NCBI GenBank assembly: GCA_964402035.1
Contig: CAYOAM010000001.1
Coordinates: 307,558 to 371,557 of the forward strand
Source of the DNA: an uncultured Candidatus Saccharibacteria bacterium
GTDB taxonomy: Bacteria; Patescibacteriota; Minisyncoccia; Phycocordibacterales; UBA918
Length of the DNA: 64,000 bases
Reading direction: 5' to 3'
The position numbers and the translations under genes were made by a program. The notes under the pieces were generated by a model, which was not told the DNA's origin, made no database searches, and saw nothing but the letters and a program-made list of their open reading frames with translations. Shown piece after piece: positions 1 to 64,000 of the stretch. How positions within the stretch are numbered: the first letter of the stretch is position 1; every line of letters begins with the position of its first letter.

Positions 1-701
1 TATTTAAAGCCTATCACGATGCTCCGCTGTACCAAACACTCGCTCGCATAGCGGCTATTTGGATTGCACTCAATGTCGGATACTACAAACTTCTACCGTT
101 TGTGGGCGTGAGCTTGAGTTATAACACATCACCAATCGCCATCTCGCTGTACTATCTCTTTTGGTTTACTCTTACCGTCTATTTATTTTTTAATCTCTTT
201 GAACACTGGATTATTGTCGACAAACGCATCTGGCACTATGGCGTCGAAAGCATGTTCTTTGGCTTGTGCGTGTGGGCGCTGCTCTATCTTCTGGGAACAT
301 TTCCAACAGTCATCCATGCTGTACTCCCCGCTTATACTGACATACTTTTTTCAACTCCCATGTATTTTCTGCCTAAAGCATTTGAAATTTTGGTACAGCA
401 GACATTAATCACCATCCTTGTCTTGGCGCTCTGGTCTCGATTTCGTTCACTTAAAACGGTTATACTCTGGTATGCAATCACATTTGGCGGAGCCCACGTG
501 CTGCTCTACACACACAATGGTGCAGATGCGCCGTACGCCGCGATCATGGCAGGCAGCGCCATACTTTCTGCTGCTCTATTTCCATATTTTATACTTCGTC
601 TAAAAAGTGGTTTTGTGTACAGCTACATGGTGCAGTTTTTATTTTATATAACCCTTGCACTAATCTTCCACACATGGCCCCCTCCACCTTTTCACTTTTA
701 G
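1..701 (+). CDS. polytopic membrane protein, 5' end outside window (reading frame open to position 3)
   Basis: ORF listed from GTG at 102 but frame is open to window edge; >=5 hydrophobic helices; FGGAH (FxxxH) motif faintly reminiscent of CPBP intramembrane proteases, EExxxR motif not found. Confidence 0.5.
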   Translation, partial: FKAYHDAPLYQTLARIAAIWIALNVGYYKLLPFVGVSLSYNTSPIAISLYYLFWFTLTVYLFFNLFEHWIIVDKRIWHYGVESMFFGLCVWALLYLLGTFPTVIHAVLPAYTDILFSTPMYFLPKAFEILVQQTLITILVLALWSRFRSLKTVILWYAITFGGAHVLLYTHNGADAPYAAIMAGSAILSAALFPYFILRLKSGFVYSYMVQFLFYITLALIFHTWPPPPFHF

Positions 702-853
702 TCCAATAAGCGTATGCGCCACGACTCCTGATTTTCAGTTTTGCAAGTAATACAGCCGCTCCAATGAATGCCCGGATGCTCGTCGTACATGTTCCCAGCA
801 TGTACGACCAGGGATAGACGGAAAATCTGTTTTTTTATATATATTTGAACCGA

Positions 854-1945
854 CTACAGGGGATTTTTTGAGACTTTTACATCATCGACGTACATTCTGG
901 TTTCTTGCTGTGTTGCTGATATTCCTACTTCTAGTTTGTTATAGATAGCATTTTGAAGTGGAAGCGTCTGCCCCCGTCCCACGACCACCTTTTTCCCATC
1001 TATCCATAGCTCAACGAGGCCATCTGTCTGATCGAGAGTGAAGTGTGTTTTTACATTGACCCACTTGCCAATAGGAAGGGCAATCATATTCTCCTCACTT
1101 TGCCTCCAGCTGGGCTTACTAAACGCTTTGAGCTCGACAAATGGGTGTCCTTGGTCATCGACAGCGATACGGATTCCCGAGGATTTGTAGAGGTACGTTG
1201 ATTCGAGATCCATGATCGTGAACGGCAAGCCTTCTTCTATGTAGTACCATGCAGAAAACCATACATCATCTCCCGCCTCAAAGTGTATGGCCTCGGTATG
1301 CATAGAGGCTTTTGCAGTCACCATATTCCAAGAAGGAGCTACTGAATAGAGCATCAGTGACTGTTTGCCAGTATGAGCTTGCGTCTGTGATGGTTCAACG
1401 CGATTGTCGATAAACGACGCTTCCCCTATCTCAATTTTATTGCGAAGTCGTACTGAGTCCACGACCTCGGGTGTTGCCGCAGACTGGAGCGTGATCACAT
1501 TCCACGGACTAAAGAGATCAGTCATCGCGATCGTACTTCCAAGTCTCGCAATCGCATCGGCGAGATCTTTTTCTCCCGTGATCATGTCTTGAATCGATCT
1601 GTACTTTTCAAACCCTTCAGAAAATTCCGTACCTACTTTTATTCGAATAGCTTTCTCTTTATCAATGCGATAGATTGCGTCGTTGGTAAACTCATAGTTA
1701 TCAGTTTTGTAGTTTGGATCGTAATAGTGTTCACGAAATTCAAAACTACCATCATCCATAACTTCGTAAATGTCACCGCGCACAACCACAAATGAAACAC
1801 CTTGTACTTCACCACGCACTTCAATATCAGCCTCTGTAAATGTATCAGGAGGGAGTGATTCTGATGACCCATTGTATTCGCTAAACACTAAAATTAGACT
1901 ACCAATCACGATACACACAATTATAAGACCGAGTATTTTTTTCAT
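854..1945 (-). CDS. secreted/membrane-anchored protein with concanavalin-A/LamG-like beta-sandwich C-terminal domain (possible polysaccharide lyase/lectin)
   Basis: N-terminal signal-anchor MKKILGLIIVCIVIGSLILVFS; C-terminal LVELWIDGKKV...NKLEVGISA pattern typical of jelly-roll lectin/lyase folds; family not assignable by eye. Confidence 0.45.
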   Translation of the reverse strand: MKKILGLIIVCIVIGSLILVFSEYNGSSESLPPDTFTEADIEVRGEVQGVSFVVVRGDIYEVMDDGSFEFREHYYDPNYKTDNYEFTNDAIYRIDKEKAIRIKVGTEFSEGFEKYRSIQDMITGEKDLADAIARLGSTIAMTDLFSPWNVITLQSAATPEVVDSVRLRNKIEIGEASFIDNRVEPSQTQAHTGKQSLMLYSVAPSWNMVTAKASMHTEAIHFEAGDDVWFSAWYYIEEGLPFTIMDLESTYLYKSSGIRIAVDDQGHPFVELKAFSKPSWRQSEENMIALPIGKWVNVKTHFTLDQTDGLVELWIDGKKVVVGRGQTLPLQNAIYNKLEVGISATQQETRMYVDDVKVSKNPL

Positions 1946-1993
1946 ACTATTCTTTATGCATTACACAAGTACATGTTCATCTGCAGGTATGCT

Positions 1994-2758
1994 CTATATT
2001 ACTCCGTCAGGACTATACCCCGCAAAGCCAAGTAGGTACACCCACAAAAGCCACGAAGCTATGGGAATGACCGATACTGCAATCCAAAAATACACCATAT
2101 GCAGACGCGTTGCGGGCACGACACCATGTAAAGTGTCCCCAAAGACAAACTTTGGCCACAGGATATAAAGACCGTAGGTCAGGAATATAAACGGAACAAA
2201 CGCAAATAGATTTACAAAATCACCCGCCATGAACAACAATGGCCCTTTAAATTGTTGCTCGACCAAGATGCCCCAGAGACCACCCACTATGAGCGTTTGC
2301 CATGCACTAAACTGGTATCTCCTATGGAAGAAAATAATGACCACAGTCAAGCCTGCATAAAAACCTGTGTACGAAATAAGGTGCAAGAGTATACCTGACC
2401 ATGCAGTATAGGGAGCAATAGCGTCGAGCCGATAGCCTATGGTGAGCAATGTTTCTTCGAGCGCTAGAAGCAGAAATACAGGCACCGCAACATATATCGG
2501 ACTCTGTACAAAAAAAGAACAGACACGACGAATAGTACGTTGGAATAGAACATAGAGTAGCGGTAATGCAACAAAAAATAGGTACATGCCATCCCCAGTG
2601 CCACCAAACATCGGCACCAATGCAGCTACGCCATAGGCAATTGTAAGCGCTTGAAGTACTCTTCGCTTTTTCGCATCTTCTAGAAAACCGTTACCTTCTC
2701 TGAACACCCAAAAGAGTACTGGTATCGTGAGATAGAAGAAAAAAATATAGGCCCACAT
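1994..2758 (-). CDS. polytopic integral membrane protein, unknown function
   Basis: 254 aa, ~8 hydrophobic segments, no recognisable motif. Confidence 0.55.
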   Translation of the reverse strand: MWAYIFFFYLTIPVLFWVFREGNGFLEDAKKRRVLQALTIAYGVAALVPMFGGTGDGMYLFFVALPLLYVLFQRTIRRVCSFFVQSPIYVAVPVFLLLALEETLLTIGYRLDAIAPYTAWSGILLHLISYTGFYAGLTVVIIFFHRRYQFSAWQTLIVGGLWGILVEQQFKGPLLFMAGDFVNLFAFVPFIFLTYGLYILWPKFVFGDTLHGVVPATRLHMVYFWIAVSVIPIASWLLWVYLLGFAGYSPDGVI

Positions 2759-2864
2759 AAGATCCCAAGGATTCCTTATCGTATATTGTACTACATAATA
2801 GTAAGCGAACAGTACAACACAAAAACTCCCCGAAGGGAGTTTTTGTGTTGCTTCTTACCCTATC

Positions 2865-3890
2865 TTACGCGTTCCATACTCGTTGTGCAAATTTCCACGA
2901 GAATTTTGCGACGACAAGGAGGATCACGGCATACAGGAGATACTGGAGAATCTGGAGCAAGAGTGATACAAGTCCGATTGAGATCTGCTGCAAGACACGG
3001 TTCATGTCAATCAGTGACTGCTGGACTGATGCCTTCCAAGAATCCTTGATCTGATCCCCATTCACAAATGCATTTTCATACACGCTAATATTGAAGGTAG
3101 TGTATAAAAGACGATCAAGTTCCTGCGCTTTTGCGCGATTGATCCCTTCGATCTGAGCGTTCACATTCATACGTTCTACCGTCAATCGTTCGATGATGTT
3201 GATTTTGCTATCAATGATCTTTGCAAGACTCTCGACATCTTTGGTCTGAGTTGCAAGCACCGTGATGTTGTCATACGCGGCTATTGCCTGGTTGAGTGTT
3301 GCATCGATAGACTGCAATTTTTTTTCAAGAATATCGGTCTCGCTCGTATAATCTTCAACAAGACGCTTTATCGTGTAGCTGTTTTCACTGAGATTTTTTG
3401 GATCGAGATTCTTGATAAAAGTTAAGATTTCTGGCACACTTCCCTGCTTCACTTTAAATGTGTAGTTGCACCCGCGATCGTATTCATTTGAACTCTCAAA
3501 GATAACATCCTCACGACTCTTGAGGGAAAGTATAGTCGAACATTCTTTGTCTGCATCGCGAGTCTCGAATGTTGCACTATAGTCTTTGACTTCAAAAGAT
3601 TCTGCATCGTTGCCCGATGTATATCCTGGCTGCGGTGGCATAATCGGCATGCTCGCAACATTACGTGTCGACAATTTTGAGCCACCGTTATACGTCATAT
3701 CCATTTCAGCGCCGCCATAGCTGGGCGCATTGGATACCCCGTAACCAGTATTTGAAGTAGAAATACTATTCCGTGCGGTGTTGAGGAGGCTCAGTACAAA
3801 CGACAATATTAATACACCCACAAAACCAATGAGTGCGTACTTGAGTATAGTTCGTGGGCCTACAGTCTTGAGTTGTTCAAAAATATCCAT
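2865..3890 (-). CDS. DUF4349-like membrane protein (N- and C-terminal TM helices, central coiled-coil ectodomain)
   Basis: TM at residues ~15-37 and ~300-330, coiled-coil segment; directly downstream of anti-sigma-like gene and ECF sigma factor on same strand. Confidence 0.45.
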   Translation of the reverse strand: MDIFEQLKTVGPRTILKYALIGFVGVLILSFVLSLLNTARNSISTSNTGYGVSNAPSYGGAEMDMTYNGGSKLSTRNVASMPIMPPQPGYTSGNDAESFEVKDYSATFETRDADKECSTILSLKSREDVIFESSNEYDRGCNYTFKVKQGSVPEILTFIKNLDPKNLSENSYTIKRLVEDYTSETDILEKKLQSIDATLNQAIAAYDNITVLATQTKDVESLAKIIDSKINIIERLTVERMNVNAQIEGINRAKAQELDRLLYTTFNISVYENAFVNGDQIKDSWKASVQQSLIDMNRVLQQISIGLVSLLLQILQYLLYAVILLVVAKFSWKFAQRVWNA

Positions 3891-3958
3891 ATCGATTTTT
3901 AATGAATAAAAGGTATTCTCTATCTATAGTACTACGAACAGACGTTTGAAAAGTAACA

Positions 3959-4741
3959 CTACTGCACGAGATATTCAGCCTCTACCGTAAATGCTACCGT
4001 ATATGTAAGTCCTGTTTCGGGTACCGCTATGAGACCATCTTTTTTCGTTTCAAAGAAACCATCACCATCATCCACAAACATGCGTGCAGACAGAGTCTCA
4101 CCCTCAACAAGGGTGCGAGACAGCGGTACAGTCACCTGCCGCATCTCTTTGGCAGAGAGAAGGCTGCTCGTACCCACAATAGCCTCACTACTGTCATATA
4201 CGACCACATATCCATCAGTGGTGAGTGTTGCGAAGAGTTGCACATACGGCATTGCATTATGGACAGGTAGTACCTCAATATAGGGTACCGATGCTGCCCC
4301 TTGCTTGCCCATGGTACGAGTACTATCGTCTGCGGGAGCCATCATTGAAAATGAAGAGGTGTCTTCTATCGGACTGTTATAGAGCATGTCTTCAGTTGTC
4401 GGTATCGCGGACTCCGTGCGTGGCAAATCTTCAAGTGACGTGGGTACAGGTGATCGCGGAGTTTCAATAAGCATCAGAAGCAAAACGGCAACAGCCCCAA
4501 CCGGTGCAACGCGCACTAGCCACCAACGCACATTTTCTGCATACGGAGATGGTGTGGCGGGTTTTATATTTGAAGAAAGTACGCGCATACGGAGATTTTG
4601 GATAAAATCAAAATCAATAGGCACTTTGGGATGTGCATCGATGAGCACAGAAACGACTGCACGCACTTCTGCGTCACGCTCCTTAAGCGTCGCATCAAGC
4701 GCATATATGTCGCGAAGTATCTTGTCGAGATCTTTGTCCAT
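3959..4741 (-). CDS. putative membrane-spanning anti-sigma factor
   Basis: Immediately downstream of ECF sigma gene (37-bp gap), cytoplasmic N-terminal ~90 aa, single TM (WWLVRVAPVGAVAVLLLMLI), extracytoplasmic C-terminal domain; assignment by context only. Confidence 0.5.
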   Translation of the reverse strand: MDKDLDKILRDIYALDATLKERDAEVRAVVSVLIDAHPKVPIDFDFIQNLRMRVLSSNIKPATPSPYAENVRWWLVRVAPVGAVAVLLLMLIETPRSPVPTSLEDLPRTESAIPTTEDMLYNSPIEDTSSFSMMAPADDSTRTMGKQGAASVPYIEVLPVHNAMPYVQLFATLTTDGYVVVYDSSEAIVGTSSLLSAKEMRQVTVPLSRTLVEGETLSARMFVDDGDGFFETKKDGLIAVPETGLTYTVAFTVEAEYLVQ

Positions 4742-4777
4742 AATAATATCTAGTACGCTGAATGATTAATAACGTAA

Positions 4778-5344
4778 CTACTGCAAAAATCGTGCACACA
4801 ACACGAGAATAGCGGCTTTTGCCCCAAAGGTGTCACGAACCGTCCGAATAGCGCGTGAAAATGCCATTTTGACACTATCTTCCGAACCCCCCACCACTGC
4901 AGCAATTTCTTTATAGGAGAGCTCATCCCACACCCGAAGCATAACAATTTCACGCTGCGTTGGCTTCAGTGTGTGCAGATACTTTTCAATTTTTTGTACG
5001 GTATCGCGAGCATCTATCTTCTCTTCTGTCCGCTCATCTTGACCGAGGTCAAAAATATCTTCAATATCCACCACCGTCTTTTTGGTGCGGTAGTAATCAA
5101 CAACCGCATTGCGCGCTATGGCATAGAGCCATGATGAAAATGAGCCTTTATCAGATTTAAAACTGCCAATCTTCTCAAATGCCTTGAGAAACGTGGCGGA
5201 CACTATGTCCTCGGTTGCGTCCTTGTTGAAGGTCTTGTAGTAGACAAATCGATAAATTTTTTCTACATATCTATCATAAAGCGCACCAAATGCTTGTGTG
5301 TCACCCTTTTGGCATTTCTCAACAAACACGCGATCATCTTCCAT
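4778..5344 (-). CDS. RNA polymerase ECF-type sigma-70 family factor
   Basis: Region 2 (FLKAFEKIGSF...WLYAIARNAVVDYYR) and region 4 HTH (REIVMLRVWDELSYKEIAAVVGGSEDSVKMAFSRA). Confidence 0.9.
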   Translation of the reverse strand: MEDDRVFVEKCQKGDTQAFGALYDRYVEKIYRFVYYKTFNKDATEDIVSATFLKAFEKIGSFKSDKGSFSSWLYAIARNAVVDYYRTKKTVVDIEDIFDLGQDERTEEKIDARDTVQKIEKYLHTLKPTQREIVMLRVWDELSYKEIAAVVGGSEDSVKMAFSRAIRTVRDTFGAKAAILVLCARFLQ

Positions 5345-5360
5345 ATTATGAATAGTATAT

Positions 5361-5390
5361 CAAAAAAGAGATGGCCAAACGACCATCTCA
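5361..5390 (-). terminator. rho-independent terminator (minus strand) ending the upstream ORF-poor transcript
   Basis: AGATGG-CCAAACGA-CCATCT hairpin followed on minus strand by CTTTTTTG. Confidence 0.5.
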
Positions 5391-5394
5391 AAAT

Positions 5395-5765
5395 TATGTG
5401 GTACAGGCTGCTCGACTAAAAAGTCTATCAGCAAGCGCGGGACCAAAAGAGCATGCGGCCCTCATTGTAACCGCGTTATAGCGAAGTGTGAGTGCAAAAC
5501 TCATATCTGGTGCATGCGACATAGACACAGGCATCAGCTGGACGTAGCAATAGCCATGAGCTGCTTCCACAAGAATTCGCACGTACCCAATAAAAAGGTG
5601 GGGCAATCGACCTTCCCACAAAACCAGAAAGATTGGGGTCGGATTATTTCGAGCGGAATTATACGACTCTTGTAGCTCTCGCAGCGTGGGACACGCTGCG
5701 AGAGACTGAAAGCTTGGGGGCCCTCTTCTTCTCACAACAAACCTCCTGCTCAAAAACATGAACCT
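5395..5765 (-). ncRNA. candidate structured non-coding RNA, family unassigned
   Basis: ~400 nt with no protein-like ORF (only an R/C/A-rich 121-aa frame), minus-strand -35/-10-like TTGCGG-18nt-TACACT at ~5772-5800, perfect 13-bp hairpin CTCTCGCAGCGTG/CACGCTGCGAGAG at 5679-5707, and a terminator at 5361-5390. Confidence 0.3.
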
Positions 5766-5809
5766 CTGAGACTAGTGTACGATATCAGCTGTCATTTCCG
5801 CAAACAGTG

Positions 5810-6406
5810 TTATACCGTATTGCGTGCATTTTTCAGTAACTGTGCCCACCAAATGAGTTCTTCAATAAGCCGATCAGCACTACCTTCGTTTGGTGCAAAT
5901 GCTTTTTCCTTTAGACTGCCATTTGCTTCAAGCAGATCCCACGGTGAAACTATATGCACGGCACTTTTAAGTGGTACAAGTCCAACATCAATCACGACTT
6001 GTCGCAATTGCTCAACGGCGCGCACAGCTCCGTATGTTCCGTATCCGACAAATGCCGAAGGCTTTTTATTCCACTCTTTTTTTAAGTGATCAATATTGTT
6101 TTTGAGTGATGCGGGGTAGCCGTGATTGTACTCGGGAGTTACAAATACAAAACCATCAGTATTAGCGATCTTCTCTGCCCAACGGTCTATGTCTGGTTTT
6201 CCATAGGCTCCCAATACTTTACTGGGAGATACAGCCTCTGCAAACATCAGCAACGGATAGTCTTTGAGATCCAGGAGTTCAACTTCGACATCTTCCTTAT
6301 TTGAAAGAAGATCAGCGATCCAGTGTGCGGGTTTATCACCAAATCGTCCCTCACGGATACTTCCGATCACTACTCCTATACGTATTTTTTCTTGCATAGT
6401 CGGCAT
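5810..6406 (-). CDS. NADPH-dependent FMN reductase family flavoprotein (NAD(P)H-dependent oxidoreductase)
   Basis: RIGVVIGSIREGRFG N-terminal flavodoxin-like motif, FVTPEYNHGYPASLKNNIDHL. Confidence 0.85.
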   Translation of the reverse strand: MPTMQEKIRIGVVIGSIREGRFGDKPAHWIADLLSNKEDVEVELLDLKDYPLLMFAEAVSPSKVLGAYGKPDIDRWAEKIANTDGFVFVTPEYNHGYPASLKNNIDHLKKEWNKKPSAFVGYGTYGAVRAVEQLRQVVIDVGLVPLKSAVHIVSPWDLLEANGSLKEKAFAPNEGSADRLIEELIWWAQLLKNARNTV

Positions 6407-6430
6407 TATAACTTTATTTGATCACAGAAT

Positions 6431-6467
6431 ACAGAAGCGCCAGCCTTAAGGCTGGCGCTTCTGTATT
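6431..6467. terminator. perfect 17-bp inverted repeat hairpin downstream of 6648..7970 gene
   Basis: ACAGAAGCGCCAGCC-TTAA-GGCTGGCGCTTCTGT; second palindrome ACTTGGGAGTTGAACTCCCAAGT at 6489-6511; T-runs weak. Confidence 0.4.
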
Positions 6468-6647
6468 TGCTACAGTTCAGATTCTGCACTTGGGAGTTGA
6501 ACTCCCAAGTCATCCCAACAAAGTACACATCTTCATAAACCTTCAAGTTCAAGGCGGCAAGTCAAAATACTACGAGACATATGGGGTTATATGGTGAGTA
6601 GTATTTTGATGCAGCCAACGCAGAAATTGAAGGTTTTGAAATGTGGA

Positions 6648-7949
6648 CTAAAATTCGTCGCGTGCTTCGTCGATCAAGTCAAGTGCTTCATCAATCAAAT
6701 CCTCTGCCTCACTTTCATCACCATCACTGATTGCATCGTCAGCATCGTCAAGGAGGTCTTGCGCTTCATCGAGCAAATCTTCAGCATTACCGACATCTTC
6801 CCCATCATCAAGTGCATCTTCCACATCATTTTCTACATCATTGAGTTCATCTTGTGCGTCTTCAAGCTGATTCTCAATATCGTCATTGTCACTACTATCA
6901 TCATCGTCATCACTATTATTCTCATTTCCTATCGCATCAAGCGCTTCATCAACGGTATCTTCTGCTTCTTCTGCAAGATCGATCGCCTCATCATAATCCT
7001 CGTCGTCAAATGCACTTTCAGCATCATCGAGTAAATCACGTGCATCATCGAGAAGGTCATTTGCCTCATCTACGTCATCACCATCATCCTCTGCTTCATC
7101 GATATCGTCCTGCGCATCATCAATCTGACCATCGACATCATCAATAAGATCATCTGCCTCACTCTCTTCAGTGTCTCCCCCTGCATCCTCAATGGCATTT
7201 TCAGCGTTCTTTTGTGCATCCTCTGCTGCATCAAGTGCATCCTCAAAATCATCACTGAAAAATGCTTTGACCGCATCGAGGAAATCATCTTTTGCATCTT
7301 CTAAGTTCTCGCGTGCAGATGCGATATCAGCTGCGTCCGTATTATCATCGACTGCATCTTCAGCGTCGTCGATAGCATCGAGTGCATCCTCGATTGCAGC
7401 GCGCGCATCTGACTCGTCAGAATCAATAGCGTCCTCGTCTTCCGTATCATGCTTTGTTACGGATGTCGCAAGAGGAATATTTTGTGTTTTGAGGGTTGTG
7501 TTTAGTTGTGCTTGTAACTGTGCGAGTTGCAACTCGAGATTTTTTTGAGCCGATGTTGCTGCTCCCTGTACTTCACCCACCCCTCCACCTGCGACAAGTT
7601 CTTCATACTTGGCACGCGATTGAGATCCAAAATAGCCTATCGCAGGAGAGAGCTTATTGGCCTGCTGCCACTTAATGACGGCAAGCTCGGTCAGTGTCTT
7701 AAACTCACCGGTCTCATGCCCTGCAGATCCAACACCACTTTCAGCAATAGTGTAGCCTGCACCATTGAGATATTGCTGCAAGCAGCGCACATCCTCTCCT
7801 TCAACACCAAATTCTAGATTTCGATTAAATGTGCAAGTGTCGGCGCGTACAGTAACCGGCGCGAGCACGATGAATAATGTACTCACAATAGCGAGCAGCA
7901 CACCAAGCGTGTGCCGCTCCGTTATACTTTTTACTGAAATATTTATCAT
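6648..7949 (-). CDS. secreted peptidoglycan-binding (PG_binding_1) protein with ~300-aa hyper-acidic D/E-rich repeat tail
   Basis: Signal-anchor then CLQQYLNGAGY...TLTELAVIKWQQANKL PG-binding domain; coiled-coil; tail ~40% Asp/Glu with 14-aa repeats (xDLLDxAxDLLDDA); likely start MINISVK at 7949 (ORF open to 7970). Confidence 0.8.
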   Translation of the reverse strand: MINISVKSITERHTLGVLLAIVSTLFIVLAPVTVRADTCTFNRNLEFGVEGEDVRCLQQYLNGAGYTIAESGVGSAGHETGEFKTLTELAVIKWQQANKLSPAIGYFGSQSRAKYEELVAGGGVGEVQGAATSAQKNLELQLAQLQAQLNTTLKTQNIPLATSVTKHDTEDEDAIDSDESDARAAIEDALDAIDDAEDAVDDNTDAADIASARENLEDAKDDFLDAVKAFFSDDFEDALDAAEDAQKNAENAIEDAGGDTEESEADDLIDDVDGQIDDAQDDIDEAEDDGDDVDEANDLLDDARDLLDDAESAFDDEDYDEAIDLAEEAEDTVDEALDAIGNENNSDDDDDSSDNDDIENQLEDAQDELNDVENDVEDALDDGEDVGNAEDLLDEAQDLLDDADDAISDGDESEAEDLIDEALDLIDEARDEF

Positions 7950-8039
7950 ATACGCACCAGTATACAGCACACAGATATATGTGCACTGTTTATTTCCTGT
8001 TGATCAGTTGCAGCGCAACGGACGCTACCTGAACCTCGT

Positions 8040-9290
8040 TTAGTTTGTCGCAATCAAGGCTACTTTTTTTCCTCGTCGAACGTGCGCTATGCCATTCTTA
8101 AAATCCGCAACTTCAATTGCTTTATGTATATCAACAACAGTTATCTCATTGACGGCAACACCCTTCTGTTCAATAAGTCGTCGGGCTTCGCCCTTCGATG
8201 TTGCTAGTCCTGTCTGCGTGAGGATATCAATCATTGTTGTGCCAATTGCGACTTTTGTTAGTGGTACTTCTTTACGTATAAACGCCACATCCTGTTTGCT
8301 CATTGTCGCAAAGTCTCCTGCTCCATAGAGTATCTCAGATACCCGTGAAGCACTCTCTGCAGATGTCACTCCGTGAATCATCGTCGTAATCTCATGTGCC
8401 AGTGCTTTTTGTCCAATACGCATGTGCGGTGCAGCTTCATGTGCCGCAAGTATTTCAGCAATGTTCTGTAGCGACAGAAAGGTAAAGATCTTCAAATACT
8501 CTGGCAGACCTTCATCTGATACGTTGAGCCAAAACTGATAGAAAGCAAATGGCGATGTGAGCTTTGGGTCAAGCCATACAGCATTTCCTTCTGACTTTCC
8601 AAATTTCTTGCCAGTTTTTTTATCCGTGATGATGGGTGTCGTGAGTGCGTACGCATTTCCCCCCTCTCTACGTCGTACGAGTTCAACGCCTGAGATAATA
8701 TTCGCCCATTGGTCCGAGCCACCTACCTGCAGATCAACGCCATACTTTTTATACAAATGCCAGAAATCGTACCCCTGCAAAAGCGAATATGAAAATTCTG
8801 TATAGGAAATAGAATCTTCCTCCGTATCGAGACGCTTCTTGATAATATCTCGCTTAATGAGCTGATTGACCGTGAAATGCTTTCCGGTATCACGAAGAAA
8901 TTCGATGAGCGATACCTTCCTAAGCCAGTCATAATTGTCATAGATTTTAAATTTCTTCTTTCCCAAGACCGATGCTAGCTGCGCCGTAATCGCTTTTTTA
9001 TTCTGTGCGACAATTTTCAAATCAAGGAGCTGTCTCTCCCCACTTTCTCGCGGATCCCCAATCATGCCAGTGCCGCCACCGACAAGAAAAACCACTGTAT
9101 GACCTGCATCAGCCAAATGCTTCATCATAAAGATAGGTACCAGATTCCCCACATGGAGTGATGCTGCTGTTGGGTCGATACCGAGATACACGGTGCGTTT
9201 TTGAGCAAGAAACTCTTGCGCTGTACCACCACCTTCATGCACGATAAATCCGCGCTCCTTAAGATCTGCTGTAATATTTTCAATCTTCAT
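8040..9290 (-). CDS. tyrS: tyrosine--tRNA ligase
   Basis: HIGH motif (HVGNLVP), KMSKS motif (KFGKS), C-terminal S4 domain; likely start MKIENITADL at 9290 (ORF extends to 9338). Confidence 0.95.
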   Translation of the reverse strand: MKIENITADLKERGFIVHEGGGTAQEFLAQKRTVYLGIDPTAASLHVGNLVPIFMMKHLADAGHTVVFLVGGGTGMIGDPRESGERQLLDLKIVAQNKKAITAQLASVLGKKKFKIYDNYDWLRKVSLIEFLRDTGKHFTVNQLIKRDIIKKRLDTEEDSISYTEFSYSLLQGYDFWHLYKKYGVDLQVGGSDQWANIISGVELVRRREGGNAYALTTPIITDKKTGKKFGKSEGNAVWLDPKLTSPFAFYQFWLNVSDEGLPEYLKIFTFLSLQNIAEILAAHEAAPHMRIGQKALAHEITTMIHGVTSAESASRVSEILYGAGDFATMSKQDVAFIRKEVPLTKVAIGTTMIDILTQTGLATSKGEARRLIEQKGVAVNEITVVDIHKAIEVADFKNGIAHVRRGKKVALIATN

Positions 9291-9363
9291 AATGTGAGGA
9301 ATTATAGAGAGATTATTGCATTGTGTCCATGAGGCCATCTACCAGTAGTGGTATTATGCACCT

Positions 9364-11424
9364 ATGAAGAAGGTCCTTATAGTGATTGCCTTCCTTGGAG
9401 TTTTGCTGCTACTCGGTAGTTATGCCCTCCATCGAGACGGGTTAGCAAAATACCAAGGCCTCGGTTCTGTTGTAACACTTGATCGCTACCTAAAACCGAT
9501 CAGCATCAAGGAAAATGCAAAAGGTCTCTATGTATTTGAGACCGAGTCCATTCCCGTAGCGTTCAAAAAACTCCTGGTACAAAAGGAGGACGCGTACTTT
9601 TACTACCATCCAGGAATAAATCCCATAAGCATGGTGCGTGCACTGACACACTATTTTTTTACAGGACGAATTGGAGGATCAAGCACGCTCACACAGCAAC
9701 TTGCAAAAAATCTCTTGGGTACTGAATCAAACAGGACCATCTACAATAAAGTAAAAGAGACTGCCTACGCGATAAGTCTCGAAATATTTCTTTCAAAAGA
9801 ATCTATTCTCTCGATGTATGCAAACACGGTTTTTTTAGGAAACCAAGTGCAGGGATTTGAAACAGGGAGCTATGCGTATTTTGATAAGCCACTCAAGGAA
9901 ACAACAACAAATGAACAACTTGCGCTACTCGCGACCCTCTCGCACCCAAGCACCAGAAATCCATGGGAAAAAGACAATGCAGTGTACGCCGAAGCTTTAC
10001 ACAAAGAGCTCGCTCCCGATACAACGTTTATACCGGCGAAAGTCACAACCGCGTATGCTTTTCAAACAAAAAGTGCGTTTGAATTGGATTCTGCAGCTAT
10101 CACATGCACATCGACCTGTACGACCACCATCGATCTAAAACTCAATGAGTTTATACGAAATGCGATCCAAAAATATACTGAAACAGAGTCTGCACGTGGT
10201 GCACGCAATGGCGCCGTCGTCGTGATTGATCCAAAAAATTCTGAACTGCTTGCGCTTGTGGGCAGCCCTGACCCAACAAGCACAAAGGACGGCAACCGGA
10301 TCAACATGGCGCTCGCGCCACGCCCTATTGGCTCTACCGTTAAACCTCTCCTCTATCTCAAGGGATTTATGGAAGGATTGCGCCCGTTTACACTTGTTGA
10401 AGATCGCGAATACAAATATCCCATAGCGACTGGTTTTTCACTGTATCCAAAAAACTATGATGGGAAATATCGCGGCACGATCACGCTCCATGAAGCACTG
10501 AGCAACAGTCTCAATGTGCCCTCAGTCAAAGTCCTTGAATATATTGGACTTGAAAAATTCTATGGCTATCTTTCAGAATCATTGCATTTCAAACCAATAC
10601 AGGATTATGACAGTTACCAGTATGGCATCGCACTCGGAGGACTTGAAATGGATCTTCTCTCACTCACCCACTATTTCACGATCTTTCCACGGTACGGTAC
10701 CCGCGCACAGCTCAAAACAATCCTCACTGCTGCAGATCAACCAACACTACCCCCACAATCACACATAGATACGACCGAGATCGTTGCAGATCCTAAATAT
10801 GTTGAACTCGTCAATGCTATTTTGAGTGATCGATTTACCGGTGTTGAGCAGTTTGGACTTGCGAGCAACTTAAACCTGACCACCAAAGAGTACGGTGTAA
10901 AGACAGGCACCTCACGCGATTTTCATGATAGCTGGGTCGTGGGGTATACACCTGATTTTGTCGTAGGTGTCTGGATTGGAAACACTGAAAATGAAGCACT
11001 GGAGCAAGTGAGTGGGCAGTCGGGTGCTGGTGTCGTGTGGCATGAAGTTATGGAGTACCTCCTCGCTTCTCCCTACCACACAGACACGACGTTTATTACC
11101 AAGGATATTGTAAGTGTACCCATTGGCAATTCAAATCAATGGGGTCTTGCCGGTGACAAAATCGCAACGATACAGAGCCTGCTTCAAAAAAATAATCTTA
11201 TCCTGAGTGTGCACGATGGCGATACATTTGAATTTACAAACGACACCACCATCCCACTGCGCGCGCGCAACCGCGTCTCGTGGACAGCAAATGGTAAGCC
11301 ACTTGGTGAAGGCGAAGAAGTGTTTTTCAAACCAACAGCCGCCGGCAACTATGAAATCACTGCTACTGATCCGCTCTTAGGCAATCGAGAGATTCTGCTT
11401 ATCAAGGTAGTTTCGCGAGACTAG
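9364..11424 (+). CDS. class A penicillin-binding protein (glycosyltransferase GT51 + transpeptidase) with PBP1C-type C-terminal beta-sandwich domain
   Basis: GT51 motifs (TLTQQLAKNL), SxxK (STVK), SNS (SNSLN), KTGT; C-terminal VSWTANGKPLGEGEEVFFKPTAAGNYEI resembles PbpC C-terminal domain. Confidence 0.9.
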   Translation: MKKVLIVIAFLGVLLLLGSYALHRDGLAKYQGLGSVVTLDRYLKPISIKENAKGLYVFETESIPVAFKKLLVQKEDAYFYYHPGINPISMVRALTHYFFTGRIGGSSTLTQQLAKNLLGTESNRTIYNKVKETAYAISLEIFLSKESILSMYANTVFLGNQVQGFETGSYAYFDKPLKETTTNEQLALLATLSHPSTRNPWEKDNAVYAEALHKELAPDTTFIPAKVTTAYAFQTKSAFELDSAAITCTSTCTTTIDLKLNEFIRNAIQKYTETESARGARNGAVVVIDPKNSELLALVGSPDPTSTKDGNRINMALAPRPIGSTVKPLLYLKGFMEGLRPFTLVEDREYKYPIATGFSLYPKNYDGKYRGTITLHEALSNSLNVPSVKVLEYIGLEKFYGYLSESLHFKPIQDYDSYQYGIALGGLEMDLLSLTHYFTIFPRYGTRAQLKTILTAADQPTLPPQSHIDTTEIVADPKYVELVNAILSDRFTGVEQFGLASNLNLTTKEYGVKTGTSRDFHDSWVVGYTPDFVVGVWIGNTENEALEQVSGQSGAGVVWHEVMEYLLASPYHTDTTFITKDIVSVPIGNSNQWGLAGDKIATIQSLLQKNNLILSVHDGDTFEFTNDTTIPLRARNRVSWTANGKPLGEGEEVFFKPTAAGNYEITATDPLLGNREILLIKVVSRD

Positions 11425-11429
11425 GCATT

Positions 11430-11458
11430 TTGACAACAGATCTCGTGTCATGTATAAG
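11430..11458 (+). promoter_or_regulatory. sigma70-like promoter (TTGACA-17-TATAAG) upstream of 11493 gene
   Basis: sequence match only. Confidence 0.35.
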
Positions 11459-11492
11459 CCTAAGAGATCAATCACCGTCATAGTGAGGACAC

Positions 11493-12017
11493 ATGCGACA
11501 GAGAGACCTTGAGAAGGACATTTTAGTCCGCTTATGGGATGAAATCCTATTCAGAAAATACGGACCAGACTTCAAGAGAAAGGACCCGACGCGCTTTGAA
11601 GATCCAGAAGCCGATACATTTCTATGGCTCCTGCGCCTGACCTTCTACAGTTTTAGTTGGGGTCAGAGAATGGCGACTGTCGACCCAAAGCTGATTGAGG
11701 GTCTGGCAATGTATGCCGGCGAACTGCACAGTGACCATCCGCAAGTTGGAGGTCCATTTGGAAATCGCTCCAACGACATTGTCTTCGGGATGTACAAGGG
11801 GTTAGTCAGCACTTTCCGACATGCCATTGAAAGTGGTACGGCAACATACCGAAAGGACGGTCATGTGTGGTTTGGAGGATTTGAAATTCCGAATTGGTTT
11901 GTCGATGAGTGCACAGACAAACTACACACAAAGGCGGATGATCTCGACAAGCTTTGGAAGGATAGTGCCCCTCGCGAAAGATACATTCAGCGTCGCAGAA
12001 AACTCAGAACTTCATAA
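11493..12017 (+). CDS. hypothetical protein
   Basis: 174-aa ORF with own promoter-like element and strong downstream terminator. Confidence 0.6.
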   Translation: MRQRDLEKDILVRLWDEILFRKYGPDFKRKDPTRFEDPEADTFLWLLRLTFYSFSWGQRMATVDPKLIEGLAMYAGELHSDHPQVGGPFGNRSNDIVFGMYKGLVSTFRHAIESGTATYRKDGHVWFGGFEIPNWFVDECTDKLHTKADDLDKLWKDSAPRERYIQRRRKLRTS

Positions 12018-12018
12018 T

Positions 12019-12049
12019 ACCTCCACACACCTGTGTGTGAGGTTTTTTT
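12019..12049 (+). terminator. rho-independent terminator
   Basis: CCTCCACACAC-CTG-TGTGTGAGG hairpin + TTTTTTT. Confidence 0.65.
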
Positions 12050-12142
12050 ACATCTCGTGTCAAAGCATGATTCTGCAACTCCTAAGTACTAACTCAAGCC
12101 TGGTTAGACAAGAGTTAGTTTATCTTTCAACTTCCTACCAAC

Positions 12143-13780
12143 TCAAAATTGTAGTGCAAGAAATCGCTTATCACGTATGGACTGCACATATCCCGCCTCA
12201 ACCGCCTTCTGTACATAGAGGTCTGATTGTTTTTTATCTCCTAGGCGATGATAGATACGAGCGAGTACCATATAATTTTCTTTTGCATCAAAATTATCAA
12301 ACTTCTTTTTAAGTTTTTCTGCATCAGCAGTGCGTCCAAGCAACATATAGGTTGCATACAGATTTTGTAGGTTGGAATCATCGACTAGTCCTTTTACTAA
12401 TTTTTGATTAACTTCAAGAGCCTTTTCTAAATCGCGTGTCTGGGCTGTGACTACATTAAGTCCGAGCAGAAACCAACCATACTGATTGAGTACAGCGTCG
12501 TTTTTTGGATCTACTTTGAGCGCAAGTTCAAAGTATTCTTTCACCTTAGCAACATTACCTAATTCCCACTCTGCATTCGCAAGCGAAAGGTACTGATCAA
12601 CACTTTTTTTCTTTGAAGCAGCTGCTGCTTTTTTATAGTACGCCGCAGCCTGTGCTGCATCGTCCAGTGCCCCGTAAGCGTCTCCAATAGAGTAACTTAG
12701 ATACGCCTTATCAGCCTTCTTTGCCTTTTTATACGCACTCAATAGCTCTTTGAGGCGCGCGGCTGGATCTTGAGTATCTAGGTCAACCTGAAGATTTAAA
12801 TCCAATGCATCGACTGCGTCTGCAAAAGATATAGTGGACTTCGGCGCAACAACCGTCATCTTGACTCCATAATCTTTAAGCGAGATGTCTGTGTACGTGA
12901 ATACAGTCTCCTTACGCTTTTCAAATGGTGGAATAACCATAACATCGACCATTCGGACCGGTAGTTTTGTAACGTTATCAAACCACAAAGAAACATAAGA
13001 ACGATCCGTTATTTTATCTACAAACTCATTATTTTTGATGCCACTTTCAAAACCTTCAATAGAAAAAACAGTGACTTCATTATCCCCTGGCATTTCGGCA
13101 ATAGTCTTCTTTAGCTCTTTAAAATAAGCTGCAAATACATCTGATCTATAAATCAGGTCATACCGTGTTGCATTCTCTACAACAATGGAATCTCCGACAT
13201 CACCGTCAAAAAACTGGAACAACCCAAGTTTTCGCGCAAGTGCTGCAGAAGCATCAAATGCTGCTATAGGGTTTGGGTCATCATTTTTTGTTAATGCAAT
13301 ATCAAATAGTTCTTCAAGCTCTAGTGCTTCAGCAAAATCGGTAGCACGTACTGCGGGGACCTCGATCCACTTATTTTTTACTGACTTGATACGCGTTTCA
13401 GGAAAGCGAATATACACTGTTTCTCCTTTTGTTATGAAGTCTAGTTTGTATTCTGTTCCTCGCTTAGAAGTACCAAGTTGCAAGGAGGTGACTACATCTG
13501 ATTCAACATACGTCGTACTTGCGTGCGTCGGCACGATATTCCCTTTCAAAGCATAATTGACATAGTACGCAGGGTACTTGTCCAGTGCACTTTTCTTATG
13601 CAATTCTAAAGCTGAACGCAAGTCGAGTGTAACGCTCGTATCCTCATCTACTGAATCAAAAAAATAAGTGTGGAGCGCATTAGGTGCCATGGAATCCAAG
13701 TCCTCATTTGCCTGCACTGTTGGAGCATTAAGGACAGCGAAAAACCCTAAAATCAGAATCGTTATTATTGTCTGTATCAT
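12143..13780 (-). CDS. secreted TPR-repeat protein
   Basis: N-terminal signal peptide (MIQTIITILILGFFAVLNAPTVQA); C-terminal ~200 aa of tetratricopeptide repeats. Confidence 0.8.
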   Translation of the reverse strand: MIQTIITILILGFFAVLNAPTVQANEDLDSMAPNALHTYFFDSVDEDTSVTLDLRSALELHKKSALDKYPAYYVNYALKGNIVPTHASTTYVESDVVTSLQLGTSKRGTEYKLDFITKGETVYIRFPETRIKSVKNKWIEVPAVRATDFAEALELEELFDIALTKNDDPNPIAAFDASAALARKLGLFQFFDGDVGDSIVVENATRYDLIYRSDVFAAYFKELKKTIAEMPGDNEVTVFSIEGFESGIKNNEFVDKITDRSYVSLWFDNVTKLPVRMVDVMVIPPFEKRKETVFTYTDISLKDYGVKMTVVAPKSTISFADAVDALDLNLQVDLDTQDPAARLKELLSAYKKAKKADKAYLSYSIGDAYGALDDAAQAAAYYKKAAAASKKKSVDQYLSLANAEWELGNVAKVKEYFELALKVDPKNDAVLNQYGWFLLGLNVVTAQTRDLEKALEVNQKLVKGLVDDSNLQNLYATYMLLGRTADAEKLKKKFDNFDAKENYMVLARIYHRLGDKKQSDLYVQKAVEAGYVQSIRDKRFLALQF

Positions 13781-13951
13781 AAATATACGAGGTAAACTAT
13801 AATAATTTTAGTGTACCACAAAAACAATCCCAGATTAATACGGCCACCTACTGATCGTGATGGCCCTCTTTTTTCTGCTTATTTCGAAAATTTGAAGTCA
13901 TGGAGTCAGTGAGAAATGGCGTCAGCCACCATTTCCTATGCGATAATATCC

Positions 13952-16900
13952 CTACTCGGTGATAGTAAACGTCGCGCCTTCGGTGCGGCCAAAGACTTCA
14001 GGGAAATAGAGCTCCTCGGCGCGAGCTGGCATGTGTTGGAAGGTACCCGGCACCAATGCTCGCAAGAAGTATTCGTATTCATAGACGCCAGGCGAGAGAG
14101 TGTCTATGTAGAGAAATACACGGTCATCGTGCGACTCCACATGCGATGGCCAAAGTTTTCGCGCAACTTTTTTGTATTCACCACCGAGATCACGAATGGC
14201 TCCAAAAATCTGCGCCGTCTGAGGACTAGTAAATGTACTTTCAATGCGATCAAAAGCACGGATGAACATGTTGTCGGGCGGCACGACATATCCCATCGCA
14301 TCGTTATCATATCCTTTTTGACCTTCACCATACTCTCCATCCTGGTTTTGCAACGACTGGTCTTCGGTATTAAGATTGAAGTTTACGATTTCAAAACCTG
14401 CAGGGATAATGTCTTCCACCGCTATATGACTATATACGCCAGGAATTGAAAGTGTGATTTTGCCACGGACAATGTCACCCACCTGTGCGCTCGACACCGG
14501 AGTACTATTTTTGGTGTTGGCCGCATCATAGGCGTATAAATCGCGTGTGATCGTGATACCCTCATCGCGCGGCGGCAGTGACTCAACCGGCAAGAAGTAC
14601 TTGAGCGCCATGTCATAGTAGAAATTGTTTTTCTGTTCATTGCGCTTGGTTCGTTCAAACGTGAGGGGCAACAATTTTTCACGCTCAAAAGAATCTATCG
14701 ATATGACGTGTGTAAAGGTTTCCCAAATATTTTTTGGTGTGAAATTGTGGACAAAAATCTCTGCGCCATCAAGCAAACCGCGCAGTGAAAATTCTGACTC
14801 ACTTTCATGTTGCCATTTGAGATAATCAACCATCGCATCGACGACAACAAAGGTGTTGTGTGTGCCGCCCCACACACCGTCTTTGTCTCTGCCGGCCAAT
14901 ATCCAACGCAAGATATTTCCTATCATTGGATGTTCGTCATCGTGCACCACCAGTGCCTTGAGCAAGAGTGCAGTGTCAGTAATCGCTGTCTGGCTCACAC
15001 CCCAACTCTCAAATTGAACTGGATTTTTTAGATACGCACCGCGACCATCGATATCAATGCGACCAAGCAGTGCCGTATATACTTTTGATACTTCACTGCG
15101 CGTGTACGAATCATAGGTAAGGATCGCAAGATATGTCAGTGATTTGCTACTAATGCGCTCTTGTATGTACGGTGTATCGGCAATAAACGTTTTTATATAT
15201 TGCGTAAGTGCAGTGTCCGTACCTCGAGCACGTCGCACGACATACTCGGCAAATATCACCGTATCCTTATGCGTATCATCGGGATACATTCGATATGCAT
15301 CTGCTGCATGCATCTCAATATACGTGAGCGCATTATCAAGGACGCCATCACGTATGGTGTAACCAGCATCCTGCAGATTGAGTAAGGTCAGAGCAACATG
15401 TGTCGTCAAGAAAAGGTCAGGCTCCATACCTTTGTAATATGCAAATCCTCCATCAAATGTCTGGACTTCATATATGCGTGATAGTCCTTGAGCGACTACC
15501 GTATCAACGTCATAGCGCACACCTTCGTATTCAATATTTTCAAAACTGCCTACTACGTTTGGAACCTTGAGCGCTGACTTGAGTGTCGCAATAGTTGAGA
15601 GCGCACTCGCAAGCTGCTCCCCACATCCATACGGATACGTGACCATGTAGTTGAGTGCATCAGTCAAAAATACTGCCATGGTGGCATTTGCATGGATGGT
15701 GAGACCTCCTTCATTTGAGATCACTTCTTTTGGAATATAGATATACTCTGTTGCTGTATCTGCACTCGTGAAGTTTGCAGTGGCGACGGTTTCAAACGTC
15801 GTATTTGGCGTAATAGATATAGACTGCTCAACACTATCTTCAAATGTGCCATCCTTTGCCGTAAAGGTAAAGATATGTTCACCTGCTTTTTTATTCTTTG
15901 GTGCACGCACATCAAAGTAGACCGTTTTTGATTCTCCTGCAGCAATTTTAACGGCATCAGTTTTGTCCCCTAAAAATTCAAGAGACGTACTGTCAAGCTG
16001 TACATCGACGGTTGTTGCATGATCAGTTTGATTGAAGACTTGTGCACCAAGTGAGAAGGTATCACCCGGCACCACAAATCGTGGCTTCAATGGCACCGCC
16101 ATTAGATCTTTCTTGGTCGTAAATTCTTTGTAGTCAACACCAAGTTTCGTGTCTTTGGTGACGCCCAAGGATTCTATTTGCCAGGTTGTGAGATTGTCAG
16201 GTAGCGTAAACTTCACCGTACCTTTTCCGTTTTCATCCGTGATCACCGAGGCTTCCCAGTATGCCGTATCCTTGAAGAGACCTCGTTTCTTTTTTGAGAG
16301 ATCATCGGGATTTGCGCCACCACCACCTTTTGTTCCAAGCGGTATCGCCACTTCATAGAGAATGTTTTTGAGGTTACTTGCTGTTGAAACCGACAGTGGA
16401 AAACCATCATAGAAAAATACCAATGGATTCTTTTTTGGATTTCCTTTGAGTGCCAAGACCGAGAGATCAGCAACAGCAAGCGACACCTCAGCAGAGACTG
16501 GATTTCCTAGATTGTCCTTTGTTTCGACAGAAAGCACCACGTCTTCTCCAGGTAGGTAGGTCGTTTTATTGGACGATACGGCGACGTCGAGTGCGTGCTC
16601 TTTGACACCGACGTCATAGCGGACACTTCCAAACTTTACCTCCGGATTTGGAGAAATAAGCAGTGCAGCAACATACATGTTGGGAGCATAGCTGCTTTTT
16701 ACCGGGAAACTGTGTTTGTATAGTCCACCAACTACGTCTGCAATCCAGTAATCATAGACGGTACCGCGCTCCGCAGTGATCAACACCTTTGCTTTCTCAT
16801 ACGGAGATTTAATCAATAGTGTCGCGGTGTCGCCAACATCCACAGAAGTTTTTTCAACTTCAAGATCAAGTTCATAACTATTGTTTGGTGGCGCCGCTAC

Positions 16901-19900
16901 CGCTTGTGACCCATAAATGTACATGTGCGCAGTCGTCTCGATGTCTCGACCTCCTGCATCTTTTCCTGAAATACGTATTTCGTACTCACCTTCCTCAGCA
17001 AAAGATAGCGACCCACTCCAATTGCCATCCTTGTCAGTCCGTATATTTTCAGAATTAATATCTTTGAAACGTTTTTCCGATCGATAGTAGAAGCCACCAT
17101 CCACTTCCTGTCGCTTGAATGTTTCCCAGTTGATTTGACGCACAGTGCGCGTGAGGTTGGATACGGCAAGCGGCGCACCCTGTGTGTCCACTGTTTTTAT
17201 GCGAAGTGTTGTTGGTGTATTTTTGCTCGTATAATAATCATCGGTTTTTGCTCCAATATAAAAATCTCCTTTATGTACAATAAATGACTTCTGCGTGGAC
17301 ACCGACCGTCCGTTGATATCCCGCACGGTTATCGAGACCGTGATGAGCTTGCTGCCGACAACATCATCGCTACTAAAATACGACATCAAATCAAGTTGCC
17401 GTTCGATTGTTGCCTTCCCCGCTTCATCAAGCGTCGTTTCACCACGAAATAGGAAATTGTCGCCATACCCACACTCATAGCAGTAGTACCATCCACCGCC
17501 AAAATTGAAATACTCGTCAGTGTAGCGATCAAAATAATAATCTTGTGCCGTGACCGAGTACGACACCTTGCCTTCTGAGAGTGCGGTACCAAAATAGTAC
17601 TCTGCCGCAACATCAATGTGCATCGTATCGCGATCGACATACTCCTCCTTGGAGGCCTTTGCATCAATAGCAAAGGCGGACGGGACATACTCCTCAACAT
17701 CAAACCAGCCGTATGCGTCGAGACCTGAAATCGTGTAGGTGCCGAGTGGTGCATCGTCGGGCAAGGTAAACGACGTGTTAAATGTACCAAATGCACTCAT
17801 AACGAGCGGCACCTGATAGACCGTTTCTCCTAGAGCATTTCTCACCTCGAGGTTTACGTTGCCTTTGTTCCATATTTCATAACTACCGTCAAAGCCAATA
17901 CGATCAATACCACGGATATAGACCGTATGTCCGGGTCGATATATTGGTCGATCGGTATAGACATAAGTGCGCGAAGCGTTGCCTGCAGCACCACTGTATT
18001 GCAATTGATCTGCCCAATCGGTCACGATAGCGCTATCAGTCCCCCGTCGCACGACCACACCTGCAACGTTTGTGTCACTTACGACACGCGCAACACCTGA
18101 CGGATCGGTAGCGCCCACTGAACCTTTGGTAAACGCTGTATTATACCCACCGGCATACTGGTCGACGCTTGCTCCGACAACAGGATTCATTGACTTACTT
18201 TCCGTCACCCAATAGAGGTTACGTGCACGTTCAATATTTTTGTCACGCACAATATTTCTCTGTGCGTACTGACTTTGATCATTGCTCTCATATCTCGGTT
18301 CATATCGTTCGATTTCTTTCTTCCCAACAACGAGGTTGGTGACACTCACATAGGTGCGATCATATTGCGGTTTGCGCAACGTTCCTGACTGCATGTATGC
18401 ATTCATCGTCAAGAGTGGATGGCTAAAGGTCACCACATAGTGACCACGCACATCGGCAAAATAGTCCGCAAGATGTATTTGAAAATAATTGTTCACCCAA
18501 TAACGCTTTGGTAGTGGAATTTGAACACTCTTATCTTCTAGACACCCAACACCACTCGGTGGTGTAGTCCCAAGGTCATTTTGCATCGCGATCAGAGTGC
18601 TTTCCAAAAATGCCTCAGGTGACATGCGGCATACGTTCATGTTGACGTACTCCATGTTCTCCGTCGCATACGTCAACGTTGTTTTATCAGGCGTCGTGAC
18701 GTTGTATTGAGGCTGCATGTTGTGGAAGCGTACATACGATTCCTTTGCTGCTTCTGTTTTAAACGACAGGTCTACTGATGCTCGTGCATCAAATACATCT
18801 GTGAGCGTTAGGTTTACCGTGTACTTAGTCTCTGGCAATAGACCGTATCGGATGTTTGTTTCAAATTCTCCGGCACCACACTTGTAGTATGGACTTGCTT
18901 CGCTCACAAACTGTGAATTCGACCAACGACCAAACACTATGTAGTCACTCGCCTTTACATACGAGGAGAGCCCCTGCTCACTCGGATCCTTAATAGGTGC
19001 ATTGGTACAGATATACATGCCATCGAGCGGCGCGCCCGACGCTCCCTGCGCTGGCAATGTCCGCAAAATATTGAACGTTGGATAGGAATGAAGTGGTACT
19101 TTGATCGGTTCTTGATTGACGCGCAGACCATCAGTCGTCATCAAGCGCTCGAGATTGAGATCAAATGAAAGATCGCGTGCGATTTTTTCAGGATCAAATG
19201 AAAAGATAAGAGTCCTGGTATCTGGCTCTTTTTCACATTCAGAGCCGAGCATGATGGTCTCATTGTTTTGATCGACTTTGCAGCGATCCGCATACGCAAC
19301 AGAACGCAGGCCCGTTGCATACATGCGCGACTGATCTTTATCTATGTTTTCAAAAAAAGTGAGCACCAATGTCCCCTGCGGATCAAGAAAATCGGGTCGT
19401 GCAAGTGATGTACGATCTGATTCTGCACGCACACCTGCAACCACACTCGGAACTGCTATACGTTGCTGCCTCACTTCAGCAAGGTTTTGATTGCCGGCAA
19501 GCGGTACCGCACCTTCGATTGAAAACTCATACGCTGTTTCAAAATCCCATACATTTTTGCGTCCATGCCGATCTGCTTTTGCGCGTACAAATACCTTGCT
19601 GCGATCCACCTCGGTCACTGATTTCTTGAGTTTGGTATCGTAGCGTGTTTGCTCACCGTACGTGACATTGACCGGGACGGTATCACCTGCTGCATTGCGA
19701 ACCATAACTGCTTCTGCAGTCTTTTCCAAATCGACCGATTGATTGAAATCGACAATGATGGGTGATCGATACCCCACAATGCCTTCTGAAACAGATACGT
19801 AGCGCAATGGTCGCGTGGTAAACGTATGTGTTGTCGGCGCGACAGCAAGCCCATCGACTGACGTCAAACCTTCCCCTATGTCGACGGTGTATGAAGACGA

Positions 19901-20620
19901 AGGGATCAAGGTCGTCTCCGGAATAAATTGCAAGTTGCGCGTGCTAATCCATTTAAAATGTCCTGGTGTCTCGGGAGTGATCGTGATCGGAATTTCTTTT
20001 AGCTCCTGCTCACTGAGAGTAGTGAGCGGCACCATTGGTCGATTGAATAGTATCGTGATCTCGGTATCTTCGTGAGATTCACCCTCGGTCGCGGGCAAGA
20101 TGGCGAGTACTTTTGGATCTTCATCAACATAAAAATCTCCGGACATTTCGAGTGCATCCGCTTTGAGATTGACCGCATAGTACGTACCAGTTTTCAGCGG
20201 ATCGGCTGGATCAAAATAGATCATCCCTTCCTCGGTATCAGTAGTCCATGTGCCCTTCACTTCAGGACTAAAGGAGATGCTTGCTTGCGCAACAGCGTCA
20301 GAGACACCGTTAGGTACCTTGACTGGTATGGTTGCGCTCTGTGATATTTTTTCCGGCACAAAAGCAAATACTGTGGAGTATTTTTTTATTGCCACCGCCT
20401 CTTGTCGCTCATGGAGCGCCAATCCCAAAATAGCTATAGCGACGAGTGCAGCAATGCTCGTCATGAGATAGGTGTGTGTATTGAAGTACGACACAAATCG
20501 TTCTTGCACAGTTGGTGTAGCAGTGTTTATCGGGACCGTAGGTATCGGCGTAGAAGAAACCACTTCATTGGGTACAATGTCCGTCGTTGGTTTTGCTACT
20601 ATCCCCTCTTTTTCCTCCAT
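13952..20620 (-). CDS. alpha-2-macroglobulin family protein, thioester-containing, membrane-anchored (2222 aa)
   Basis: YPYGCGEQ thioester motif; N-terminal TM anchor; very large multi-MG-domain architecture typical of bacterial A2M (YfhM-like). Confidence 0.9.
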   Translation of the reverse strand: MEEKEGIVAKPTTDIVPNEVVSSTPIPTVPINTATPTVQERFVSYFNTHTYLMTSIAALVAIAILGLALHERQEAVAIKKYSTVFAFVPEKISQSATIPVKVPNGVSDAVAQASISFSPEVKGTWTTDTEEGMIYFDPADPLKTGTYYAVNLKADALEMSGDFYVDEDPKVLAILPATEGESHEDTEITILFNRPMVPLTTLSEQELKEIPITITPETPGHFKWISTRNLQFIPETTLIPSSSYTVDIGEGLTSVDGLAVAPTTHTFTTRPLRYVSVSEGIVGYRSPIIVDFNQSVDLEKTAEAVMVRNAAGDTVPVNVTYGEQTRYDTKLKKSVTEVDRSKVFVRAKADRHGRKNVWDFETAYEFSIEGAVPLAGNQNLAEVRQQRIAVPSVVAGVRAESDRTSLARPDFLDPQGTLVLTFFENIDKDQSRMYATGLRSVAYADRCKVDQNNETIMLGSECEKEPDTRTLIFSFDPEKIARDLSFDLNLERLMTTDGLRVNQEPIKVPLHSYPTFNILRTLPAQGASGAPLDGMYICTNAPIKDPSEQGLSSYVKASDYIVFGRWSNSQFVSEASPYYKCGAGEFETNIRYGLLPETKYTVNLTLTDVFDARASVDLSFKTEAAKESYVRFHNMQPQYNVTTPDKTTLTYATENMEYVNMNVCRMSPEAFLESTLIAMQNDLGTTPPSGVGCLEDKSVQIPLPKRYWVNNYFQIHLADYFADVRGHYVVTFSHPLLTMNAYMQSGTLRKPQYDRTYVSVTNLVVGKKEIERYEPRYESNDQSQYAQRNIVRDKNIERARNLYWVTESKSMNPVVGASVDQYAGGYNTAFTKGSVGATDPSGVARVVSDTNVAGVVVRRGTDSAIVTDWADQLQYSGAAGNASRTYVYTDRPIYRPGHTVYIRGIDRIGFDGSYEIWNKGNVNLEVRNALGETVYQVPLVMSAFGTFNTSFTLPDDAPLGTYTISGLDAYGWFDVEEYVPSAFAIDAKASKEEYVDRDTMHIDVAAEYYFGTALSEGKVSYSVTAQDYYFDRYTDEYFNFGGGWYYCYECGYGDNFLFRGETTLDEAGKATIERQLDLMSYFSSDDVVGSKLITVSITVRDINGRSVSTQKSFIVHKGDFYIGAKTDDYYTSKNTPTTLRIKTVDTQGAPLAVSNLTRTVRQINWETFKRQEVDGGFYYRSEKRFKDINSENIRTDKDGNWSGSLSFAEEGEYEIRISGKDAGGRDIETTAHMYIYGSQAVAAPPNNSYELDLEVEKTSVDVGDTATLLIKSPYEKAKVLITAERGTVYDYWIADVVGGLYKHSFPVKSSYAPNMYVAALLISPNPEVKFGSVRYDVGVKEHALDVAVSSNKTTYLPGEDVVLSVETKDNLGNPVSAEVSLAVADLSVLALKGNPKKNPLVFFYDGFPLSVSTASNLKNILYEVAIPLGTKGGGGANPDDLSKKKRGLFKDTAYWEASVITDENGKGTVKFTLPDNLTTWQIESLGVTKDTKLGVDYKEFTTKKDLMAVPLKPRFVVPGDTFSLGAQVFNQTDHATTVDVQLDSTSLEFLGDKTDAVKIAAGESKTVYFDVRAPKNKKAGEHIFTFTAKDGTFEDSVEQSISITPNTTFETVATANFTSADTATEYIYIPKEVISNEGGLTIHANATMAVFLTDALNYMVTYPYGCGEQLASALSTIATLKSALKVPNVVGSFENIEYEGVRYDVDTVVAQGLSRIYEVQTFDGGFAYYKGMEPDLFLTTHVALTLLNLQDAGYTIRDGVLDNALTYIEMHAADAYRMYPDDTHKDTVIFAEYVVRRARGTDTALTQYIKTFIADTPYIQERISSKSLTYLAILTYDSYTRSEVSKVYTALLGRIDIDGRGAYLKNPVQFESWGVSQTAITDTALLLKALVVHDDEHPMIGNILRWILAGRDKDGVWGGTHNTFVVVDAMVDYLKWQHESESEFSLRGLLDGAEIFVHNFTPKNIWETFTHVISIDSFEREKLLPLTFERTKRNEQKNNFYYDMALKYFLPVESLPPRDEGITITRDLYAYDAANTKNSTPVSSAQVGDIVRGKITLSIPGVYSHIAVEDIIPAGFEIVNFNLNTEDQSLQNQDGEYGEGQKGYDNDAMGYVVPPDNMFIRAFDRIESTFTSPQTAQIFGAIRDLGGEYKKVARKLWPSHVESHDDRVFLYIDTLSPGVYEYEYFLRALVPGTFQHMPARAEELYFPEVFGRTEGATFTITE

Positions 20621-20673
20621 AGTTTTCTTTGTCTCCTTAGTATAGCACCGTGCTTACAAAGACACATGCACAT

Positions 20674-21186
20674 CTACGTCAAATAACTATCAAAATATAT
20701 GGCGTGACACGTATAGCCACCAGGATTTTTTTGTAAGTAGTCTTGATGATAGTTTTCAGCGGGCCAAAAACGAGTTAGTGGCTCAAGTGTGGTCACGACC
20801 GGATCCTGCCATCGTCCGGATTCGTTCACAATATCAATAAAGTTTTCAGCCTCTTTCTTTTCAGTATCGTCGGCATAGAAAATCGCAGATCGATACGAGG
20901 TACCACGATCATTCCCCTGCCGATTGAGTGTCGTAGGATTGTGAATCTGAAAAAAGAAATCCAGTACTTGCTTGTATGAAATAATCGCAGGGTCATAGGT
21001 CACTTCGAGAGCCTCTGCATGCCCTTGATGGTTCTCGTAGGTAGGATTGCCATTCGTACCGCCGCAATATCCTGTTTCTGTGTCGACAACGCCCTTTAGA
21101 TCACGGAAAAGATCCTCGAGTCCCCAAAAACACCCTCCTGCTAGTACCGCTTTTTTTAGGGCTGTCTCCATATCAGCATTATACAA
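20674..21186 (-). CDS. msrA: peptide methionine (S)-sulfoxide reductase
   Basis: GGCFWG active-site motif at N-terminus, conserved C-terminal region. Confidence 0.95.
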
Positions 21187-21218
21187 CGCAGTATTACAAA
21201 CACCGTTTCATGATGACA

Positions 21219-22031
21219 CTACCACGTCTCTGCAAACAGTGAATCTTCTTCAGTAGCGGTTTCACCCCAGCAGATCTCAACTGGCTCACCAATGAGGTCT
21301 GCTAGATACTGCTCCGCATCGTGTTGATCACCAATGCGATCAATAAGTCCTTTTTCCAACGCCGCAGTTCCGAGCAACGAGTATCCATCCGCGAGTTCAG
21401 CTACTTTTTCACGAGGAATCTTTCTATTCTCCGCAATAGCATCCACAAAGTTATTGTGTATGACATCAATATCGCGTTGCAAAAGTGAACGTTCTTCTTC
21501 CGTCATCAGTCGACTTGGGTCACCGATATCTTTATACCGAGCTGATGTGATAGTAGAATACTCCACCCCTTCTTTTTTGTTTTTCTCTATCTCATTTACT
21601 ATTGGCAGTATGACTCCGATACTCCCCACATCACTATTTTTAGAAGCAAATATAATGTCTGCACCGGTAGCTACCCAGTAGGCCGCAGAAAGCCCACTCG
21701 AGCGTATGAGCGCTACCGCAGGTTTATCCAATCGTTGTATTGCATGCGCAATTTCTTCGGCAGCAACAGGCTGACCGCCGTTTGAATCAATATCAAGGAT
21801 TAATCCTCGAATGGTCTCATCATCCTTAGCTTCCTGTATGGCAGTCAACACATCATCCGAAATCGTCTGTGTCGTTCCCATACTGTGAGCAGTTGTAGTA
21901 ATAAGATCTCCATAGAGCGTTATGCCTCGAACGTTGCACAAGTCAGCAGAATCTAAAAAATATACAAACAGCACTGATACTCCAAGTATACCGGCAAATC
22001 CAAACACAATACCTCCTGCAATTTTAAACAT
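21219..22031 (-). CDS. sppA: signal peptide peptidase SppA (S49 family, 36K type)
   Basis: N-terminal TM; GSIGV catalytic Ser region; ClpP/crotonase fold pattern. Confidence 0.85.
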   Translation of the reverse strand: MFKIAGGIVFGFAGILGVSVLFVYFLDSADLCNVRGITLYGDLITTTAHSMGTTQTISDDVLTAIQEAKDDETIRGLILDIDSNGGQPVAAEEIAHAIQRLDKPAVALIRSSGLSAAYWVATGADIIFASKNSDVGSIGVILPIVNEIEKNKKEGVEYSTITSARYKDIGDPSRLMTEEERSLLQRDIDVIHNNFVDAIAENRKIPREKVAELADGYSLLGTAALEKGLIDRIGDQHDAEQYLADLIGEPVEICWGETATEEDSLFAETW

Positions 22032-22365
22032 ACAAGCAGTATAGCAGAACTACATTGGTGTGTAACAAGGCAACCGATTACTTCCCCACCACATATGTTC
22101 GACTTCCCTTTGTAACAACATAGGATTCATATCCTGCGTTGTTATTTCAGCACTAAAGAATAACCGTTCTCATTTGCAGTGCTTCTTCGAGTATTGATTC
22201 TAATTGTCGATAGTCGGAGTCGGTATCAAAAATCTGGGCGCGTGCGTCAGCACGATTGATGACGTGATAGATGTGGTTACCAACATTGACTCTTTCGATC
22301 CGTAGCATGCATATAGCATATCACCCGTTGCGGTTGTTTAATTTAATGGTGGCTGACCCCATTCT

Positions 22366-22422
22366 TTCATTCTTCCATTCTTTTGACCTCATTCTATGCC
22401 ATTCTCCATTCCCCATTCTCCT
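22366..22422. repeat. CATTC(T)/GAATG pentanucleotide microsatellite (~8 copies)
   Basis: ccCATTCTttCATTCTtcCATTCT...CATTCTcCATTCccCATTCT seen directly. Confidence 0.6.
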
Positions 22423-22519
22423 CTTATTGCAAGGACAGAAAGGAAACTAAGATGATGTTTTTGCGTTCCTGGACATTCGTAAAGTCGCAAAAAGAGACAA
22501 AACAATCGTAACTGTCCAC

Positions 22520-22590
22520 ATTCACTCAAGCGTTCACTGCCAAATGGGTAGTATGCAAAGAGGGTGGTGAGATAAGCAATGCGCACAAAA
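22520..22590 (-). pseudogene. degraded rhs fragment (homologous to the LLAYYPFGSQRL segment of the main RHS protein)
   Basis: translation ...LFAYYPFGSERL... and nucleotide similarity to 30860-30910/24380-24420 regions. Confidence 0.45.
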
Positions 22591-22774
22591 CCTTATCCGC
22601 TATTCTTGGTGATGCTAGTACAGCTGAAATTAGGCAACCTGTATGAACCCATCAGAGAGCGTAGAGAGTCTGGAGCACCTCACTCACTTCTACTCTATTG
22701 TACCTTAGTGACAAACCAAACATTATGCAGCAGTTAGTTCGGTTTTTGTGAGTAATTCTTATGAATTAGTGTGG

Positions 22775-23089
22775 TTATAATCCATCAACAGCAGTTGTTA
22801 CTTTTATGACAATGCCTTCACCATTAAAGTCTATACTGCAGTCAACTCCGTTTTGTAGAAGATATATATGCTTTTCGTCGCTCGAGCGCATATCGATATC
22901 CTGACCATCATTTAGTAACCCACTCATAATATGATCTACTTGATCTCTTTGCATACCCACCTTGATATCGTTACAACGCTGTCGTATATCACTCAACTCT
23001 GGATATACAGTGAGATAAATTATAAATATCAGAAAAATTATTATTGGTAATCCTACTGCCATTCCAATGTACTTAATAATTTTTTTCAT
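22775..23089 (-). CDS. small membrane-anchored protein, candidate immunity protein for orphan rhs toxin tip 3
   Basis: 104 aa, N-terminal TM, AT-rich, starts 3 bp after orphan tip 3 stop. Confidence 0.5.
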   Translation of the reverse strand: MKKIIKYIGMAVGLPIIIFLIFIIYLTVYPELSDIRQRCNDIKVGMQRDQVDHIMSGLLNDGQDIDMRSSDEKHIYLLQNGVDCSIDFNGEGIVIKVTTAVDGL

Positions 23090-23091
23090 AT

Positions 23092-24141
23092 TTAATCTTC
23101 TTCACGTTCACCAGAAAGTGTGTTTTTTAGACTGTTAAGTGCATTTGATAATTGACTCAATACTCTACTAAGAGCAGACGTTGCATTGGGGTCAATCGAC
23201 CTACCAAGACCTGCTGTATAGGCGTTGTCATTCAAGTTTGTTATCGAGTTGTTACCAACTCCAGATTGTGTGAGAAGATTTGTAGCAAAGTTATTACTAT
23301 TATGTTGTCCGCTGACATTCGGATTGCCAAAAACTGAGTATTTACCAACAACTTCTGGTGAACTATTGTAGCTATTTACTATGGATGCTTCAAATTCCTC
23401 CGAGGTCATCCCATCCGGGGGTTCAATAGTTTGAATACCGCTATATTGATCACGAGAAAGTCCAAAATCACTGCCGCGATTAACATCCTTGAATAAGTCC
23501 CCTGTAACAAAATTCTCTGTATACCCTCCTAGTGTGACTCTTGAGTAGTCATCAACCCCATCAATTCTTGGTAGTGCATTTGGATTGTCAGGAGTAATGA
23601 GTACAAACGAATGGGCACCAATTCCTCCAATTACCGCTACATCAATTGGTCTGCTTGCCAACTCTACTTTCTCACCTGTAGGATCAAAAAGTATAAGCGG
23701 ATTATTTCTCGCATACGAATAAGTGTTGAACTGTTGTGGGTCTAGCAAGAATTGATTAGGATTGTCACGACTCGCTGGATCCATCGATATCCATTTTCCA
23801 TAATTGCTGTTCAAGTATCTTGCTCCTGCATATGTAAGCTCAGTCTCAGGATCATAGTCATGCCCTGTATAGCGATTCGTTTGTGTAAAGGAACTGGAAG
23901 TGGTGGTACCTATGAATCGTATCTCATCTAAGTATACCGTCTGGGTGGTGGCAGATTCAATGTTAAGAGCGAGGGTATTGTTGTATGAGGAGATTCCAAG
24001 GTCGGAGAGTGGTATGGATACTTCTTGCCAGGTGTTGGTGAGGTATCCACTTGGGAGGTAGTTTTCAATAACGCGGTTTTGGATCACTTGACCAAGGTGG
24101 TTGGTGAAATAGATATCGAGCTCTCCGGTGTTCGTGCCCAT
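23092..24141 (-). CDS. orphan RHS C-terminal cassette 3 (conserved 160-aa RHS-shell terminus + unique C-terminal toxin domain, unassigned)
   Basis: N-terminal 160 aa ~identical to main RHS residues MGTNTGELDIYF...YSYxRNNP; divergent tail after DPTGE. Confidence 0.75.
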   Translation of the reverse strand: MGTNTGELDIYFTNHLGQVIQNRVIENYLPSGYLTNTWQEVSIPLSDLGISSYNNTLALNIESATTQTVYLDEIRFIGTTTSSSFTQTNRYTGHDYDPETELTYAGARYLNSNYGKWISMDPASRDNPNQFLLDPQQFNTYSYARNNPLILFDPTGEKVELASRPIDVAVIGGIGAHSFVLITPDNPNALPRIDGVDDYSRVTLGGYTENFVTGDLFKDVNRGSDFGLSRDQYSGIQTIEPPDGMTSEEFEASIVNSYNSSPEVVGKYSVFGNPNVSGQHNSNNFATNLLTQSGVGNNSITNLNDNAYTAGLGRSIDPNATSALSRVLSQLSNALNSLKNTLSGEREED

Positions 24142-24400
24142 ATAGAGCCAGAATGAGAGGGTGCTGTATGGGGTGGTGTTGAAGGAGCTATGGGTATATG
24201 AGATACCTCCCCATGGAGATGTGTATTGGGCTTTGAGGCTGTGGGTACCTGCGTATGTGGTACTGGTGGAGTTTGTGAGGGTGACCGTCCATGATCCGTT
24301 GTCCGTCCATGGTGAGGTGAAGGAGTCTGCATAGATGTATGAAGAGATGGTGCTTTGACTTCCCCCTCCTTCACTGAGGCGTTCACTGCCTTGGAGCAGA
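23650..24400 (-). repeat. rhs homology block copy D (shared with 30190-31025)
   Basis: near-identical nucleotide runs extending upstream of the orphan start codon in a disrupted frame. Confidence 0.7.
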
Positions 24401-24484
24401 TAATTCCTAATACTTCTCCTATGTATTTCGTTACTATTTCTTCTTGCATCTCTCAGGAACTAAAGGAATACGAGGTAATCAATG

Positions 24485-24700
24485 TTACTTGTCTTCGAGT
24501 CTAAATTTTACACCATGCTCATCCTTAGTCGCTCTTTCAAAAGCCAATTTCCACTCTTCCCAGAATGCTGGGTCGGCGGTTCCTCCATCTTGAAGAATTG
24601 ACATTCCGCCTAGCATCCCACCAATTTCACTTGACTTAGTCTTTTGGTAGTAATTTTCTAGGAAATAGAACATTGCTCTGTATGCTTCTTTTTCATTCAT
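24485..24700 (-). CDS. small cytoplasmic protein, candidate immunity protein for orphan tip 2
   Basis: 71 aa, begins 2 bp after orphan tip 2 stop. Confidence 0.45.
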   Translation of the reverse strand: MNEKEAYRAMFYFLENYYQKTKSSEIGGMLGGMSILQDGGTADPAFWEEWKLAFERATKDEHGVKFRLEDK

Positions 24701-24701
24701 A

Positions 24702-25766
24702 TTAATCTTGATCTTGATCTGATCTTGGTAATCGTCTTTGATGCACTGGTTCAGGAGCCGACAATCCTGTCTCAGAATTGAATGTTCTCGGAGTGACGTT
24801 TTGCCCTCCGTTTATGATTTGACCGTCTCTAGTCTGCACCCAAGTCTGACTACCATTTTTGTTTAATCTTGCCGACCAGGTATTTCCCCACTTATCAGAG
24901 CCAAGAGTAGTACTTGGATCATCTGCAACATTCTGCAGAAGCTGTCTATTCTGGGGAGTGTCAGCGAGATGCCCCACCTCGTCACGGAATATATGAGATA
25001 ACCTATTTTCAGGTATCAGGTGCCTTATGTCTGGCTTCCCATCCAAAGAACCGATTACAATACTAAATACTATTTTCTGGTTCTCAGAAAGACTATCATA
25101 ATTTTCTTGTCCAAACACATAGTACCCAACAGGGTTGGTACTCTGCGGAGCCAAAGCAGAGTCAAATGTTTCGTCTGGTGTATAGGCGTAGTTTGCGTCA
25201 TCAAGTGCCAAGCTGCCAAATACCGCCAGTGCAATGCTTACCAATATTGGCACTGGATTTTCACCATTATTATCGACGAATACTATCGGGTTGTTTCGAG
25301 AGTAACTATAGCTATTCAACTGTTGCGGGTCTCTCAAAAGAAAATGTTGTCGTATTCCTTTTGCCTCTAGCGAGTTAGCATCTCCAAGTAACAATGACAC
25401 CGGATCCTGCGCAGTGAACCGTCCTGTGTTTCCATCATAATACCTCGCACCCATGTACGTGAGACTTGTTTCTTCGTCATAGTCATGCCCGGTATATCGA
25501 TTGCTCTGTGTAAAGGAACTGGAAGTGGTGGTACCTATGAATCGTATCTCATCTAAGTATACCGTCTGGGTGGTGGCAGATTCAATGTTAAGAGCGAGGG
25601 TATTGTTGTATGAGGAGATTCCAAGGTCGGAGAGTGGTATGGATACTTCTTGCCAGGTGTTGGTGAGGTATCCACTTGGGAGGTAGTTTTCAATAACGCG
25701 GTTTTGGATCACTTGACCAAGGTGGTTGGTGAAATAGATATCGAGCTCTCCGGTGTTCGTGCCCAT
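24702..25766 (-). CDS. orphan RHS C-terminal cassette 2 (unique tail with a hydrophobic helix and HxxD-containing domain, unassigned)
   Basis: N-terminal 165 aa match main RHS incl. RYYDGNTGRFTAQDPV; junction VDNNGE replaces DPxGL. Confidence 0.75.
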   Translation of the reverse strand: MGTNTGELDIYFTNHLGQVIQNRVIENYLPSGYLTNTWQEVSIPLSDLGISSYNNTLALNIESATTQTVYLDEIRFIGTTTSSSFTQSNRYTGHDYDEETSLTYMGARYYDGNTGRFTAQDPVSLLLGDANSLEAKGIRQHFLLRDPQQLNSYSYSRNNPIVFVDNNGENPVPILVSIALAVFGSLALDDANYAYTPDETFDSALAPQSTNPVGYYVFGQENYDSLSENQKIVFSIVIGSLDGKPDIRHLIPENRLSHIFRDEVGHLADTPQNRQLLQNVADDPSTTLGSDKWGNTWSARLNKNGSQTWVQTRDGQIINGGQNVTPRTFNSETGLSAPEPVHQRRLPRSDQDQD

Positions 25767-26165
25767 ATAGAGCCAGAATGAGAGGGTGCTGTATGGGGTG
25801 GTGTTGAAGGAGCTATGGGTATATGAGATACCTCCCCATGGAGATGTGTATTGGGCTTTGAGGCTGTGGGTACCTGCGTATGTGGTACTGGTGGAGTTTG
25901 TGAGGGTGACCGTCCATGAGCCTGCGTCTGTCCATGGAGACTGCCAGCTGTCGGTGTATAGGTATGACGATGTGGTGGTGTCTCCTCCCCCTTCATCGAG
26001 ACGTTGGCTGCCGAAGGGATAGTATGCGAGGAGGGTGGTGAGGTATCCATCATCATCGGTTTGTGCTTGGGTGCTGCCGAGGTGGTCGAGGTGGGTGTGA
26101 TAGGTGCTTGCAGATCCGCCTGTGCCAGAGACTGATGCTATGAGGGTGTCACCTGCGTAGAGAAA
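25290..26165 (-). repeat. rhs homology block copy C
   Basis: ~0.88 kb near-identical to 30190-31025 including ~400 bp upstream of the orphan ATG (ends at AGDTLIASV-equivalent). Confidence 0.7.
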
Positions 26166-26211
26166 AAGGTACCTGACACCCTATTCCAAAAAGTGACACT
26201 TATTACTATTT

Positions 26212-27504
26212 TTATGAAGGAGACGGAATTGTTTCATTTTTTGAACTTTCTACAATAAACTTTGCACGTTCGTAAAGCTCATCATAAGTAATGATTTCAA
26301 TATTTCTGGAATCACGCCGAAAAAGTTCAAAGGTTTTTGCTTTGATTAAAGCTTCTTTATTTTCTCCTCCAAACTGCCTTGAATGACCAATAACCAAAAT
26401 GGCTTTTGGATCATAAGATTTTTGTTTAATTGGTTTCCCTATATCATCAAAGTGACTTGAAGGATCTGACTCTGCCTTAACTTGCAGACTAGCTTTTTGC
26501 TCCAGGATTTGCGACAACGCAGACGTTAAATCATCTGATAATTTCCAAGCATTTGAACGGTTTTTGTCTCTGCCATACAATTCCGTATCAGGTTTTTTCA
26601 ACTCAACTAAAACAGTAAACTTATTACACCCTAATAAGAAATCAGAAACTGCAGCTTCCTTACCAGACATATCGACTCCAGATACAGTCACCTCTCTTTG
26701 TAAAATAGAGAGGAATCTATAATCTAAACCATAACCAAAAATCCAATTATTTTCTTCAAAAAAATGTTGCCACGCAGCTTCTGCTCCAAGCTGTTTAATG
26801 TTGTTCTCTGTTTTATATTTATCGACATATCCATCTTCCTCTAATAATTTCCTAAATATTTCCAGCTTACTTTTTCGGTAGCCAATATTAACAATATCGT
26901 TTGAAGTAATTATTCCACTACTAAGTAGCTCCTCAATAATTTTGTGACCATCCTCTCTCATTAGTAGAGTAGTAATCTTCTTTTTTGTATCCTCATCAAT
27001 TGTAGGCAAGTTGTCTGTATTGAGTGAAATTTTTCGTTCGTTTATACTTCCAAGATCTAATGCAGATATCATCTGCATATAGCCGATTATTTGTTTAAAA
27101 AAACCATATGAGAATGTGATTTGTTCTTCTTGGGGTTCGTACCCAGTTTTCTTGTAGTACTTAAAACGTTTGACAGAAATACTTTTGATTTCGTTACTTT
27201 CTTTGATGAACGTAAAGGTTGTTTTAATCTTATTTCTTACTCGCTCGGGGTGCTCAAACTCAATTGCATCAGGAACTCCATTATCATCACTGGAGACGAC
27301 GGTAAAAAACTTTCCAGCACCATTTTTAAATTGATGCGTATATAGAGTATCTCGAACGTAATTATCAACGATTTCTGATTCAGTAGATTCTTCGTATTTA
27401 TGTAAACCCATATTAGTACCTAGTATGCACCGATAAATTAGACTTTCAAAGTCTATCATTAACGTCTTACGCCGTATCGCAAAAGCACTGTTACTCGAAG
27501 GCAT
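26212..27504 (-). CDS. Shedu-like DUF4263-type PD-(D/E)xK nuclease (putative anti-phage defence protein)
   Basis: QREV...SDFLLG...VLVELKKP E/D/ExK motif set, C-terminal ILVIGHSR...EIITYDELYERA; ~33% GC, embedded in rhs cassette array. Confidence 0.45.
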   Translation of the reverse strand: MPSSNSAFAIRRKTLMIDFESLIYRCILGTNMGLHKYEESTESEIVDNYVRDTLYTHQFKNGAGKFFTVVSSDDNGVPDAIEFEHPERVRNKIKTTFTFIKESNEIKSISVKRFKYYKKTGYEPQEEQITFSYGFFKQIIGYMQMISALDLGSINERKISLNTDNLPTIDEDTKKKITTLLMREDGHKIIEELLSSGIITSNDIVNIGYRKSKLEIFRKLLEEDGYVDKYKTENNIKQLGAEAAWQHFFEENNWIFGYGLDYRFLSILQREVTVSGVDMSGKEAAVSDFLLGCNKFTVLVELKKPDTELYGRDKNRSNAWKLSDDLTSALSQILEQKASLQVKAESDPSSHFDDIGKPIKQKSYDPKAILVIGHSRQFGGENKEALIKAKTFELFRRDSRNIEIITYDELYERAKFIVESSKNETIPSPS

Positions 27505-27575
27505 TAATCATGACTGCCCCACTTTGTATTAACAAATTAGGAGTCAGGCACCTTAGTCACGATTATCTGACACAA

Positions 27576-27938
27576 CTAGAGTAGATCAATTTCTGCTACA
27601 AGTGTTAACTCAAGATCTTCTACTTCAGCACTGGTCATTGCTTTTTGTTTATTTAAGAAACCTTCCTTGATAAGTAAGGGAACTATTCTTAGTATTGTAT
27701 CTCTACTCACATCCTTAATTATAAATTCATGTACATCAATACTTGAAAAGCCTTTTCTTTCTATCGAATCCTGTACTTCCTGAATGTGGCGATACGGCTG
27801 AATAGCAGACACATTGTAAAAAGAACCATCCAACTGGAGATAAAAGTCTCTCAAATTTTTTTGTTCGACCTCCCACTCAATTGCCGCGTCAGTATAACCA
27901 GTTGTATTCTTATGAAAGTATATCTTTAATTTTTTCAT
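27576..27938 (-). CDS. candidate immunity protein for orphan tip 1
   Basis: 120 aa, AT-rich, begins 3 bp after orphan tip 1 stop. Confidence 0.5.
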   Translation of the reverse strand: MKKLKIYFHKNTTGYTDAAIEWEVEQKNLRDFYLQLDGSFYNVSAIQPYRHIQEVQDSIERKGFSSIDVHEFIIKDVSRDTILRIVPLLIKEGFLNKQKAMTSAEVEDLELTLVAEIDLL

Positions 27939-27941
27939 GTA

Positions 27942-28985
27942 TCATCCTTCTATTTTTTTAGTCTTAATCTTTTCTAGCTCCGCTTGGAACTGCTTTGGCG
28001 TCAAGTTGCCGTTTGGTACTATTTCGTAATGATTTGGATTATCTCCTCGTTGGATAATTTTGAGAGTATCAGGTAGTGAAGTTATTTGATTGGCACCACC
28101 AAATTTCCCAAGACTTGAAGCGTCTGTATTTACAGAAATACCTCTAATATCAGCTACAAAACCATCAGCATCAATCTTGATTTCGTTTGGTTTTATACTG
28201 AATAGATTATTCCCTGAACCACCCCTAAACACAGGCACTAAGTTATCTCCATTCCTAACCAAAGAACCCACATTCGCCTTATTGCCAAACGCCATGAAAG
28301 CCAACTGTAGCGAGAGCTTCTGTGAAGGACTCATGTTGTCATAACCCGGCACCAAAGGATTAGTTCCCGATGGAACATTTGTTAGGTCGGTCGATTCAGC
28401 CGGCGAATACGCATAATTAACATCAGTTGCAAAATTAACAATACAAGCAAATGCAATCGCGAGTCCTAGCGGTAGGATATCACCTCCAGGGTCATACACA
28501 ATCATTGGATTATTACGTCCGTAGCTATATGTATTAAGCTGTTGCGGGTCTCTAAGTAAGAGTTCCAACGGTCGTCCATACTGTGATTCCCAAGTACGAG
28601 CTCCTAGATCAAGATTTGCCGGATCCATCGATATCCATTTTCCATAATTGCTGTTCAAGTATCTTGCTCCTGCATATGTAAGCTCAGTCTCAGGATCATA
28701 GTCATGCCCGGTATATCGATTGCTCTGTGTAAAAGAACTGGAAGTGGTGGTACCTATGAATCGTATCTCATCTAAGTATACCGTCTGTGCAGTAGCAGAT
28801 TCAATGTTAAGAGCAAGAGTGTTGTTGTATGCACTGATACCAAGGTCAGAGAGTGGTATCGAGACCTGTTGCCAGGTGTTGGTCTCAAAACCGAGAGGAA
28901 GATAGTCTTCAATGACACGATTTTGGATGACTTGACCAAGGTGATTGGTGAAGTATATATCAAGCTCTCCGGTGTTCGTGCCCAT
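27942..28985 (-). CDS. orphan RHS C-terminal cassette 1 (unique tail; FRGG...E pattern faintly ART-like, unassigned)
   Basis: N-terminal 153 aa match main RHS; tail diverges after YDPGGD. Confidence 0.75.
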   Translation of the reverse strand: MGTNTGELDIYFTNHLGQVIQNRVIEDYLPLGFETNTWQQVSIPLSDLGISAYNNTLALNIESATAQTVYLDEIRFIGTTTSSSFTQSNRYTGHDYDPETELTYAGARYLNSNYGKWISMDPANLDLGARTWESQYGRPLELLLRDPQQLNTYSYGRNNPMIVYDPGGDILPLGLAIAFACIVNFATDVNYAYSPAESTDLTNVPSGTNPLVPGYDNMSPSQKLSLQLAFMAFGNKANVGSLVRNGDNLVPVFRGGSGNNLFSIKPNEIKIDADGFVADIRGISVNTDASSLGKFGGANQITSLPDTLKIIQRGDNPNHYEIVPNGNLTPKQFQAELEKIKTKKIEG

Positions 28986-29085
28986 ATAGAGCCAGAATGA
29001 GAGGGTGCTGTATGGAGTGGTGTTGAAGGATGATGGGTGTGTATATGAGATACCTCCCCATGGAGACGTGTATTGGGCTTTGAGG
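28520..29085 (-). repeat. rhs homology block copy B
   Basis: 28986-29085 identical to 30611-30710 upstream of orphan ATG; ends abruptly at GATTAATCGTGACTG. Confidence 0.7.
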
Positions 29086-29089
29086 CCGA

Positions 29090-29521
29090 TTAATCGTGAC
29101 TGTCACCTTTCTTTCTTGCTGCCCCAAGTATTATCATACTTAAACATATTGGGGGAACTAAAATTATCAATAAGTTAATGATCCAATAGTCTGAATTGGG
29201 GAGTTTGATCAGGTCGCCAGAGAAAAACAAAACTGCATATACTGCACTAAAAATAACAATTAAGTTTGAATTTACTTTATTAGGAGCTTCAATCAATGAA
29301 ATTAATTTGAATATTACTAAAAAAATTAACGAACTTACAGATGAGATACAAAAGAATATAAATAGTAAATATGCTGTTAATTTAATTACGTTAGCATCTA
29401 CGACTCCATCTAACATATAAGAATACAAACCCGTATAGTAATGAATTGCCATAAAGACAGGACATGCCACTACCGCAGCGATCCAGCCACCTATAAAAGT
29501 ATTTAATGAATTTTTTCTCAC
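29090..29521 (-). CDS. polytopic (4-TM) membrane protein, candidate cognate immunity protein of the main RHS toxin
   Basis: 143 aa, 4 hydrophobic helices, ~30% GC, 17 bp downstream of RHS stop. Confidence 0.55.
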   Translation of the reverse strand: MRKNSLNTFIGGWIAAVVACPVFMAIHYYTGLYSYMLDGVVDANVIKLTAYLLFIFFCISSVSSLIFLVIFKLISLIEAPNKVNSNLIVIFSAVYAVLFFSGDLIKLPNSDYWIINLLIILVPPICLSMIILGAARKKGDSHD

Positions 29522-29538
29522 ATTATTTAATGATTAAT

Positions 29539-32500
29539 TTAGTAATCAACATTTACATTGATTGGTTTGTTCCAAGTATTGTTAAACCATTTATGGAACG
29601 AGTTATTATTACTGGTCAAATCAATACATCCTGCCGAACCCGCGGTCCAGCCTCCATGAATATAATATCCAGTATCTCCGCTTGAATTACTTAATTCAGT
29701 CCGTTGGGTTCCCCAAGCGGCAGGACCTCCTGGCCAAGGCCCAATTTTTCCCCCTATGAGTGGTATATTTTGAGTGATTCCGCTTACTAGTGAGCCAGCT
29801 TTCCTTGCACCAGAAACGTCAGCCCAATTCTGTGTTTTGTTAGGGTCGGCACTCCATATTCCCTCTGGAATTGGATCATTCCCACTATTCCCAGAAACCC
29901 CTTCCCAACTAAGCCCAGGCATAGCAATACCGTACGAGGTATCGTATGCAGAGAGAGTCTTATTATCAAAATTTAATTCAAGATTCTGGCCAGGAAGAAT
30001 AATATAATTTCCGGCTTTAATTTTGTCTGGGTTGTTTATTCCATTAGCTTTAGCAATTTGACTGATTCCTAGTGATGTTCCATACTTTTCGTTTATCTGC
30101 TTTTGGATATGCGTAAGTGTATCTCCTTTTTCAATTTCTCCTGAATCAACATTAAATAATCCAAGTGGGTCTATAAATCTGAGAGGGTTATTTCTGCTAT
30201 ATGCATAGTAATTAAATTGTTGAGGGTCGTACAGAAATGTTTCTGGACTCTGCTGACTCACTGGATCCTGCGCAGTGAACCGTCCTGTGCTTCCATCATA
30301 ATACCGTGCCCCCATGTACGTGAGACTTGTCTCTTCGTCATACTGGTGCCCTGTATATCGATTCGTTTGTGTAAAGGAACTGGAGGTTGTGGTACCCACA
30401 AATCGTATCTCATCTAAGTATACCGTCTGGGTGGTAGCAGATTCAATGTTGAGTGCAAGGGTGTTGTTGTATGCACTGATACCAAGGTCTGAGAGTGGTA
30501 TAGATACCTGTTGCCAGGTGTTGGTCTCAAAACCGAGAGGAAGATAGTCTTCAATGACACGATTTTGGATGACTTGACCAAGGTGATTGGTGAAGTATAT
30601 ATCAAGCTCTCCGGTGTTCGTGCCCATATAGAGCCAGAATGAGAGGGTGCTGTATGGAGTGGTGTTGAAGGATGATGGGTGTGTATATGAGATACCTCCC
30701 CATGGAGACGTGTATTGGGCTTTGAGGCTGTGGGTACCTGCCGATACTGGAGTGGTGGCGTTTGAGAGGGTGACACTCCACGAACCTCCATCGGTCCATG
30801 GTGAAGTGAGAGAGTCTGCATAGAGGTATGAAGATGTGGTGGTGTCTCCTCCCCCTTCATCGAGACGTTGGCTGCCGAAGGGATAGTATGCGAGGAGGGT
30901 GGTGAGGTATCCGTCGGTGTCGGTTTGTGCTTGGGTGCTGCCGAGGTGATCGAGGTGAGTGTGGTATGTGCTTGCAGATCCGCCTGTGCCAGAGACTGAT
31001 GCTATGAGGGTGTCACCTGCATAAATATGTTTGGTTGCAGATGAGCCATACTCATAGAGATTTGATGGATAGAATGTCGTGCCAGAAGGACCGGTCTTTT
31101 GCGTACGTTGTCCGGTGTGGTCGTATGCATAGGTGACGGTCGTGCCACTTGATACACTTTGCGTGAGGCGATTTTGGTAGTTCCAGGTGTTCGCAAGACC
31201 TGCGCTAGTTGACGCAAGGTTTCCGTTGGTATCGTATGCATAGGTAACTCCGTTGATACTCGTTGCCGCATGAGGGTTCGCATAATTGCTTCCGGTATTG
31301 CCGCTATAGGTGTATGCACCAACATCTGATTTTGAAGTGATGTTGCCGATAGCGTTGTATACGTATGTCTGCGTGTATGGTGTGCTGCTTGCGCCGGTTG
31401 TCGAGGCACTGGTGAGGCGGTAGAGGTCATCGTATGTGTATGTGGTGGTTGCAGCACCATGGGTATCGGAGCGATCCACGATTTGGGTTATGTTCCCGAC
31501 GGCGTCATAGGTGTATGAGAGATTTTGGACTGTCGCTGCATAGTATGGATACGTGAGTGTCGTTGAAGTACCACTTCCGGTACTTGAAGCAAGTACAAAT
31601 GTGGAAGTTGTGGTACTCCATGCACCTTCTGCATTCCAAATGTCCCAAAACTTGATGCGCCAGTAGAATGTGGTTGACGAAGCAAGTGCTGATCCTGCGT
31701 ATGCGATATCAGGACTGCGGCCACCTTGTGCCGTGGTACTCGATAGCGTTGTTTTTGTTGAATCCCAATATGAGGAGGTGAAAGCGGATGAAGTTGAAAC
31801 TTGTATCTGGTATGAAGCTGCAGTATCGGTTGCATTGCTGTCGTTAAAGATTGCAGAAAACTCAGGGGTGCCATCGGTCACACTCGTCGGATTTGTTTGT
31901 CCTTCGGCAAGGAGAGATGATGGTGCAGTCGGTGCAGAGTTGGTAGCAGATGCAGTATAGGTAGCGTATATAGATACTTTGCGGGCGAAATATGTTGGTG
32001 AAGTTATTGGGTTTGACCAATCAGGATAGGTGATCGATTTAAGCGCGTATTGGTTTGTTGATCCTGTATCCCAATAGACTGTTGCAGAGCTGTCGTGTCC
32101 CTGCCAGAGCCAGTAGGTGGTGCCAGACGCAAGACTATAACTTGGCATGGTCATATCTACCCATGATGCAGTCGTGCCCACCCCACCGGTGACGCTTGAG
32201 GTCGCGAGCGGAGCGTTTGGTGCACCACTCGAATCAGAATAAAGTGCTGCGATTTTGTTCATGGTGCCTGCTGTCGTCTTTTTGGTATACGCAGTTATCT
32301 TGGAGAGCGTACCGTTTTCACTGTTCATAGAAAACTTTGAACCTATGTAGTTCCAGGTGTCAGCATTGGTGCCACCGATCGTACCATAGCCGAAGGTGGG
32401 ATCTACGCGTACCGGATAGGTTGCGGTATCTAGATACTCTTGCGGGACAATCACGCGCAGTGCCCCTTTCTCATACGAGAGTGATCCCCAGACCGCCACA

Positions 32501-35500
32501 CCTTTTGCGTCAACAATCTTCGGGCGGAAAATATGAAAGACTTTTCCCGATTTAAATTCCCCATCTTTCTTTTCTTTGTGGTACACGGCGTATGAACCCA
32601 CAATATTTTCCGGGCGACGTACAACCACGACACCTTCTGCGTCTGTACATGCAGTTTCGGTGCATGAGAGTTTTTCTTCGAAAGTTTCTTCGGTCAGAGG
32701 TGGCTGGTACAAAAAGTCGAGATCGTCGGTTCCTGAAAGTGTAAAGGTGAATGTATTTTTTTGTGGTTTCTCATCGAGGACCACTTCAATCTCAAAACCA
32801 CCCGCCTCCATACCTTCTCGGGGAGCAAGTGGGTACGCCTCAACCGATTCGCTTCCCCCATCCCATTCCACAACGTTTCGTAATGGAGAATAATATGGGA
32901 CCGCAAACGGAAGTTCGTAACGAACAGAAAGATCAACCGCGCCGCTCCAGGTATTTAGGCGTACTTCTGGCAGTGATTTGTCGACGTGCGCAGTGTATGT
33001 ATCAAACCTGGTATCGGCATCAGAGATAAATTGATACGTACGTGCAGTCTCGCGAGGAGTTTTCTGTGAAAGTCCATCTGGTATAAACAGTATTTCTTCC
33101 TTCAGTACCGGCTCGAGTGCTGAGTCTGTCGTCGTCGCCGTGGTGGTTCCCAATAGATCTCTTTGTACGGTTGTAGTGGTGGCAATCTCATTGGCAGTAT
33201 CTTCATGCAGTACGGTGTCGGTTGTAGTAGCATCGAGGACTTCAGGTGTCGTGGTAGGCACTGCTATGGACGGAGACTCTGCGTCGGTGAGGGAGTTTTC
33301 CAACACCTGCATTAAATCTTCAAAGTCAGGTGCGTCAGTGGTGTGTACTGCTTCATTTTCCATCTCAACCGCTCCCATAGTTTCGGTAGCATCAGCTAAG
33401 AGTGCTGCTTCCACACCACGCAGTTCATCTCCGCCTCCCCCTGTAGGTGGAGGCACCGACGTCACGATACTGGAAAGACGATAGAGCGCGTTTGCATCGT
33501 ATGTCTTTGTGGTACTTGCTCCATTGCCACGCTGTTCATAGACCACCAGTCCGGTAGGTGCATAATCAATATCGCTGATAAGTGACTGCCACGACCCACC
33601 GCTCTCTTTTTGCTGTACTTTTTCAAGCTGTCCTGCGCTGTTGTATATATATGCCACGCGTGATAGATCAGGAAAGACAATCTCGGTTTGCTGTCCTTGT
33701 CGATCGTAATCATAGGAAATGACAAAGGTCGAGGTTGCAATGGTCGTTGTCGCAAAATCTGGGAGGCTATTTGGGGTATACGCGTATGAAGTCGTTGCAG
33801 CTCCTAGACTCACTGCTTGGCACAACTGCATTTTGCCATTTGTGCAGGTGTCATAGGTATAGGTTATTTCTGTACCTGTTCCTCCGGTGTAGTTTTCTGT
33901 GAGCGGACGGTTAAGATCGTCGTATGTGCGCACTATCACCTGTCCCTTAGGATCAGTGGTGGTCGCGACATTTCCTGCAGCATCGTATGCAAAACTCCAG
34001 TTGCCAAAGGTGTTATCACTTGCTGCATGGAGATCTTGCATAGTGAGACGACGAGAGAGACCGTCATAGGTAATGGCACGTACATTCCCTAATGCGTCGG
34101 TGATTGTTGCAAGGTTGTCGTTGGTCGTCCACAGATATGCGGTCGCGTACGTACTGGTGCTGTTGTATTCAGTAGTGGTCGAGAGGCGACCAAATGCATC
34201 ATACGAGAACATCTTCTTATTGCCGATCGGATCAAAAACTGTTTCAGACCACTGGTCGTAGACCGTTGCGGTTGTGCCCACAGCAGTTGTGGAAGTTGCC
34301 ATGCGTCCAAGCGCATCATACACATAGGTTGTATACAGATTGCTTTGCGAAGTCGACGCAGTACGTGCAGAGCCAGTATCAAAGTACGGCAATGATTCCT
34401 TTTCCAAGAGTCCATTATTTCCATACACAAGATCACGTACAGCGTACTGATTGGAGTCCTCCGCCTCGACACGTGTCTGCATTTTCCTGCCAAATCCATC
34501 TGCATACTCGTATGTGTCCGTTGTCGTAGCGGTATTTAAATATGACCTTGTGTTAACCGACACCGCACCTTGTGTGTCAGTATAGGTGTATGTGGTTTTA
34601 GTAACTGGTGTTCCGGTCTGTGGGTCGGGAATCTTTTCTTCTTTCGGTCGATCAAATGCATCATAGACGATAACGGATGTACGCCCGTTTGGATCGGTCG
34701 AAGTACTTACCTTTCCACTTGAGTAATCATATGTCTGTATCGTGGTGTACCCCAATGGGTTTGTGGTAGTTGCAGGATACAAATTTAGTGCGTCATAGGT
34801 ATACGATGTAGCCTTATCACGAGCATCTTTATACTGTGTCACTAGCCCGTAACTGTTGTATGTTTTTTCTTCATCAATGTACGTACTGCCACTCACCCAC
34901 GATTCACGCTTGGTGAGATTGCCGTCGGTTACATTACCAAGGCTTTGATTGTCATAATACAAACGATCTTCTTTTATCTTGGTTGCTGCATAGTTGAGCA
35001 ATCGTTGCGATGATGGCAACCCTACGATGTACGCTGTGGTATTTGTGGCATAGGTATAGGCGACCGTGCGCTTGTCCGTATCTGAGTCAACATAGGTACC
35101 ATCCATAGAGGCATCTACACTTCCCCACTCAGTAATCGATGTTGTATTTCCATAGCTGTCATATGTAAATGACTTAGCCAGATCACGATGATCGCCATCA
35201 CCATCGTATGAAAGCACCACCTCACTAAGCGGAGAGACAAAAGTTGCATTATCGCCTCGATCAGCCTCAAGCCAATTGGTCCATTGAATATTGTATAGAT
35301 TGTTCGTACGATCAAATAAGTCAACGCGATATGATAGACCGATACGCGCAATGGCGTCTCCAGACTCATTACTGCTGGTACTATTGCCGTTCCCTTGGTG
35401 CTGATAGGTAACGGACCGCGAGAGTCCACTATTCTTCTCAACCGCACCAAAGCCAGCAAATTTTCTGTCGCGCGGACTGCTTGAGGAAAAATAAAAATCA

Positions 35501-37995
35501 CCGTCCTTATATGAGTACGTATCTGTCCATGATTCCCCAACTATCGGCTTATATGTGGTGGTCGCTACCGTCTGTAGCAACATCGGTAGGTGTGGGTTTG
35601 CAACAGAAGACGTACTTAGTCGATACTCTGGACTACCTTTGTACTCAAAATGTACCTCTCCACCTCTCTTATCAGTGGCGGTAGCAAGCATATCGGACAC
35701 CATACCACTGCCTATGTATACTGTATTCTCTAAGTAAGCATCGTAATGATCTTTGCGACTCACTAATATATCAGTGACACCGTCTCCATTTGTATCAGCA
35801 AGCCGTGCTCCACTATCATGTGCGTTTTCTCGCACAAACGGGACAGGAATTGAATACGTAAGATCTTCAGTCCAGCCATTACCTCTGTGTAGATACACCT
35901 TATTAATCACGGTACTACCATAGTGATCTGTTCTATATATAAGAATATCAACAAGACCATCACCATTTACATCTCCTAATCGTGAGCCAGAATCAATACT
36001 GTTTTCATATACAAATGGAACTGGGATCGTCCATGATGTATCCTGTGTCCAACCTGAACCGGTATTAAAATATACCTTGTTGGCCAATGTGCTTCCATTG
36101 TGATCAGTTCGGAAAATCAGGATGTCCGTGAGACCATCGCCATTAACATCAGCGAGACGCGCACCTGAATCACTTGTATTTGAATAAATAAATGGCTCTG
36201 GTAACACCCATGAAGCATTCAGACTCCATCCAGAACCGGTATTGAGATATACTTTGTTTACAAGAGTGGATCCATTGTGATCTGTGCGATACATTAAAAT
36301 ATCAGTGAGCCCATCTCCATTGGCGTCTGCGAGACGCGCACCAAGATCATATGGACCTTCTTGAAATATTTCTGGGATTATCCAAGACATATCTAAATTC
36401 CAGCTATCACCATCATTGATGTATACATTTTTGTACTCGGTCGCAGGAGACCCAAGAATTTTAAAACTTTGGAGAAGGTCAGCAAGACCATCACCATTTA
36501 CATCAACCAAATTAAATCCTTTGTCCTCACCATTTTCATAGAACAGCTCTGGCACAATAAATGTTGAGCTTGCAATCCAATCTGCTCCTGTGTTTAGGTA
36601 AACACCCTGTTGGGTGGAGCCTCCAGCCCCTGCCTCTTCGTAGCTCTGGACGATGTCAAGTAATGCATCACCGTTAACGTCAGCAAGGTAGGAACCTGCG
36701 CTGTACGTGTTATTTCTTACAAATGGCGCTGGTACTGTAGTAGAAGCTTGTACCCATGCATTACTAGATGTGCTATACGTAAAAGAGGTGTCAGGTAGCG
36801 TAGAGGAAGCAGCACTATTTAGACCAATTTCTGTTATTGTTTTTAGCAAAGAACGCCTATCATTATTTGCTGCACTATAGCTCAAATTGTATTCATGCAC
36901 TTTTGTACCACTTATAAATGTCTGTATTTTATCGACACGATACGTAGTATCAATCGGAAACTTCGAAACATGCGAGCGTGTCAAGTCGTCACGAGTTTCT
37001 CTCACAAAACGTATTTCAAAAGGACCGTCAGTGGTCCCACTGCCTGTGTAAACGATAGTGTCGGGATATATCTGACCTGCTTCCTTGTGGTACGAGTACT
37101 TGATGTAATTATCATTGGTGTCACGGATTTCTGAAACCATCCATGCGTAAACCTCACTTGTTGAGGAAGCGTTATCTTTTCGTGCATTGGTAGTGCTGCC
37201 GAAAGTGTAGACCAACCCTTGCTTGTCGGTTGCCATCCATACATTGTTGGTATACACATATTTCAAAAAGGATCCCGCATCTACCTTAGGACGATATTCA
37301 GTAGTAGACCCTACTTGAACAAGTTCACTGGAGAATGAAGAATAAAATGTTGAACTAGTACTTACGTATAGATTTTCTACGCCATGTTTGTTAAGTCGTT
37401 TTATAAACGGTATATCAATACTCCATCCAAATCCCACCCAATCAAACTCAGAAACAGCGGCACTATTGTATGAGAGGTGTATTGCAGGCGTACGATCATT
37501 TCTTCCCGGGGGAAAGGACAATGGGTATTCAAATGACAGAGATCCATCGAGCGGACTAACTAGTAGCAGATCTGTCACGAAACTACGAGTATTGCTCATT
37601 CCCTGACTTTCACTACCAGCCTCTCCACTACCCATGGCTAACGACTGTGTAATTGGCGGTTCATCTCCTATCGTTTCCACTCCATCTGATACTGAAATCT
37701 CGCTATCACCAACAGTAGAATCAGTAGCTTTCTTTGTTTTCGTTGCATCTGGCACAAGCGCTTTTACTTCGCCTGATTGAAGCAACACAGTTTCAGTCTG
37801 CGAGTTGGCTACTACTCCTGTAGCGCCACCCGCAAGAGAAGTTTGCTGTTCAGTCACTGCTATCTGTTCATCTGCAAAGACATGCACCAATGGTTGAGTC
37901 AACAAAAAAACCGCGAGGGTAAAACTCGCGGTTTTTTTCGACAAAGCAAATACAGTATTTCTTAAGAAAAGACGCCCTAAACGTCTACGATGCAT
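29539..37995 (-). CDS. giant fused TcB/TcC-like RHS (YD-repeat) polymorphic toxin with LysM + L,D-transpeptidase-fold C-terminal toxin domain (2818 aa)
   Basis: signal peptide; SpvB-like N-terminal region; 5 tandem FG-GAP-like repeats (LADVNGDGLTDIL...NTGSGW); many YD repeats (YxYDxxGR); RHS core end PxxxxDPLGL; C-terminus GDTLTHIQKQ...AGNYIILP (LysM) and YYIHGGWTAGSAGCIDL (His...GC(I)xL as in YkuD). Confidence 0.9.
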   Translation of the reverse strand: MHRRRLGRLFLRNTVFALSKKTASFTLAVFLLTQPLVHVFADEQIAVTEQQTSLAGGATGVVANSQTETVLLQSGEVKALVPDATKTKKATDSTVGDSEISVSDGVETIGDEPPITQSLAMGSGEAGSESQGMSNTRSFVTDLLLVSPLDGSLSFEYPLSFPPGRNDRTPAIHLSYNSAAVSEFDWVGFGWSIDIPFIKRLNKHGVENLYVSTSSTFYSSFSSELVQVGSTTEYRPKVDAGSFLKYVYTNNVWMATDKQGLVYTFGSTTNARKDNASSTSEVYAWMVSEIRDTNDNYIKYSYHKEAGQIYPDTIVYTGSGTTDGPFEIRFVRETRDDLTRSHVSKFPIDTTYRVDKIQTFISGTKVHEYNLSYSAANNDRRSLLKTITEIGLNSAASSTLPDTSFTYSTSSNAWVQASTTVPAPFVRNNTYSAGSYLADVNGDALLDIVQSYEEAGAGGSTQQGVYLNTGADWIASSTFIVPELFYENGEDKGFNLVDVNGDGLADLLQSFKILGSPATEYKNVYINDGDSWNLDMSWIIPEIFQEGPYDLGARLADANGDGLTDILMYRTDHNGSTLVNKVYLNTGSGWSLNASWVLPEPFIYSNTSDSGARLADVNGDGLTDILIFRTDHNGSTLANKVYFNTGSGWTQDTSWTIPVPFVYENSIDSGSRLGDVNGDGLVDILIYRTDHYGSTVINKVYLHRGNGWTEDLTYSIPVPFVRENAHDSGARLADTNGDGVTDILVSRKDHYDAYLENTVYIGSGMVSDMLATATDKRGGEVHFEYKGSPEYRLSTSSVANPHLPMLLQTVATTTYKPIVGESWTDTYSYKDGDFYFSSSSPRDRKFAGFGAVEKNSGLSRSVTYQHQGNGNSTSSNESGDAIARIGLSYRVDLFDRTNNLYNIQWTNWLEADRGDNATFVSPLSEVVLSYDGDGDHRDLAKSFTYDSYGNTTSITEWGSVDASMDGTYVDSDTDKRTVAYTYATNTTAYIVGLPSSQRLLNYAATKIKEDRLYYDNQSLGNVTDGNLTKRESWVSGSTYIDEEKTYNSYGLVTQYKDARDKATSYTYDALNLYPATTTNPLGYTTIQTYDYSSGKVSTSTDPNGRTSVIVYDAFDRPKEEKIPDPQTGTPVTKTTYTYTDTQGAVSVNTRSYLNTATTTDTYEYADGFGRKMQTRVEAEDSNQYAVRDLVYGNNGLLEKESLPYFDTGSARTASTSQSNLYTTYVYDALGRMATSTTAVGTTATVYDQWSETVFDPIGNKKMFSYDAFGRLSTTTEYNSTSTYATAYLWTTNDNLATITDALGNVRAITYDGLSRRLTMQDLHAASDNTFGNWSFAYDAAGNVATTTDPKGQVIVRTYDDLNRPLTENYTGGTGTEITYTYDTCTNGKMQLCQAVSLGAATTSYAYTPNSLPDFATTTIATSTFVISYDYDRQGQQTEIVFPDLSRVAYIYNSAGQLEKVQQKESGGSWQSLISDIDYAPTGLVVYEQRGNGASTTKTYDANALYRLSSIVTSVPPPTGGGGDELRGVEAALLADATETMGAVEMENEAVHTTDAPDFEDLMQVLENSLTDAESPSIAVPTTTPEVLDATTTDTVLHEDTANEIATTTTVQRDLLGTTTATTTDSALEPVLKEEILFIPDGLSQKTPRETARTYQFISDADTRFDTYTAHVDKSLPEVRLNTWSGAVDLSVRYELPFAVPYYSPLRNVVEWDGGSESVEAYPLAPREGMEAGGFEIEVVLDEKPQKNTFTFTLSGTDDLDFLYQPPLTEETFEEKLSCTETACTDAEGVVVVRRPENIVGSYAVYHKEKKDGEFKSGKVFHIFRPKIVDAKGVAVWGSLSYEKGALRVIVPQEYLDTATYPVRVDPTFGYGTIGGTNADTWNYIGSKFSMNSENGTLSKITAYTKKTTAGTMNKIAALYSDSSGAPNAPLATSSVTGGVGTTASWVDMTMPSYSLASGTTYWLWQGHDSSATVYWDTGSTNQYALKSITYPDWSNPITSPTYFARKVSIYATYTASATNSAPTAPSSLLAEGQTNPTSVTDGTPEFSAIFNDSNATDTAASYQIQVSTSSAFTSSYWDSTKTTLSSTTAQGGRSPDIAYAGSALASSTTFYWRIKFWDIWNAEGAWSTTTSTFVLASSTGSGTSTTLTYPYYAATVQNLSYTYDAVGNITQIVDRSDTHGAATTTYTYDDLYRLTSASTTGASSTPYTQTYVYNAIGNITSKSDVGAYTYSGNTGSNYANPHAATSINGVTYAYDTNGNLASTSAGLANTWNYQNRLTQSVSSGTTVTYAYDHTGQRTQKTGPSGTTFYPSNLYEYGSSATKHIYAGDTLIASVSGTGGSASTYHTHLDHLGSTQAQTDTDGYLTTLLAYYPFGSQRLDEGGGDTTTSSYLYADSLTSPWTDGGSWSVTLSNATTPVSAGTHSLKAQYTSPWGGISYTHPSSFNTTPYSTLSFWLYMGTNTGELDIYFTNHLGQVIQNRVIEDYLPLGFETNTWQQVSIPLSDLGISAYNNTLALNIESATTQTVYLDEIRFVGTTTSSSFTQTNRYTGHQYDEETSLTYMGARYYDGSTGRFTAQDPVSQQSPETFLYDPQQFNYYAYSRNNPLRFIDPLGLFNVDSGEIEKGDTLTHIQKQINEKYGTSLGISQIAKANGINNPDKIKAGNYIILPGQNLELNFDNKTLSAYDTSYGIAMPGLSWEGVSGNSGNDPIPEGIWSADPNKTQNWADVSGARKAGSLVSGITQNIPLIGGKIGPWPGGPAAWGTQRTELSNSSGDTGYYIHGGWTAGSAGCIDLTSNNNSFHKWFNNTWNKPINVNVDY
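30190..31025 (-). repeat. rhs homology block copy A (inside main RHS gene; source of orphan homology)
   Basis: shared with three orphan cassettes. Confidence 0.75.
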
Positions 37996-38108
37996 GATTA
38001 TTTCATAATATCAGACCTACCATGACTTTATTGAATTTATCCACATACGGTATACTATATACACATGATGCTTATTCATGACATAGTTACAACCGTTAAA
38101 ATTTATTT

Positions 38109-38567
38109 ATGTTTATTCAAATGTCAGATTCACAACGAGCTATGGTGCGGTCATACGGCACCCTTGCTGCCCGCATTCTTATGGGAGCATTATTCGTGCT
38201 TGCTGGACTTGGTAAAACCGGAGCACAATTTGCAGGTACGGTAGGGTACATCGCGGGAGCAGGTCTTCCGATGCCGGAGCTACTTGCCATACTCACGATC
38301 ATAGTAGAAATCGGTGGCGGTCTTATGATTATTCTTGGATATCGTATTGGGACTGCGGCAATCGCACTCATCGGCTTTACCCTCCTCGCATCATGGTTCT
38401 TCCACAATCCCAAGACGTGGGAAGGAAACGTTTCCCAACAGATTATGTTTATGAAAAATCTAGCGATCTGCGGCGGACTCCTCTACATGCTCGCGTATGG
38501 TCCTGGCACTGGTCCATCACTACAAAAGAAGTGTGCTCCAAAGGAAGCGTCCGGGGCAACTGCTTAG
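38109..38567 (+). CDS. DoxX family membrane protein
   Basis: ARILMGALFVLAGLGK, 4 TM, DoxX-like pattern. Confidence 0.75.
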   Translation: MFIQMSDSQRAMVRSYGTLAARILMGALFVLAGLGKTGAQFAGTVGYIAGAGLPMPELLAILTIIVEIGGGLMIILGYRIGTAAIALIGFTLLASWFFHNPKTWEGNVSQQIMFMKNLAICGGLLYMLAYGPGTGPSLQKKCAPKEASGATA

Positions 38568-38589
38568 TTATTCTTCAAAAACGAAAAAA

Positions 38590-38627
38590 ACAAAAACCAC
38601 CCGTCAGGGTGGTTTTTGTTTTTTTCA
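38590..38627. terminator. bidirectional rho-independent terminator
   Basis: ACCACCC-GTCA-GGGTGGT flanked by A-run and TTTTTGTTTTTTT. Confidence 0.65.
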
Positions 38628-38631
38628 TGAT

Positions 38632-39000
38632 CTAGAGAGAAGCAACTTCCTTGCGCCAACAGGGTGCTGATGCATTCCAAGGCTTCGTACCTTGTGCCTC
38701 ATACAGCTCACGTGCGTACGCCATGTTGCCGAAGATTTCATTGAGATTGTACCCCAACTTATCCGCCTGCTTTTGGTGATACCGACGATTGATTTGCATC
38801 ACACCGGTATCAGCATTATCAACCATCCCTCGAAGTACTGACCCATCAGCGAGTGTGTGACGAAATCGTGACTCACACTTCGCGATACTGATCATAACAG
38901 GCATATCCTCAAAATATGAGCGAACCGCCTCTTCAACTTCTTTGGGATTTGCCGTGTCGAGTTCTGCCGCATAGGCAGTTTTGGCTCCGTCCAGATTCAT
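38632..39000 (-). CDS. small lytic transglycosylase (SLT domain) protein; likely N-terminally extended to ~39090 with signal peptide and non-ATG start
   Basis: ES...GVMQIN...Y SLT motifs; in-frame upstream LILSNLLTTIALVSSFVTVPVEETAFG with no ATG before stop. Confidence 0.6.
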   Translation of the reverse strand: MNLDGAKTAYAAELDTANPKEVEEAVRSYFEDMPVMISIAKCESRFRHTLADGSVLRGMVDNADTGVMQINRRYHQKQADKLGYNLNEIFGNMAYARELYEAQGTKPWNASAPCWRKEVASL

Positions 39001-39298
39001 GTCAATGTTCCCGAATGCCGTCTCTTCAACTGGTACCGTGACGAAAGATGATACAAGCGCAATCGTCGTAAGTAGGTTGCTTAAAATAAGCCAAGGGTCT
39101 TATCTAACAAAAAATCCGGCTTTAACCGAATCTCTTACATAATAGCATATTTTGGAGAAAAGTCAATATTATTCGATGATTTTAAACCTTTGTCAAGAAA
39201 TAAAACCTATATTTTAGGCCGTATTTTGCAAAATTGACATTACAGCATTATGGTCGCCAAACTGCCTCTTCTGAAAGTCACAAAGATGGTTGAGTACT

Positions 39299-40141
39299 TT
39301 AGGTCTGTTTTTGCCTGAGGAGCGCTAGAGAACCGTATAAACCTCCCTCATCCTTCAAAACAGCATCCACAATAGGCGGACATGGCATCAAACCATCCAA
39401 AAGTGCGGCAGTTTTTTCCTGAATAGGTGCCAAAAGTATTCGAGGATCCCCAACGATCATGGAACCACCGAGGACAATCACATCCGGGGACCAATAGACT
39501 ATCGTGTTTTTGAGTCCATAGGCGAGATATTGAGCAAGCTCCTCCCATACCGCATCGCTCTGTGGTACTTCATACGGTTTCTTCCCTACCCGAAGCTGTA
39601 GAGCTTCCCCAGAGATCAAATCCTCCAGAGAACCACTTTTTGCACTAGGTATAACCGTGTGGTCGATGTCGATGACTTGCTTTCCCGGCTCAAAACCAGC
39701 GCTCGCAATATCAATATGGCCATCTACTAGGCGCACTCCTCCGACACCTGTGCTCACCGTGTGATATGCCACAATCGAGTAACCTTTTCCAGCCCCCACG
39801 ACTGCCTCGCCAAGTCCCACAAGTGCAGTGTCATTTTCAATAGAAACAGTCGCATTAAAACGTTCCATAAGCGTATCTTTGAGTGGTTTACCTACCCAGT
39901 CCAAAAGTACGGTCTCACTGAGAATCATGCTTTTCTCATGATTGAGGGGACCACGAATACCGCCCGCAATTGCGGTTACTGTCTCACCCGCTAAGAGTGT
40001 TTCTGCCTCCTGTACAAATTTATTTATACCGTCATCAAATATAGGCGGGGTTTCAAACTTCACCACCTTGTCGATCGTGCTCGCATCTTTTGAAGTTGCG
40101 ATTCTCGTCTTGGTGCCTCCTATATCAAATACTAAATACAT
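39299..40141 (-). CDS. ROK family sugar kinase (glucokinase-like)
   Basis: MYLVFDIGGTKTR N-terminal ATP motif, ROK fold pattern. Confidence 0.8.
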   Translation of the reverse strand: MYLVFDIGGTKTRIATSKDASTIDKVVKFETPPIFDDGINKFVQEAETLLAGETVTAIAGGIRGPLNHEKSMILSETVLLDWVGKPLKDTLMERFNATVSIENDTALVGLGEAVVGAGKGYSIVAYHTVSTGVGGVRLVDGHIDIASAGFEPGKQVIDIDHTVIPSAKSGSLEDLISGEALQLRVGKKPYEVPQSDAVWEELAQYLAYGLKNTIVYWSPDVIVLGGSMIVGDPRILLAPIQEKTAALLDGLMPCPPIVDAVLKDEGGLYGSLALLRQKQT

Positions 40142-40147
40142 ATCGTG

Positions 40148-41431
40148 TTACTCACCATTACTCTCTAATATTCGGCGAGTTTCTTTTTTGTAGAGCTCTA
40201 CGTGCGGTTGATCAAATGCATTAATGTCGAAAGCTGTCGCAATAAACATAACTTCAAGCATACGCTCTGCCATATACGCGCCCATCGTTTCTGCATCAAC
40301 GCGCACCAGCGACGTACGTGCATACGGAAGTTTTGCTTCTACATATGCCGCATGGACTCCTGCCATAATCGCCTCAGGAATACGGCTGTACGATCGATCG
40401 CCTATGATCGTGGTTTGTGCTCCCGTCTCGATAGTGCCAATCTCATACGCACTTTTTGATGTTTCTATGCCCACAAATGTGGTAAATGTGCCCGGAAAAC
40501 CGGAAAGGTACAGTTGTGCGGTAGCGTGGAGTTCGCGTGGTGTCGCTACGAGAGGAGCAGCACCGATGCGCACTTGAGATCCGTTCTTCGTCTCAGTTTT
40601 TCCCAGACTTTCTGCAAAAAGTTGCTGGTACCATCGCATCAGGTTGTCGAGTCGTGCGTCCTCTGAAAATAGCACGTGTGTATGCATACCGCTTTCAAGA
40701 TGAGTCGCAAGGACTGCAGCCGAAAATGCCCCTGCATTTTCGGCTACTTCTCCAAGCGAGCGATCTATACTTTCTCGCGCACCACGTAGCAATGCCTCTG
40801 CATCAAAGCCAAGGAGGAGTGCTGGCACCAGTCCGACGGTTGTAAATACAGAATAGCGCCCACCTACTTCTTTGGGCATTGCTGCATATGCGATGCCACG
40901 CTCTTTGGCATAGGTATGGAGTTTGGTATCAGGATCCCCAATGCAGATCACGCGACGGTATGCTTCGTCACCATGGCGATTTTTAAGAGCAGTCAAAACG
41001 ATATCAGCATTCACGAGTGTCTCCGTTGTACTACCCGATTTTGAAATAACCACTACCGCAATGTCTGCAAGTGCTACTGACTCACAGAGAGCGAGGACTT
41101 CTCGCATCTTTCGCTCATCCATCATATCAAGCACCGTGAGCGTTGGTGTCGCCTCTGTTTTGAGGGCACCATACAATGCTTCGGTACCCACACTCGATCC
41201 TCCAATACCAATAAGTACCACATGTCGCGCGTGTCCTACGGCACGCGCGACAGCTTCTGCTTTTGCAAGATGCTGTTCATCAAAAGGCACGGTTAGTGCC
41301 GCTTCAGGTACGTCATAATCCCGCTCATTCACCTGCGCCTTGAGTTTTGCTCCATAAGCTGCCAACGCATCAACCCGAGCCCGCACATTGTCCTTAGGCA
41401 CCAAAGCCGTTTTTTCAAATATGTACTCCAT
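40148..41431 (-). CDS. pgi: glucose-6-phosphate isomerase (short bacterial/archaeal type)
   Basis: VVLIGIGGSSVG SIS motif, conserved PGI C-terminal region. Confidence 0.85.
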   Translation of the reverse strand: MEYIFEKTALVPKDNVRARVDALAAYGAKLKAQVNERDYDVPEAALTVPFDEQHLAKAEAVARAVGHARHVVLIGIGGSSVGTEALYGALKTEATPTLTVLDMMDERKMREVLALCESVALADIAVVVISKSGSTTETLVNADIVLTALKNRHGDEAYRRVICIGDPDTKLHTYAKERGIAYAAMPKEVGGRYSVFTTVGLVPALLLGFDAEALLRGARESIDRSLGEVAENAGAFSAAVLATHLESGMHTHVLFSEDARLDNLMRWYQQLFAESLGKTETKNGSQVRIGAAPLVATPRELHATAQLYLSGFPGTFTTFVGIETSKSAYEIGTIETGAQTTIIGDRSYSRIPEAIMAGVHAAYVEAKLPYARTSLVRVDAETMGAYMAERMLEVMFIATAFDINAFDQPHVELYKKETRRILESNGE

Positions 41432-41568
41432 GACCCAGAAAGTATAGCATCTAAGAAGCGAAGGGATCTACGATGGTGTTAAAAATGGTCAATTGACTTC
41501 TCTATATACGAAGCGTAGTATTTTGCCAGCTTCAGTTACCAAACAAACCGGATCAAGGAGATCAGGCT

Positions 41569-41853
41569 ATGAGAAATGTATTCTTGATATTAGGCTGCAT
41601 CCTTAGCTGCGGGGGGTTTCTTCAAATCTTCCAGATGATAATCAGCCAGGATGATGAAAAGGCGCAACTTGTGCTAATCAAACAACTTAGGGAAGAACTT
41701 CGCGCGAATGATCTTGGTAAAGCAGGAGTATCTTTCACCGAATACGCATATGCAGAGAACCGTCGGCATAATCGTGCGAGAGCGTTCAGTGTAGCATTGA
41801 GCGCAATGTCGGCCGGGATTGTGATACTGATTGTGCTCCTTTATTTCAAATAA
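41569..41853 (+). CDS. small two-TM membrane protein, hypothetical
   Basis: 94 aa, followed by hairpin+T-run at ~41860-41905. Confidence 0.5.
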   Translation: MRNVFLILGCILSCGGFLQIFQMIISQDDEKAQLVLIKQLREELRANDLGKAGVSFTEYAYAENRRHNRARAFSVALSAMSAGIVILIVLLYFK

Positions 41854-41959
41854 CACGAAATCGCCTCGCCCAAGCGGAAATCATCCGCTCGGGCGATTTT
41901 CTTTTCATATAAAAAGACTGCCCAAAACGACAGTCTCAAAAAATTTTCCTAGATATTCC

Positions 41960-42247
41960 CTACTTTTTCTTTTTTCTTTTTCTTGTGGGCTGGCAAACAG
42001 ACTTCTTTTTCGTTTTCTGTTGCGTTTTCAGACGAGCCACAGATTTCTTTCTGACCGCCTGAATGCATCGTTGCATTTCACGATCGTACTTACGTGATAA
42101 AGCTCGATACTGTTTTCCAGGTGGATATGGCCAATTTTCAACGGCTTTAGTGAACTGCTTGATCGCTCTGCCCATATACTCATCACCTGCTTCAGAAGTG
42201 ATGAGTTCGAGTGCTCTTTCTTCAGGCGTTTTCTGACGCTTCGGCAT
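41960..42247 (-). CDS. small highly basic protein, hypothetical
   Basis: 95 aa, C-terminal K/R-rich tail. Confidence 0.4.
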   Translation of the reverse strand: MPKRQKTPEERALELITSEAGDEYMGRAIKQFTKAVENWPYPPGKQYRALSRKYDREMQRCIQAVRKKSVARLKTQQKTKKKSVCQPTRKRKKKK

Positions 42248-42313
42248 CGATATGCCCCTTTCACTGTTCCCTAAAGACTATAGCACTCTAGTAAACGAAG
42301 ACAAGTGTGGTCC

Positions 42314-43027
42314 CTACTTCCCCTTCCCTAAAATCAAATTATTGAATATCTTTCCAACCACTCCCACCAAAAGTCCAAAGAGTGCCATACCACTAAACTT
42401 TGCCACTATAAAAATAACAGTCCCTGCAACCCCGGGAGGAATTGGTGCAGGTAGACCCCCAAGAAACACTGAAAATGTCCAAAACATACCACCAGGAATG
42501 CTCCAATACTGTCCATCGGGACTAAAAAATACATGCAGGAGTACACCAAAGATAAGTGTCACCAGTATCAATGTCGAAGCATAGAGCACGATATTAAAAC
42601 TAAAAATACCCAAAGTATCTTCTGCACCCTTTACATGGAGGCGAGAGAGTTTCGCAAGCCGTACCAAGCGCAAAAATCTGATTATGCGCACAATGCGTGA
42701 AGATTTTAGGAATGTCAGGTTCCCAATGCCGATAAACGTCGGCACGATAGCAACAAGATCGACAATACCAAAAAAACTCAGTGCATACTCACTTTTACGT
42801 TTTGTCGCCCAGAGCCTTAGGGCATACTCAATGGAAAATAGAGTTACCGTGCTCCACTCAATAATTAGAAATATCGAGTGATATGCTTGTAATGATGTTA
42901 CCGTTTCAAGTGTGATAGCAAAAATAGAAACGATAGTGGCAAGAGCAAATAAATCATTTACAATAGAAAAATACTTCGACCGTGGATTCTCGAATGTCGC
43001 AAGTACTGCTTGTTTTGAAAATTGCAT
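42314..43027 (-). CDS. ion transport family protein (voltage-sensor-containing cation channel-like)
   Basis: S4-like helix RIVRIIRFLRLVRLAKLSR with Arg every third position; multiple TM helices. Confidence 0.7.
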   Translation of the reverse strand: MQFSKQAVLATFENPRSKYFSIVNDLFALATIVSIFAITLETVTSLQAYHSIFLIIEWSTVTLFSIEYALRLWATKRKSEYALSFFGIVDLVAIVPTFIGIGNLTFLKSSRIVRIIRFLRLVRLAKLSRLHVKGAEDTLGIFSFNIVLYASTLILVTLIFGVLLHVFFSPDGQYWSIPGGMFWTFSVFLGGLPAPIPPGVAGTVIFIVAKFSGMALFGLLVGVVGKIFNNLILGKGK

Positions 43028-43066
43028 ATCTACGTCTTCAGCAACTTACCTCCGCACAAATAGCCC

Positions 43067-43837
43067 TTACACTTGCTTCGGAGTGCACAGATCTGCTTTT
43101 TTCATAATATAATCGTGTGCTTCATCGACAGAGTCAACCAGGTGGTAGATCGCCATATCTTCTTTGTGTATTGTCTTGTACTTTTTGTAGAGCGTTTCAT
43201 CTATCCACTTCAGAAGTGGGCTCCAATAGTCCTTTCCGTAAAGGATAATCGGAATTTTTGAGATCTTTTTAGTTTGTACCAGTGTAATAAGTTCAAACAG
43301 CTCATCAAGCGTACCAAAACCTCCAGGGAAATAGACATACACTTCGGAGGCAAAAGAGAGCATCACTTTGCGGGTGAAGAAAAAATGAAAATGTTCTGCA
43401 TCGGTCGTATAGGGATTGAGACGCTGCTCCATCGGAAGCTCAATATTGATACCTACTGATTTTCCCCCCACCTTAAATGCACCCACGTTTGCAGCTTCCA
43501 TAACCCCGGGGCCTCCGCCGGTAATGACGGCAAAACCGCTTTTTGCAAGTTTTGCCGCAAGTCCTTCTGACGCTTTGTAAATCTCATCGCCAGCCTCACA
43601 ACGAGCCGTACCAAAAAAAGTGACGGCAAGTCCGTAGCGGCGCAATATTTCAAAACCAGAGACAAACTCGGACATGATGCGGAATATGCGCCATGACTGT
43701 ACGGCATCACCATTGGGATCAAGCAGATCCGACATCACGCGACATGCAGGGTATTGTGTCTTGCTCGGATCAGGTATGTCCGCCATTTTGCCTTTGCGTA
43801 AAGAAAATTTCATAGAACATACGAATGCTATACGCAA
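43067..43837 (-). CDS. LOG family protein (cytokinin riboside 5'-monophosphate phosphoribohydrolase-like, TIGR00730)
   Basis: ITGGGPGVMEAAN and YFPGGFGTLDELFE motifs; start may be internal Met. Confidence 0.85.
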   Translation of the reverse strand: MRIAFVCSMKFSLRKGKMADIPDPSKTQYPACRVMSDLLDPNGDAVQSWRIFRIMSEFVSGFEILRRYGLAVTFFGTARCEAGDEIYKASEGLAAKLAKSGFAVITGGGPGVMEAANVGAFKVGGKSVGINIELPMEQRLNPYTTDAEHFHFFFTRKVMLSFASEVYVYFPGGFGTLDELFELITLVQTKKISKIPIILYGKDYWSPLLKWIDETLYKKYKTIHKEDMAIYHLVDSVDEAHDYIMKKADLCTPKQV

Positions 43838-43843
43838 ATGATA

Positions 43844-44434
43844 TCACAGCCACGGTATCTCATACGAATCAAATTCGGGGAGAAGTTTTTTATCATAGAG
43901 CAGTCGCGACGTAACTTCCGCATGTGACTTTGCACCAGTAAGTGCATTGTGCGGTGTTGGTTCTTGCGGTATGCCGCAATAATTTAAAATGGCATCAAGA
44001 TCAAGTGCAGAGCGATGATTTTTAATTGGTGGCGTGAGTCCGCGTTTGACCATATGCATCCATGCAAGTGTATGCGTATCAATCGTACGATACGCAAAAG
44101 GCCAGTCCGTATGTCCGGCTCGTCCTGCCGCAGCTTTAACATAGTCGCGATCAAACGAGACATTTTGTCCAACAAATGTCTGATCCTCGGTCTCTTGTGC
44201 CCATGCAATGAATGCATGCACCATATCGCCCTCGCTCGGTTTCTCTGGATCCGTGATTTCTTCTTTAGTAAAACCACAGACGGCTAAAGCTTCGTCCATG
44301 ATGTGTGCACCATCCCAGATGTGACACTCCATATAAAACTGTCGTGTAGGATTTGAAAAATCGATAGCGCCTAAAGACACCATCGAGTGTTTCTCATAAT
44401 CGGTCCCGGACGCCTCTACATCAACGATAAGCAT
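43844..44434 (-). CDS. DEDDh 3'-5' exonuclease domain protein
   Basis: DVEASG (Exo I), FDRDY (Exo II), HNALTGA (Exo III) motifs. Confidence 0.75.
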   Translation of the reverse strand: MLIVDVEASGTDYEKHSMVSLGAIDFSNPTRQFYMECHIWDGAHIMDEALAVCGFTKEEITDPEKPSEGDMVHAFIAWAQETEDQTFVGQNVSFDRDYVKAAAGRAGHTDWPFAYRTIDTHTLAWMHMVKRGLTPPIKNHRSALDLDAILNYCGIPQEPTPHNALTGAKSHAEVTSRLLYDKKLLPEFDSYEIPWL

Positions 44435-44469
44435 AGGTACCAGTATACCGCATCGTGTATAAAGACTAG

Positions 44470-44757
44470 CTATGGCGTAGTGACGGACAGCGGTGCTTCT
44501 GGTGCTGGCTCCTTATGGACTTTATCGTACGTCTTTTTTAAAATACTATCGAGGCGAGGATACTTTGCACGATACACGGCAAGTCGCGCTTGCAAATGAG
44601 GTGCATCCAGCAAGAAAAGATAAAGTGCAAAACCAATCATGATCCATCCAGGAAGTAACGGCAAAATGAGGGATACGAGCCCAAATGTAAACATGCCCGT
44701 GGCAACGGTTTTTCGCAGTAGCGGACGTTTTCTTAAGAGTTTCATATTCCGGGACAA
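44470..44757 (-). CDS. PGPGW-family small transmembrane protein
   Basis: LLPGWIM motif in TM region. Confidence 0.5.
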   Translation of the reverse strand: MSRNMKLLRKRPLLRKTVATGMFTFGLVSLILPLLPGWIMIGFALYLFLLDAPHLQARLAVYRAKYPRLDSILKKTYDKVHKEPAPEAPLSVTTP

Positions 44758-45197
44758 TTTGCGGCGGGTGTGTATCCTGATGCAGCAGCTTCTTCTTTGG
44801 TACTAAACCAGACCTGATTTAGTTCCGTTATGCGTTTTGCTCCTGAACACCATGGCAGGTGATACTTGTTCCCTTTCTTGGATCCCACATAGGTCCCCGT
44901 CTTTTTTATGGACGATGTTGTAGTACCTACAGGTGGAGCCAAAACTCCGGCTGGTGCCGCTACCAGTGATGACGTAGCAGCATTCACTTTCTGTATACTA
45001 CGCACCTGCGGCTCAACGGTAACCGACAGTCTGCCAAGCCCAAAACCCATCACTCCCGTAAGGACGACGAGAAGTCCGACAAAGACTCGATCATCAAGGA
45101 TCAAGGCCTTGATTTTGAGCACAATGTTAGGTATACTCACTCGGTCATTATACACGAAGACCCCGGGTCTTCTTTGATTAAAAACTATCCATGGCAA
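44742..45197 (-). CDS. membrane-anchored protein with C-terminal KYHLPWC...CPG Cys motif domain, function unknown
   Basis: TM then Thr/Ser linker then conserved-looking Cys-containing ~45-aa module. Confidence 0.5.
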
Positions 45198-45475
45198 CTA
45201 AAAAAGCTGGAGGTACAGCCAAAAACCTACGTGATTCAAACCCAAAGTACTTGGGCGTTAAAGTAGCGCACGGCGATTCTGTACGTACTGGTGAGATTAT
45301 CGTCCGTCAGCGCGGTACCAAGATCCTTCCCGGGAAAAACGTAGGTACTGGCAAAGACCACACCATCTACTCCTCAATCAACGGTATCGTTTCCTTTAAA
45401 AACACCCGAAAGACAGGTTTTGACGGACGCACCGCAAGTCGTAAGGCAGTCGATGTTGTCCCTCACGCTAGGTAA
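45191..45475 (+). CDS. rpmA: 50S ribosomal protein L27
   Basis: [15 protein letters not shown]...IIVRQRGTK...GKDHTI canonical L27 sequence. Confidence 0.95.
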
Positions 45476-45486
45476 ATTGACACCCT

Positions 45487-45527
45487 TGAGCATTAAAAAA
45501 CACCGTAAAGACGGTGTTTTTTAATGC
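45487..45527. terminator. bidirectional terminator, perfect 19-bp palindrome
   Basis: GAGCATTAAAAAACACCGT-AAAG-ACGGTGTTTTTTAATGCTC. Confidence 0.7.
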
Positions 45528-45540
45528 TCAGGTAAAAAAG

Positions 45541-45568
45541 TTGCATTCTTAATATTATATGGTATAAT
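45541..45568 (+). promoter_or_regulatory. near-consensus sigma70 promoter TTGCAT-16-TATAAT
   Basis: sequence match; precedes 45610 ORF. Confidence 0.45.
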
Positions 45569-45609
45569 ATATCAGGCTTAGTTTTTCTCTTACTGTGGGA
45601 GTTTTTGCG

Positions 45610-45957
45610 ATGAGCGACCAATTTAACGTCTGCTGCCTCAGTTGCGACTCGGTTTTCAACCCTAACAAGGGCAGCGACCTCTGGCATAAGGCCAAAAGAC
45701 GTTTGGAAGCAGGCTACCTAGACGCACTGCATGTTACTGGAACCGTATGTGGGTGTGTGACCCTTCCTGCTGAGCCGGAAGCTCGATTTCGAGTTTTCGG
45801 GTACAACAGTAACTGCGAGGATTTTGACATCCCATTCGGGGAACTCCGTCCGGCGGTTCAGCAATATCTGAGCCTGAGGCGAAATAAAACGGTTGACGTC
45901 TTTATCGCCGGAGTCTCCGACCATGTCCGTCGAAAGTTGGACATGGTCAACTGCTGA
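45610..45957 (+). CDS. small Cys-rich hypothetical protein
   Basis: GGGAG 8 nt upstream of ATG; CCLSC...CGC; imperfect long hairpin downstream (45976-46019). Confidence 0.4.
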   Translation: MSDQFNVCCLSCDSVFNPNKGSDLWHKAKRRLEAGYLDALHVTGTVCGCVTLPAEPEARFRVFGYNSNCEDFDIPFGELRPAVQQYLSLRRNKTVDVFIAGVSDHVRRKLDMVNC

Positions 45958-46063
45958 CACGCTGGCTATAATACCCCCCGAGTTCGGACCACACGCTATG
46001 TGTGTATCCGGCTCGGGGTTAATTCGTTCAATTTTTCGAAACATTCTTTTTTAGGAGACGGCA

Positions 46064-46387
46064 ATGACACTTCTTCACATCGGTGACGTGGTGAGTTGGT
46101 CTCAAGCTTTTGATCGGGCACGCAAGTTTCTGATCAAAGATCAGCTTACTGCTGTGGCAATAGTCCCCGAGCATGAATATGCAGAAGGAAACTACTTCGC
46201 CACGCACCTCGATGAGTTTACACCTATATTTGGCGCAATCGATAGCGTCCTCGACAACCTCGCTGAGACATCACGTATGCTCTACCCAGGTGCAACTACA
46301 TTTCGGCTCATGCACGGGGCAGCTCGATATCCTCGGCCTGAAGGAGTGATTGACGGCTGGATGTTCATCATCGTCTATAACAATTAA
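46064..46387 (+). CDS. hypothetical protein
   Basis: AGGAG RBS 7 nt upstream; hairpin+T-run at ~46400-46445. Confidence 0.6.
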   Translation: MTLLHIGDVVSWSQAFDRARKFLIKDQLTAVAIVPEHEYAEGNYFATHLDEFTPIFGAIDSVLDNLAETSRMLYPGATTFRLMHGAARYPRPEGVIDGWMFIIVYNN

Positions 46388-46493
46388 TTCCGCTCTCCAC
46401 AAAAAAGACCGTTGTGTCAATTTTTTGGTGCAGCGGTTTTTTCTTTTGTCTTCTTATGCCTAATTATGTCAAGGTTAAACCTTGACATTGGGA

Positions 46494-47207
46494 CTACTTT
46501 TTCCGACCTTGGATTGATACAAACAGAGGGTATTCGGGGTGTTTGGATATTGTCCCAAGCGTTTGAATAGAGTCAACTTCAAGACCCGCTTCCTTTAGAG
46601 CATCTGTAGTTTCTTTGAGTGTATACATATAAAAATCATTTCTGGTAAGAGGGTTAATAGGCAAATTTACTTTCCCAGAAATCATATTTCCATGCTCAGT
46701 ATAGTCAACAAACATCGAGCGCCAGATATGGTGACTGTCGGGATTGGTGGTGACAATATTAAACGCTGCTTCTTTTTTAAGTATCCTTGCCAATTCCTGT
46801 GATGCCATCTCTAGATCCGCAAGATGAAACCAGACATTGATGGAAATTACTCCATCTGCACTGTCGGTCGCAACGGGTAATGTATATGCGTTCCCAACGA
46901 CAAAATGAAGATGTTCATTTTTCCCGTAGAGTTCTGTTGCACGTTTTGTCAGAATTTCTGAAGGTTCAATACCAATGTATTCACCACGAAAACTCCCCAG
47001 TTGCTGTGAACAGATCCCCTGCCCCGATCCTATTTCTACAATGGTACCGTCACCAATATTAGACGCCCATGTTTTAAGCATCGGGTATATCTCTTTGTCG
47101 CGCGTCATACTGCGCTCACCCTCGACCGACCTGATCCACTCTTGCGCTACGACTTCGTCCTCAAAAGGGTTTTCTTCTCGCTGCTGTGTTGGCTTTACTT
47201 TATCCAT
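46494..47207 (-). CDS. class I SAM-dependent methyltransferase
   Basis: VEIGSGQGICSQQL motif I. Confidence 0.8.
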   Translation of the reverse strand: MDKVKPTQQREENPFEDEVVAQEWIRSVEGERSMTRDKEIYPMLKTWASNIGDGTIVEIGSGQGICSQQLGSFRGEYIGIEPSEILTKRATELYGKNEHLHFVVGNAYTLPVATDSADGVISINVWFHLADLEMASQELARILKKEAAFNIVTTNPDSHHIWRSMFVDYTEHGNMISGKVNLPINPLTRNDFYMYTLKETTDALKEAGLEVDSIQTLGTISKHPEYPLFVSIQGRKK

Positions 47208-47263
47208 GTACTAAAGATACACTGTCTGCATTAGCCATCCAAACACATAATCACGCATCACAT

Positions 47264-47839
47264 ATGCCTAGCCCAGAAGGACTCAAAACTGACGATGAAA
47301 AGATGCGTTCGCAGCTTGAAACATATATTAGAGAACATGAATTGTCATTCAGACATGTAGAGCGAGTCTATGCAGATGCACTACAGTCGGAAGACATCCC
47401 GACCGTTACGAATATTGATCTGCAGCAGCATATGCAACGCATGTTTGACCGGAAGTTTCCCCTCAATCAAATCGTGGAAATTGCTAAAAATATGCGCAAA
47501 GAGTATGTTGCACTTGCAAAGGAACTTTCGGAAAGTAAGGAGGTATTCCCTTTTCCAGGGATGGATCCATATAGTTATACAGGCGCAAAAAAAACAGATG
47601 AGGAATTCCCTGGGTTGACCACAGATACTGATATTCTTATTGGGCGAATGAAAAAAGAAGGGATAAGGATTGTTTTGACTATGGGTGAAGGTATGGATGC
47701 CGCTAGCGGAAACGTCTACGTATTGCCAGCGGGTGAGAGCGATGTTCTGTATGATGGCATATTCCCAAACCAACTAGCAAGCAATATGATCACCGATAAA
47801 CGACTACGTCGACTAAGTTTGTTGGAAAAAATAATGTAG
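47264..47839 (+). CDS. hypothetical protein
   Basis: ORF from 47186; first ATG 47264; overlaps 3' end of convergent... divergent MTase start region. Confidence 0.5.
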   Translation: MPSPEGLKTDDEKMRSQLETYIREHELSFRHVERVYADALQSEDIPTVTNIDLQQHMQRMFDRKFPLNQIVEIAKNMRKEYVALAKELSESKEVFPFPGMDPYSYTGAKKTDEEFPGLTTDTDILIGRMKKEGIRIVLTMGEGMDAASGNVYVLPAGESDVLYDGIFPNQLASNMITDKRLRRLSLLEKIM

Positions 47840-47851
47840 CAATGAGCAACA

Positions 47852-47898
47852 CAAAAACAGGGCGATTCCTTTGGAATCGCCCTGTTTTTGTGTTTTTA
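47852..47898. terminator. bidirectional terminator
   Basis: AAAAACAGGGCGATTCC-TTT-GGAATCGCCCTGTTTTTG. Confidence 0.7.
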
Positions 47899-47933
47899 TT
47901 ATCTTGCGATAATATATTGGAACTTTACTAATC

Positions 47934-49796
47934 CTACGGAGCAACTTCCATCAACAATGCCTTGGTCTTTGGTCCAACAATACCGACCGATGCTAGGTTG
48001 TTTGCAGCTTGAAAATCTTTGACTGCAGCTTCGGTTAATGCGCCAAAGTACCCTGTGACACTGCCCTTGAAATGTCCTAAACGCGCAAGTGTTCGCTGAA
48101 GCAAGCTTACCTCTTCCCCAGTCCAACCTACGGCTAGCGTATTTTTAATCGCGACACCTTGTCCCACTGTGGTCTCAAGTGCTAAAGAACCGTACTCATA
48201 GGCACCCACATCTATAGCACCTACAGCAGTGCGTGTCTGACTTGCGTACGGATGCACATACTGCTTGGTCGGCGCAAGACTCATGGAACCAACGGATCCC
48301 GGATTTGCTCCCGCATTCACCGCAGAAGAGGTATTTGTGAGCCGGTAGTCGTAGGTGCTCTGTGAGACAAAGCCAGGGGTGTTGGTGAAGATGTTGTTTG
48401 AAGCGGTGAGGCTTACGTTTGGTACAGGGTTTCCAGTACCCACAAAGAGATTGTTCGTCACTTTGCCCGTAGGTGCACCTGAGGCACGAACGAACTGCGT
48501 GGTATTCACCCCGGTGTCATTCACAAACGTGTTGTTAATGACATAGAGGATCTGCGAAGGGTTCGTGGCACCTTCTGCTGCGTATGAGATCATAGCGCTG
48601 CGATTGGCGGCATTTGGGCTCTTCTGGATAATGTTGCCGATGATGTATGACTCACCACCGTTTGAGAGATCGATTTCATAGCTCTCATTGGATTGTTCTC
48701 CCGTAATGCGGTTATAGAGGATAAAGTTCTTCTTGGCACGACTCTTCACCATTTGTCCTTGATCAACAGCGGCGTGTATGTAGCTGTCTTCAAGTGTGAA
48801 CGAGGCTATACCTCCAATATAGATGTTATGGATACCGCCACTTCCCCCCACGCCATTGCGGTCAAACTCACTATTCTTGATCACAATGTCTGATTCGGGA
48901 TTGTGTGCTGAGAGGATACCGTTCTCATTGTCGTGGAAGTACGAATTGAGGATGGTAAGGTCTCCTCCTTCTGCTCTAATACCTGCCCCATTGAGGTCAG
49001 GCACCTTGGCATTTGAAAACTCAATACCATCGACCGTCACGTTGTTTCCACCAATAGTCCAGATTGCTTTACCATTCGGTATGACGCCCGTATTGCTGCG
49101 TCGCATGTGTGCTTTTCCACCGACGCCCTTTAATGTCAGATTGTTTTGATACCATGCAGCAAAATCGTCAGTGTAGGTACCGGCATCAATGAGCACTGTG
49201 TCTCCGTCTCTGGCAACAACATTGGCCTGACTTGGCTTTGCATACTGCTTGCCTACTCCTACCGTAAGTACATTGCCGGTGACCGGTGTTGTCGTCGGTG
49301 TTGGTACAGGCACTGGTACTGGTGTTGGAACAGGTGGTGTGGTTGTTGGTGTTGGTACCGGAACTGGTATTGGAGTAGGAACCGGAGGCGGTGGCGGTAC
49401 TGGTACAGGCACTGGTGTTGGAACAGGTGGTGTGGTTGTTGGTGTTGGTACCGGAACCGGTGTAGGCACAGGGGTCGGAGCAGAAACAAATCTAAGATAC
49501 TCTTTATACACCCATCCATCACAACCGCTACTGAAATCAACTTTCCACCAGACTAATTGCCTAACAGTCACTGGGCCTTCTGCCAAGGTACCAGTGGCGT
49601 TTTTATCCTGCGTGCAGAGTCGTGCACTGCCCGTTGAGGCGGATTTTCGAACCGCTACTTTTGAAATAGTTTTTACGTTTGTGCCGACCGTCCATGTATT
49701 TGATGACGTCGTTGCTGCAAACGCAACCGGTGCACACTGCATTACACTGATCGACAGTATACATAGAGCAAAAAATAATTTCTTAATCACTGACAT
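47934..49796 (-). CDS. secreted cell-wall-associated protein: SH3b-like domain, Pro/Thr-rich linker, right-handed beta-helix domain, C-terminal PG_binding_1 domain
   Basis: signal peptide; [11 protein letters not shown]... linker; parallel beta-helix repeat pattern (NxxxxG, GIxxxxxN); C-terminal [11 protein letters not shown]...[15 protein letters not shown]. Confidence 0.8.
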
Positions 49797-49944
49797 GTAG
49801 ATGATATTAGGTGTTAACAAGTGAAATATACCACAGCACGGGCAGCATTATTCACACTGAGGACGGCGTTACCCGTTACTAAAAACAAAAAGAGGCGTGA
49901 TTCCAAAAGAATCGCGCCTCTTTTTGTTTTTTTCTATCCCCACG

Positions 49945-50670
49945 TTATTTTTCTAGAATCTCAATACCCGAAATAATAACCGGCACAACAGGTACATCAC
50001 GAGCACCCGTCTCTACTTTCCCAATAGTATCGACAATGTCGATACCCTGGATCACCCGTCCAAACACCGGATGCTTGCTTGCAGCTGGCTCCTTGTCATA
50101 ATCAAGACCAACATTGTTTCCGGTATTAATAAAGAATTGGCTACCACCTGAGTTTGGTTGACCAGTATTTGCCATCGCTATCGTACCCTTCACATTGGTG
50201 AGGCGCGGATCAGCGACAAATTCGTCTTCGATCGTGTATCCGGGTCCACCCTGACCATATACCGCAGGATTTGAACCTTTGGAGTTTGGATCTCCACCCT
50301 GGATCATAAAGCCATCAATCACACGGTGAAACTTTGTATTGTTATAAAATCCCTCTTTTGCGAGCTTTACGAAATTGCCAACCGTAATAGGCATAGCATC
50401 TTGATAGAGCTCAAGGACAATATCTCCTTTTGAGGTATGAAAGGTTGCTGTTGGATTTGCTTTTTTTTGTTCATCCATAGTGTTTGGTGTATTTGATGCT
50501 TGAGTAATATTTTCTGGCGGTGAGAGTGGTCCTGGCAGTTGGTCGTTGAATGTATCACTATTTGGCGAAAGTGATAATTCTCCGGAACTGTACCCGACCC
50601 ACATACCGATAGCACCAACCAGGATCACACTTCCTGTGATGGTAATAATAATGTGTTTGATGTCTGCCAT
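49945..50670 (-). CDS. peptidyl-prolyl cis-trans isomerase, cyclophilin type, membrane-anchored
   Basis: FHRVIDGFMIQGGDP signature. Confidence 0.9.
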   Translation of the reverse strand: MADIKHIIITITGSVILVGAIGMWVGYSSGELSLSPNSDTFNDQLPGPLSPPENITQASNTPNTMDEQKKANPTATFHTSKGDIVLELYQDAMPITVGNFVKLAKEGFYNNTKFHRVIDGFMIQGGDPNSKGSNPAVYGQGGPGYTIEDEFVADPRLTNVKGTIAMANTGQPNSGGSQFFINTGNNVGLDYDKEPAASKHPVFGRVIQGIDIVDTIGKVETGARDVPVVPVIISGIEILEK

Positions 50671-50671
50671 A

Positions 50672-51118
50672 CTATTTTTTTGCTTCTATACTAATAGAGA
50701 CTTCCCCTTTAAAACCTCCTGTTTGCACCAGTATGGTTTGCATACCTAGATCTTTGAAAACGCCAGAAAATAGTATATCGCGCTCTTCAAGTGCAACACC
50801 ATACCGAGTGTGTACGGCGGCGATAATATCAGAGACGTGCACACCCTTAAAAAGATGGCCCTTTTCATTTGCTGCAGCAAAAATAACCAGGGGTTTGAGC
50901 GCGGAGTCCTCAGCAAGCCCCCGAAGTGTTGACTCTTTTTTATCGCCTCGCTCTTTTTGTGATGCTTGCTGCGCATGCGCCTTTTTCACATGCTCCGCGG
51001 TCGCAGGGACCGCCAACTTACGAGGAATAAGATTGTTGTACGCAAAACCATCCGCCACATCTTTGACTTCGTGTTTCTTCCCTATCTTTGGAACGTTCTG
51101 CAAAAAGAGTACTTTCAT
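50672..51118 (-). CDS. rplI: 50S ribosomal protein L9
   Basis: MKVLFLQNVPKIGKKHEVKDVADGFAYNNLIPRKLAVPAT L9 N-domain. Confidence 0.9.
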   Translation of the reverse strand: MKVLFLQNVPKIGKKHEVKDVADGFAYNNLIPRKLAVPATAEHVKKAHAQQASQKERGDKKESTLRGLAEDSALKPLVIFAAANEKGHLFKGVHVSDIIAAVHTRYGVALEERDILFSGVFKDLGMQTILVQTGGFKGEVSISIEAKK

Positions 51119-51157
51119 ATAACCCCGCTATCATAACGAAATAACGAACGAACAGCA

Positions 51158-51197
51158 ACCAAGCACTTCTTTTCCTATCAGAAAAGAAGTGCTTGGT
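51158..51197 (-). terminator. hairpin terminator downstream of ctp
   Basis: CCAAGCACTTCTTTTC-loop-GAAAAGAAGTGCTTGG perfect 16-bp stem. Confidence 0.5.
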
Positions 51198-52498
51198 TAG
51201 CGATTGAGATATTCGCGAGCAGCATCCATCTGTGGGTCTTTCTCTGCCTCACGATCTTCGGGAGTACGCTCGACCTCAACATCTGGAGCCAAACCACCAT
51301 TTGAAATTGAGACGCCATTTGGAGTGAGCCATCGGGCTATGGTCACTTTGAGTGAAGCGCCATGGGGTAGATCAATGAGTTCCTGCACTGAGCCTTTTCC
51401 AAATGTATGCTGGCCAATCAGTGTTGCAACACCATGCTCTTTTAGAGCGCCCGCCAAAATTTCTGCAGCCGAGGCAGAACCCCCATCAATCAACACCACC
51501 GTTTTAAAATCACGATACTTATGCAGATCTTTTCCTGAACTTCGATAGAGTTGTTCCGCTTGCTCTGTCCCAAAATTTTCTCGTACGATCACTTTTCCGG
51601 TTGGCAAGAAATAGCTCGCAATACCAACCGCACTCTGAAGAAACCCACCAGGATTACCTCGGAGATCCAAAATGAGCTTCTTGCTACCGCTTTCCATAAA
51701 TGCACGCAACGCTTCCTGCATCTTTGCCTCCGATATCGCAGAAAAATTGTAGAGCGCAATCATAAATACCCCGTCTTTGCTTTCTGTCTTTATGGTCGGG
51801 ATGACAATGGTATCGCGCACAATAGTAACTTCAATGGGCTTTTCGGCACCCTTTCTATAGAGTGTGAGTGATACCGATGTCCCCTTCTCACCACGAATAT
51901 GCGAGACCGCTTCATCAACACTCATATGCTCGGTCGACTTGCCATCAATAGACACCAACACATCTCCCGTAAGAATGCCCGCCTTTTCCGAAGGTGACTC
52001 CGGTAGTGGCGCGATAACGGTGATCAGGCTATCTTTCATCCCAACTTCCATTCCCACACCACCAAACTCTCCCGCGATGTCTGACTCAAATGCAGCCGCT
52101 TCCTCGGGCGGAAAAAAGACCGTATACGGATCACCATAGGCGCTCACCAATCCTTCGATTGCGCCCCAGACACGCGCTTCGTCACTCAGGGGATCCGTCG
52201 TTGTTGAGCTTACAAAACGTTCATCAAGTGTGTGCCATACTTTCCAGAAGAGATCCAGTTGCACCTCCTCCTTTGGAGCCGCTGATGAAAACAAGAACGA
52301 TCCCAGACTTGCAGATTGATTACTTTCTGCTCCCACCTGCATACCTGAAAAAAATGCAGCTGCCGCAAAAAAGAATGCAAGGCCATAGCCTAATAGTGAT
52401 GATTTTTTCAAGCCACCACCCGCTGATGTACGTTCCCCCGTCTCCAAAATCACGACTCCTTCGGGTTTTGCGATTGTCTGTTCATCCATAAGTATCAC
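51197..52498 (-). CDS. ctpA: carboxyl-terminal processing protease (S41, PDZ-containing)
   Basis: LILDLRGNPGG, PDZ segment, catalytic S/K region. Confidence 0.9.
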   Translation of the reverse strand: MILMDEQTIAKPEGVVILETGERTSAGGGLKKSSLLGYGLAFFFAAAAFFSGMQVGAESNQSASLGSFLFSSAAPKEEVQLDLFWKVWHTLDERFVSSTTTDPLSDEARVWGAIEGLVSAYGDPYTVFFPPEEAAAFESDIAGEFGGVGMEVGMKDSLITVIAPLPESPSEKAGILTGDVLVSIDGKSTEHMSVDEAVSHIRGEKGTSVSLTLYRKGAEKPIEVTIVRDTIVIPTIKTESKDGVFMIALYNFSAISEAKMQEALRAFMESGSKKLILDLRGNPGGFLQSAVGIASYFLPTGKVIVRENFGTEQAEQLYRSSGKDLHKYRDFKTVVLIDGGSASAAEILAGALKEHGVATLIGQHTFGKGSVQELIDLPHGASLKVTIARWLTPNGVSISNGGLAPDVEVERTPEDREAEKDPQMDAAREYLNR

Positions 52499-52560
52499 GC
52501 ATTATTACATACACAGAGTCGTATGTACAAAGCATAAGTCTAGAGTGGTACACTGTAGGT

Positions 52561-53472
52561 ATGATTCAAAAATATGAAGGCACAGGCGTGACGTGGATAG
52601 ATCTCCTCACACCTTCACCAGAAGAAGTCCGTGCCATCATGGAAGAGTGCAATATTCCGCCAGAACTCCTCGGTGACCTCACGACCCCGGTACCGCGCTC
52701 TGAAGGTACCGCTTCCGGGAACACGATAAAGATCAATATAGATTTTCCTGTCGTCAAACAAAAAGAGATTGAGCGCACGCATGAGATCAAGTTTCTGATT
52801 AGCCAAAAGACGCTGATTACGGTGCGCTACGAAGAAATTACCGCGCTCCATACCTTTGGAAAGGAATTCGAAGTTCTTTCAACACTAAAGCGTGCGACAA
52901 AGGGAGTGAGCGGCGCAACGCTCTTTATTGCACTTATGGGAACCCTCTACGACAGCCTTGCATCAAAACTCGACTACACAGAATCGCGCCTCGCATTTAT
53001 CGAGCAAGAAATGTTTGAAGAACGCGAACGAGAAATGGTGTTTGAGATTTCACGCCTGAGCCAAACCTTGATCACGTTCAAACAAATACTTTTTTCACAC
53101 AAAGAAGTACTGGAATTAGTGCAACCAAAATTTATCACCATTTTTGGCGATGAATTTGAGTCACACTTGAGCGACTTGGCAACGTACTACCAATTTCTCA
53201 CACGACGTGTGAGCACCCTTACCGATTCACTCCACGAACTCCGCGATACCAACAACTCTCTGCTTTCAACGAAACAGAACGAGACAATGAAAGTGCTCAC
53301 CATCATGGCGTTTGTCACCTACCCACTCACCCTTATTTCGTCCGTGTTTGGTATGAATACGGAACACACGCCTTTTGTGGGGGGCGCCTACGGTTTTTGG
53401 ATAATTATTGGTATTATGGCGGCTGCCGCTTCTTTACTCTTTATTTACTTCAAGCATAAAAACTGGTTATAA
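52561..53472 (+). CDS. corA: CorA family magnesium/cobalt transporter
   Basis: C-terminal YPLTLISSVFGMN signature + 2 TM. Confidence 0.9.
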   Translation: MIQKYEGTGVTWIDLLTPSPEEVRAIMEECNIPPELLGDLTTPVPRSEGTASGNTIKINIDFPVVKQKEIERTHEIKFLISQKTLITVRYEEITALHTFGKEFEVLSTLKRATKGVSGATLFIALMGTLYDSLASKLDYTESRLAFIEQEMFEEREREMVFEISRLSQTLITFKQILFSHKEVLELVQPKFITIFGDEFESHLSDLATYYQFLTRRVSTLTDSLHELRDTNNSLLSTKQNETMKVLTIMAFVTYPLTLISSVFGMNTEHTPFVGGAYGFWIIIGIMAAAASLLFIYFKHKNWL

Positions 53473-53633
53473 ATATGTCTAAAGAAACTCATATGCTTTG
53501 TTGTCCGCGCTAAAAAGAAATTCATCGTATAATCCATACGCCTCATTTCTTTTTAGCTTGACGTCGCGCCTCTGAGTTTTTAAGAACATATTTAAAAACA
53601 GACAATCAGTCTTCAGAACATCAACATATTTTT

Positions 53634-55088
53634 ATGTCTTTCCTAACTTTTAAGAAAAAAGATAGCGACCTACCACCGCTGTATATTAAAAACACCCTCA
53701 CACGCGAACTTGAAGAGTTTGTACCGCTTTCAAAGGACCAAGTCACCATCTACACCTGTGGCCCTACGGCGTACGATTTTGCACATATTGGAAATCTCCG
53801 CGCATACGTGTTTTCAGATATCTTGAAGCGTACGCTTTTGCTCAATGGATACGATGTAAACCATACAATTAACATCACTGACTTTGGCCACCTCTCGGGC
53901 GATGGCGATGACGGCGAAGACAAGATGGTAATCGCGATTAAACGCGAGGGCAAACCGCATACGATGGCATCCGTTAAAGAGATTGCGCAGATTTACAGTG
54001 AGGCATTCAAACAAGATATGGATGCGCTCGGAATCATGCCGCCAACACAGTACACGCCTGCCAGTGACTTCATCAATGAAGAAATTGCATTGGTTAAGGA
54101 GCTCGACCAGAAAGGATACACGTACACCACAAGCGACGGTGTGTACTTTGATATTTCTCATTTTCCAACCTATGGAAGACTCGGCAACATTAACCTAGAA
54201 GCTCTTAAAGAAGGTGCCCGTGTTGCGGCAAATCCTGAAAAGAAGCATCCTGCCGATTTTGCTGTTTGGAAATTTGGTGAACTTGGCTGGGAGAGTCCCT
54301 GGGGCAAAGGATTCCCCGGTTGGCATATTGAGTGTACTGCAATGGCATTTGCGACTCTGGGTAACCAAATCGACATTCATACCGGCGGAATCGATCATAT
54401 TGCTACACACCACAATGGCGAAATTGCCCAAGCAGAAGCGGCAACGGGAAAAACATATGTGAAATACTGGATGCATAATGCATTCATCACATTGGATCAA
54501 AAGCGTATTGGAAAGTCTGTTGGAAATGCAATCTACTTGAAAACCTTGGTAGAGCACGGATATGATCCGCTTGCCTATCGCTACTGGCTCCTTACCGGGC
54601 ACTACTCTTCCCCGATGGATTTTACCTTTGAAGCACTCGATGGCGCAAAACAGGCACACTTTAAACTTCGCCGTTTTGTGTACGGAGATCTCAAAGATGT
54701 GACACCGGGAACGATTGATGAAAACTACACGATGGAATTCTTTGCTGCGATCAACAATGACCTTGATACACCAGCCGCAATCGCACTTCTCTGGCAACTT
54801 GTAAAGGACAAAAATATTTCAGACGAAGACAAACTAGCGACCATCCGATTTTTCGATACGACACTCAACCTTGGTCTATCCGAAGAAAATGATGAGGCTG
54901 CACACAATCTCGGCGTCATCTCACTCGAATCACTTTCACCCGAACTTCAGTCATTGATCAAAGACCGTGAAAAAGCCCGCAGCGAAAAACGCTGGGCCGA
55001 TGCCGATATCCTGCGCCAACAGATCAATAACCACGGCTATCTTGTTGTAGATACTGAAGACGGTACCGTAATCACAAAATCGGCTTAA
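53634..55088 (+). CDS. cysS: cysteine--tRNA ligase
   Basis: HIGH (AHIGNLR), KMSKS-like (RIGKSVGN), zinc-binding Cys, DALR-like C-term. Confidence 0.95.
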   Translation: MSFLTFKKKDSDLPPLYIKNTLTRELEEFVPLSKDQVTIYTCGPTAYDFAHIGNLRAYVFSDILKRTLLLNGYDVNHTINITDFGHLSGDGDDGEDKMVIAIKREGKPHTMASVKEIAQIYSEAFKQDMDALGIMPPTQYTPASDFINEEIALVKELDQKGYTYTTSDGVYFDISHFPTYGRLGNINLEALKEGARVAANPEKKHPADFAVWKFGELGWESPWGKGFPGWHIECTAMAFATLGNQIDIHTGGIDHIATHHNGEIAQAEAATGKTYVKYWMHNAFITLDQKRIGKSVGNAIYLKTLVEHGYDPLAYRYWLLTGHYSSPMDFTFEALDGAKQAHFKLRRFVYGDLKDVTPGTIDENYTMEFFAAINNDLDTPAAIALLWQLVKDKNISDEDKLATIRFFDTTLNLGLSEENDEAAHNLGVISLESLSPELQSLIKDREKARSEKRWADADILRQQINNHGYLVVDTEDGTVITKSA

Positions 55089-55190
55089 TATAAAGTCTTT
55101 TTTAAAAAAACCGTTTGCATTGACGTCTAGTTGTGCTCAATGCTAGATTGTTACCTGTACAGCACATTTCCAAACCATAAGGAGCGGCGC

Positions 55191-55679
55191 ATGCAGACTC
55201 ATGTCCACCCTCGTACTGGGGCTGCTATCGAAGGGGTTCGACTACCTCCAGGCAGCATCATCAGCAAGAGAGACTGGTACGATTCATCGGACGGTAAATG
55301 GCGTAAAGCTGGGCATGTAGCGGGTATTACCCTCGAGCGCGGCTGCACGACCATTTGGGTTCGTCAGCCCAAAAAACTCTCAATCAACGCTTGCACCTTG
55401 CTCGACTATCTCAAGACGCAGCCGTGGGGCAAGAAGACATGTATCGGGGAACGCGATCGCACTTTCTATGTCATTCCGAGTCCGACTTTCAACTGGGACG
55501 GGCGGATCGATATCGAAGCGATGCGTGTCATGCACCCTGAATGCGTTCAAGAACTCATCGACAACGGCCATCTTGCTTTCAGTGAGGAAGAGGCGACCAA
55601 CTGGTTGTCTGAGTACGCGACCGTGCGGGACAAGCACAAAAATCGCGTATACACCCTCACCAACGAGAGAGCTCAATAG
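55191..55679 (+). CDS. hypothetical protein
   Basis: AAGGAG RBS before ATG at 55191; own promoter-like TTGACG-18-TAGATT; terminator downstream. Confidence 0.5.
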   Translation: MQTHVHPRTGAAIEGVRLPPGSIISKRDWYDSSDGKWRKAGHVAGITLERGCTTIWVRQPKKLSINACTLLDYLKTQPWGKKTCIGERDRTFYVIPSPTFNWDGRIDIEAMRVMHPECVQELIDNGHLAFSEEEATNWLSEYATVRDKHKNRVYTLTNERAQ

Positions 55680-55710
55680 GCTAGGGCTTCCGTCACTCGC
55701 GCATGTATCC

Positions 55711-55745
55711 AGGCCAACATCGAAAGATGTTGGCCTTTTTCTACA
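55711..55745 (+). terminator. rho-independent terminator
   Basis: AGGCCAACATC-GAAA-GATGTTGGCCT + TTTTTCT. Confidence 0.65.
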
Positions 55746-55820
55746 GATCTCCTATACACATGCTATGCACCGAAAGCCAACAGAGCTACAAAAAGTGCAT
55801 CGTGATACAATGTCGCCACT

Positions 55821-57224
55821 ATGGCCGATGACTCTCGCAATACTTCAGGTACTCCCAAGCGCCTACGTACCCCACCGCACAACCTCGATGCGGAGCGAGC
55901 GCTCTTGGGCGCTGTCATTCTTCGACCCGACACACTCCACGATGTAACCGTTACCACATACCCTGAATCGTTTTATGCAGAAAAACATCGCGATATTTTT
56001 CGTGCCATTGTAGGACTTTTTAGTAAGGGAAATCCAATTGACCTCCTTTCAATATCACATGCCCTCACAGAAAAAGGAGCACTCGATCGCGTTGGTGGTT
56101 CTAGTTACTTGACCGAACTTATCGATGTCGTACCGGCTGCCGGCAACGCGACATACTATGCCAGCCTCGTTCAGCAAAAGTTTGTGCTCCGTAGTCTCAT
56201 CAGTGCTGCAGATGAACTCGCAGAGATGGGATTTTCAAATCCTGAAGATGTTGATGTCATCCTCGATGCGGCAGAAAAACGCATCTACCAAATCACCCAA
56301 TCCCCTACCGCGCAGCGTTTTGTAGCACTCAAAGAAACACTGGGCGAAGCATGGGAACGATTGGAGAAACTGCATAATTCAACGGAAGAGTTGCGCGGAG
56401 TCCGATCAGGATTTCCAGCGCTCGACAACTTGCTTGCGGGTTTTCAAAAATCAGACCTCATTATTCTTGCTGCGCGTCCTAGTATGGGAAAGACGACGCT
56501 TGCGCTTGATATTGCTCGCAATGCTGCTGTCCAACACAAAGCGCATGTTGGATTCTTTTCTCTCGAAATGAGTTCTCAGCAACTTGTCGACCGCATGGTC
56601 GCTGCCGAAGCAAAAGTTGATGCGTGGAAACTACGCACCGGAAAATTGAGTTCCGATTCCGAATTTGCTCTCGTTCAGGAAGCCCTCGGACGCCTCGGCG
56701 AAGCACCGATTCATATCGACGACCAGCCGGGCAACAACATTCTCAAGATGCGTTCGGCGGCACGCAGGCTGAAAAATGAGCACGGCCTCGACATTATTGT
56801 TGTTGATTATCTCCAGCTCATGATGCCAACACAAACTCGCTCGAGCGACTCGATGGTGCAGCAGGTGACCGAGATTTCTCGCTCGCTCAAAAACCTCGCG
56901 CGTGAGCTCAATGTACCCGTCATTGCTCTTTCGCAGCTTTCGCGCGCGGTAGAACAGCGTGGTGGGAAGCCACGACTGTCAGACCTTCGCGACTCTGGTT
57001 CGATCGAGCAGGATGCAGACGTCGTGATGTTCATCCACCGCGAAGATAAGGTAAATCCAAACTCAGACAAACCAAATATCGCCGAAATTATGATTGAAAA
57101 ACACCGCAATGGACCTACCGGAAAAATTGAACTCTACTTTGATGACAAACGTACCACCTTCCTCCCGCTCGATACCAAGTCCAATTTTCAGGGAGCTGCT
57201 GCGGGGGCCGATGAAGATTTCTAG
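55821..57224 (+). CDS. dnaB: replicative DNA helicase DnaB
   Basis: Walker A ARPSMGKT, DnaB N- and C-domain motifs, no intein. Confidence 0.95.
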   Translation: MADDSRNTSGTPKRLRTPPHNLDAERALLGAVILRPDTLHDVTVTTYPESFYAEKHRDIFRAIVGLFSKGNPIDLLSISHALTEKGALDRVGGSSYLTELIDVVPAAGNATYYASLVQQKFVLRSLISAADELAEMGFSNPEDVDVILDAAEKRIYQITQSPTAQRFVALKETLGEAWERLEKLHNSTEELRGVRSGFPALDNLLAGFQKSDLIILAARPSMGKTTLALDIARNAAVQHKAHVGFFSLEMSSQQLVDRMVAAEAKVDAWKLRTGKLSSDSEFALVQEALGRLGEAPIHIDDQPGNNILKMRSAARRLKNEHGLDIIVVDYLQLMMPTQTRSSDSMVQQVTEISRSLKNLARELNVPVIALSQLSRAVEQRGGKPRLSDLRDSGSIEQDADVVMFIHREDKVNPNSDKPNIAEIMIEKHRNGPTGKIELYFDDKRTTFLPLDTKSNFQGAAAGADEDF

Positions 57225-57235
57225 TATCACTACAC

Positions 57236-57856
57236 ATGTCTCCACTTGAACGACTCACTGAACTGTTTCAAAAATTTCCGGGCATTGGTCCGCGCCAAGC
57301 ACAGCGTTTTACCTATCACCTCCTCGCACAAGATAGGAGCTACATCGACACACTGGCTTCCTTGATCAAGGAAGTGAGAAACGGCATGCACGAATGTGCA
57401 CTCTGTTTTCGACACTACACTCCTGACCACGGCGAGACACTATGTGACATTTGTAGCACCGACCGCGACCCTTCCCAACTCCTCATCGTTGAGCGCGACC
57501 AAGACATACTTCCCGTCGAACGAGCACAGATATATAAGGGTTTTTATTTTGTGTTGGGTGGCACCATACCACTCCTTGATCAGCATCATACAAGCAAAAC
57601 ACGTGGTCCAGCGCTTAAAGCGATCGTCGCAAAACGCATTGAGCAAGGACTCACTGAAGTGATTTTGGCTTTTTCGGTTAATCCGGATGGAGAAAATACT
57701 GCCCGCTATGTCGAAGCTGAGCTTGGACCGCTCGCAACCTCCCACAACCTCACAATATCCATCCTCGGACGTGGACTTTCGACGGGCAGTGAACTCGAGT
57801 ATGCTGACGCCGAGACCATTAAAAGCGCGCTCCAAAACCGCTCCCGGCACTCCTAG
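57236..57856 (+). CDS. recR: recombination protein RecR
   Basis: HhH N-term, C4 zinc finger CALC...CDIC, Toprim domain. Confidence 0.95.
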   Translation: MSPLERLTELFQKFPGIGPRQAQRFTYHLLAQDRSYIDTLASLIKEVRNGMHECALCFRHYTPDHGETLCDICSTDRDPSQLLIVERDQDILPVERAQIYKGFYFVLGGTIPLLDQHHTSKTRGPALKAIVAKRIEQGLTEVILAFSVNPDGENTARYVEAELGPLATSHNLTISILGRGLSTGSELEYADAETIKSALQNRSRHS

Positions 57857-57948
57857 ATACACCCGCATTCTTTGACGGCAAAAGACTTCAGGTGTACCCT
57901 TTTCCGTGGACCCGCAGTTTTTGGGCCGTTTTTTGTTAAGGGGGTACC

Positions 57949-58308
57949 GTGACGCATACACGACATTGCATACACTTCCCCGACTGTCATGAACTCACCG
58001 CTCCGGAGGTGACTGCTCGGCTTCGTACACACATACACGAAGAGAGATGTCAGCACTGCACCAAAGCGCTTCGGCGCATGAAACCTGCATATCTCGAGGA
58101 AATGTGTAGCCGAAAGGTTCAAGAGACACAAGATCCTTTTGCACGTCAGGCACTTATGCTTTATTTGGGTGTAATTAAGAGTCGTGAGAAGCGTCTCATT
58201 GCTCTCTTTTGGCGAGAACAGAGTATATGCTTGAAAGACCATAAACTGAAGCAACAGAGTAATGGTGGTCACCGTCCGACCTACCAAAGCCAAGCGATGA
58301 GTCGCTAA
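57949..58308 (+). CDS. His/Cys-rich hypothetical protein (possible metal-binding)
   Basis: AAGGGGG upstream of GTG start; strong terminator immediately downstream; preferred over antisense ORF 57853..58293. Confidence 0.45.
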   Translation: MTHTRHCIHFPDCHELTAPEVTARLRTHIHEERCQHCTKALRRMKPAYLEEMCSRKVQETQDPFARQALMLYLGVIKSREKRLIALFWREQSICLKDHKLKQQSNGGHRPTYQSQAMSR

Positions 58309-58314
58309 ACGACA

Positions 58315-58348
58315 AACCCCGAGCGCGAGCTCGGGGTATTTTTTATCT
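58315..58348 (+). terminator. rho-independent terminator
   Basis: CCCCGAGCGCGAGCTCGGGG + TATTTTTTAT. Confidence 0.7.
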
Positions 58349-58366
58349 TAATACATTTTTACAAAC

Positions 58367-58404
58367 ACATTAAAACCCCTCGTAGATGAGGGGTTTTAAT
58401 GTTC
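58367..58404. terminator. perfect palindromic hairpin, terminator for rplU (minus)
   Basis: ACATTAAAACCCCTC-GTAGAT-GAGGGGTTTTAATGT. Confidence 0.6.
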
Positions 58405-58405
58405 T

Positions 58406-58759
58406 TTACTTGAAGGCTTCGATAGTCACCTTACTATATTTCTGTCGGTGCCCTACGCGTCGATCTCGGTTACTCTTAGCTTTAAATCGCACAATAGTGA
58501 GCTTTTCTCCCTTGATATCGGCAACATACTTTGCAGTAACTTTTGCTCCTGCAATATAGGGAGTGCCGATCGTCGTATCTTTGCCATTATCAACAAGGAG
58601 TACTTTATCAAAAGTTACTGCATCTCCCTCTTTGAGTTCGCCTAGAGGAGAAAGAATCTCAACTTCGAGCGTATCACCCACCGACACGACATATTGCTTG
58701 CCACCGGTCTCGATGACGGCAATCTCTTTTTCGGCTGATATTGGGGCTTTCTTTGCCAT
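58406..58759 (-). CDS. rplU: 50S ribosomal protein L21
   Basis: IAVIETGGKQYVVSVGDTLEVE...L21 pattern; likely start MAKKAPIS (ORF extends to 58807). Confidence 0.9.
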   Translation of the reverse strand: MAKKAPISAEKEIAVIETGGKQYVVSVGDTLEVEILSPLGELKEGDAVTFDKVLLVDNGKDTTIGTPYIAGAKVTAKYVADIKGEKLTIVRFKAKSNRDRRVGHRQKYSKVTIEAFK

Positions 58760-58855
58760 AGACCCCGCATAGTACAAGAAAACCCCCAAAAGTGCAACCA
58801 TCTGCATCGGAGCATAGAAAAAGCCCCCGGAACGAGTTCCGAAGGCATTTACGGG

Positions 58856-59389
58856 TCAATCGGTGTACATAAACAAAGTATTATCTAGTGCAACTGAAAG
58901 AGTGACAGGCGACCGTGGTAATACCACCACTTTGACCTCTGAACCATTTGGAAGAGAAGCAAAATGGGCTTTCGCATTTTTTTCTTCTTCCTTCGTACTT
59001 ACCCACAGGACATGGGGTACCACGTCGGTAAGTTGAGAATGCCCACCGGCCTCAACCTCGAAACATATGATCCCAATACCCGCCGCTTGTGCAGCTCTGA
59101 GGAACAGCAACTGATATTGCATTTCATCCTTATTACTTACATCTGCCAGCAGGACGTTGTAAGCGTTACGCCTATACAGTCCTGCCAATTCCTCCACCGC
59201 TGTTGCATCCTGCACATCAGGCAGCTCGCTAAAATAAATATCATCCCGACTAAAAATGCGCCGAGTATTGCCGCCGACACAATAGAGCGTGCAACTTACT
59301 TTCTTTTTTAAGCCAACAATACACTGTATCAGTGCATAAGAAGTCCTTGCGCCAGTAACAGCGTGGACAACCGCAATTGGATTGAGCAT
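58856..59389 (-). CDS. flavoprotein-fold protein (CoaC/Dfp N-domain-like), function uncertain
   Basis: N-terminal IAVVHAVTGARTSYALIQCIVGLKK resembles flavoprotein family Rossmann start. Confidence 0.4.
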   Translation of the reverse strand: MLNPIAVVHAVTGARTSYALIQCIVGLKKKVSCTLYCVGGNTRRIFSRDDIYFSELPDVQDATAVEELAGLYRRNAYNVLLADVSNKDEMQYQLLFLRAAQAAGIGIICFEVEAGGHSQLTDVVPHVLWVSTKEEEKNAKAHFASLPNGSEVKVVVLPRSPVTLSVALDNTLFMYTD

Positions 59390-59503
59390 GTGAGTAGCAC
59401 CTTATTTTGAGGAACAACATATTGTCCTAAGCAGAAACTAATAAAACTATATCACACTTTTATGAAAAAACAATATTTGAAACTTTCCCCTCACCCATCG
59501 TAC

Positions 59504-60592
59504 CTACTCCTCCACCTGTGGTTTTTCGATTGAAAGCTGACCAATTTCCATTGATGCACCGGTGATCCGGGTCACATCTTTATCGATCTTTCCGAGCTCC
59601 TTTTGCGCGGTATTGTAGTGATTCACGGTTGTGCCAAGCGCATTCCCCACTTTTTTAAAATAATCATCATACGCTTTGAGGTGTCGCGAGAGTGCTTCAA
59701 CCTGTACGCCAATTTGTTTTGCTGATTCTTCAATTTTAAATGCGCGAAAGCCATAGAGGACCGACTGGAGATACGCTGCAAACGTCGTTGGCGAGACGAT
59801 GATCACGTTCCGATCTTTATATGCATAGTCTATGAGCGAGCGTGTATTCACTTTCACTGACCCCACTTCATTGACCAGAAGGTCGTAGTAGATTGCTTCT
59901 GCAGGAATATACATAAAGGCAAATGGCAATGTCCCGTCTTTTGGACGGATGTATTTTGCGGTTTCGTCGATGCGCTTCTTGAGATCATTTTTAAATTCTT
60001 TTTCCAATTCATCGCGTCGAATATCGTCGGTCTCATCAACAAGCCTCCGATAGTTGTCAAGGGAAAACTTTGCATCAACCGGGATCATGCCGTCTTTGGT
60101 GTGAATCACGGCATCAACCGTTTCCCCACCCGGAAACATGTACTGCATTTTAAATGCCGTTGCCGGAAGCATGTTTTCAAGTGCAAGCTGGAGTGATGCT
60201 TCACCAAGATTTCCCCGCTGCTTTTGATGTTTAAGAACCTTTTCCAAACTCTGCAGTTGCTCTGCAACCGAAAACACTTGCTTTGAAGATTCTGACACCT
60301 CACTCACCCCCTTCACCACATGCATCAGTTGCTCATTGACCTCTTTGTTGATATCACGTATCAGTTTTTGTGATTCATTAAACTGCATCTTCACCGACTC
60401 GTGCATTGATTTGTTGCTCTCCCCCATACGGTCATTGAGCGTCCGCGTGAGCTCCTGTAGTTGCTGTTGCAAAAGGAGCATCCCCTGCCCATCATCTTTT
60501 TTTGGAGCATTCTTCTGCCCAATGAGTACGTACAAAACCGCCCCAATACCAAGGACGAGTACACCGACAAGAAGCAATAATAGTGTTTCCAT
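59504..60592 (-). CDS. rmuC: DNA recombination protein RmuC
   Basis: N-terminal TM, long coiled coil, conserved RmuC C-terminal nuclease-like region (VIIVSPTTFAAYLQSV). Confidence 0.8.
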   Translation of the reverse strand: METLLLLLVGVLVLGIGAVLYVLIGQKNAPKKDDGQGMLLLQQQLQELTRTLNDRMGESNKSMHESVKMQFNESQKLIRDINKEVNEQLMHVVKGVSEVSESSKQVFSVAEQLQSLEKVLKHQKQRGNLGEASLQLALENMLPATAFKMQYMFPGGETVDAVIHTKDGMIPVDAKFSLDNYRRLVDETDDIRRDELEKEFKNDLKKRIDETAKYIRPKDGTLPFAFMYIPAEAIYYDLLVNEVGSVKVNTRSLIDYAYKDRNVIIVSPTTFAAYLQSVLYGFRAFKIEESAKQIGVQVEALSRHLKAYDDYFKKVGNALGTTVNHYNTAQKELGKIDKDVTRITGASMEIGQLSIEKPQVEE

Positions 60593-60679
60593 ACCCCCTA
60601 CAGCGTACCATATTATAAAATAGCTTTATGCACAGCACTTGCGTTTTCTACTTTCTATGACATTGTACAACTGCAACAT

Positions 60680-61009
60680 ATGTCTAAAGACTCCCGATCA
60701 GGCGGCAAATATACAGGAAGTCATACTTCCCTTATACCAGCCGCAGCAAAAATCTGTGACATAGCAAACCGCTGTCCCAACGTAACCAAGATATCGCCTG
60801 GTTTTATTAAAGCAGGACTACCATCTGCGCGTGGCAATCGTCGTGTGAAAATCACGGTTTCCGACGGCAGCATGCTTCTTTCGATACGCGACAATGCCTC
60901 GCACCAAGAAGTACGTGTCTATGCTACCGATATCCATGCAGCAAAATACGCTATTGCGCGTGGCTGCAAGGATGAAGGTATTACCGTTTCATTTCGCGAA
61001 ATAGCGTGA
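60680..61009 (+). CDS. hypothetical protein
   Basis: 109-aa ORF only. Confidence 0.4.
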   Translation: MSKDSRSGGKYTGSHTSLIPAAAKICDIANRCPNVTKISPGFIKAGLPSARGNRRVKITVSDGSMLLSIRDNASHQEVRVYATDIHAAKYAIARGCKDEGITVSFREIA

Positions 61010-61090
61010 GTCGCTTCGCCACCGGACGAAGCCAATATTTCTTTTCAAATATCAGACTAGTGATACTATGGAGCTATAGCAATCTTATAT

Positions 61091-61546
61091 ATGACACTTC
61101 ACGAAACCATCAAAGGCCAGCTTAAAGAGGCGCTCAAGGCAAAAGACGAAGTAAAACTCCGTACAGTGCGCGGCATGCTCACCTCATTTACCAACGAACT
61201 AGTTGCAACCGGTAAAAAACCACAGGATATGTTGCAAGACGAGGAGGTGCTCAAGGTCATTTCACGTCTCGCAAAGCAGCGCAAGGATTCTATCGAGCAA
61301 TTTGTTTCGGGCGGCAGACAAGACCTCGCAGACACCGAGCAAGAAGAACTTGCGGTACTTGTGACATACCTCCCCACCATGATGAGTCGCGAGGAAATTA
61401 GGAAAATCGCAGAGGCAAAGATTGCTGAACTTGGTGCCATTGATAAAAGTAAAATGGGTATGCTCGTGGGCTCACTCATGAAAGATCTCAAGGGTAAAGC
61501 AGACGGTGGCGATGTAAAAGCGGTGGTAGAAGAACTTTTGAAATAA
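61091..61546 (+). CDS. GatB/YqeY domain protein
   Basis: canonical YqeY N-terminus MTLHETIKGQLKEALKAKDEVKLRTVR. Confidence 0.85.
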   Translation: MTLHETIKGQLKEALKAKDEVKLRTVRGMLTSFTNELVATGKKPQDMLQDEEVLKVISRLAKQRKDSIEQFVSGGRQDLADTEQEELAVLVTYLPTMMSREEIRKIAEAKIAELGAIDKSKMGMLVGSLMKDLKGKADGGDVKAVVEELLK

Positions 61547-61551
61547 TAGGT

Positions 61552-61767
61552 ATGGGATTCGGAGCACGAAGAGAAATGCCAAAAGTGGAACTAAAAAAAC
61601 GGTTCAAACTCAGCGAAGCTACAATTCCTGAAATTGAAGGACAAATAGAAATATTAAAAATCGAAATTTCTGGATTGCAGGCAGCAAATGACACTAGTGA
61701 CAAGCAAGCTGAAATTGCGGAAATGGAAGCACGTATTGCTGAGCTTAAGGCTCAAAAGATTAACTAA
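61552..61767 (+). CDS. small coiled-coil hypothetical protein
   Basis: 71 aa heptad-rich; terminator downstream. Confidence 0.4.
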   Translation: MGFGARREMPKVELKKRFKLSEATIPEIEGQIEILKIEISGLQAANDTSDKQAEIAEMEARIAELKAQKIN

Positions 61768-61779
61768 GTGTTTTGTTAA

Positions 61780-61815
61780 AATAAAAAGGCTAAGCATATT
61801 ACTTAGCCTTTTCCT
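61780..61815. terminator. bidirectional terminator
   Basis: AAAAGGCTAAG-CATATTA-CTTAGCCTTTT. Confidence 0.6.
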
Positions 61816-61996
61816 CATCAATCTCGAGAATTCTTAGGAAAACAACTCCAACAACACACGTGCAGGCGACTGCAAAAATAAAAGCAAAAAATTGTAGTAT
61901 GCCATCCTTTGCAAACGCAATAACTCCACTCGTCCCCATCCAGACGATGGCGCAGAGCACGATAATCGCAACCCTAGTATTCATCTTAACCTCCAC
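61799..61996 (-). CDS. small two-TM membrane protein
   Basis: 65 aa hydrophobic. Confidence 0.4.
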   Translation of the reverse strand: MEVKMNTRVAIIVLCAIVWMGTSGVIAFAKDGILQFFAFIFAVACTCVVGVVFLRILEIDEEKAK

Positions 61997-62092
61997 AAAA
62001 TCTGCGGGCAGTCTAGAACAAAACTATCTATGGCGCAACCGGCTATATTTATAGCTACATCACCAGGTCTACTTGGAAGTCCGGCTTCCAAG

Positions 62093-62740
62093 TTAAATTT
62101 TCCTAGCGTCAACGACTGAAAAAGCGCCAATTTTTGTGCGGCGCAAATCCTCAGTGGTTGCAGGATACCCAAGTCGCCTGCCCAATGCTTCTGCCAGCGA
62201 GCGGATATAGACACCACTTGCTACATCCCACGAAAGCAAAATGTGCGCTCGTCCATTTTCGACCTCAACATTTTTTAACTCAAAACCTCGTACTTCCATA
62301 TCGCGCATTGGGATATATGCGATCTCTTTTCCCGTCCGTGCTTTTTTATAGAGCGGCACACCGCCGCGCTTTACAGCAGAATAAATCGGTACTGGGAGTG
62401 AAAGCGTCCCCACCATGGACTCCAGTGCACTTTGCACGTCCACCGCATCAAGCTTTTCAACAATTTCTTCTTCAAGAATCTCTCCTTCCATGTCTCCGGT
62501 TGATCTACGCTCTCCGACACGCACCACGACCTCATACGTCTTTGGCAATTTTAAATAGTCGTTGAGTTTTTTGGTCCCTTCATTGATCCCAATGATCATG
62601 AGCCCAGAAGCCAATGGATCAAGCGTGCCCGCGTGCCCCATTTTCCGAATCCCCAGCTCGACTCGCAAACGGCGAATGACATCAAAAGACGTAATGCCTT
62701 TTGGTTTATCAACAAGCAGCATATTTTCGGGTACATTCAT
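62093..62740 (-). CDS. truB: tRNA pseudouridine(55) synthase
   Basis: LLVDKPKGITSFDV...GHAGTLDPLASG catalytic Asp motif. Confidence 0.9.
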   Translation of the reverse strand: MNVPENMLLVDKPKGITSFDVIRRLRVELGIRKMGHAGTLDPLASGLMIIGINEGTKKLNDYLKLPKTYEVVVRVGERRSTGDMEGEILEEEIVEKLDAVDVQSALESMVGTLSLPVPIYSAVKRGGVPLYKKARTGKEIAYIPMRDMEVRGFELKNVEVENGRAHILLSWDVASGVYIRSLAEALGRRLGYPATTEDLRRTKIGAFSVVDARKI

Positions 62741-62825
62741 AAGAGTGCAAAAGTCTGTGGCGGATATTATGCAACTATGTTAGTATCTTGTCCAGACTTG
62801 TAGAAATATCTTTTGGAGAGGTGCA

Positions 62826-63362
62826 TTGATGCGTAATAAAGCTTTTAAGAACCTGGACGTCGCATACAAGCCAGGAACACGCGTAACAATTGCGCGTACT
62901 GACATTGCTATGGCGTTACTATGCCCCCGTCCGTCGACGGCGGAAGGAACCATAGTCCGCATTCTAGATCGAGGAGCTTCAAGGCAATATCCCTTCATAA
63001 AAATCTATAAAATCTCCTGCACAGGGACATTTCTTCCTGACGAACGAATTAGCTCCTGCGAACATCAAAGTATTTTGTTGCTTGCGCTGCGAGTCACTCA
63101 GGATGTTTTTGATAACTTGTTTCGAGCCGGTCACCTGGACGAGATATTGCAGATCCCGCCAGGCAAAGGTGGACAAAAGTATCTTTTAAGCGCCACCGGA
63201 ATGCAATTCGCGTTACGGTGGGCAAGCGACTCCACATTGTCGCATTACATGTACTGCAACATCAGACCTCCGAAAGAGTTCCTAGCAGCACAGAAACTCT
63301 TAGCGACAAACGAAGAGGTAGCAGCACAAGAGGACGACAAACTTGTTTTCTTCGACACCTAA
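62826..63362 (+). CDS. hypothetical protein
   Basis: 178-aa ORF. Confidence 0.45.
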   Translation: MMRNKAFKNLDVAYKPGTRVTIARTDIAMALLCPRPSTAEGTIVRILDRGASRQYPFIKIYKISCTGTFLPDERISSCEHQSILLLALRVTQDVFDNLFRAGHLDEILQIPPGKGGQKYLLSATGMQFALRWASDSTLSHYMYCNIRPPKEFLAAQKLLATNEEVAAQEDDKLVFFDT

Positions 63363-63382
63363 AATAAGGTGTCGATTTTTTA

Positions 63383-63793
63383 TTATGGCATTTGAATGAC
63401 TACCCCTCTTTTGACGACCGTGCGGCGAAGTTCCTGTTTATGTGATTCGTACACAGGCACAGCTTGCCCTACAAGCGTCCAAAAATTTTTGCCATGATTA
63501 AATTCTTTTAGATGGCAGAGCTCGTGCACAATGATGTAGTCCGCAAGATGTGGCGGAAGGAACAATATACGATAGTTAAAATTGAGGTTGCCACTCTTTG
63601 AACAACTACCCCATCGTCTTTTTTGATCACGTATCGCTACTTTTTTATACTCAAATCCGTAATGCACATTCATGGCATGGAGGCGTTCATGAACAAATGC
63701 GCGAGCTTGCTCTCTGTGTTCAAGATAATGCCGCGAAGGTTGTTTCCTTTTCCGTCGCGATTTTCGTCGCACTACTCTAACCCATTTCCACAT
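63383..63793 (-). CDS. YgjP/DUF45-family (WLM-like) zinc metallopeptidase
   Basis: HELCHLKEFNH HExxH motif, basic N-terminus. Confidence 0.8.
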   Translation of the reverse strand: MWKWVRVVRRKSRRKRKQPSRHYLEHREQARAFVHERLHAMNVHYGFEYKKVAIRDQKRRWGSCSKSGNLNFNYRILFLPPHLADYIIVHELCHLKEFNHGKNFWTLVGQAVPVYESHKQELRRTVVKRGVVIQMP

Positions 63794-64000
63794 AGAAAAA
63801 GTTAAATTACAATCACGTGCGCGTATGAGTGACGGTGTCCACGCCCAAAGTATACCGTACGATCAAATGATCTAAATTTACCTTTTCTAAGATCCAATTT
63901 ATGCTAGGATACAGTGCATTACTTATCATATTCATCCTATGGAGCGCGTATTAACAAAACACACCACAGAACACATTGGCGAAGAAGTCCTTGTAAAGGG

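Follow-up and report, generated by a model that had tools for sequence, protein, structure and literature searches.

The Pfam domain DUF4398, helical and uncharacterised, was originally described from short lipoproteins, chiefly of Proteobacteria, that are often encoded beside OmpA-type wall-binding proteins. Among the polyanions of bacterial walls, teichoic acids are phosphodiester-linked polyol polymers that are ligated covalently by LCP enzymes. Concerning Patescibacteria, the cell envelope is known chiefly through images and gene lists. The window presented here (the whole stretch of DNA that was analysed, 64 kb in length) comes from a single-membrane lineage and encodes a protein in which three extremely acidic copies of DUF4398 are fused directly to a PG_binding_1 anchor. 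Whereas the typical DUF4398 protein is a short single-domain lipoprotein, the window protein is 433 aa long, has three units and bears no lipobox. No published work on the family combining PG_binding_1 with acidic units was found in the literature on DUF4398, Patescibacteria/Parcubacteria walls, teichoic acid, metaproteomics or polyanionic proteins, and the papers mentioning DUF4398 deal, by title and abstract, with unrelated subjects, with a single mention each.

The ORF list gives the gene as a minus-strand reading frame of 440 codons (Table 1). Of the two possible starts, the ATG is likely the genuine one and is preferred over the GTG, because the 433-aa form is covered to 96-100% by homologues, which have their first Cys similarly far from the N-terminus. 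The window protein is collinear with a Patescibacteria family annotated as "peptidoglycan-binding protein" (P0042 from Paceibacteria, P0043 and P0061 from Kaiserbacteria, P0062 from Nomurabacteria), with which it shares the order of signal peptide, xxC, PG_binding_1 with a second invariant Cys, linker, acidic units and a terminal ALDE[LFI], at a coverage of 96-100% and an identity of 37-51%. Judged by its sequence, it belongs fully to this family, as collinearity, C39 and C56, the three units and the C-terminus all agree. The nearest relative is about 51% identical and no catalogued sequence is identical. The gene adds another divergent member to a family already on record and does not amount to a new kind of system.

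Table 1. Features of the acidic-tailed PG_binding_1 gene, with positions in the window and residues counted from the ATG.
Feature	Residues	Position	Strand	Evidence and remarks
Whole ORF		6648..7970	-	GTG at 7970 gives 440 aa; ATG at 7949 gives 433 aa; stop codon 6648-6650
Predicted Sec-type signal peptide	1-36	7842..7949	-	Read from sequence; homologue comparison; model helix 10-28
PG_binding_1, predicted wall-binding domain	39-121	7587..7835	-	Pfam PF01471; C39, C56
Linker (~55 aa)	122-176	7422..7586	-	AlphaFold pLDDT; homologue comparison
Acidic three-helix unit 1	177-258	7176..7421	-	Unit HMM E-value 4e-20; net charge -25
Acidic three-helix unit 2	260-341	6927..7172	-	Unit HMM E-value 6e-27; net charge -41; best DUF4398 match
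Acidic three-helix unit 3	353-433	6651..6893	-	Unit HMM E-value 1.3e-22; net charge -38
Shadow ORFs (Ile-rich 6591-7034, His-rich 6854-7147, Ser/Ala-rich 7171-7548)		6591..7548	+	ORF list; antisense to the acidic tail

The initial annotation had recommended a search for other acidic-tailed peptidoglycan-binding proteins, and the same architecture was recovered from no fewer than 272 GTDB species genomes; the titles of the best 80 of these all refer to Patescibacteria-group lineages or unclassified MAGs. The homologue search returned 315 homologues with a coverage of up to 99-100%, and at 50%-identity clustering the relatives fall into 880 clusters with E-value ≤ 1e-30. The family is widespread, yet it is labelled just with its generic name. 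Its members carry from two to four units, exactly three being present in 90 of the 121 proteins scanned. Among 120 homologues, the median tail contains 41% Asp/Glu and has a median net charge of -82, which places the window protein, with 46% and -118, at the acidic end of a family that itself ranks, among bacterial proteins that look folded, with the most acidic likely to be met. Some sources give relatives the name HEPN, which belongs to a domain with an R-x(4-6)-H active-site motif. However, only 6 of 69 touch the HEPN model, in the two relatives looked at the match is limited to model positions 1-38 of 117, and the window protein has no match to it at E-value ≤ 1; the name was rejected. At the same threshold, Pfam yields nothing in the window protein beyond DUF4398, PG_binding_1, DUF1771, V_ATPase_I and YtxH. 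NCBIfam holds no model specific to the family, every match being far under its cutoff.

At the N-terminus, the predicted signal peptide consists of a K/R n-region, a hydrophobic core of 20 aa and a V-R-A end preceding D37. The equivalent segments of homologues end in VHA, SHA, SEA, TQA or SYA directly ahead of xxC, and the A-D-T-C stretch at the first Cys of the window protein does not form a lipobox. Cleavage of the signal peptide would be expected. The PG_binding_1 match (PF01471) scores 33.1 bits against a cutoff of 23 (E-value = 6e-8) over residues 51-102 of the 433-aa form and recurs in 69/69 family members. Family-invariant columns of the homologue alignment include C39, C56 and W94, and a C39-C56 disulfide within the domain is likely. 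In the AlphaFold model the domain is compact, with three helices at 52-63, 85-97 and 109-120 (pLDDT 93-96), and the family profile gave weak matches to the PG_binding_1-bearing enzymes 4xxt, 7rum and 1lbu among solved structures (E-value = 0.008-0.011). The initial description as a cell-wall-binding protein is borne out as far as export and domain content go, and peptidoglycan binding by this domain is predicted from them. The linker contains Gly/Ser/Thr-rich segments on both sides of one Gln/Leu-rich amphipathic helix at residues 134-155 (window 7485-7550). Its pLDDT falls below 50 at 123-135 and 159-173, while the helix itself has block means of 52, 71 and 63; homologues have Pro/Ser/Thr/Ala-rich linkers at the same place. 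A coiled coil had been proposed after PG_binding_1; a helix is indeed predicted there, with modest confidence, but it is a single one.

The tail had initially been described as about 300 residues with about 40% Asp/Glu. Its extreme acidity holds, the measured values being 46% over a slightly shorter stretch of 257-265 aa, with a net charge of about -111 to -116. In the 257-residue tail, Asp outnumbers Glu (81 vs 37), Pro is absent and Gly occurs eight times; the three His residues of the protein all lie N-terminal to residue 177, so that the units are free of His. What had been read as a low-complexity repeat of about 14 aa (xDLLDxAxDLLDDA) corresponds to two heptads of helix 2, clear in units 2 and 3 only. 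The true repeat is a three-helix unit of about 84 aa, present in three copies that match Pfam DUF4398. Specifically, DUF4398 (PF14346) scores 51.3 bits over the whole protein against a cutoff of 27.9 (E-value = 1.7e-13), in three stretches, one per unit, of which the best spans residues 275-336 and model positions 2-62 of 78; the domain is likewise matched by 66 of 69 relatives. Alignments of unit against unit gave z = 8.3, 3.7 and 11.1 over composition-preserving shuffles, no shuffle out of 300 scoring as high as the real units, and z-scores up to 11 indicate that the three units are related beyond composition. In an alignment of 206 units, Ala or hydrophobic residues account for at least 60% in 27 of 84 columns, several of which contain 0% acidic residues, and acidic residues account for at least 60% in 32 of 84. 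The core columns reach 100% apolar and recur with a sharp period of 3.5 residues in each of the three helices. In the acidic columns Asp and Glu swap freely (column 44 is 83% acidic, its top residue reaching 42%), and besides the acidic residues no conserved surface residue is prominent. Unit 3 ends in ...EARDEF, in line with the ALDE[LFI] consensus at the C-terminus of the family, where the last triplet in 120 homologues is DEL in 49, DEF in 13 and DEI in 8.

AlphaFold, run with an alignment of 69 sequences, gave a mean pLDDT of 85 and a pTM of 0.45, with values below 50 in linkers only. The helices of unit 1 are predicted at 177-202, 209-231 and 235-255 (pLDDT about 89-97), those of unit 2 at 261-288, 294-315 and 319-339 (93-98) and those of unit 3 at 355-381, 389-408 and 412-432 (95-98). 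A single-sequence run also folds units 2 and 3 (pLDDT 81-95). These models do not guarantee that the chain folds at about -0.45 charge per residue, since AlphaFold takes no account of ionic conditions and is biased towards idealised helical sequences. Foldseek searches with both models, alignment-based and single-sequence, returned nothing at E-value ≤ 0.001. The sole geometrically good match to one unit was the three-helix bundle 4fzo/4fzp (probability 0.98-1.00, target TM 0.70-0.75, rmsd 2.2-2.3 Å, 23-24% identity over 74-77 residues). Its E-value of about 2-4 suggests a shared simple fold and no homology. The 4fzo/4fzp protein is an engineered uranyl-binding bundle of one domain, into which a metal site was designed. 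DNA-mimic proteins were absent from the 50 best Foldseek matches, and a single-sequence search of solved structures gave nothing meaningful. The best matches of the family profile among solved structures were mainly de novo designed helical bundles, a result that points to idealised helical sequence and not to homology.

Concerning function, we tentatively favour, with slightly less than even confidence, a string of folded polyanionic bundles tethered to peptidoglycan, which would confer a fixed negative charge on the wall and act as a low-affinity cation exchanger. We would place the protein on the surface of a Patescibacteria-type (Paceibacteria/Parcubacteria-like) bacterium, which it reaches by Sec export. 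Once its signal peptide is cleaved off, the N-terminal PG_binding_1 domain, probably stapled by the C39-C56 disulfide, would attach it non-covalently to peptidoglycan, and the flexible linker would carry the three consecutive DUF4398-like bundles. Each bundle is predicted to have a small Ala/Leu/Ile core and to bear almost exclusively Asp/Glu at its solvent-facing positions, amounting to a net charge of about -111 per molecule. Its role would be generic and charge-dependent: as a genetically encoded polyanion tethered to the wall, the bundles could hold a counter-ion cloud (Mg2+, Ca2+, polyamine) with low affinity and high capacity, and could repel or sequester charged molecules. Bound counter-ions would probably be required for the bundles to remain folded. 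The interchange of Asp and Glu and the family-wide acidity point to charge as most likely the selected property of the units. A canonical Ca2+-binding motif was rejected. EF-hands (PROSITE-type pattern) are absent from the window protein and from all 120 relatives, and DxDxDG, also absent from the window protein, occurs in 22 of 120 relatives vs 278 of 1000 shuffled tails, which is no enrichment.

One functional analogy is with the wall teichoic and teichuronic acids of Gram-positive bacteria. Like the window protein, these are polyanions attached to the wall, and both would be expected to concentrate divalent cations and to set surface charge. The window protein differs in being ribosomally made and folded, in its carboxylate charges and in its non-covalent attachment. 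The fixed negative charge of such a polyanion has its counterpart in the net -111 over 257 residues, joined to PG_binding_1 and a signal peptide, from which attachment is predicted. The analogy, including a part in autolysin control, is plausible, and a role of this kind would need a very high copy number in the cell. Among about 40 ORFs scanned within the 64-kb window, no Pfam family of teichoic-acid genes was found. A stronger version, which we consider doubtful, is that the chief anionic polymer in the wall of Paceibacteria-type Patescibacteria is this folded polyanionic protein, a ribosomally made teichoic-acid stand-in that would buffer or scavenge Mg2+ and Ca2+ in dilute freshwater or groundwater and would fold only when loaded with counter-ions. 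Paceibacteria-type genomes are tiny and their biosynthesis is limited. If the protein is an abundant wall polyanion, it would do a job usual for phosphate-rich polymers, at low cost where phosphate and the capacity for biosynthesis are in short supply, and would be a pointer to the management of cations and surface charge in ultra-small cells.

A second functional analogy is with calsequestrin and halophile-type acidic proteins, which are likewise extremely rich in Asp/Glu and for which low-affinity, high-capacity cation binding and a counter-ion-dependent structure would also be expected. The acidity of the window tail exceeds that of both. The folds are unrelated, calsequestrin being built of thioredoxin-like domains and the window protein of three-helix bundles, and neither sequence nor structure search gave a match to these proteins.

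The main rival to the polyanion reading is a charged stalk or spacer, that is, a semi-rigid rod, repelled by itself and by the wall, which would hold an enzyme domain, an S-layer or a partner off the peptidoglycan, or would space wall layers. We consider it unlikely. If the units form such a stalk, their charge is a means and not an end. The beads-on-string appearance of the model, with high pLDDT inside the units and a pTM of just 0.45, agrees with a rod, and the variation from two to four units resembles a length ruler. Additionally, the relatives P0131 and P0181 attach a GDSL hydrolase or a globular domain rich in Cys to the same anchor and acidic units, and such domain combinations would suit a stalk no less than a polyanion. 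However, nothing follows the units in the window protein or in most relatives (90 of the 121 scanned proteins have exactly three), and the chain ends in the conserved helix terminus ALDE[LFI], which leaves no visible cargo. The genomic context gives no hint of a partner either. The flanks of relatives (about 10 kb) were compared at 80 loci, where no neighbour gene is conserved; the commonest neighbouring family occurs in 10 of the 80, and of the window's own neighbours a sigma-factor homologue alone recurs, in four. Three relatives on long contigs have unrelated gene contexts. The gene stands alone, without a conserved partner, and its distribution is housekeeping-like. Even if the units are a charged stalk only, they would represent a reusable module of Patescibacteria surface proteins.

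It is rather improbable that the bundles are a specific binding module or adhesin for a defined basic ligand. A host-surface component, a basic S-layer or pilus protein, or an autolysin, cationic peptide or lysozyme that would be caught and neutralised could be named as candidates. Patescibacteria presumably lead a host-attached life. Wall-anchored tandem three-helix bundles do recur as a binding architecture, as in Staphylococcus protein A and GA modules. The window protein resembles the protein A domains, the GA modules and the FIVAR-GA rods of Ebh in being a wall-anchored string of small three-helix bundles; the fold is backed by AlphaFold and the Foldseek match, and an acidic surface would suit basic ligands. 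It differs from these Gram-positive proteins in its anchor, which is PG_binding_1 and not LPXTG or LysM, and in a uniformly acidic surface in place of a shaped ligand-binding face, and Pfam shows no sequence relationship to them. Against an adhesin, Asp and Glu replace each other in the surface columns and no patch of non-acidic residues is conserved there, Pfam at E-value ≤ 1 gives no known ligand-binding helical module, and a co-located partner gene is absent.

That the tail is instead an intrinsically disordered polyanion, serving as an entropic bristle or as the flexible spacer that the initial annotation had considered, is very improbable, and we rejected it. The composition is strongly biased (46% Asp/Glu), and the charge-hydropathy values of all three units fall on the natively unfolded side, the sole criterion pointing to disorder. 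The disorder prediction stood on that measure and failed on the others, as apolar positions are strictly conserved with their 3.5-residue periodicity, the units of about 84 aa are modular and occur in whole-number copies, proline is absent and glycines are few, pLDDT reaches 93-98 across the units, and DUF4398 matches over its cutoff. For the polyanion reading, the charge-hydropathy result suggests that folding depends on counter-ions.

Finally, an artefact, whether a frame error, a collapsed repeat or a real gene on the plus strand, has next to no probability and was rejected: although three ORFs on the plus strand (97-147 aa) overlap the region, they have neither homologues nor domains, whereas the minus-strand protein is full length and collinear with its 315 homologues without a frameshift (coverage up to 100%, identity 47-51%), carries two Pfam domains over cutoff and stops at the C-terminus conserved in the family. 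The gene is real, and its assignment to the minus strand in the initial annotation was correct. The same is true of the view that the His-rich and Ser/Ala-rich ORFs opposite are shadows; together with the Ile-rich one, they are antisense readings of tail codons rich in GAT, GAC, GAA, GAG and GCA, their composition is as expected for antisense Asp/Glu/Ala codons, and all homology and domain evidence lies on the minus strand. The frame error or collapsed repeat that had been allowed for did not materialise. The DNA of the gene holds just five tandem repeats (TRF), all short, with about two copies each and periods of 9-21; the lack of a long tandem repeat excludes assembly collapse or an artefactual repeat. 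In composition, the protein is an outlier among the 39 ORFs of the window, with 32% Asp/Glu over its whole length vs 3-17% in the others.

The gene for the wall-binding protein is a minus-strand ORF (6648..7970) of 440 codons with a GTG start in the ORF list, present in one copy in the window. An in-frame ATG at 7949, giving a 433-aa protein, is the likely start because the N-terminal length ahead of the first conserved Cys then agrees with the homologues, and the 433-aa numbering was adopted on this basis. Parts of the acidic region can be read in all three plus-strand frames, and the initial annotation had regarded a His-rich and a Ser/Ala-rich ORF there as shadows. We agree with it, as domain and homology evidence lies exclusively on the minus strand; judged by codon composition, the plus-strand ORFs, including an Ile-rich one missing from that annotation, are antisense readings of GAT/GAC/GAA/GAG/GCA codons. 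Only five tandem repeats were detected in the DNA of the gene, all short, with ~2 copies and periods of 9-21, so the protein repeat is ancient, its copies having diverged in nucleotide sequence, and is not an assembly artefact. A frame error, a collapsed repeat and a true ORF on the other strand, which had been named as possible pitfalls, were rejected on these grounds.

Features of the window and of the wall-binding protein (residue numbers of the 433-aa form)
Feature	Position	Strand	Remarks
DUF7282 protein	3959-4741		adjoins ECF sigma factor
ECF sigma factor	4778-5344		further downstream of the gene
FMN reductase	5810-6406		flanks the gene on one side
Shadow ORF, Ile-rich, 147 aa	6591-7034	+	overlaps 3' part of the gene
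Wall-binding protein	6648-7970	-	
Signal peptide, Sec-type	residues 1-36		K/R n-region, 20-residue hydrophobic core, V-R-A end before D37
PG_binding_1 helices	residues 52-63, 85-97, 109-120		pLDDT 93-96
Linker	residues 122-176		flexible, low confidence; one Gln/Leu-rich amphipathic helix at 134-155
Unit 1	residues 177-258		E 4e-20
Unit 2	residues 260-341		E 6e-27
Unit 3	residues 353-433		E 1e-22
Shadow ORF, His-rich	6854-7147	+	ORF list
Shadow ORF, Ser/Ala-rich	7171-7548	+	ORF list
tyrS	8040-9338		flanks the gene on the other side
Class A PBP	9364-11424	+	PbpC-type C-terminal domain (BiPBP_C); beyond tyrS, divergently transcribed
Alpha-2-macroglobulin, bacterial, 2222 aa	13952-20620	-	MG2, bait region, A2M, TED, bMG10
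Shedu protein, 430 aa	26212-27504	-	SduA C-terminal nuclease domain (E 4e-28); anti-phage defence gene
2818-aa protein	29539-37995	-	SpvB, FG-GAP and RHS-repeat domains; one Ig-like domain; wall-binding LysM near C-terminus
Second PG_binding_1 protein, 628 aa	47934-49820	-	C-terminal anchor (E 1e-16), signal peptide
CorA Mg2+ channel	52561-53472		

The 257 residues past residue ~176 contain 46% Asp/Glu, 2.6% Lys/Arg, eight Gly and no Pro, with a net charge of about -111 to -116. With 32% D/E overall, the protein is a clear outlier against the others among 39 ORFs of the window (3-17%). The tail initially described as ~300 residues with ~40% Asp/Glu is therefore genuinely acidic, though not a low-complexity repeat. 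A DUF4398 match (51.3 bits, Pfam cutoff 27.9) covers three stretches of it, and an HMM built from the units of the family recovered three full-length copies of ~84 aa. Pairwise alignments of the units gave z = 8.3, 3.7 and 11.1 against composition-preserving shuffles, none of 300 shuffles reaching the observed scores. The 14-aa xDLLDxAxDLLDDA unit proposed earlier is thus replaced by this longer one; the motif represents two heptads of one helix and is clear in two places only. In an alignment of 206 units taken from 69 proteins, Ala or hydrophobic residues make up ≥60% in 27 of the 84 columns, several of them without any acidic residue, and the apolar columns recur sharply every 3.5 residues in all three helices. 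In another 32 columns, ≥60% of the residues are acidic, and Asp and Glu replace one another there. From these alignments the conservation pattern is structural, and exposed positions are shown to be selected for acidity and not for any particular residue, from which we infer a charge-dependent function and no shaped binding site.

AlphaFold2 with a 69-sequence alignment gave a mean pLDDT of 85.4, with 93-98 over the units (three helices each) and values <50 only at residues 1-6, 123-135, 159-173 and 345-353. Units 2 and 3 were predicted at pLDDT 81-95 even when no alignment was supplied. The pTM was only 0.45, and the prediction is therefore one of beads on a string, the bundles having no set orientation relative to one another. 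The disordered tail or spacer suggested at first was rejected given this confidence, the conserved 3.5-residue apolar register, the lack of Pro and the modular units. However, a charge-hydropathy plot places all three units on the "natively unfolded" side; AlphaFold has no model of ionic conditions, and the simplest reconciliation would be that unit folding depends on bound counter-ions. Foldseek found no global structural relative, and the sole geometrically good local match was the three-helix bundle 4fzo/4fzp (target TM 0.70-0.75, rmsd 2.3 Å over 74-77 residues, 23-24% identity). Against solved structures, the family profile matched de novo designed helical bundles best, with weak matches of its N-terminal domain to PG_binding_1-bearing enzymes. 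Structure and sequence comparisons together point to a simple helical fold for the acidic units, with no characterised natural relative.

The signal peptide ends in a motif that does not qualify as a lipobox; in homologues, the same segment ends VHA, SHA, SEA, TQA or SYA, followed by xxC. The PG_binding_1 domain reported previously was recovered by Pfam (33 bits, cutoff 23), and C39, C56, L57, Q58, L61, N62, W94 and Q95 are invariant in the 69-sequence alignment, a C39-C56 disulfide being likely. What had been called a coiled coil after this domain corresponds to the one predicted helix of the linker, at modest pLDDT (block means 52, 71 and 63).

Homologous acidic-tail proteins were sought among 5.8 billion clustered proteins, as the initial annotation had advised, with 315 matches at E≤1e-5. 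The best 120 of these share the architecture unchanged at 34-54% identity, with coverage mostly 90-100%; their named sources are Paceibacteria, Kaiserbacteria, Nomurabacteria or "Patescibacteria group", and the entries are labelled "peptidoglycan-binding protein". Their tails have a median of 41% D/E (range 27-52%) and a median net charge of -82, indicating that acidity is a family trait. The C-terminal residue is L, F, I, W or V in 100 of them, most commonly in an ...ALDE[LFI] end, and protein length scales with the number of units (two in 21 proteins, three in 90, four in nine). With each GTDB species represented by one genome, at least 272 genomes were found to encode a relative, the nearest at ~51% identity; the exact sequence was absent from the sequence collection searched. 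Titles of the best 80 of the 272 name Patescibacteria-group lineages (Parcubacteria, Paceibacterota, Kaiser-, Nomura-, Wolfe-, Vogelbacteria, Minisyncoccia), unclassified MAGs, or "uncultured Candidatus Saccharibacteria", a name perhaps assigned by a pipeline. When 1.84 billion representatives were searched with a profile and no filter, 880 clusters reached E≤1e-30, some of them giant surface proteins sharing the PG-binding subtype alone. This subtype occurs C-terminally in such proteins, which reach 4210 aa and contain Ig-like domains, and P0124, P0152, P0166, P0211 and other relatives carry it in 2-4 tandem copies or C-terminally, the four copies of P0124 being devoid of the two cysteines. 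The domain looks like a lineage-wide wall anchor. By its domain scores (PG_binding_1, DUF4398) and homologues, the protein is a divergent member of a known, uncharacterised family, with hundreds of proteins bearing the same domain calls in public databases; HEPN, a name some sources give to relatives, was rejected. It is one further member of a widespread and unstudied family whose charge is extreme.

The export signal, PG_binding_1 and the acidic bundles support the wall-tethered polyanion proposed initially, and we infer a protein resembling teichoic acids or calsequestrin in effect. PG_binding_1 would tether a polyanion of about -111 per molecule to peptidoglycan, fixing negative charge in the wall, where the bundles could store Mg2+, Ca2+ or polyamines at low affinity and high capacity and either keep charged molecules away or capture them. 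No EF-hand pattern was found in 120 family members and DxDxDG was no more frequent than in shuffles, rejecting an EF-hand or DxDxDG protein; with no canonical Ca2+-binding motif, any cations would be bound diffusely, by electrostatics. The chief rival is structural, with the bundles serving as a charged stalk. Two composite relatives suggest such a reusable module: P0131 (977 aa), in which a GDSL/SGNH hydrolase domain separates two sets of acidic units, and P0181 (594 aa), with a Cys-rich globular domain at the C-terminus after its units. The featureless acidic surface seen in unit conservation disfavours a specific adhesin or decoy role, though one is possible. Wall teichoic acids and calsequestrin-type acidic proteins are the closest functional analogues of the polyanion, and Gram-positive tandem three-helix-bundle surface proteins have a similar architecture; none is homologous.

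The teichoic-acid analogy itself is offered as a hypothesis. No teichoic-acid pathway Pfam family was found in ~40 ORFs scanned in the 64-kb window, a sample uninformative for the whole genome. CPR cells are described as monoderm in look with an S-layer (PMC6146748), and rhamnose polysaccharides may stand in for teichoic acids in one Patescibacteria genus (PMC11809585). The literature search returned nothing on the PG_binding_1 and acidic-unit family, and general remarks alone on the wider question. Replacement of teichoic acids by protein in genome-reduced bacteria appears improbable to us, but if true it would be a finding of considerable interest.

Among 80 loci, no window neighbour recurred save a sigma-factor homologue in four, and the commonest neighbour family was found in only 10, so the gene is a stand-alone unit. 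The neighbourhoods of three long-contig relatives are unrelated to that of the window, and promoter and terminator scans were uninformative. For one of the three, in a locus of Kaiserbacteria contig JAGQMH010000004.1 (L002, 6001-7518), the homologue and three unrelated genes separate rplB from rpsS within the ribosomal protein operon, an odd site for a surface protein that may hint at high expression. In the window, the DUF7282 protein may be the anti-sigma partner of the ECF sigma factor.

No tRNA genes and no Rfam families at gathering threshold were found in the 64 kb (1-64000). The alpha-2-macroglobulin lies ~2.5 kb from the class A PBP, the classic A2M/PbpC pairing, here with a TPR protein plus a small ORF in between. 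The Shedu gene falls where the GC content of the window is lowest (36.5% at 26-28 kb) and, with its Pfam-less neighbouring ORFs, may form a small defence island. The domains of the 2818-aa protein are reminiscent of a polymorphic toxin or a surface protein; GC skew is an unusual +0.23 at 30-32 kb. The second PG_binding_1 protein is non-acidic (6% D/E); its repeat linker is long and rich in Pro/Thr/Val (PVPTPVPVP...), and its central region has no Pfam match.

What the first reader, a model, noticed from the sequence alone, without database searches (positions are those of the whole stretch)
9364..20620. Thioester alpha-2-macroglobulin (2222 aa) linked to a PBP1C-like class A PBP
In proteobacteria the A2M (yfhM) and pbpC genes form an operon thought to act in periplasmic defence and repair. 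Here a CGEQ-containing A2M with an N-terminal TM anchor lies 2.5 kb from a class A PBP whose C-terminal domain resembles PbpC's beta-sandwich. They are separated by a small hypothetical gene and a secreted TPR protein. The A2M is about 500 aa larger than E. coli YfhM and is membrane-anchored by a helix rather than a lipobox.
Basis: partly seen in the sequence, partly recalled or inferred. Interest (0 to 1): 0.55.

Follow-up and report, generated by a model that had tools for sequence, protein, structure and literature searches.

The report
Patescibacterial A2M–PBP1C tail-to-tail gene pair
A giant membrane-anchored protease-trapping protein and a cell-wall synthase, known as partners in E. coli, are also kept side by side in the ultra-small CPR bacteria, but facing each other instead of forming an operon, and here two unrelated genes have been inserted between them.

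Summary
The window holds a 2222-aa thioester alpha-2-macroglobulin (13952-20620, minus) and a 686-aa class A PBP (9364-11424, plus). The PBP's C-terminus passes Pfam BiPBP_C narrowly. A 174-aa orphan gene and a 545-aa TPR protein lie between them.

The genome is Patescibacteria (CPR). In 80 related loci, 63 have the PBP orthologue immediately downstream of the A2M, tail to tail. In 37 of these the 3' ends overlap or lie within 20 bp. No other neighbour is conserved, and the TPR and orphan genes occur in 0 of 80 loci. The link is therefore genuine and old, and the 2.5-kb spacer is a lineage-specific insertion.

The A2M keeps the ECAM-type motifs: YPYGCxEQ, HDDR, EELY and the bait/tether segment. 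It has a conserved TM helix instead of a lipobox. It also has about 540 extra N-terminal residues that model as a chain of beta-sandwich domains.

I read this as a new variant of the known yfhM-pbpC defence/repair pair, in a phylum thought to lack an outer membrane. The biochemical function is inferred, not shown.

The parts
9364..11424 (+). PBP1C-like bifunctional class A penicillin-binding protein, 686 aa
   Evidence: Pfam Transgly, Transpeptidase and BiPBP_C. Best NCBIfam model is TIGR02073 PBP_1c at 356 bits, below its 494 cut-off. hhalign against E. coli PbpC gives probability 100, E 8e-50, over the GT and TP domains. AF2 model has pLDDT 82.9 and a class A PBP fold.
9373..9429 (+). N-terminal membrane anchor of the PBP (residues 4-22)
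   Evidence: Best 19-mer Kyte-Doolittle score 2.72. AF2 models a helix at residues 2-32.
9532..9984 (+). GT51 glycosyltransferase domain (residues 57-207), with EDAYFYYHPG at residue 75 and Glu132
   Evidence: E75, D76 and E132 are invariant in 61 orthologues.
10210..10989 (+). Transpeptidase domain (residues 283-542), with S324TVK, S382LN and K513TG
   Evidence: The motif residues are invariant in 61 orthologues.
11200..11370 (+). C-terminal BiPBP_C-like beta-sandwich (Pfam hit at residues 613-669; modelled beta domain about 582-684)
   Evidence: PF06832 scores 27.8 bits against a gathering score of 26.8. 35 of 61 orthologues match. AF2 models all-beta strands from 582 to 684.
11493..12017 (+). 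Lineage-specific inserted gene: 174-aa hypothetical protein with no TM segment and no family match
   Evidence: No Pfam or NCBIfam hit. 0 of 80 related loci contain it. Its 90%-identity cluster holds only this sequence.
12024..12050 (+). Terminator-like hairpin plus T-run after the inserted small gene
   Evidence: This is a consensus match only.
12143..13780 (-). Lineage-specific inserted gene: 545-aa secreted or anchored protein with C-terminal TPRs
   Evidence: TPR_8 and related hits fall only at residues 345-490. N-terminal hydrophobic segment. Only 5 homologues in 5.8 billion proteins, and two of them lie in unrelated contexts. 0 of 80 A2M loci contain it.
13952..20620 (-). Thioester alpha-2-macroglobulin, 2222 aa, of the long patescibacterial family
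   Evidence: Pfam domains. phmmer to ECAM/SaA2M structures gives E 3.7e-27. 364 homologues, typically about 2150-2270 aa, several named Pacebacteria or Parcubacteria by their sources.
20414..20470 (-). Single N-terminal TM helix of the A2M (residues 51-69), preceded by a 50-residue cytoplasmic tail; no lipobox
   Evidence: The feature is conserved in 66 of 67 full-length orthologues.
18107..20398 (-). N-terminal extension (residues 75-838): a chain of about 8 beta-sandwich domains, against about 300 residues (MG0-NIE-MG1) in ECAM
   Evidence: Offset from the alignment. AF2 model pLDDT 84.9, all beta. Foldseek finds Ig-domain arrays and S-layer proteins; the match with the highest target TM-score among the 50 listed is 4zjg, ECAM MG0-NIE-MG1, TMt 0.54. 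Near-full-length matches to the module are mostly in 2000-2370-aa proteins; the shorter matches look like partial sequences.
16271..16408 (-). Bait/tether segment of the bait-region domain (residues 1405-1450), including GTKGGGG at 1429 and KKKRG at 1443
   Evidence: Aligns to ECAM 926-961. Residues 1401-1450 are the most conserved 50-residue block of the family, 0.82 against a mean of 0.61.
15614..15637 (-). Thioester site YPYGCGEQ (residues 1662-1669)
   Evidence: Y1662, P1663, Y1664, G1665, C1666, E1668 and Q1669 are invariant in 18 homologues. GCxEQ is present in 72 of 80 loci.
13997..14560 (-). C-terminal MG domain (bMG10, residues 2021-2208), with HDDR at 2164 and EELY at 2202
   Evidence: PF17973 scores 92.3 bits. 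Motifs located. They correspond to ECAM RDDR 1594 and ESMY 1632, which dock the TED or the cleaved bait (PMC4498604).

Best explanation
This is the patescibacterial (CPR) version of the A2M-PBP1C envelope module known from proteobacteria as yfhM-pbpC.

Shown here: both proteins are predicted single-pass membrane proteins with their bulk outside the cytoplasm. The A2M is held by an N-terminal TM helix. It carries about 540 extra residues that model as a chain of beta-sandwich domains, ahead of the canonical MG ring, bait-region domain, thioester domain and C-terminal MG domain. The PBP has intact glycosyltransferase and transpeptidase motifs and a divergent BiPBP_C domain. The two genes are an evolutionarily conserved pair.

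Inferred: a foreign protease, from the host bacterium, a competitor or a predator, enters the wall zone and cuts the bait segment. This frees the tether, which displaces the C-terminal MG domain from the thioester domain as in ECAM. The Cys1666-Gln1669 thioester then bonds covalently to the protease and traps it. The PBP polymerises and cross-links peptidoglycan to repair the damaged wall.

The genes are not co-transcribed. In most relatives they sit tail to tail with touching or overlapping 3' ends. In this genome two unrelated genes have been inserted into that junction, which can take insertions without cutting either gene off from its promoter.
For: - Domain and motif content.
- Family-wide TM anchor and thioester.
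- Conserved pairing: 69 of 80 species-level loci carry the orthologous PBP (40-62% identity). 63 have it directly downstream and convergent. Of these, 17 overlap by 4-26 bp, 20 have gaps of 0-20 bp and 15 have gaps of 21-200 bp. Two loci were re-checked with the ORF tool.
- Specificity: de novo clustering of 1184 ORFs from these loci finds only A2M (81 loci, counting the window) and PBP (72) conserved. The next family is in 15 loci.
- That next family is MltG/YceG, another peptidoglycan enzyme. It sits directly upstream of the A2M (gaps of 38-248 bp) in 13 loci.
- The junction is insertion-prone: 11 other lineages have unrelated genes there.
- The closest relatives (56-62% identity) mostly have overlapping tails. 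The spacer here is therefore derived.
- ECAM mechanism and the PBP1c hypothesis: PMC4498604, PMC3328433.
Against: - No experiment links A2M and PBP1C functionally in any organism. The defence/repair idea has been only a hypothesis since 2004 (PMC3328433).
- Convergent genes cannot share a transcript, so the usual reason for conserved adjacency does not apply.
- The bait/tether segment is the most conserved part of the protein. That fits a fixed activation mechanism, or one particular protease, better than a broad-spectrum and fast-evolving bait.
- The PBP falls below the NCBIfam PBP_1c equivalog cut-off, and its C-terminal domain is only marginally BiPBP_C.
- It may be the cell's main class A PBP rather than a dedicated repair enzyme. 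This was not testable from one window.
- Three loci with at least 2.5 kb of downstream sequence lack an adjacent PBP (L011, L036, L041).
Confidence: 0.7

Rival explanations
1. The A2M is a covalent adhesin or host-tagging protein rather than a protease trap. It would resemble complement C3 and insect TEPs, or the thioester adhesins of Gram-positive bacteria. The long Ig-like stalk projects the thioester domain from the epibiont surface. Cleavage of the conserved bait, by a cognate or host protease, fires the thioester onto the host cell surface and fixes the epibiont to it. The neighbouring PBP simply builds the wall through which the stalk passes.
For: - The TM anchor followed by about 8 beta-sandwich domains resembles adhesin, S-layer and Ig-array architectures.
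- The bait/tether is highly conserved instead of variable.
- CPR bacteria are inferred to be episymbionts, and large surface proteins are implicated in host contact (PMC8080830).
- The family is widespread in the phylum.
Against: - All ECAM-type trap motifs (YPYGCxEQ, xDDR, ExxY, tether) are retained.
- This reading gives no reason for the tight and specific pairing with a PBP1C-type synthase, or with MltG in a sub-clade.
- No adhesin-type domain beyond generic Ig folds was found.
Confidence: 0.13
2. The A2M is a physical partner or regulator of the PBP. It would be a wall-spanning sensor, functionally analogous to LpoA/LpoB for PBP1A/1B, that activates or positions PBP1C when its bait is cut or when the wall is damaged. 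The two proteins would form a complex through their C-terminal beta-sandwich domains. The genes would stay adjacent so that both proteins are inserted at the same membrane site.
For: - Adjacency is conserved without co-transcription across A2M divergence down to 35% identity, while all other neighbours turn over.
- An interaction between the ECAM C-terminus and PBP1c has been proposed before (PMC3328433).
- Both proteins end in beta-sandwich domains.
Against: There is no direct evidence of an interaction, and no complex prediction was possible with these tools. The adjacency could also be maintained by joint horizontal transfer or by inheritance alone.
Confidence: 0.12
3. The proximity is coincidental. 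On this reading, two independent envelope genes happen to lie 2.5 kb apart on opposite strands in a compact genome.
For: In this window the genes are on opposite strands and are separated by two unrelated genes and a terminator-like hairpin.
Against: 63 of 80 related loci keep the same convergent pair. TyrRS, MsrA, S49, the TPR gene and hyp174 are each conserved in 0-2 of 80 loci.
Confidence: 0.02

Closest known systems
E. coli YfhM (ECAM) / Salmonella SaA2M, the CxEQ class of bacterial alpha-2-macroglobulins
   Same: - Detectable sequence homology: E 3.7e-27 over residues 838-1761.
- The same order of MG2, bMG6, BRD, A2M, TED and bMG10 domains.
- YPYGCxEQ thioester pocket, xDDR and ExxY motifs in the C-terminal MG domain, and a GG..(D/E)(D/E)L.K(R)G tether.
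- Anchored to the cytoplasmic membrane and next to a PBP1C-type gene.
   Different: - 2222 aa against 1653 aa, with about 540 extra N-terminal residues forming additional beta-sandwich domains.
- A TM-helix anchor with a 50-residue cytoplasmic tail instead of a lipoprotein anchor.
- The host phylum is proposed to lack an outer membrane (PMC12102498), whereas bacterial A2Ms are described as Gram-negative proteins (PMC4498604).
- An insertion of about 60 residues with low conservation at 2101-2150 in the C-terminal MG domain.
E. coli PbpC (PBP1C) and the yfhM-pbpC operon
   Same: - A class A PBP whose best NCBIfam model is PBP_1c, and which some JGI annotations already call PbpC.
- GT and TP domains align to E. 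coli PbpC with probability 100.
- A BiPBP_C hit at the C-terminus.
- Genetic linkage with a thioester A2M.
   Different: - The gene order is tail to tail (convergent, often overlapping), whereas yfhM and pbpC are co-directional and abutting.
- 686 aa against 770 aa.
- Below the TIGR02073 cut-off (356 against 494 bits).
- The C-terminal domain was not aligned by hhalign and passes Pfam only narrowly.
- All transpeptidase motifs are intact and invariant.
Large A2M-domain membrane proteins noted in the CPR predator Vampirococcus lugosii (PMC8080830)
   Same: These are CPR membrane proteins of about 1900-2400 aa with A2M domains, suggested to protect against host proteases.
   Different: That paper mentions them in one sentence. 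It gives no thioester or motif analysis and no link to a PBP. Homology to the present family was not tested here.

Membership tests
Bacterial thioester alpha-2-macroglobulin (ECAM/YfhM type) | CxEQ thioester motif in a TED, with the protective YPYG tyrosines | tested here: met
   YPYGCGEQ at residues 1662-1669. The residues are invariant in 18 homologues. GCxEQ is present in 72 of 80 loci. The TED Pfam hit is weak, 22.2 bits against a cut-off of 22.
Bacterial thioester alpha-2-macroglobulin (ECAM/YfhM type) | MG-domain ring, bait-region domain, A2M domain and C-terminal MG domain | tested here: met
   PF01835, PF17962, PF07703, PF00207 and PF17973 all score above their gathering thresholds. 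phmmer to 5a42, 4ziq, 4rtd and 4u48.
Bacterial thioester alpha-2-macroglobulin (ECAM/YfhM type) | C-terminal MG domain motifs RDDR and ExMY, which dock the TED or the cleaved bait | tested here: met
   HDDR at 2164 and EELY at 2202. H2164, D2165, D2166 and R2167 are invariant. The ECAM positions were verified. Their role is taken from PMC4498604.
Bacterial thioester alpha-2-macroglobulin (ECAM/YfhM type) | Lipoprotein (lipobox) anchor to the inner membrane | tested here: not met
   There is no lipobox. A TM helix lies at residues 51-69. The same holds in 66 of 67 orthologues.
Bacterial thioester alpha-2-macroglobulin (ECAM/YfhM type) | Protease-triggered thioester activation and covalent trapping | not testable with these tools
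   Needs biochemistry.
PBP1C (PbpC; TIGR02073 / COG4953) | GT51 domain with catalytic glutamates | tested here: met
   PF00912 scores 133.6 bits. E75 and E132 are invariant.
PBP1C (PbpC; TIGR02073 / COG4953) | Transpeptidase domain with SxxK, SxN and KTG | tested here: met
   PF00905 scores 67.5 bits. STVK at 324, SLN at 382 and KTG at 513 are invariant.
PBP1C (PbpC; TIGR02073 / COG4953) | C-terminal BiPBP_C domain (PF06832) | tested here: met
   27.8 bits against a gathering score of 26.8, at residues 613-669. 35 of 61 orthologues match at E<=0.01. AF2 models a beta-sandwich at 582-684. The match is marginal: the precomputed Pfam annotations of most homologues omit it, and hhalign did not extend into it.
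PBP1C (PbpC; TIGR02073 / COG4953) | Score above the NCBIfam equivalog cut-off | tested here: not met
   TIGR02073 scores 356.1 bits against a cut-off of 494.2. It is nevertheless the best-scoring model.
yfhM-pbpC operon | Adjacent genes for a CxEQ A2M and a PBP1C | tested here: met
   The genes are 2.5 kb apart here. They are adjacent in 63 of 80 relatives.
yfhM-pbpC operon | Co-directional and co-transcribed (A2M upstream of pbpC) | tested here: not met
   The genes are convergent here and in 63 of the 69 relatives that carry the pair. Only 3 relatives are co-directional with the PBP downstream. The E. coli reference is co-directional and abutting.

The most novel reading that the evidence does not exclude
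The A2M and the PBP1C-type synthase form a physical damage-sensing complex in the wall zone of outer-membrane-less CPR cells. Cleavage of the unusually conserved bait/tether by an attacking protease, possibly one specific protease, both traps that protease and switches on or recruits the adjacent peptidoglycan synthase. Selection for this partnership, rather than for co-transcription, has kept the genes tail to tail across the phylum. If so, it would be the first mechanistic content for the hypothesis, dating from 2004, that A2M and PBP1C work together. It would also be an example of conserved gene adjacency maintained without an operon.
Probability: 0.15. Interest if true: 0.8.

Novelty: new variant of a known kind. 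Interest (0 to 1): 0.55.

Why it matters
The idea that bacterial A2M and PBP1C act together rests almost wholly on their being neighbours in Gram-negative genomes, where sharing an operon is a sufficient trivial explanation. This work finds the same pairing across a deeply divergent phylum that probably lacks an outer membrane. There the two genes cannot share a transcript, and every other neighbour has turned over. That is independent evolutionary evidence that the partnership itself is under selection.

The result also has three further consequences.
- It moves bacterial A2Ms out of the 'Gram-negative periplasm' frame.
- It defines a distinct long, TM-anchored subfamily with an extended beta-sandwich stalk.
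- It identifies a conserved surface system in CPR bacteria, which live attached to other cells and are exposed to those cells' proteases.

For the window itself the practical message is smaller. The TPR gene and the small gene are bystanders inserted into the junction.

Tried and rejected
- Conservation of the full A2M-TPR-PBP neighbourhood: rejected. The TPR protein has only 5 homologues. Two of them, on contigs of 152 kb and 14 kb, are not near an A2M or a PBP. Neither inserted gene occurs in any of the 80 loci.\n- Profile-profile alignment of the PBP family to E. coli PbpC, to demonstrate homology of the C-terminal domain: only the GT and TP domains aligned. The BiPBP_C assignment therefore rests on Pfam and the model.\n- Structure search of the PBP model: it matches only PBP1a, PBP1b and PBP2 class A structures. 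It was redone with 24 database homologues.\n- Flanking repeats as signs of a mobile insertion: only an 11-nt direct repeat around hyp174, and short chance-level repeats. Not convincing.\n- tRNA and Rfam scans of the window: nothing found.\n- Promoter and terminator scan: promoter-like sites are at the shuffled expectation. Only the hairpin at 12024-12050 is well placed.\n- Literature: Budd et al. 2004 could not be retrieved. One broad pbpC search was swamped by unrelated 'PBPC' papers. No paper in the library links A2M and PBP1C in CPR.

Full report
WHAT IS IN THE WINDOW

The ORF scan confirms four genes.
- A 686-aa protein at 9364-11424 on the + strand.
- A 174-aa protein at 11493-12017 (+).
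- A 545-aa protein at 12143-13780 (-).
- A 2222-aa protein at 13952-20620 (-).

Pfam gives the large protein these hits: Big_5 (167-269), MG2 (885-965), bMG6, A2M_BRD (1251-1391), A2M (1452-1542), a borderline TED (1653-1933) and bMG10 (2021-2208). The 686-aa protein has Transgly, Transpeptidase and BiPBP_C (PF06832). The last scores 27.8 bits against a gathering score of 26.8. Its best NCBIfam model is TIGR02073 PBP_1c, at 356 bits, below the 494 cut-off. The 545-aa protein has TPRs only in residues 345-490 and an N-terminal hydrophobic segment. The 174-aa protein matches nothing.

The TPR gene follows the A2M on its strand, and the small gene follows the PBP on its strand. A hairpin with a T-run at 12024-12050 closes the PBP-side unit.

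WHICH ORGANISM

Homologues of the A2M are named Candidatus Pacebacteria, Parcubacteria or Ryanbacteria by their sources. The 80 related genome loci are almost all Patescibacteria MAGs. G+C is about 45%. Absence of an outer membrane has been proposed for Patescibacteria (PMC12102498). Bacterial A2Ms have been described as proteins of Gram-negative bacteria (PMC4498604).

THE A2M IS AN ECAM-TYPE THIOESTER PROTEIN WITH A DIFFERENT FRONT END

- phmmer against PDB sequences aligns residues 838-1761 to E. coli YfhM 297-1237 in chain numbering, with E 3.7e-27. About 540 of the 569 extra residues therefore lie N-terminal to the shared core.
- The thioester pocket YPYGCGEQ (1662-1669), HDDR (2164) and EELY (2202) are present and invariant in 18 homologues of 42-61% identity.
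- These motifs correspond to ECAM Y1183-P-Y1185-G-CLEQ 1187, RDDR 1594 and ESMY 1632. In ECAM the last two shield the thioester or bind the cleaved bait (PMC4498604).
- The segment aligned to the ECAM bait and tether (ECAM 926-961) is window residues about 1405-1450. It includes GTKGGGG and KKKRG.
- Residues 1401-1450 are the most conserved 50-residue block of the whole family, at 0.82 against a mean of 0.61. This argues for a fixed activation mechanism rather than a diversifying bait.
- The only strongly hydrophobic stretch is residues 51-69, and there is no lipobox. The same is true of 66 of 67 full-length orthologues.

The N-terminal module was examined separately.
- Residues 75-840 were searched against 1.84 billion representative proteins. 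Near-full-length matches are mostly in proteins of 2000-2370 aa; the shorter matches look like partial sequences.
- An AlphaFold model of residues 75-880 has pLDDT 84.9 and is all beta, with about eight sandwich domains.
- Foldseek returns Ig-domain arrays and S-layer proteins. The match with the highest target TM-score among the 50 listed is the ECAM MG0-NIE-MG1 fragment 4zjg, with TMt 0.54.
- I infer a longer stalk between the membrane and the MG ring. Its purpose, perhaps spanning a thicker wall or an S-layer, is speculation.

THE PBP IS A PBP1C-LIKE CLASS A ENZYME WITH BOTH ACTIVE SITES INTACT

- EDAYFYYHPG (75), E132, STVK (324), SLN (382) and KTG (513) are present. They are invariant in 61 orthologues.
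- hhalign against E. coli PbpC gives probability 100 over the GT and TP domains, but it stops before the C-terminal domain.
- PF06832 matches 35 of 61 orthologues at E<=0.01.
- The AlphaFold model (pLDDT 82.9, pTM 0.81) shows a TM helix at residues 2-32 and a beta domain at 582-684.
- Foldseek finds only class A PBPs.
- Some JGI annotations already name homologues PbpC.

THE LINK IS REAL, AND ITS GEOMETRY IS THE UNEXPECTED PART

I scanned one genome per GTDB species with an A2M alignment and kept 80 loci. tblastn of the window's proteins, followed by ORF reconstruction, gave these results.
- 69 of 80 loci carry the orthologous PBP (40-62% identity).
- 63 have it directly downstream of the A2M and convergent. 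Among these:
  - 17 overlap by 4-26 bp.
  - 20 have gaps of 0-20 bp.
  - 15 have gaps of 21-200 bp.
  - 11 have larger gaps.
- Three loci are co-directional with the PBP downstream, and three have the PBP upstream.
- Nine loci have no PBP hit at all, and two more (L012, L078) have only weak hits. Six of those nine have less than 2.5 kb of downstream sequence.

Two loci were checked independently with the ORF tool.
- L002: A2M 9953-16636 (+) and PBP 16620-18731 (-).
- L071: MltG 8995-9963, A2M 9965-16453 and PBP 16455-18533 (-).

In E. coli K-12, yfhM and pbpC are co-directional and abut.

The adjacency is specific to this pair. TyrRS, MsrA, S49, the TPR gene and hyp174 recur in 2, 1, 0, 0 and 0 of the 80 loci. 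Unsupervised clustering of 1184 ORFs finds only two conserved families: A2M in 81 loci (counting the window) and PBP in 72. The third most frequent family is MltG/YceG, in 15 loci. In 13 of them it lies directly upstream of the A2M with gaps of 38-248 bp, and in a fourteenth (L063) 1.6 kb upstream. This is another tie to peptidoglycan metabolism.

WHY THE PAIR IS SPLIT HERE

The closest relatives (56-62% A2M identity) mostly have overlapping tails, so the 2.5-kb spacer is derived. Eleven other lineages carry unrelated small genes at the same junction. A tail-to-tail junction can accept insertions without separating either gene from its promoter. The inserted TPR protein belongs to a very small family (5 homologues) that sits in unrelated contexts elsewhere.

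MECHANISM

Shown:
- the architecture, motifs and anchors of both proteins;
- the conserved pairing of the two genes.

Inferred from ECAM and SaA2M work (PMC4498604, PMC3328433):
- bait cleavage releases the tether;
- the C-terminal MG domain lets go of the TED;
- the thioester captures the protease;
- the PBP repairs the peptidoglycan.

In a cell without an outer membrane the compartment being defended is the wall zone itself. Likely sources of protease are host bacteria or competitors, as suggested for Vampirococcus (PMC8080830). It remains unexplained why two genes that cannot be co-transcribed stay adjacent. A physical complex, joint transfer or co-localised membrane insertion are all possible, and none was tested.

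NOVELTY

No paper in the searchable library links A2M and PBP1C in CPR or describes the convergent layout. The system type is known. The differences are the phylum, the anchor, the N-terminal extension and the gene geometry. I rate it a new variant of a known kind, of moderate interest.

Noticed in passing
window 29539-37995 (-): A 2818-aa ORF with SpvB, FG-GAP, RHS-repeat and Ig_Rha78A_N domains and a C-terminal LysM domain. This is the architecture of a polymorphic or Tc-like toxin, here in a CPR genome.
   Followed up: partly
window 26212-27504 (-): A 430-aa protein with a Shedu SduA C-terminal nuclease domain (PF14082, 98.9 bits). It is a candidate anti-phage defence gene.
   Followed up: no
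window 20674-22031 (-): MsrA (170 aa) and an S49/SppA-like peptidase (270 aa) lie directly upstream of the A2M and co-directional with it. The MsrA-A2M gap is 53 bp, so they may be one transcription unit here. The arrangement is not conserved in relatives, at 1 of 80 and 0 of 80 loci.
   Followed up: partly
L025, L026, L034, L038, L043, L045, L052, L053, L061, L064, L065, L071, L074 (directly upstream of the A2M; also L063, 1.6 kb upstream): In one sub-clade, MltG/YceG (an endolytic transglycosylase; PF02618 at 226-265 bits for the two checked) sits directly upstream of the A2M and co-directional with it. The layout is MltG, then A2M, then the convergent PBP1C.
   Followed up: partly
window 11440-11450 and 12052-12062: An exact 11-nt direct repeat, ATCTCGTGTCA, brackets the inserted 174-aa gene. 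About one such pair is expected by chance in 2.7 kb, so this is only a weak hint of an insertion scar.
   Followed up: partly
L021, L035, L045, L047, L048, L053, L054, L062, L066, L067, L075 (between the A2M and PBP stops): The tail-to-tail junction has taken up unrelated small genes in 11 other lineages. Some look by eye like toxin-antitoxin or AbiE-type pairs (L047, L067). They were not checked for domains.
   Followed up: no
L049, L052, L053, L061, L076: These A2M orthologues show no GCxEQ in a regex scan of all three forward frames. The cause could be loss of the thioester, a frameshift or a variant motif. They were not aligned.
   Followed up: no
window 6648-7970 (-): A 440-aa protein with PG_binding_1 and DUF4398 domains, two genes away from the PBP. 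It is another wall-associated protein, and it recurs weakly in 2 of 80 loci.
   Followed up: no
window A2M residues 2101-2150 (about 14171-14320): A poorly conserved insertion (0.30 against a family mean of 0.61) lies inside the C-terminal MG domain, which is otherwise conserved. It is absent from ECAM.
   Followed up: no

Follow-up and report, generated by a model that had tools for sequence, protein, structure and literature searches.

The locus described here is a genuine RHS array of the classical "main toxin plus spare toxin tips" type, and we put at about 0.8 the probability that it is a chromosomal polymorphic RHS toxin array of a probable Patescibacteria host, in which one main toxin is accompanied by three spare tip/immunity modules and tips would be switched by recombination. 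Within the window, the whole 64-kb stretch of DNA that was analysed, ORF calling revealed on the minus strand, in this order, the main rhs gene, an ORF for a polytopic membrane protein and three 3' fragments of rhs, each ending in a different C-terminal tip and closely followed by a small ORF. The order of the cassettes is known from a single SPAdes contig of a short-read metagenome. A first-pass annotation had proposed an 8.5-kb rhs gene, a same-strand membrane immunity candidate and three orphan tip-plus-immunity cassettes, and this outline was borne out by a gene of 8,457 nt, a 143-aa ORF with approximately four predicted transmembrane segments and three pairs of orphan and small ORF.

Results

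The main rhs gene and its membrane partner

29539-37995, minus strand: main rhs gene, single ORF of 2818 aa
30385-30834, minus strand: CBM-like beta-sandwich domain, ~150 aa (aa 2388-2537)
30157-30390, minus strand: Rhs-associated core domain (aa 2536-2613), TIGR03696 with 68 bits vs a cut-off of 32.5
29992-30135, minus strand: LysM peptidoglycan-binding domain of the main tip (aa 2621-2668), Pfam LysM 1e-4, 22.6 bits vs a cut-off of 20.9
29542-29985, minus strand: main toxin domain (aa 2671-2818), putative Tlde1/YkuD-like LD-transpeptidase fold, motif YYIHGGWTAGSAGCIDL
29090-29521, minus strand: imm0, immunity candidate for the main tip, 143 aa, polytopic membrane protein with ~4 hydrophobic segments

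The main protein, identical to P0001 on the ENA contig NODE_5_length_452957, is composed of a Sec-type signal or anchor, an SpvB domain, an FG-GAP beta-propeller, an RHS/YD shell into which an Ig-like domain is inserted, a CBM-like insertion, the end of the Rhs core and the tip. A signal-like hydrophobic segment (aa 23-41) precedes the SpvB domain (aa 148-308; Pfam SpvB, 3.6e-15), and further matches were obtained to RHS_repeat (3.5e-21), FG-GAP_3 (3e-17), Ig_Rha78A_N (1.7e-12) and TIGR03696 (7.5e-19). The CBM-like domain, which separates YYPFGS from RYTGHxYD in the Rhs core end, gave sub-threshold matches only, to SGBP_B_XBD (1.6e-4) and CBM30; it occupies the same position in the homologue P0002 and other positions of the shell in P0045, P0017, P0030 and P0027. 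The core domain ends in NNPLRFIDPLGL, a motif read from the translation and predicted to be the site of autoproteolysis. The protein would be exported via the Sec route, with a TcB-like N-terminus (SpvB and FG-GAP beta-propeller) fused to the RHS/YD shell, which, by analogy with the solved Tc-BC and Rhs cocoons, may encapsulate the C-terminal tip and free it by autoproteolysis at NNPxxxxDPxG.

The LysM domain of the tip was also matched by LysM proteins in the PDB. For the toxin domain, the match to Pfam YkuD was sub-threshold (0.0025), a 40% identical homologue (P0147, 1e-17) matches Tlde1_dom at 1.5e-5, and the best PDB match of the domain profile was Tlde1a (7UMA, E 0.0019). These remote homologies below the curated thresholds provisionally suggest a Tlde1-like LD-transpeptidase. 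Tlde1 and Tldi1 form an LD-carboxypeptidase/transpeptidase effector pair of the Salmonella T6SS (PMC9638812). The main tail aligns with Tlde1a, in sub-threshold matches, over ~130 residues including the IH...GC catalytic stretch with the same His-Cys spacing, and His and Cys of the catalytic motif are kept. Unlike in Tlde1, the domain is preceded by LysM and carried on an RHS protein, and the second His (H129; cf. Tlde1a, PMC9638812) is replaced by Ala. The Ala in place of this second catalytic-pocket His counts against the explanation that we favour.

The expressed tip would combine LysM with a Tlde1-like LD-transpeptidase/carboxypeptidase-fold enzyme that acts on peptidoglycan outside the cytoplasmic membrane, and the polytopic membrane protein may be its immunity partner; Tldi1, in contrast, is periplasmic. 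The imm0 ORF starts 17 nt past the main stop codon, whereas the gene caller placed the start at 29416, giving 108 aa. Homologous main tips are followed by an uncalled multi-TM ORF in L021, whose N-terminal 46 aa are 41% identical to imm0 (E 3e-5), and by a 152-aa multi-TM ORF in L022, whose sequence similarity to imm0 is not significant.

The orphan cassettes

27942-29086, minus strand: orphan 1, ~33 extra core codons, half of the CBM-like domain, Rhs core end (YDPGGD), hydrophobic linker, provisionally Tse2-like toxin domain of ~100 aa
27576-27938, minus strand: imm1, 120 aa, soluble, pI 5.2, 72% identity with the next gene downstream of P0045 (L018)
26212-27504, minus strand: Shedu (SduA) anti-phage nuclease gene, 430 aa, within cassette 1, flanked by imm1 and the core fragment of orphan 2
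24702-26156, minus strand: orphan 2, ~130 extra core codons (from ...LYAGDTLIAS), full CBM-like domain, Rhs core end (VDNNGE), hydrophobic linker, toxin domain
24485-24700, minus strand: imm2, 71 aa, soluble, pI 5.1, 45% identity (6e-21) with the next gene downstream of P0141 (L024)
23092-24390, minus strand: orphan 3, ~80 extra core codons, CBM-like domain, Rhs core end (FDPTGE), ~190-aa tip
22775-23089, minus strand: imm3, 104 aa, N-terminal TM anchor and small external domain, 40% identity (9e-20) with the next gene downstream of P0014 (L019)
22515-22571, minus strand: fourth core scar, tip-less, 57 nt (…LFAYYPFGSERL…), 79% identical to main 30850-30906
22153-22308, minus strand: IS200/RAYT-like Y1 transposase fragment, 51 aa, at the distal array end, Y1_Tnp 0.023

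The spare modules may be viewed as displaced 3' modules, in each of which the final ~85 residues of the Rhs core precede a tip with its immunity gene. In all three, the immunity gene begins 1-3 nt past the toxin stop; for imm1 the distance is 3 nt and an SD-like GAAGGA is present. Two further ORFs, of 121 aa (24084-24449) and 115 aa (25709-26056), are out-of-frame overlaps of core fragments. This overlap, the Shedu gene, the fourth scar and the transposase fragment had all escaped the first-pass annotation.

Orphan 1 (TIGR03696, 2.5e-12) carries a tip that corresponds to the C-terminus of the full-length RHS protein P0045 (79% identity, 1e-90), and its toxin domain also occurs on PT-HINT and other RHS scaffolds. 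We provisionally regard this tip as Tse2-like, below the curated threshold: Pfam Tse2 matched sub-threshold in the tip of the window and in four family members, and the best PDB match of the family was Tse2 (5AKO, E 0.0045). As in Tse2/Tsi2 of Pseudomonas aeruginosa, the partner is small, soluble and acidic, but only the C-terminal ~70 residues align, below threshold, and no similarity was detected between imm1 and Tsi2. Orphan 2 shares with orphan 1 a hydrophobic N-terminal region of ~95 aa that is followed by a different toxin domain, of ~95 aa and with a HIFRDxxGH motif; its cleavage motif is DNNGE and not DPxG. The structural model of this tip, closest to CdiA-CT RNases, provisionally suggests a RelE/colicin-type (BECR-type) RNase fold, below the curated threshold, and imm2 also shares 50% identity (6e-10) with the gene that follows Hyalangium P0142 (L023). 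The orphan-3 tip has an invariant His and an N[S/C]NN motif, corresponds to the C-terminus of the full-length RHS protein P0014 (70% identity, 2e-86) and directly follows NNPxxxxDxxG wherever upstream sequence is present among its 81 representative homologues. Pfam and PDB searches with this tip gave no match and its AF2 model reached a pLDDT of 40; the TM segment of imm3 spans aa 3-35.

The tips had been described as unassigned to known toxin families; none passes its Pfam threshold, but three of the four receive consistent remote-homology assignments. A check set out beforehand, whether the tails are ordinary housekeeping domains whose small ORFs show no pairing with them in other genomes, came out in favour of the proposed array. 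The tails are not housekeeping domains, and the partners of all four tip/small-ORF pairs are again adjacent in genomes unrelated to this one (o1/imm1 in L018, o3/imm3 in L019, o2/imm2 in L023 and L024, the main tip with a TM protein in L021 and L022). The toxin domains are also found on other scaffolds, namely PT-HINT proteins, other RHS proteins and small secreted proteins. By predicted topology, membrane-bound immunity proteins stand beside the putatively wall-targeting main tip (imm0) and the orphan-3 tip (imm3), and soluble ones accompany both tips predicted to act in the cytoplasm.

The Shedu gene (PF14082, 4.3e-28; PADLOC SduA PDLC00392, 5e-144 over almost the full length) has a GC content of 0.344 vs 0.451 for the window. 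A second array, at another locus of the same contig (L017), likewise ends in a terminal scar (L017:24091-24211), and its intact 222-aa Y1_Tnp is 52% identical (8e-15) in its N-terminus to the transposase fragment of the first.

Shared core DNA and tip switching

30259-31020, minus strand: putative recombination substrate in the main gene, from ...IYAGDTLIAS / AYYPFGS via the CBM-like domain to RYTGH(Q/D)YD

Nucleotide identity among the blocks, the other of the two points chosen beforehand on which the interpretation could fail, was highly significant in blastn. The main gene matched orphan 1 over 391 nt (30338-30728 vs 28696-29086; 94.4%, exact run 223 nt), orphan 2 over 765 nt (30259-31020 vs 25398-26156; 87.3%, 80 nt) and orphan 3 over 543 nt (30338-30876 vs 23852-24390; 84.0%, 53 nt), with a common 3' limit of the shared DNA at main 30338. 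No core copies besides the main gene, the orphans and the 57-nt scar were found in the window with blastn. Shared, near-identical DNA of 0.56-0.88 kb per copy had been noted in the first-pass annotation; the sharing stands, but it extends over 0.39-0.77 kb and is near-identical only in sub-tracts (84-94% overall). The common start of the cassettes at MGTNTGELD proved to be an ORF-calling artefact. The three ORFs of 347, 354 and 349 aa (27942-28985, 24702-25766 and 23092-24141) all begin there, at the first ATG only, and the homologous frame remains open for ~33, 130 and 80 codons (100, 390 and 250 nt) upstream, up to three breakpoints at 29086, 26156 and 24390.

In a sliding-window comparison the identity is mosaic: the main gene equals orphan 1 at 100% over 30506-30728, orphan 2 equals orphan 3 at 100% over 413 nt (97.8% over 461 nt), the main gene resembles orphan 2 at 97-100% over 31019-30880, and orphans 1 and 3 are 98% alike just 3' of the shared block. 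This pattern points to gene conversion between the copies. The exchange unit is visible in other genomes, where residues 86-346 of orphan 1 match P0045 2263-2522 (75%), residues 83-345 of orphan 3 match P0014 1751-2013 (69%), and nucleotide similarity with L018 (78% over 969 nt), with L019 and with L022 sets in at most ~70 nt from the 3' limit of the intra-locus repeat. Within the 0.39-0.77 kb of shared DNA, every orphan has a stretch of 53-223 nt without any mismatch to the main gene, long enough for RecA-type recombination, which could join the main gene to any of the orphan tips. In Salmonella, redeployment of orphan tips by recombination with the main rhs gene has been shown experimentally (PMC3967940). 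The toxin-switching array proposed in the first-pass annotation is thus consistent with the mosaic identity and this precedent, but an alternative main-orphan junction was found neither in Logan contigs, which break at the repeats, nor in a JGI metagenome scan, and we infer switching here from the former two.

A possible, though rather unlikely, alternative is that the orphans are inert leftovers from a series of horizontal acquisitions, in which each incoming core-end/tip/immunity module pushed the previous one downstream and the toxin fragments, never redeployed, were kept only for their immunity genes, as a protection from the toxins of neighbours. Such relics would explain the missing recombinant junction and the terminal tip-less scar, and differing breakpoints are expected of independent displacement events. 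Furthermore, the lower GC content of tips, immunity genes and Shedu (0.31-0.44 vs 0.466 in the core) suggests a foreign origin, and the orphans have neither a start codon context nor SD and export signal. However, none of the three orphan frames is interrupted, either over its 347-354 codons or in the in-frame extension upstream, and the perfect tracts of 223 and 413 nt inside blocks of 84-94% identity argue for recent gene conversion and therefore for copies that interact. Together with the documented redeployment in Salmonella (PMC3967940), this favours an array of spare tips, with which an origin from displaced modules overlaps and which it does not exclude.

It is very improbable that a metagenome assembler strung strain variants of one rhs 3' end in tandem. 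The source is indeed a short-read metagenome contig, and an independent assembly is broken by repeats at exactly these points. Nevertheless, the junctions imm0/o1 fragment, imm1/Shedu/o2 fragment and imm2/o3 fragment consist of unique sequence, core lengths differ among the cassettes, and most repeats are divergent enough (84-94%) to assemble, the exception being o2/o3 with 97.8% over 461 nt. In addition, independent Logan contigs carry o1 tip-imm1-Shedu (SRR7369912_833437) and o3 tip-imm3-transposase fragment-SppA-MsrA-A2M at 100% identity, and the layout is repeated at the second locus and in other genomes. Stand-alone expression of the orphans as ~350-aa intracellular or differently exported toxins is hardly credible: all four copies have kept the MGTNTGELD ATG, and ORFs are annotated from it by gene callers, but it encodes an internal Met of the main protein within a conserved block, the 30 nt upstream are identical in all copies and contain no SD, in-frame homology continues upstream, and the product would begin in the middle of a beta-sandwich domain without a signal peptide. 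Since the orphans have neither a ribosome-binding site nor an export signal, their toxins are probably silent.

Discussion

The array shares its general design with enterobacterial rhs loci. Arrays of rhs with orphan rhs-CT/immunity modules have been described for Salmonella Typhimurium LT2, E. coli and Serratia (PMC3967940, PMC10539506), and homologous recombination with the main gene is their known route of deployment (PMC3967940). Here as there, 3' fragments lie downstream of a complete rhs gene in the same orientation and have core DNA in common with it; each brings its own tip and immunity gene but no signals for translation start or export. In contrast to these arrays, a link to PAAR, VgrG or a T6SS is missing, the N-terminus consists of signal peptide, SpvB and beta-propeller, the recombination tract crosses a CBM-like domain inserted in the core end, one cassette contains a Shedu gene and the host is a probable Patescibacterium. 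In enterobacterial Rhs proteins, divergence begins right after PxxxxDPxGL, whereas here its onset is at RYTGHxYD, ~85 residues ahead of the DPxG cleavage motif.

The scaffold resembles the TcB-TcC (BC) cocoon of Photorhabdus and Yersinia Tc toxins: a single polypeptide unites SpvB-type N-domain, FG-GAP beta-propeller and RHS shell, and its C-terminal toxic region follows a (here predicted) autoproteolysis motif. Unlike in Tc toxins, the tips appear antibacterial and have adjacent immunity genes, orphan arrays and extra Ig-like and CBM-like decorations are present, and neither a TcA-like delivery partner nor a T6SS was found within the 64-kb window. WapA of the monoderm Bacillus subtilis is a YD-repeat toxin that is exported by the Sec route and anchored in the wall. 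By what is generally known of WapA, it and the predicted main toxin are alike in being signal-peptide-dependent YD/RHS toxins of cells without T6SS, in which the C-terminal tip varies and an immunity gene lies downstream; to our knowledge, WapA has no SpvB/beta-propeller module. The displaced toxin-immunity modules downstream of the main gene also resemble CdiA-CT/CdiI orphan arrays, although the delivery scaffold is an RHS shell here and a TpsA filament in CdiA. The two-part tips of orphans 1 and 2 recall the entry domain plus toxin of CdiA-CT, an analogy by which their shared hydrophobic linker may function in membrane entry.

The host is most likely a Parcubacteria-type Patescibacterium (CPR), as judged from the names of RHS homologues and not from marker genes. 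The organism had been considered an unusual setting for such an array. This is only half borne out: the host is a probable Patescibacterium, but more than 100 close architectural homologues of the main RHS protein originate from Patescibacteria, in which the SpvB/beta-propeller/RHS family is common, and more arrays occur in other CPR genomes. Expression of the orphan immunity genes nevertheless remains conceivable and could shield the cell from its neighbours. What makes the locus noteworthy is the presence of an RHS array in what is probably a tiny-genome bacterium of the candidate phyla radiation, together with a Shedu phage-defence gene within one of its spare cassettes.

The main rhs gene and its scaffold

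The locus comprises the main rhs gene with its downstream membrane ORF (imm0) and three orphans, which are 3' rhs fragments each with its own tip (the C-terminal region, a predicted toxin) and small ORF (imm1, imm2 and imm3); imm0 and the small ORFs are immunity candidates, and every locus gene is on the minus strand. The main features are:

29539-37995, minus strand: main rhs ORF, 2818 aa
26212-27504, minus strand: complete Shedu (SduA) gene, 430 aa, between imm1 and the core fragment of orphan 2
22515-22571, minus strand: tip-less core scar of 57 nt (…LFAYYPFGSERL…) at the distal end of the array
22153-22308, minus strand: N-terminal fragment, 51 aa, of an IS200-like Y1 transposase, 52% identical to the intact transposase of the second array

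The N-terminus of the main protein has a basic part and, at aa 23-41 (...HVFA/DEQ), a hydrophobic segment; judged from its sequence, it would be a typical Sec signal or anchor. The protein also contains an SpvB N-terminal domain, four FG-GAP repeats, the RHS/YD repeats of the shell (PF05593 3.5e-21, TIGR01643 5e-11) and an Ig-like insertion, as assigned with Pfam and NCBIfam. The Rhs-associated core domain TIGR03696 lies at aa 2536-2613 and terminates in NNPLRFIDPLGL; this model scores above cut-off in all four, the main protein and the three orphans. Predicted autoproteolysis motifs of the DPxG type are IDPLGL in the main protein, YDPGGD in orphan 1 and FDPTGE in orphan 3, while the counterpart in orphan 2, VDNNGE, lacks the Pro. 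The cleavage motif of the main protein is followed by a LysM domain and then by a tail of 148 aa. Traits of the Rhs/YD class seen here are four unrelated variable tips, the occurrence of tip domains on other scaffolds and a co-inherited downstream immunity gene.

Between AYYPFGS and RYTGHQYD of the main protein, where related proteins have just 10-20 residues, a CBM-like domain of ~150 aa is inserted (30385-30834, minus strand). It is found at the same position in the homologous protein P0002, at other positions of the shell in the homologues P0045, P0017, P0030 and P0027, and in two copies in the Methylocystis protein P0076. Since this beta-sandwich is inserted at differing points of the RHS shell, it behaves like a movable decoration of the protein surface, which may serve target binding.

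T6SS-delivered Rhs effectors have a PAAR/VgrG-interacting N-terminus and are linked to a T6SS, and neither was found here. A PAAR or DUF4150-type domain in the main protein was not matched by Pfam or NCBIfam, the signal-like N-terminus being followed by SpvB instead, and no T6SS genes were present among the larger neighbouring ORFs scanned. Ultrasmall Patescibacteria are not known to possess a T6SS. The combination of SpvB, beta-propeller and RHS shell known from the BC subunits of Tc toxins is present (SpvB 3.6e-15, FG-GAP_3 3e-17, RHS_repeat), and homologues of the main protein also match TcdB_toxin_midN. A TcA-sized or TcA-like ORF that could encode the translocator was not found among all ORFs of at least 545 aa in the 64-kb window.

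Repeats and exchange between the copies

Repeated core DNA connects the main gene with each orphan (blastn):

main 30338-30728 and orphan 1 28696-29086, minus strand: 94.4% identity, 391 nt
main 30259-31020 and orphan 2 25398-26156, minus strand: 87.3% identity, 765 nt
main 30338-30876 and orphan 3 23852-24390, minus strand: 84.0% identity, 543 nt

Orphans 2 and 3 are 97.8% identical to each other across 461 nt. The first-pass annotation had taken a common start at MGTNTGELD as the shared truncation point of the orphans. This view has to be abandoned, as in-frame homology runs upstream of the orphan ATG for ~33 (orphan 1), ~130 (orphan 2) and ~80 codons (orphan 3) to differing breakpoints, and MGTNTGELD therefore marks an internal Met (M2457) of the main protein. 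Upstream of the first ATG, the frame of orphan 2 is continuous core to the 5' breakpoint without an alternative start; the frames of orphans 1 and 3 are open but diverge before the nearest stop. All copies share the same 30 nt before the MGTNTGELD ATG, with no Shine-Dalgarno sequence in them, and a hydrophobic N-terminus was not found in the orphans. The orphan-module trait is present in that the downstream fragments, on the same strand, share homology with the main gene's 3' core and have no initiation or export signals of their own. The orphan immunity genes begin 1-3 nt past the toxin stop, and imm0 17 nt past the stop of the main gene.

A four-way alignment of the repeats gives a mosaic. 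The main gene equals orphan 1 for 223 nt (30506-30728), orphan 2 equals orphan 3 for 413 nt, the main gene and orphan 2 are 97-100% identical farther 5' (31019-30880), and immediately 3' of the common block orphan 1 pairs with orphan 3 and the main gene with orphan 2. Such a pattern of identity requires that the copies have recombined or undergone gene conversion with one another. In every orphan a tract of at least 53 nt matches the main gene perfectly, and these tracts and the mosaic together show past exchange among the copies. All four modules part from each other at one 3' limit (main 30338, RYTGHxYD motif), past which each has its own relatives elsewhere. Residues 86-346 of orphan 1 match residues 2263-2522 of P0045 (75%), with 78% DNA identity to the P0045 locus across 969 nt including the immunity gene, and residues 83-345 of orphan 3 match residues 1751-2013 of P0014, another RHS homologue (69%). 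The shared limit and the separate relatives beyond it define the exchange unit as the last ~85 core residues, the tip and the immunity gene. A chimeric main-orphan junction was absent from the few independent contigs available. Scans with the conserved block gave no match in JGI metagenomes and, in GTDB species genomes, no related array, the sole matches (27-38%) being to the CBM-like domain of unrelated MAGs.

The GC content is 0.40-0.44 in the tips (29539-30180, 27942-28480, 23092-23670), 0.31-0.40 in the immunity genes and 0.466 in the rhs core, with a window mean of 0.451; that tips and immunity genes are AT-richer than the core matches what is known of rhs tip composition in enterobacteria. 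A promoter/terminator scan revealed no enrichment over shuffled sequences, and tRNA and Rfam scans of the window found none. Two Pro/Ser/Thr/His-rich ORFs of 121 aa (24084-24449, minus strand) and 115 aa (25709-26056, minus strand) were rejected as genes: both read the repeated core fragments out of frame and are almost certainly spurious. One of them is publicly annotated as a gene.

Tips and putative immunity partners

No Pfam or NCBIfam match at threshold was obtained for any of the four tips, and single-sequence phmmer searches of the tips against PDB found LysM alone. Relatives of the main tail (P0136, P0137 and P0139) terminate RHS fragments, and a more distant one, P0147 (40% identity), matches Tlde1_dom. 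The curated thresholds of Tlde1 (PF10908) and YkuD were not reached (main tail, YkuD 18.8 bits versus 23.4; P0147, Tlde1_dom 25.8 versus 30.1). A five-sequence profile of the main tail had Tlde1a (7UMA) as its top PDB match (E 0.0019), with IHGG..GSAGCI aligned to IHDS..YSHGCI. In IHGGWTAGSAGC of the main tail, the first His, Ser, Gly and Cys of the motif H-x(n)-[S/T]-H-G-C are kept at the spacing of Tlde1a. The second His of the catalytic motif, H129 of Tlde1a (PMC9638812), is Ala in all five members of the main-tail family. A multi-TM ORF follows the main tip here and its relatives at the loci L021 (N-terminus 41% identical, E 3e-5) and L022. Homologues of the immunity genes neighbour tip homologues at L018, L019, L023, L024 and L021; imm0 is the weakest of these links of co-inheritance (E 3e-5 across 46 aa).

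The tip of orphan 1 (178 aa) corresponds to the C-terminus of the full-length RHS protein P0045 (79%), and imm1 shares 72% identity with the gene that follows P0045. The last ~100 residues of the tip belong to a family whose members occur on PT-HINT, RHS and other proteins, and for which Tse2, a toxin with an ADP-ribosyltransferase fold, is the best match in both Pfam and PDB. The Pfam matches (PF18648) are sub-threshold in five family members (best 25.4 versus 26.6 bits), and the top PDB match of the profile, 5AKO (E 0.0045), is likewise sub-threshold and covers the C-terminal ~70 residues only. The toxin domain of orphan 2 (~95 aa, motif HIFRDxxGH) recurs at the C-termini of small secreted, myxobacterial and RHS-like proteins and may have a fold like that of the BECR-type RNase toxins (RelE, colicin D/E5, CdiA-CT); imm2 is 45% and 50% identical to the genes after its homologues P0141 and P0142, respectively.

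Directly after the cleavage motif, the tips of orphans 1 and 2 (27942-28480 and 24702-25260, minus strand) have in common a region of ~95 aa with 29-31% identity. It opens with a hydrophobic helix, is also found in P0045 and P0123, precedes unrelated toxin domains and could be a membrane-entry module. The tips of the main protein and orphan 3 do not contain it. According to predicted topology, imm0 and imm3 are membrane proteins, and imm1 and imm2 are soluble and acidic. We infer that immunity topology and linker distribution fit a division into wall-acting and cytoplasm-acting toxins.

The tip of orphan 3 is the C-terminus of the full-length RHS protein P0014 (70%), and imm3 shares 40% identity with the gene that follows P0014. 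The 81 representative homologues of this tip lie directly after the cleavage motif wherever upstream sequence is present, and the family is characterized by a His that does not vary and by the motif N[S/C]NN. In PDB, a 20-homologue profile had no match; in Pfam, neither a scan of 60 homologues nor one of 20 gave a match for the tip. An AF2 model from a 3-sequence alignment (pLDDT 40) was set aside. A PPPDE/DeSI-like permuted papain fold, suspected from His...N[C/S]NNF, was not supported by hhalign against DESI1 (probability 0.2), which is a weak test.

The Shedu gene and the distal end of the array

The Shedu gene scores 98.9 bits with PF14082 (cut-off 27) and 5e-144 with the PADLOC profile SduA PDLC00392, residues 36-422 aligning to positions 8-393 of 396. 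It has a GC content of 0.344 and lies between the recombination repeats of cassettes 1 and 2. An independent Logan contig, 100% identical to window 26127-28650, carries the orphan 1 tip, imm1 and Shedu, and both of its ends lie in repeats. Recombination of the main gene with orphan 2 or orphan 3 would delete Shedu together with the orphan 1/imm1 module. At the distal end, marked by the core scar and the transposase fragment, a further cassette may have been lost. In a deltaproteobacterial MAG (locus L010), an 873-aa ORF (5418-8039), the C-terminus of which is 34% identical to the window Shedu, precedes by 2 kb the gene of a protein that has the CBM-like domain (9743-13048); this proximity may be a coincidence.

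Host setting and other arrays

The window belongs to ENA contig NODE_5_length_452957 (sample ERZ3430527), and the locus is flanked by housekeeping genes (PGI, ROK, DoxX, SppA, MsrA, A2M, TyrRS, CysRS, DnaB). Among the best RHS homologues that bear an organism name, 15 of 19 are from Patescibacteria (Pacebacteria, Ryanbacteria, Vogelbacteria, Adlerbacteria, Uhrbacteria, Paceibacteria and others), and these names make a Patescibacterium the probable host. A second rhs gene (P0005, 2763 aa) is located ~130 kb away on the same contig and has its own array (gene and array together at L017, 10001-24211) with a 486-nt repeat at 93% identity, two orphans (one with a weak Ntox44 match), several small TM proteins as immunity candidates, a further pair of 179-aa and 105-aa genes and a terminal core scar. 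This array also contains an intact IS200/RAYT-like Y1 transposase between short inverted repeats. A Kaiserbacteria MAG and another contig likewise have arrays downstream of RHS genes.

Elsewhere in the window, a PBP1C-type penicillin-binding protein (Transgly, Transpeptidase and BiPBP_C; 9364-11424, plus strand) is encoded near a bacterial alpha-2-macroglobulin of 2222 aa (13952-20620, minus strand). This pairing is typical of diderm bacteria and is unexpected if the host is a monoderm-like Patescibacterium.

Significance

Arrays of a main rhs gene and orphans are textbook knowledge for enterobacteria, and the locus described here follows the same logic; to a polymorphic-toxin specialist it is therefore unsurprising in itself. 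It differs from the enterobacterial system in four respects: the delivery scaffold (Tc-BC-like, with a signal peptide and no T6SS), the point at which divergence begins, a recombination tract that contains the CBM-like domain, and the presence of Shedu within the array. In Salmonella, the deployment of an orphan tip through recombination has been demonstrated (PMC3967940). What our analysis adds is an exchange unit that begins within the end of the Rhs core, a recombination tract that crosses an inserted CBM-like domain, and a defence gene, Shedu, embedded in a toxin cassette. Two tip families without a Pfam model, with the motifs His/N[S/C]NN (orphan 3) and HIFRDxxGH (orphan 2), are delimited along with their immunity partners.

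RHS toxins of CPR bacteria are abundant in databases (hundreds of proteins) and scarcely discussed in the searchable literature, with a passing remark in a paper on Saccharibacteria (PMC6031116) and no mention in a 2024 perspective on Patescibacteria (PMC11665869). Two loci on one contig, each comprising a gene of 8 kb plus spare cassettes, would be a heavy investment, provided that the genome has the small size typical of the group. Ultrasmall Patescibacteria live attached to host cells. Taking the observations together, we consider it possible, though with a probability of only about 0.2, that Sec-exported, self-contained RHS cocoons of the BC type are a major weapon of Patescibacteria against hosts or rival epibionts, with exchangeable tips, two delivery classes and a co-switched Shedu. 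Wall-acting tips (LysM with the Tlde1-like tail, possibly also the orphan 3 family) would then need no entry step, and cytoplasm-acting tips would carry the common hydrophobic entry linker. As Shedu is located in a toxin cassette flanked by recombination repeats, toxin, immunity and phage defence would all change in one recombination event. Should CPR bacteria deploy such toxins against their hosts, the locus would provide testable candidates for the means by which epibionts cause damage or compete at the host surface.
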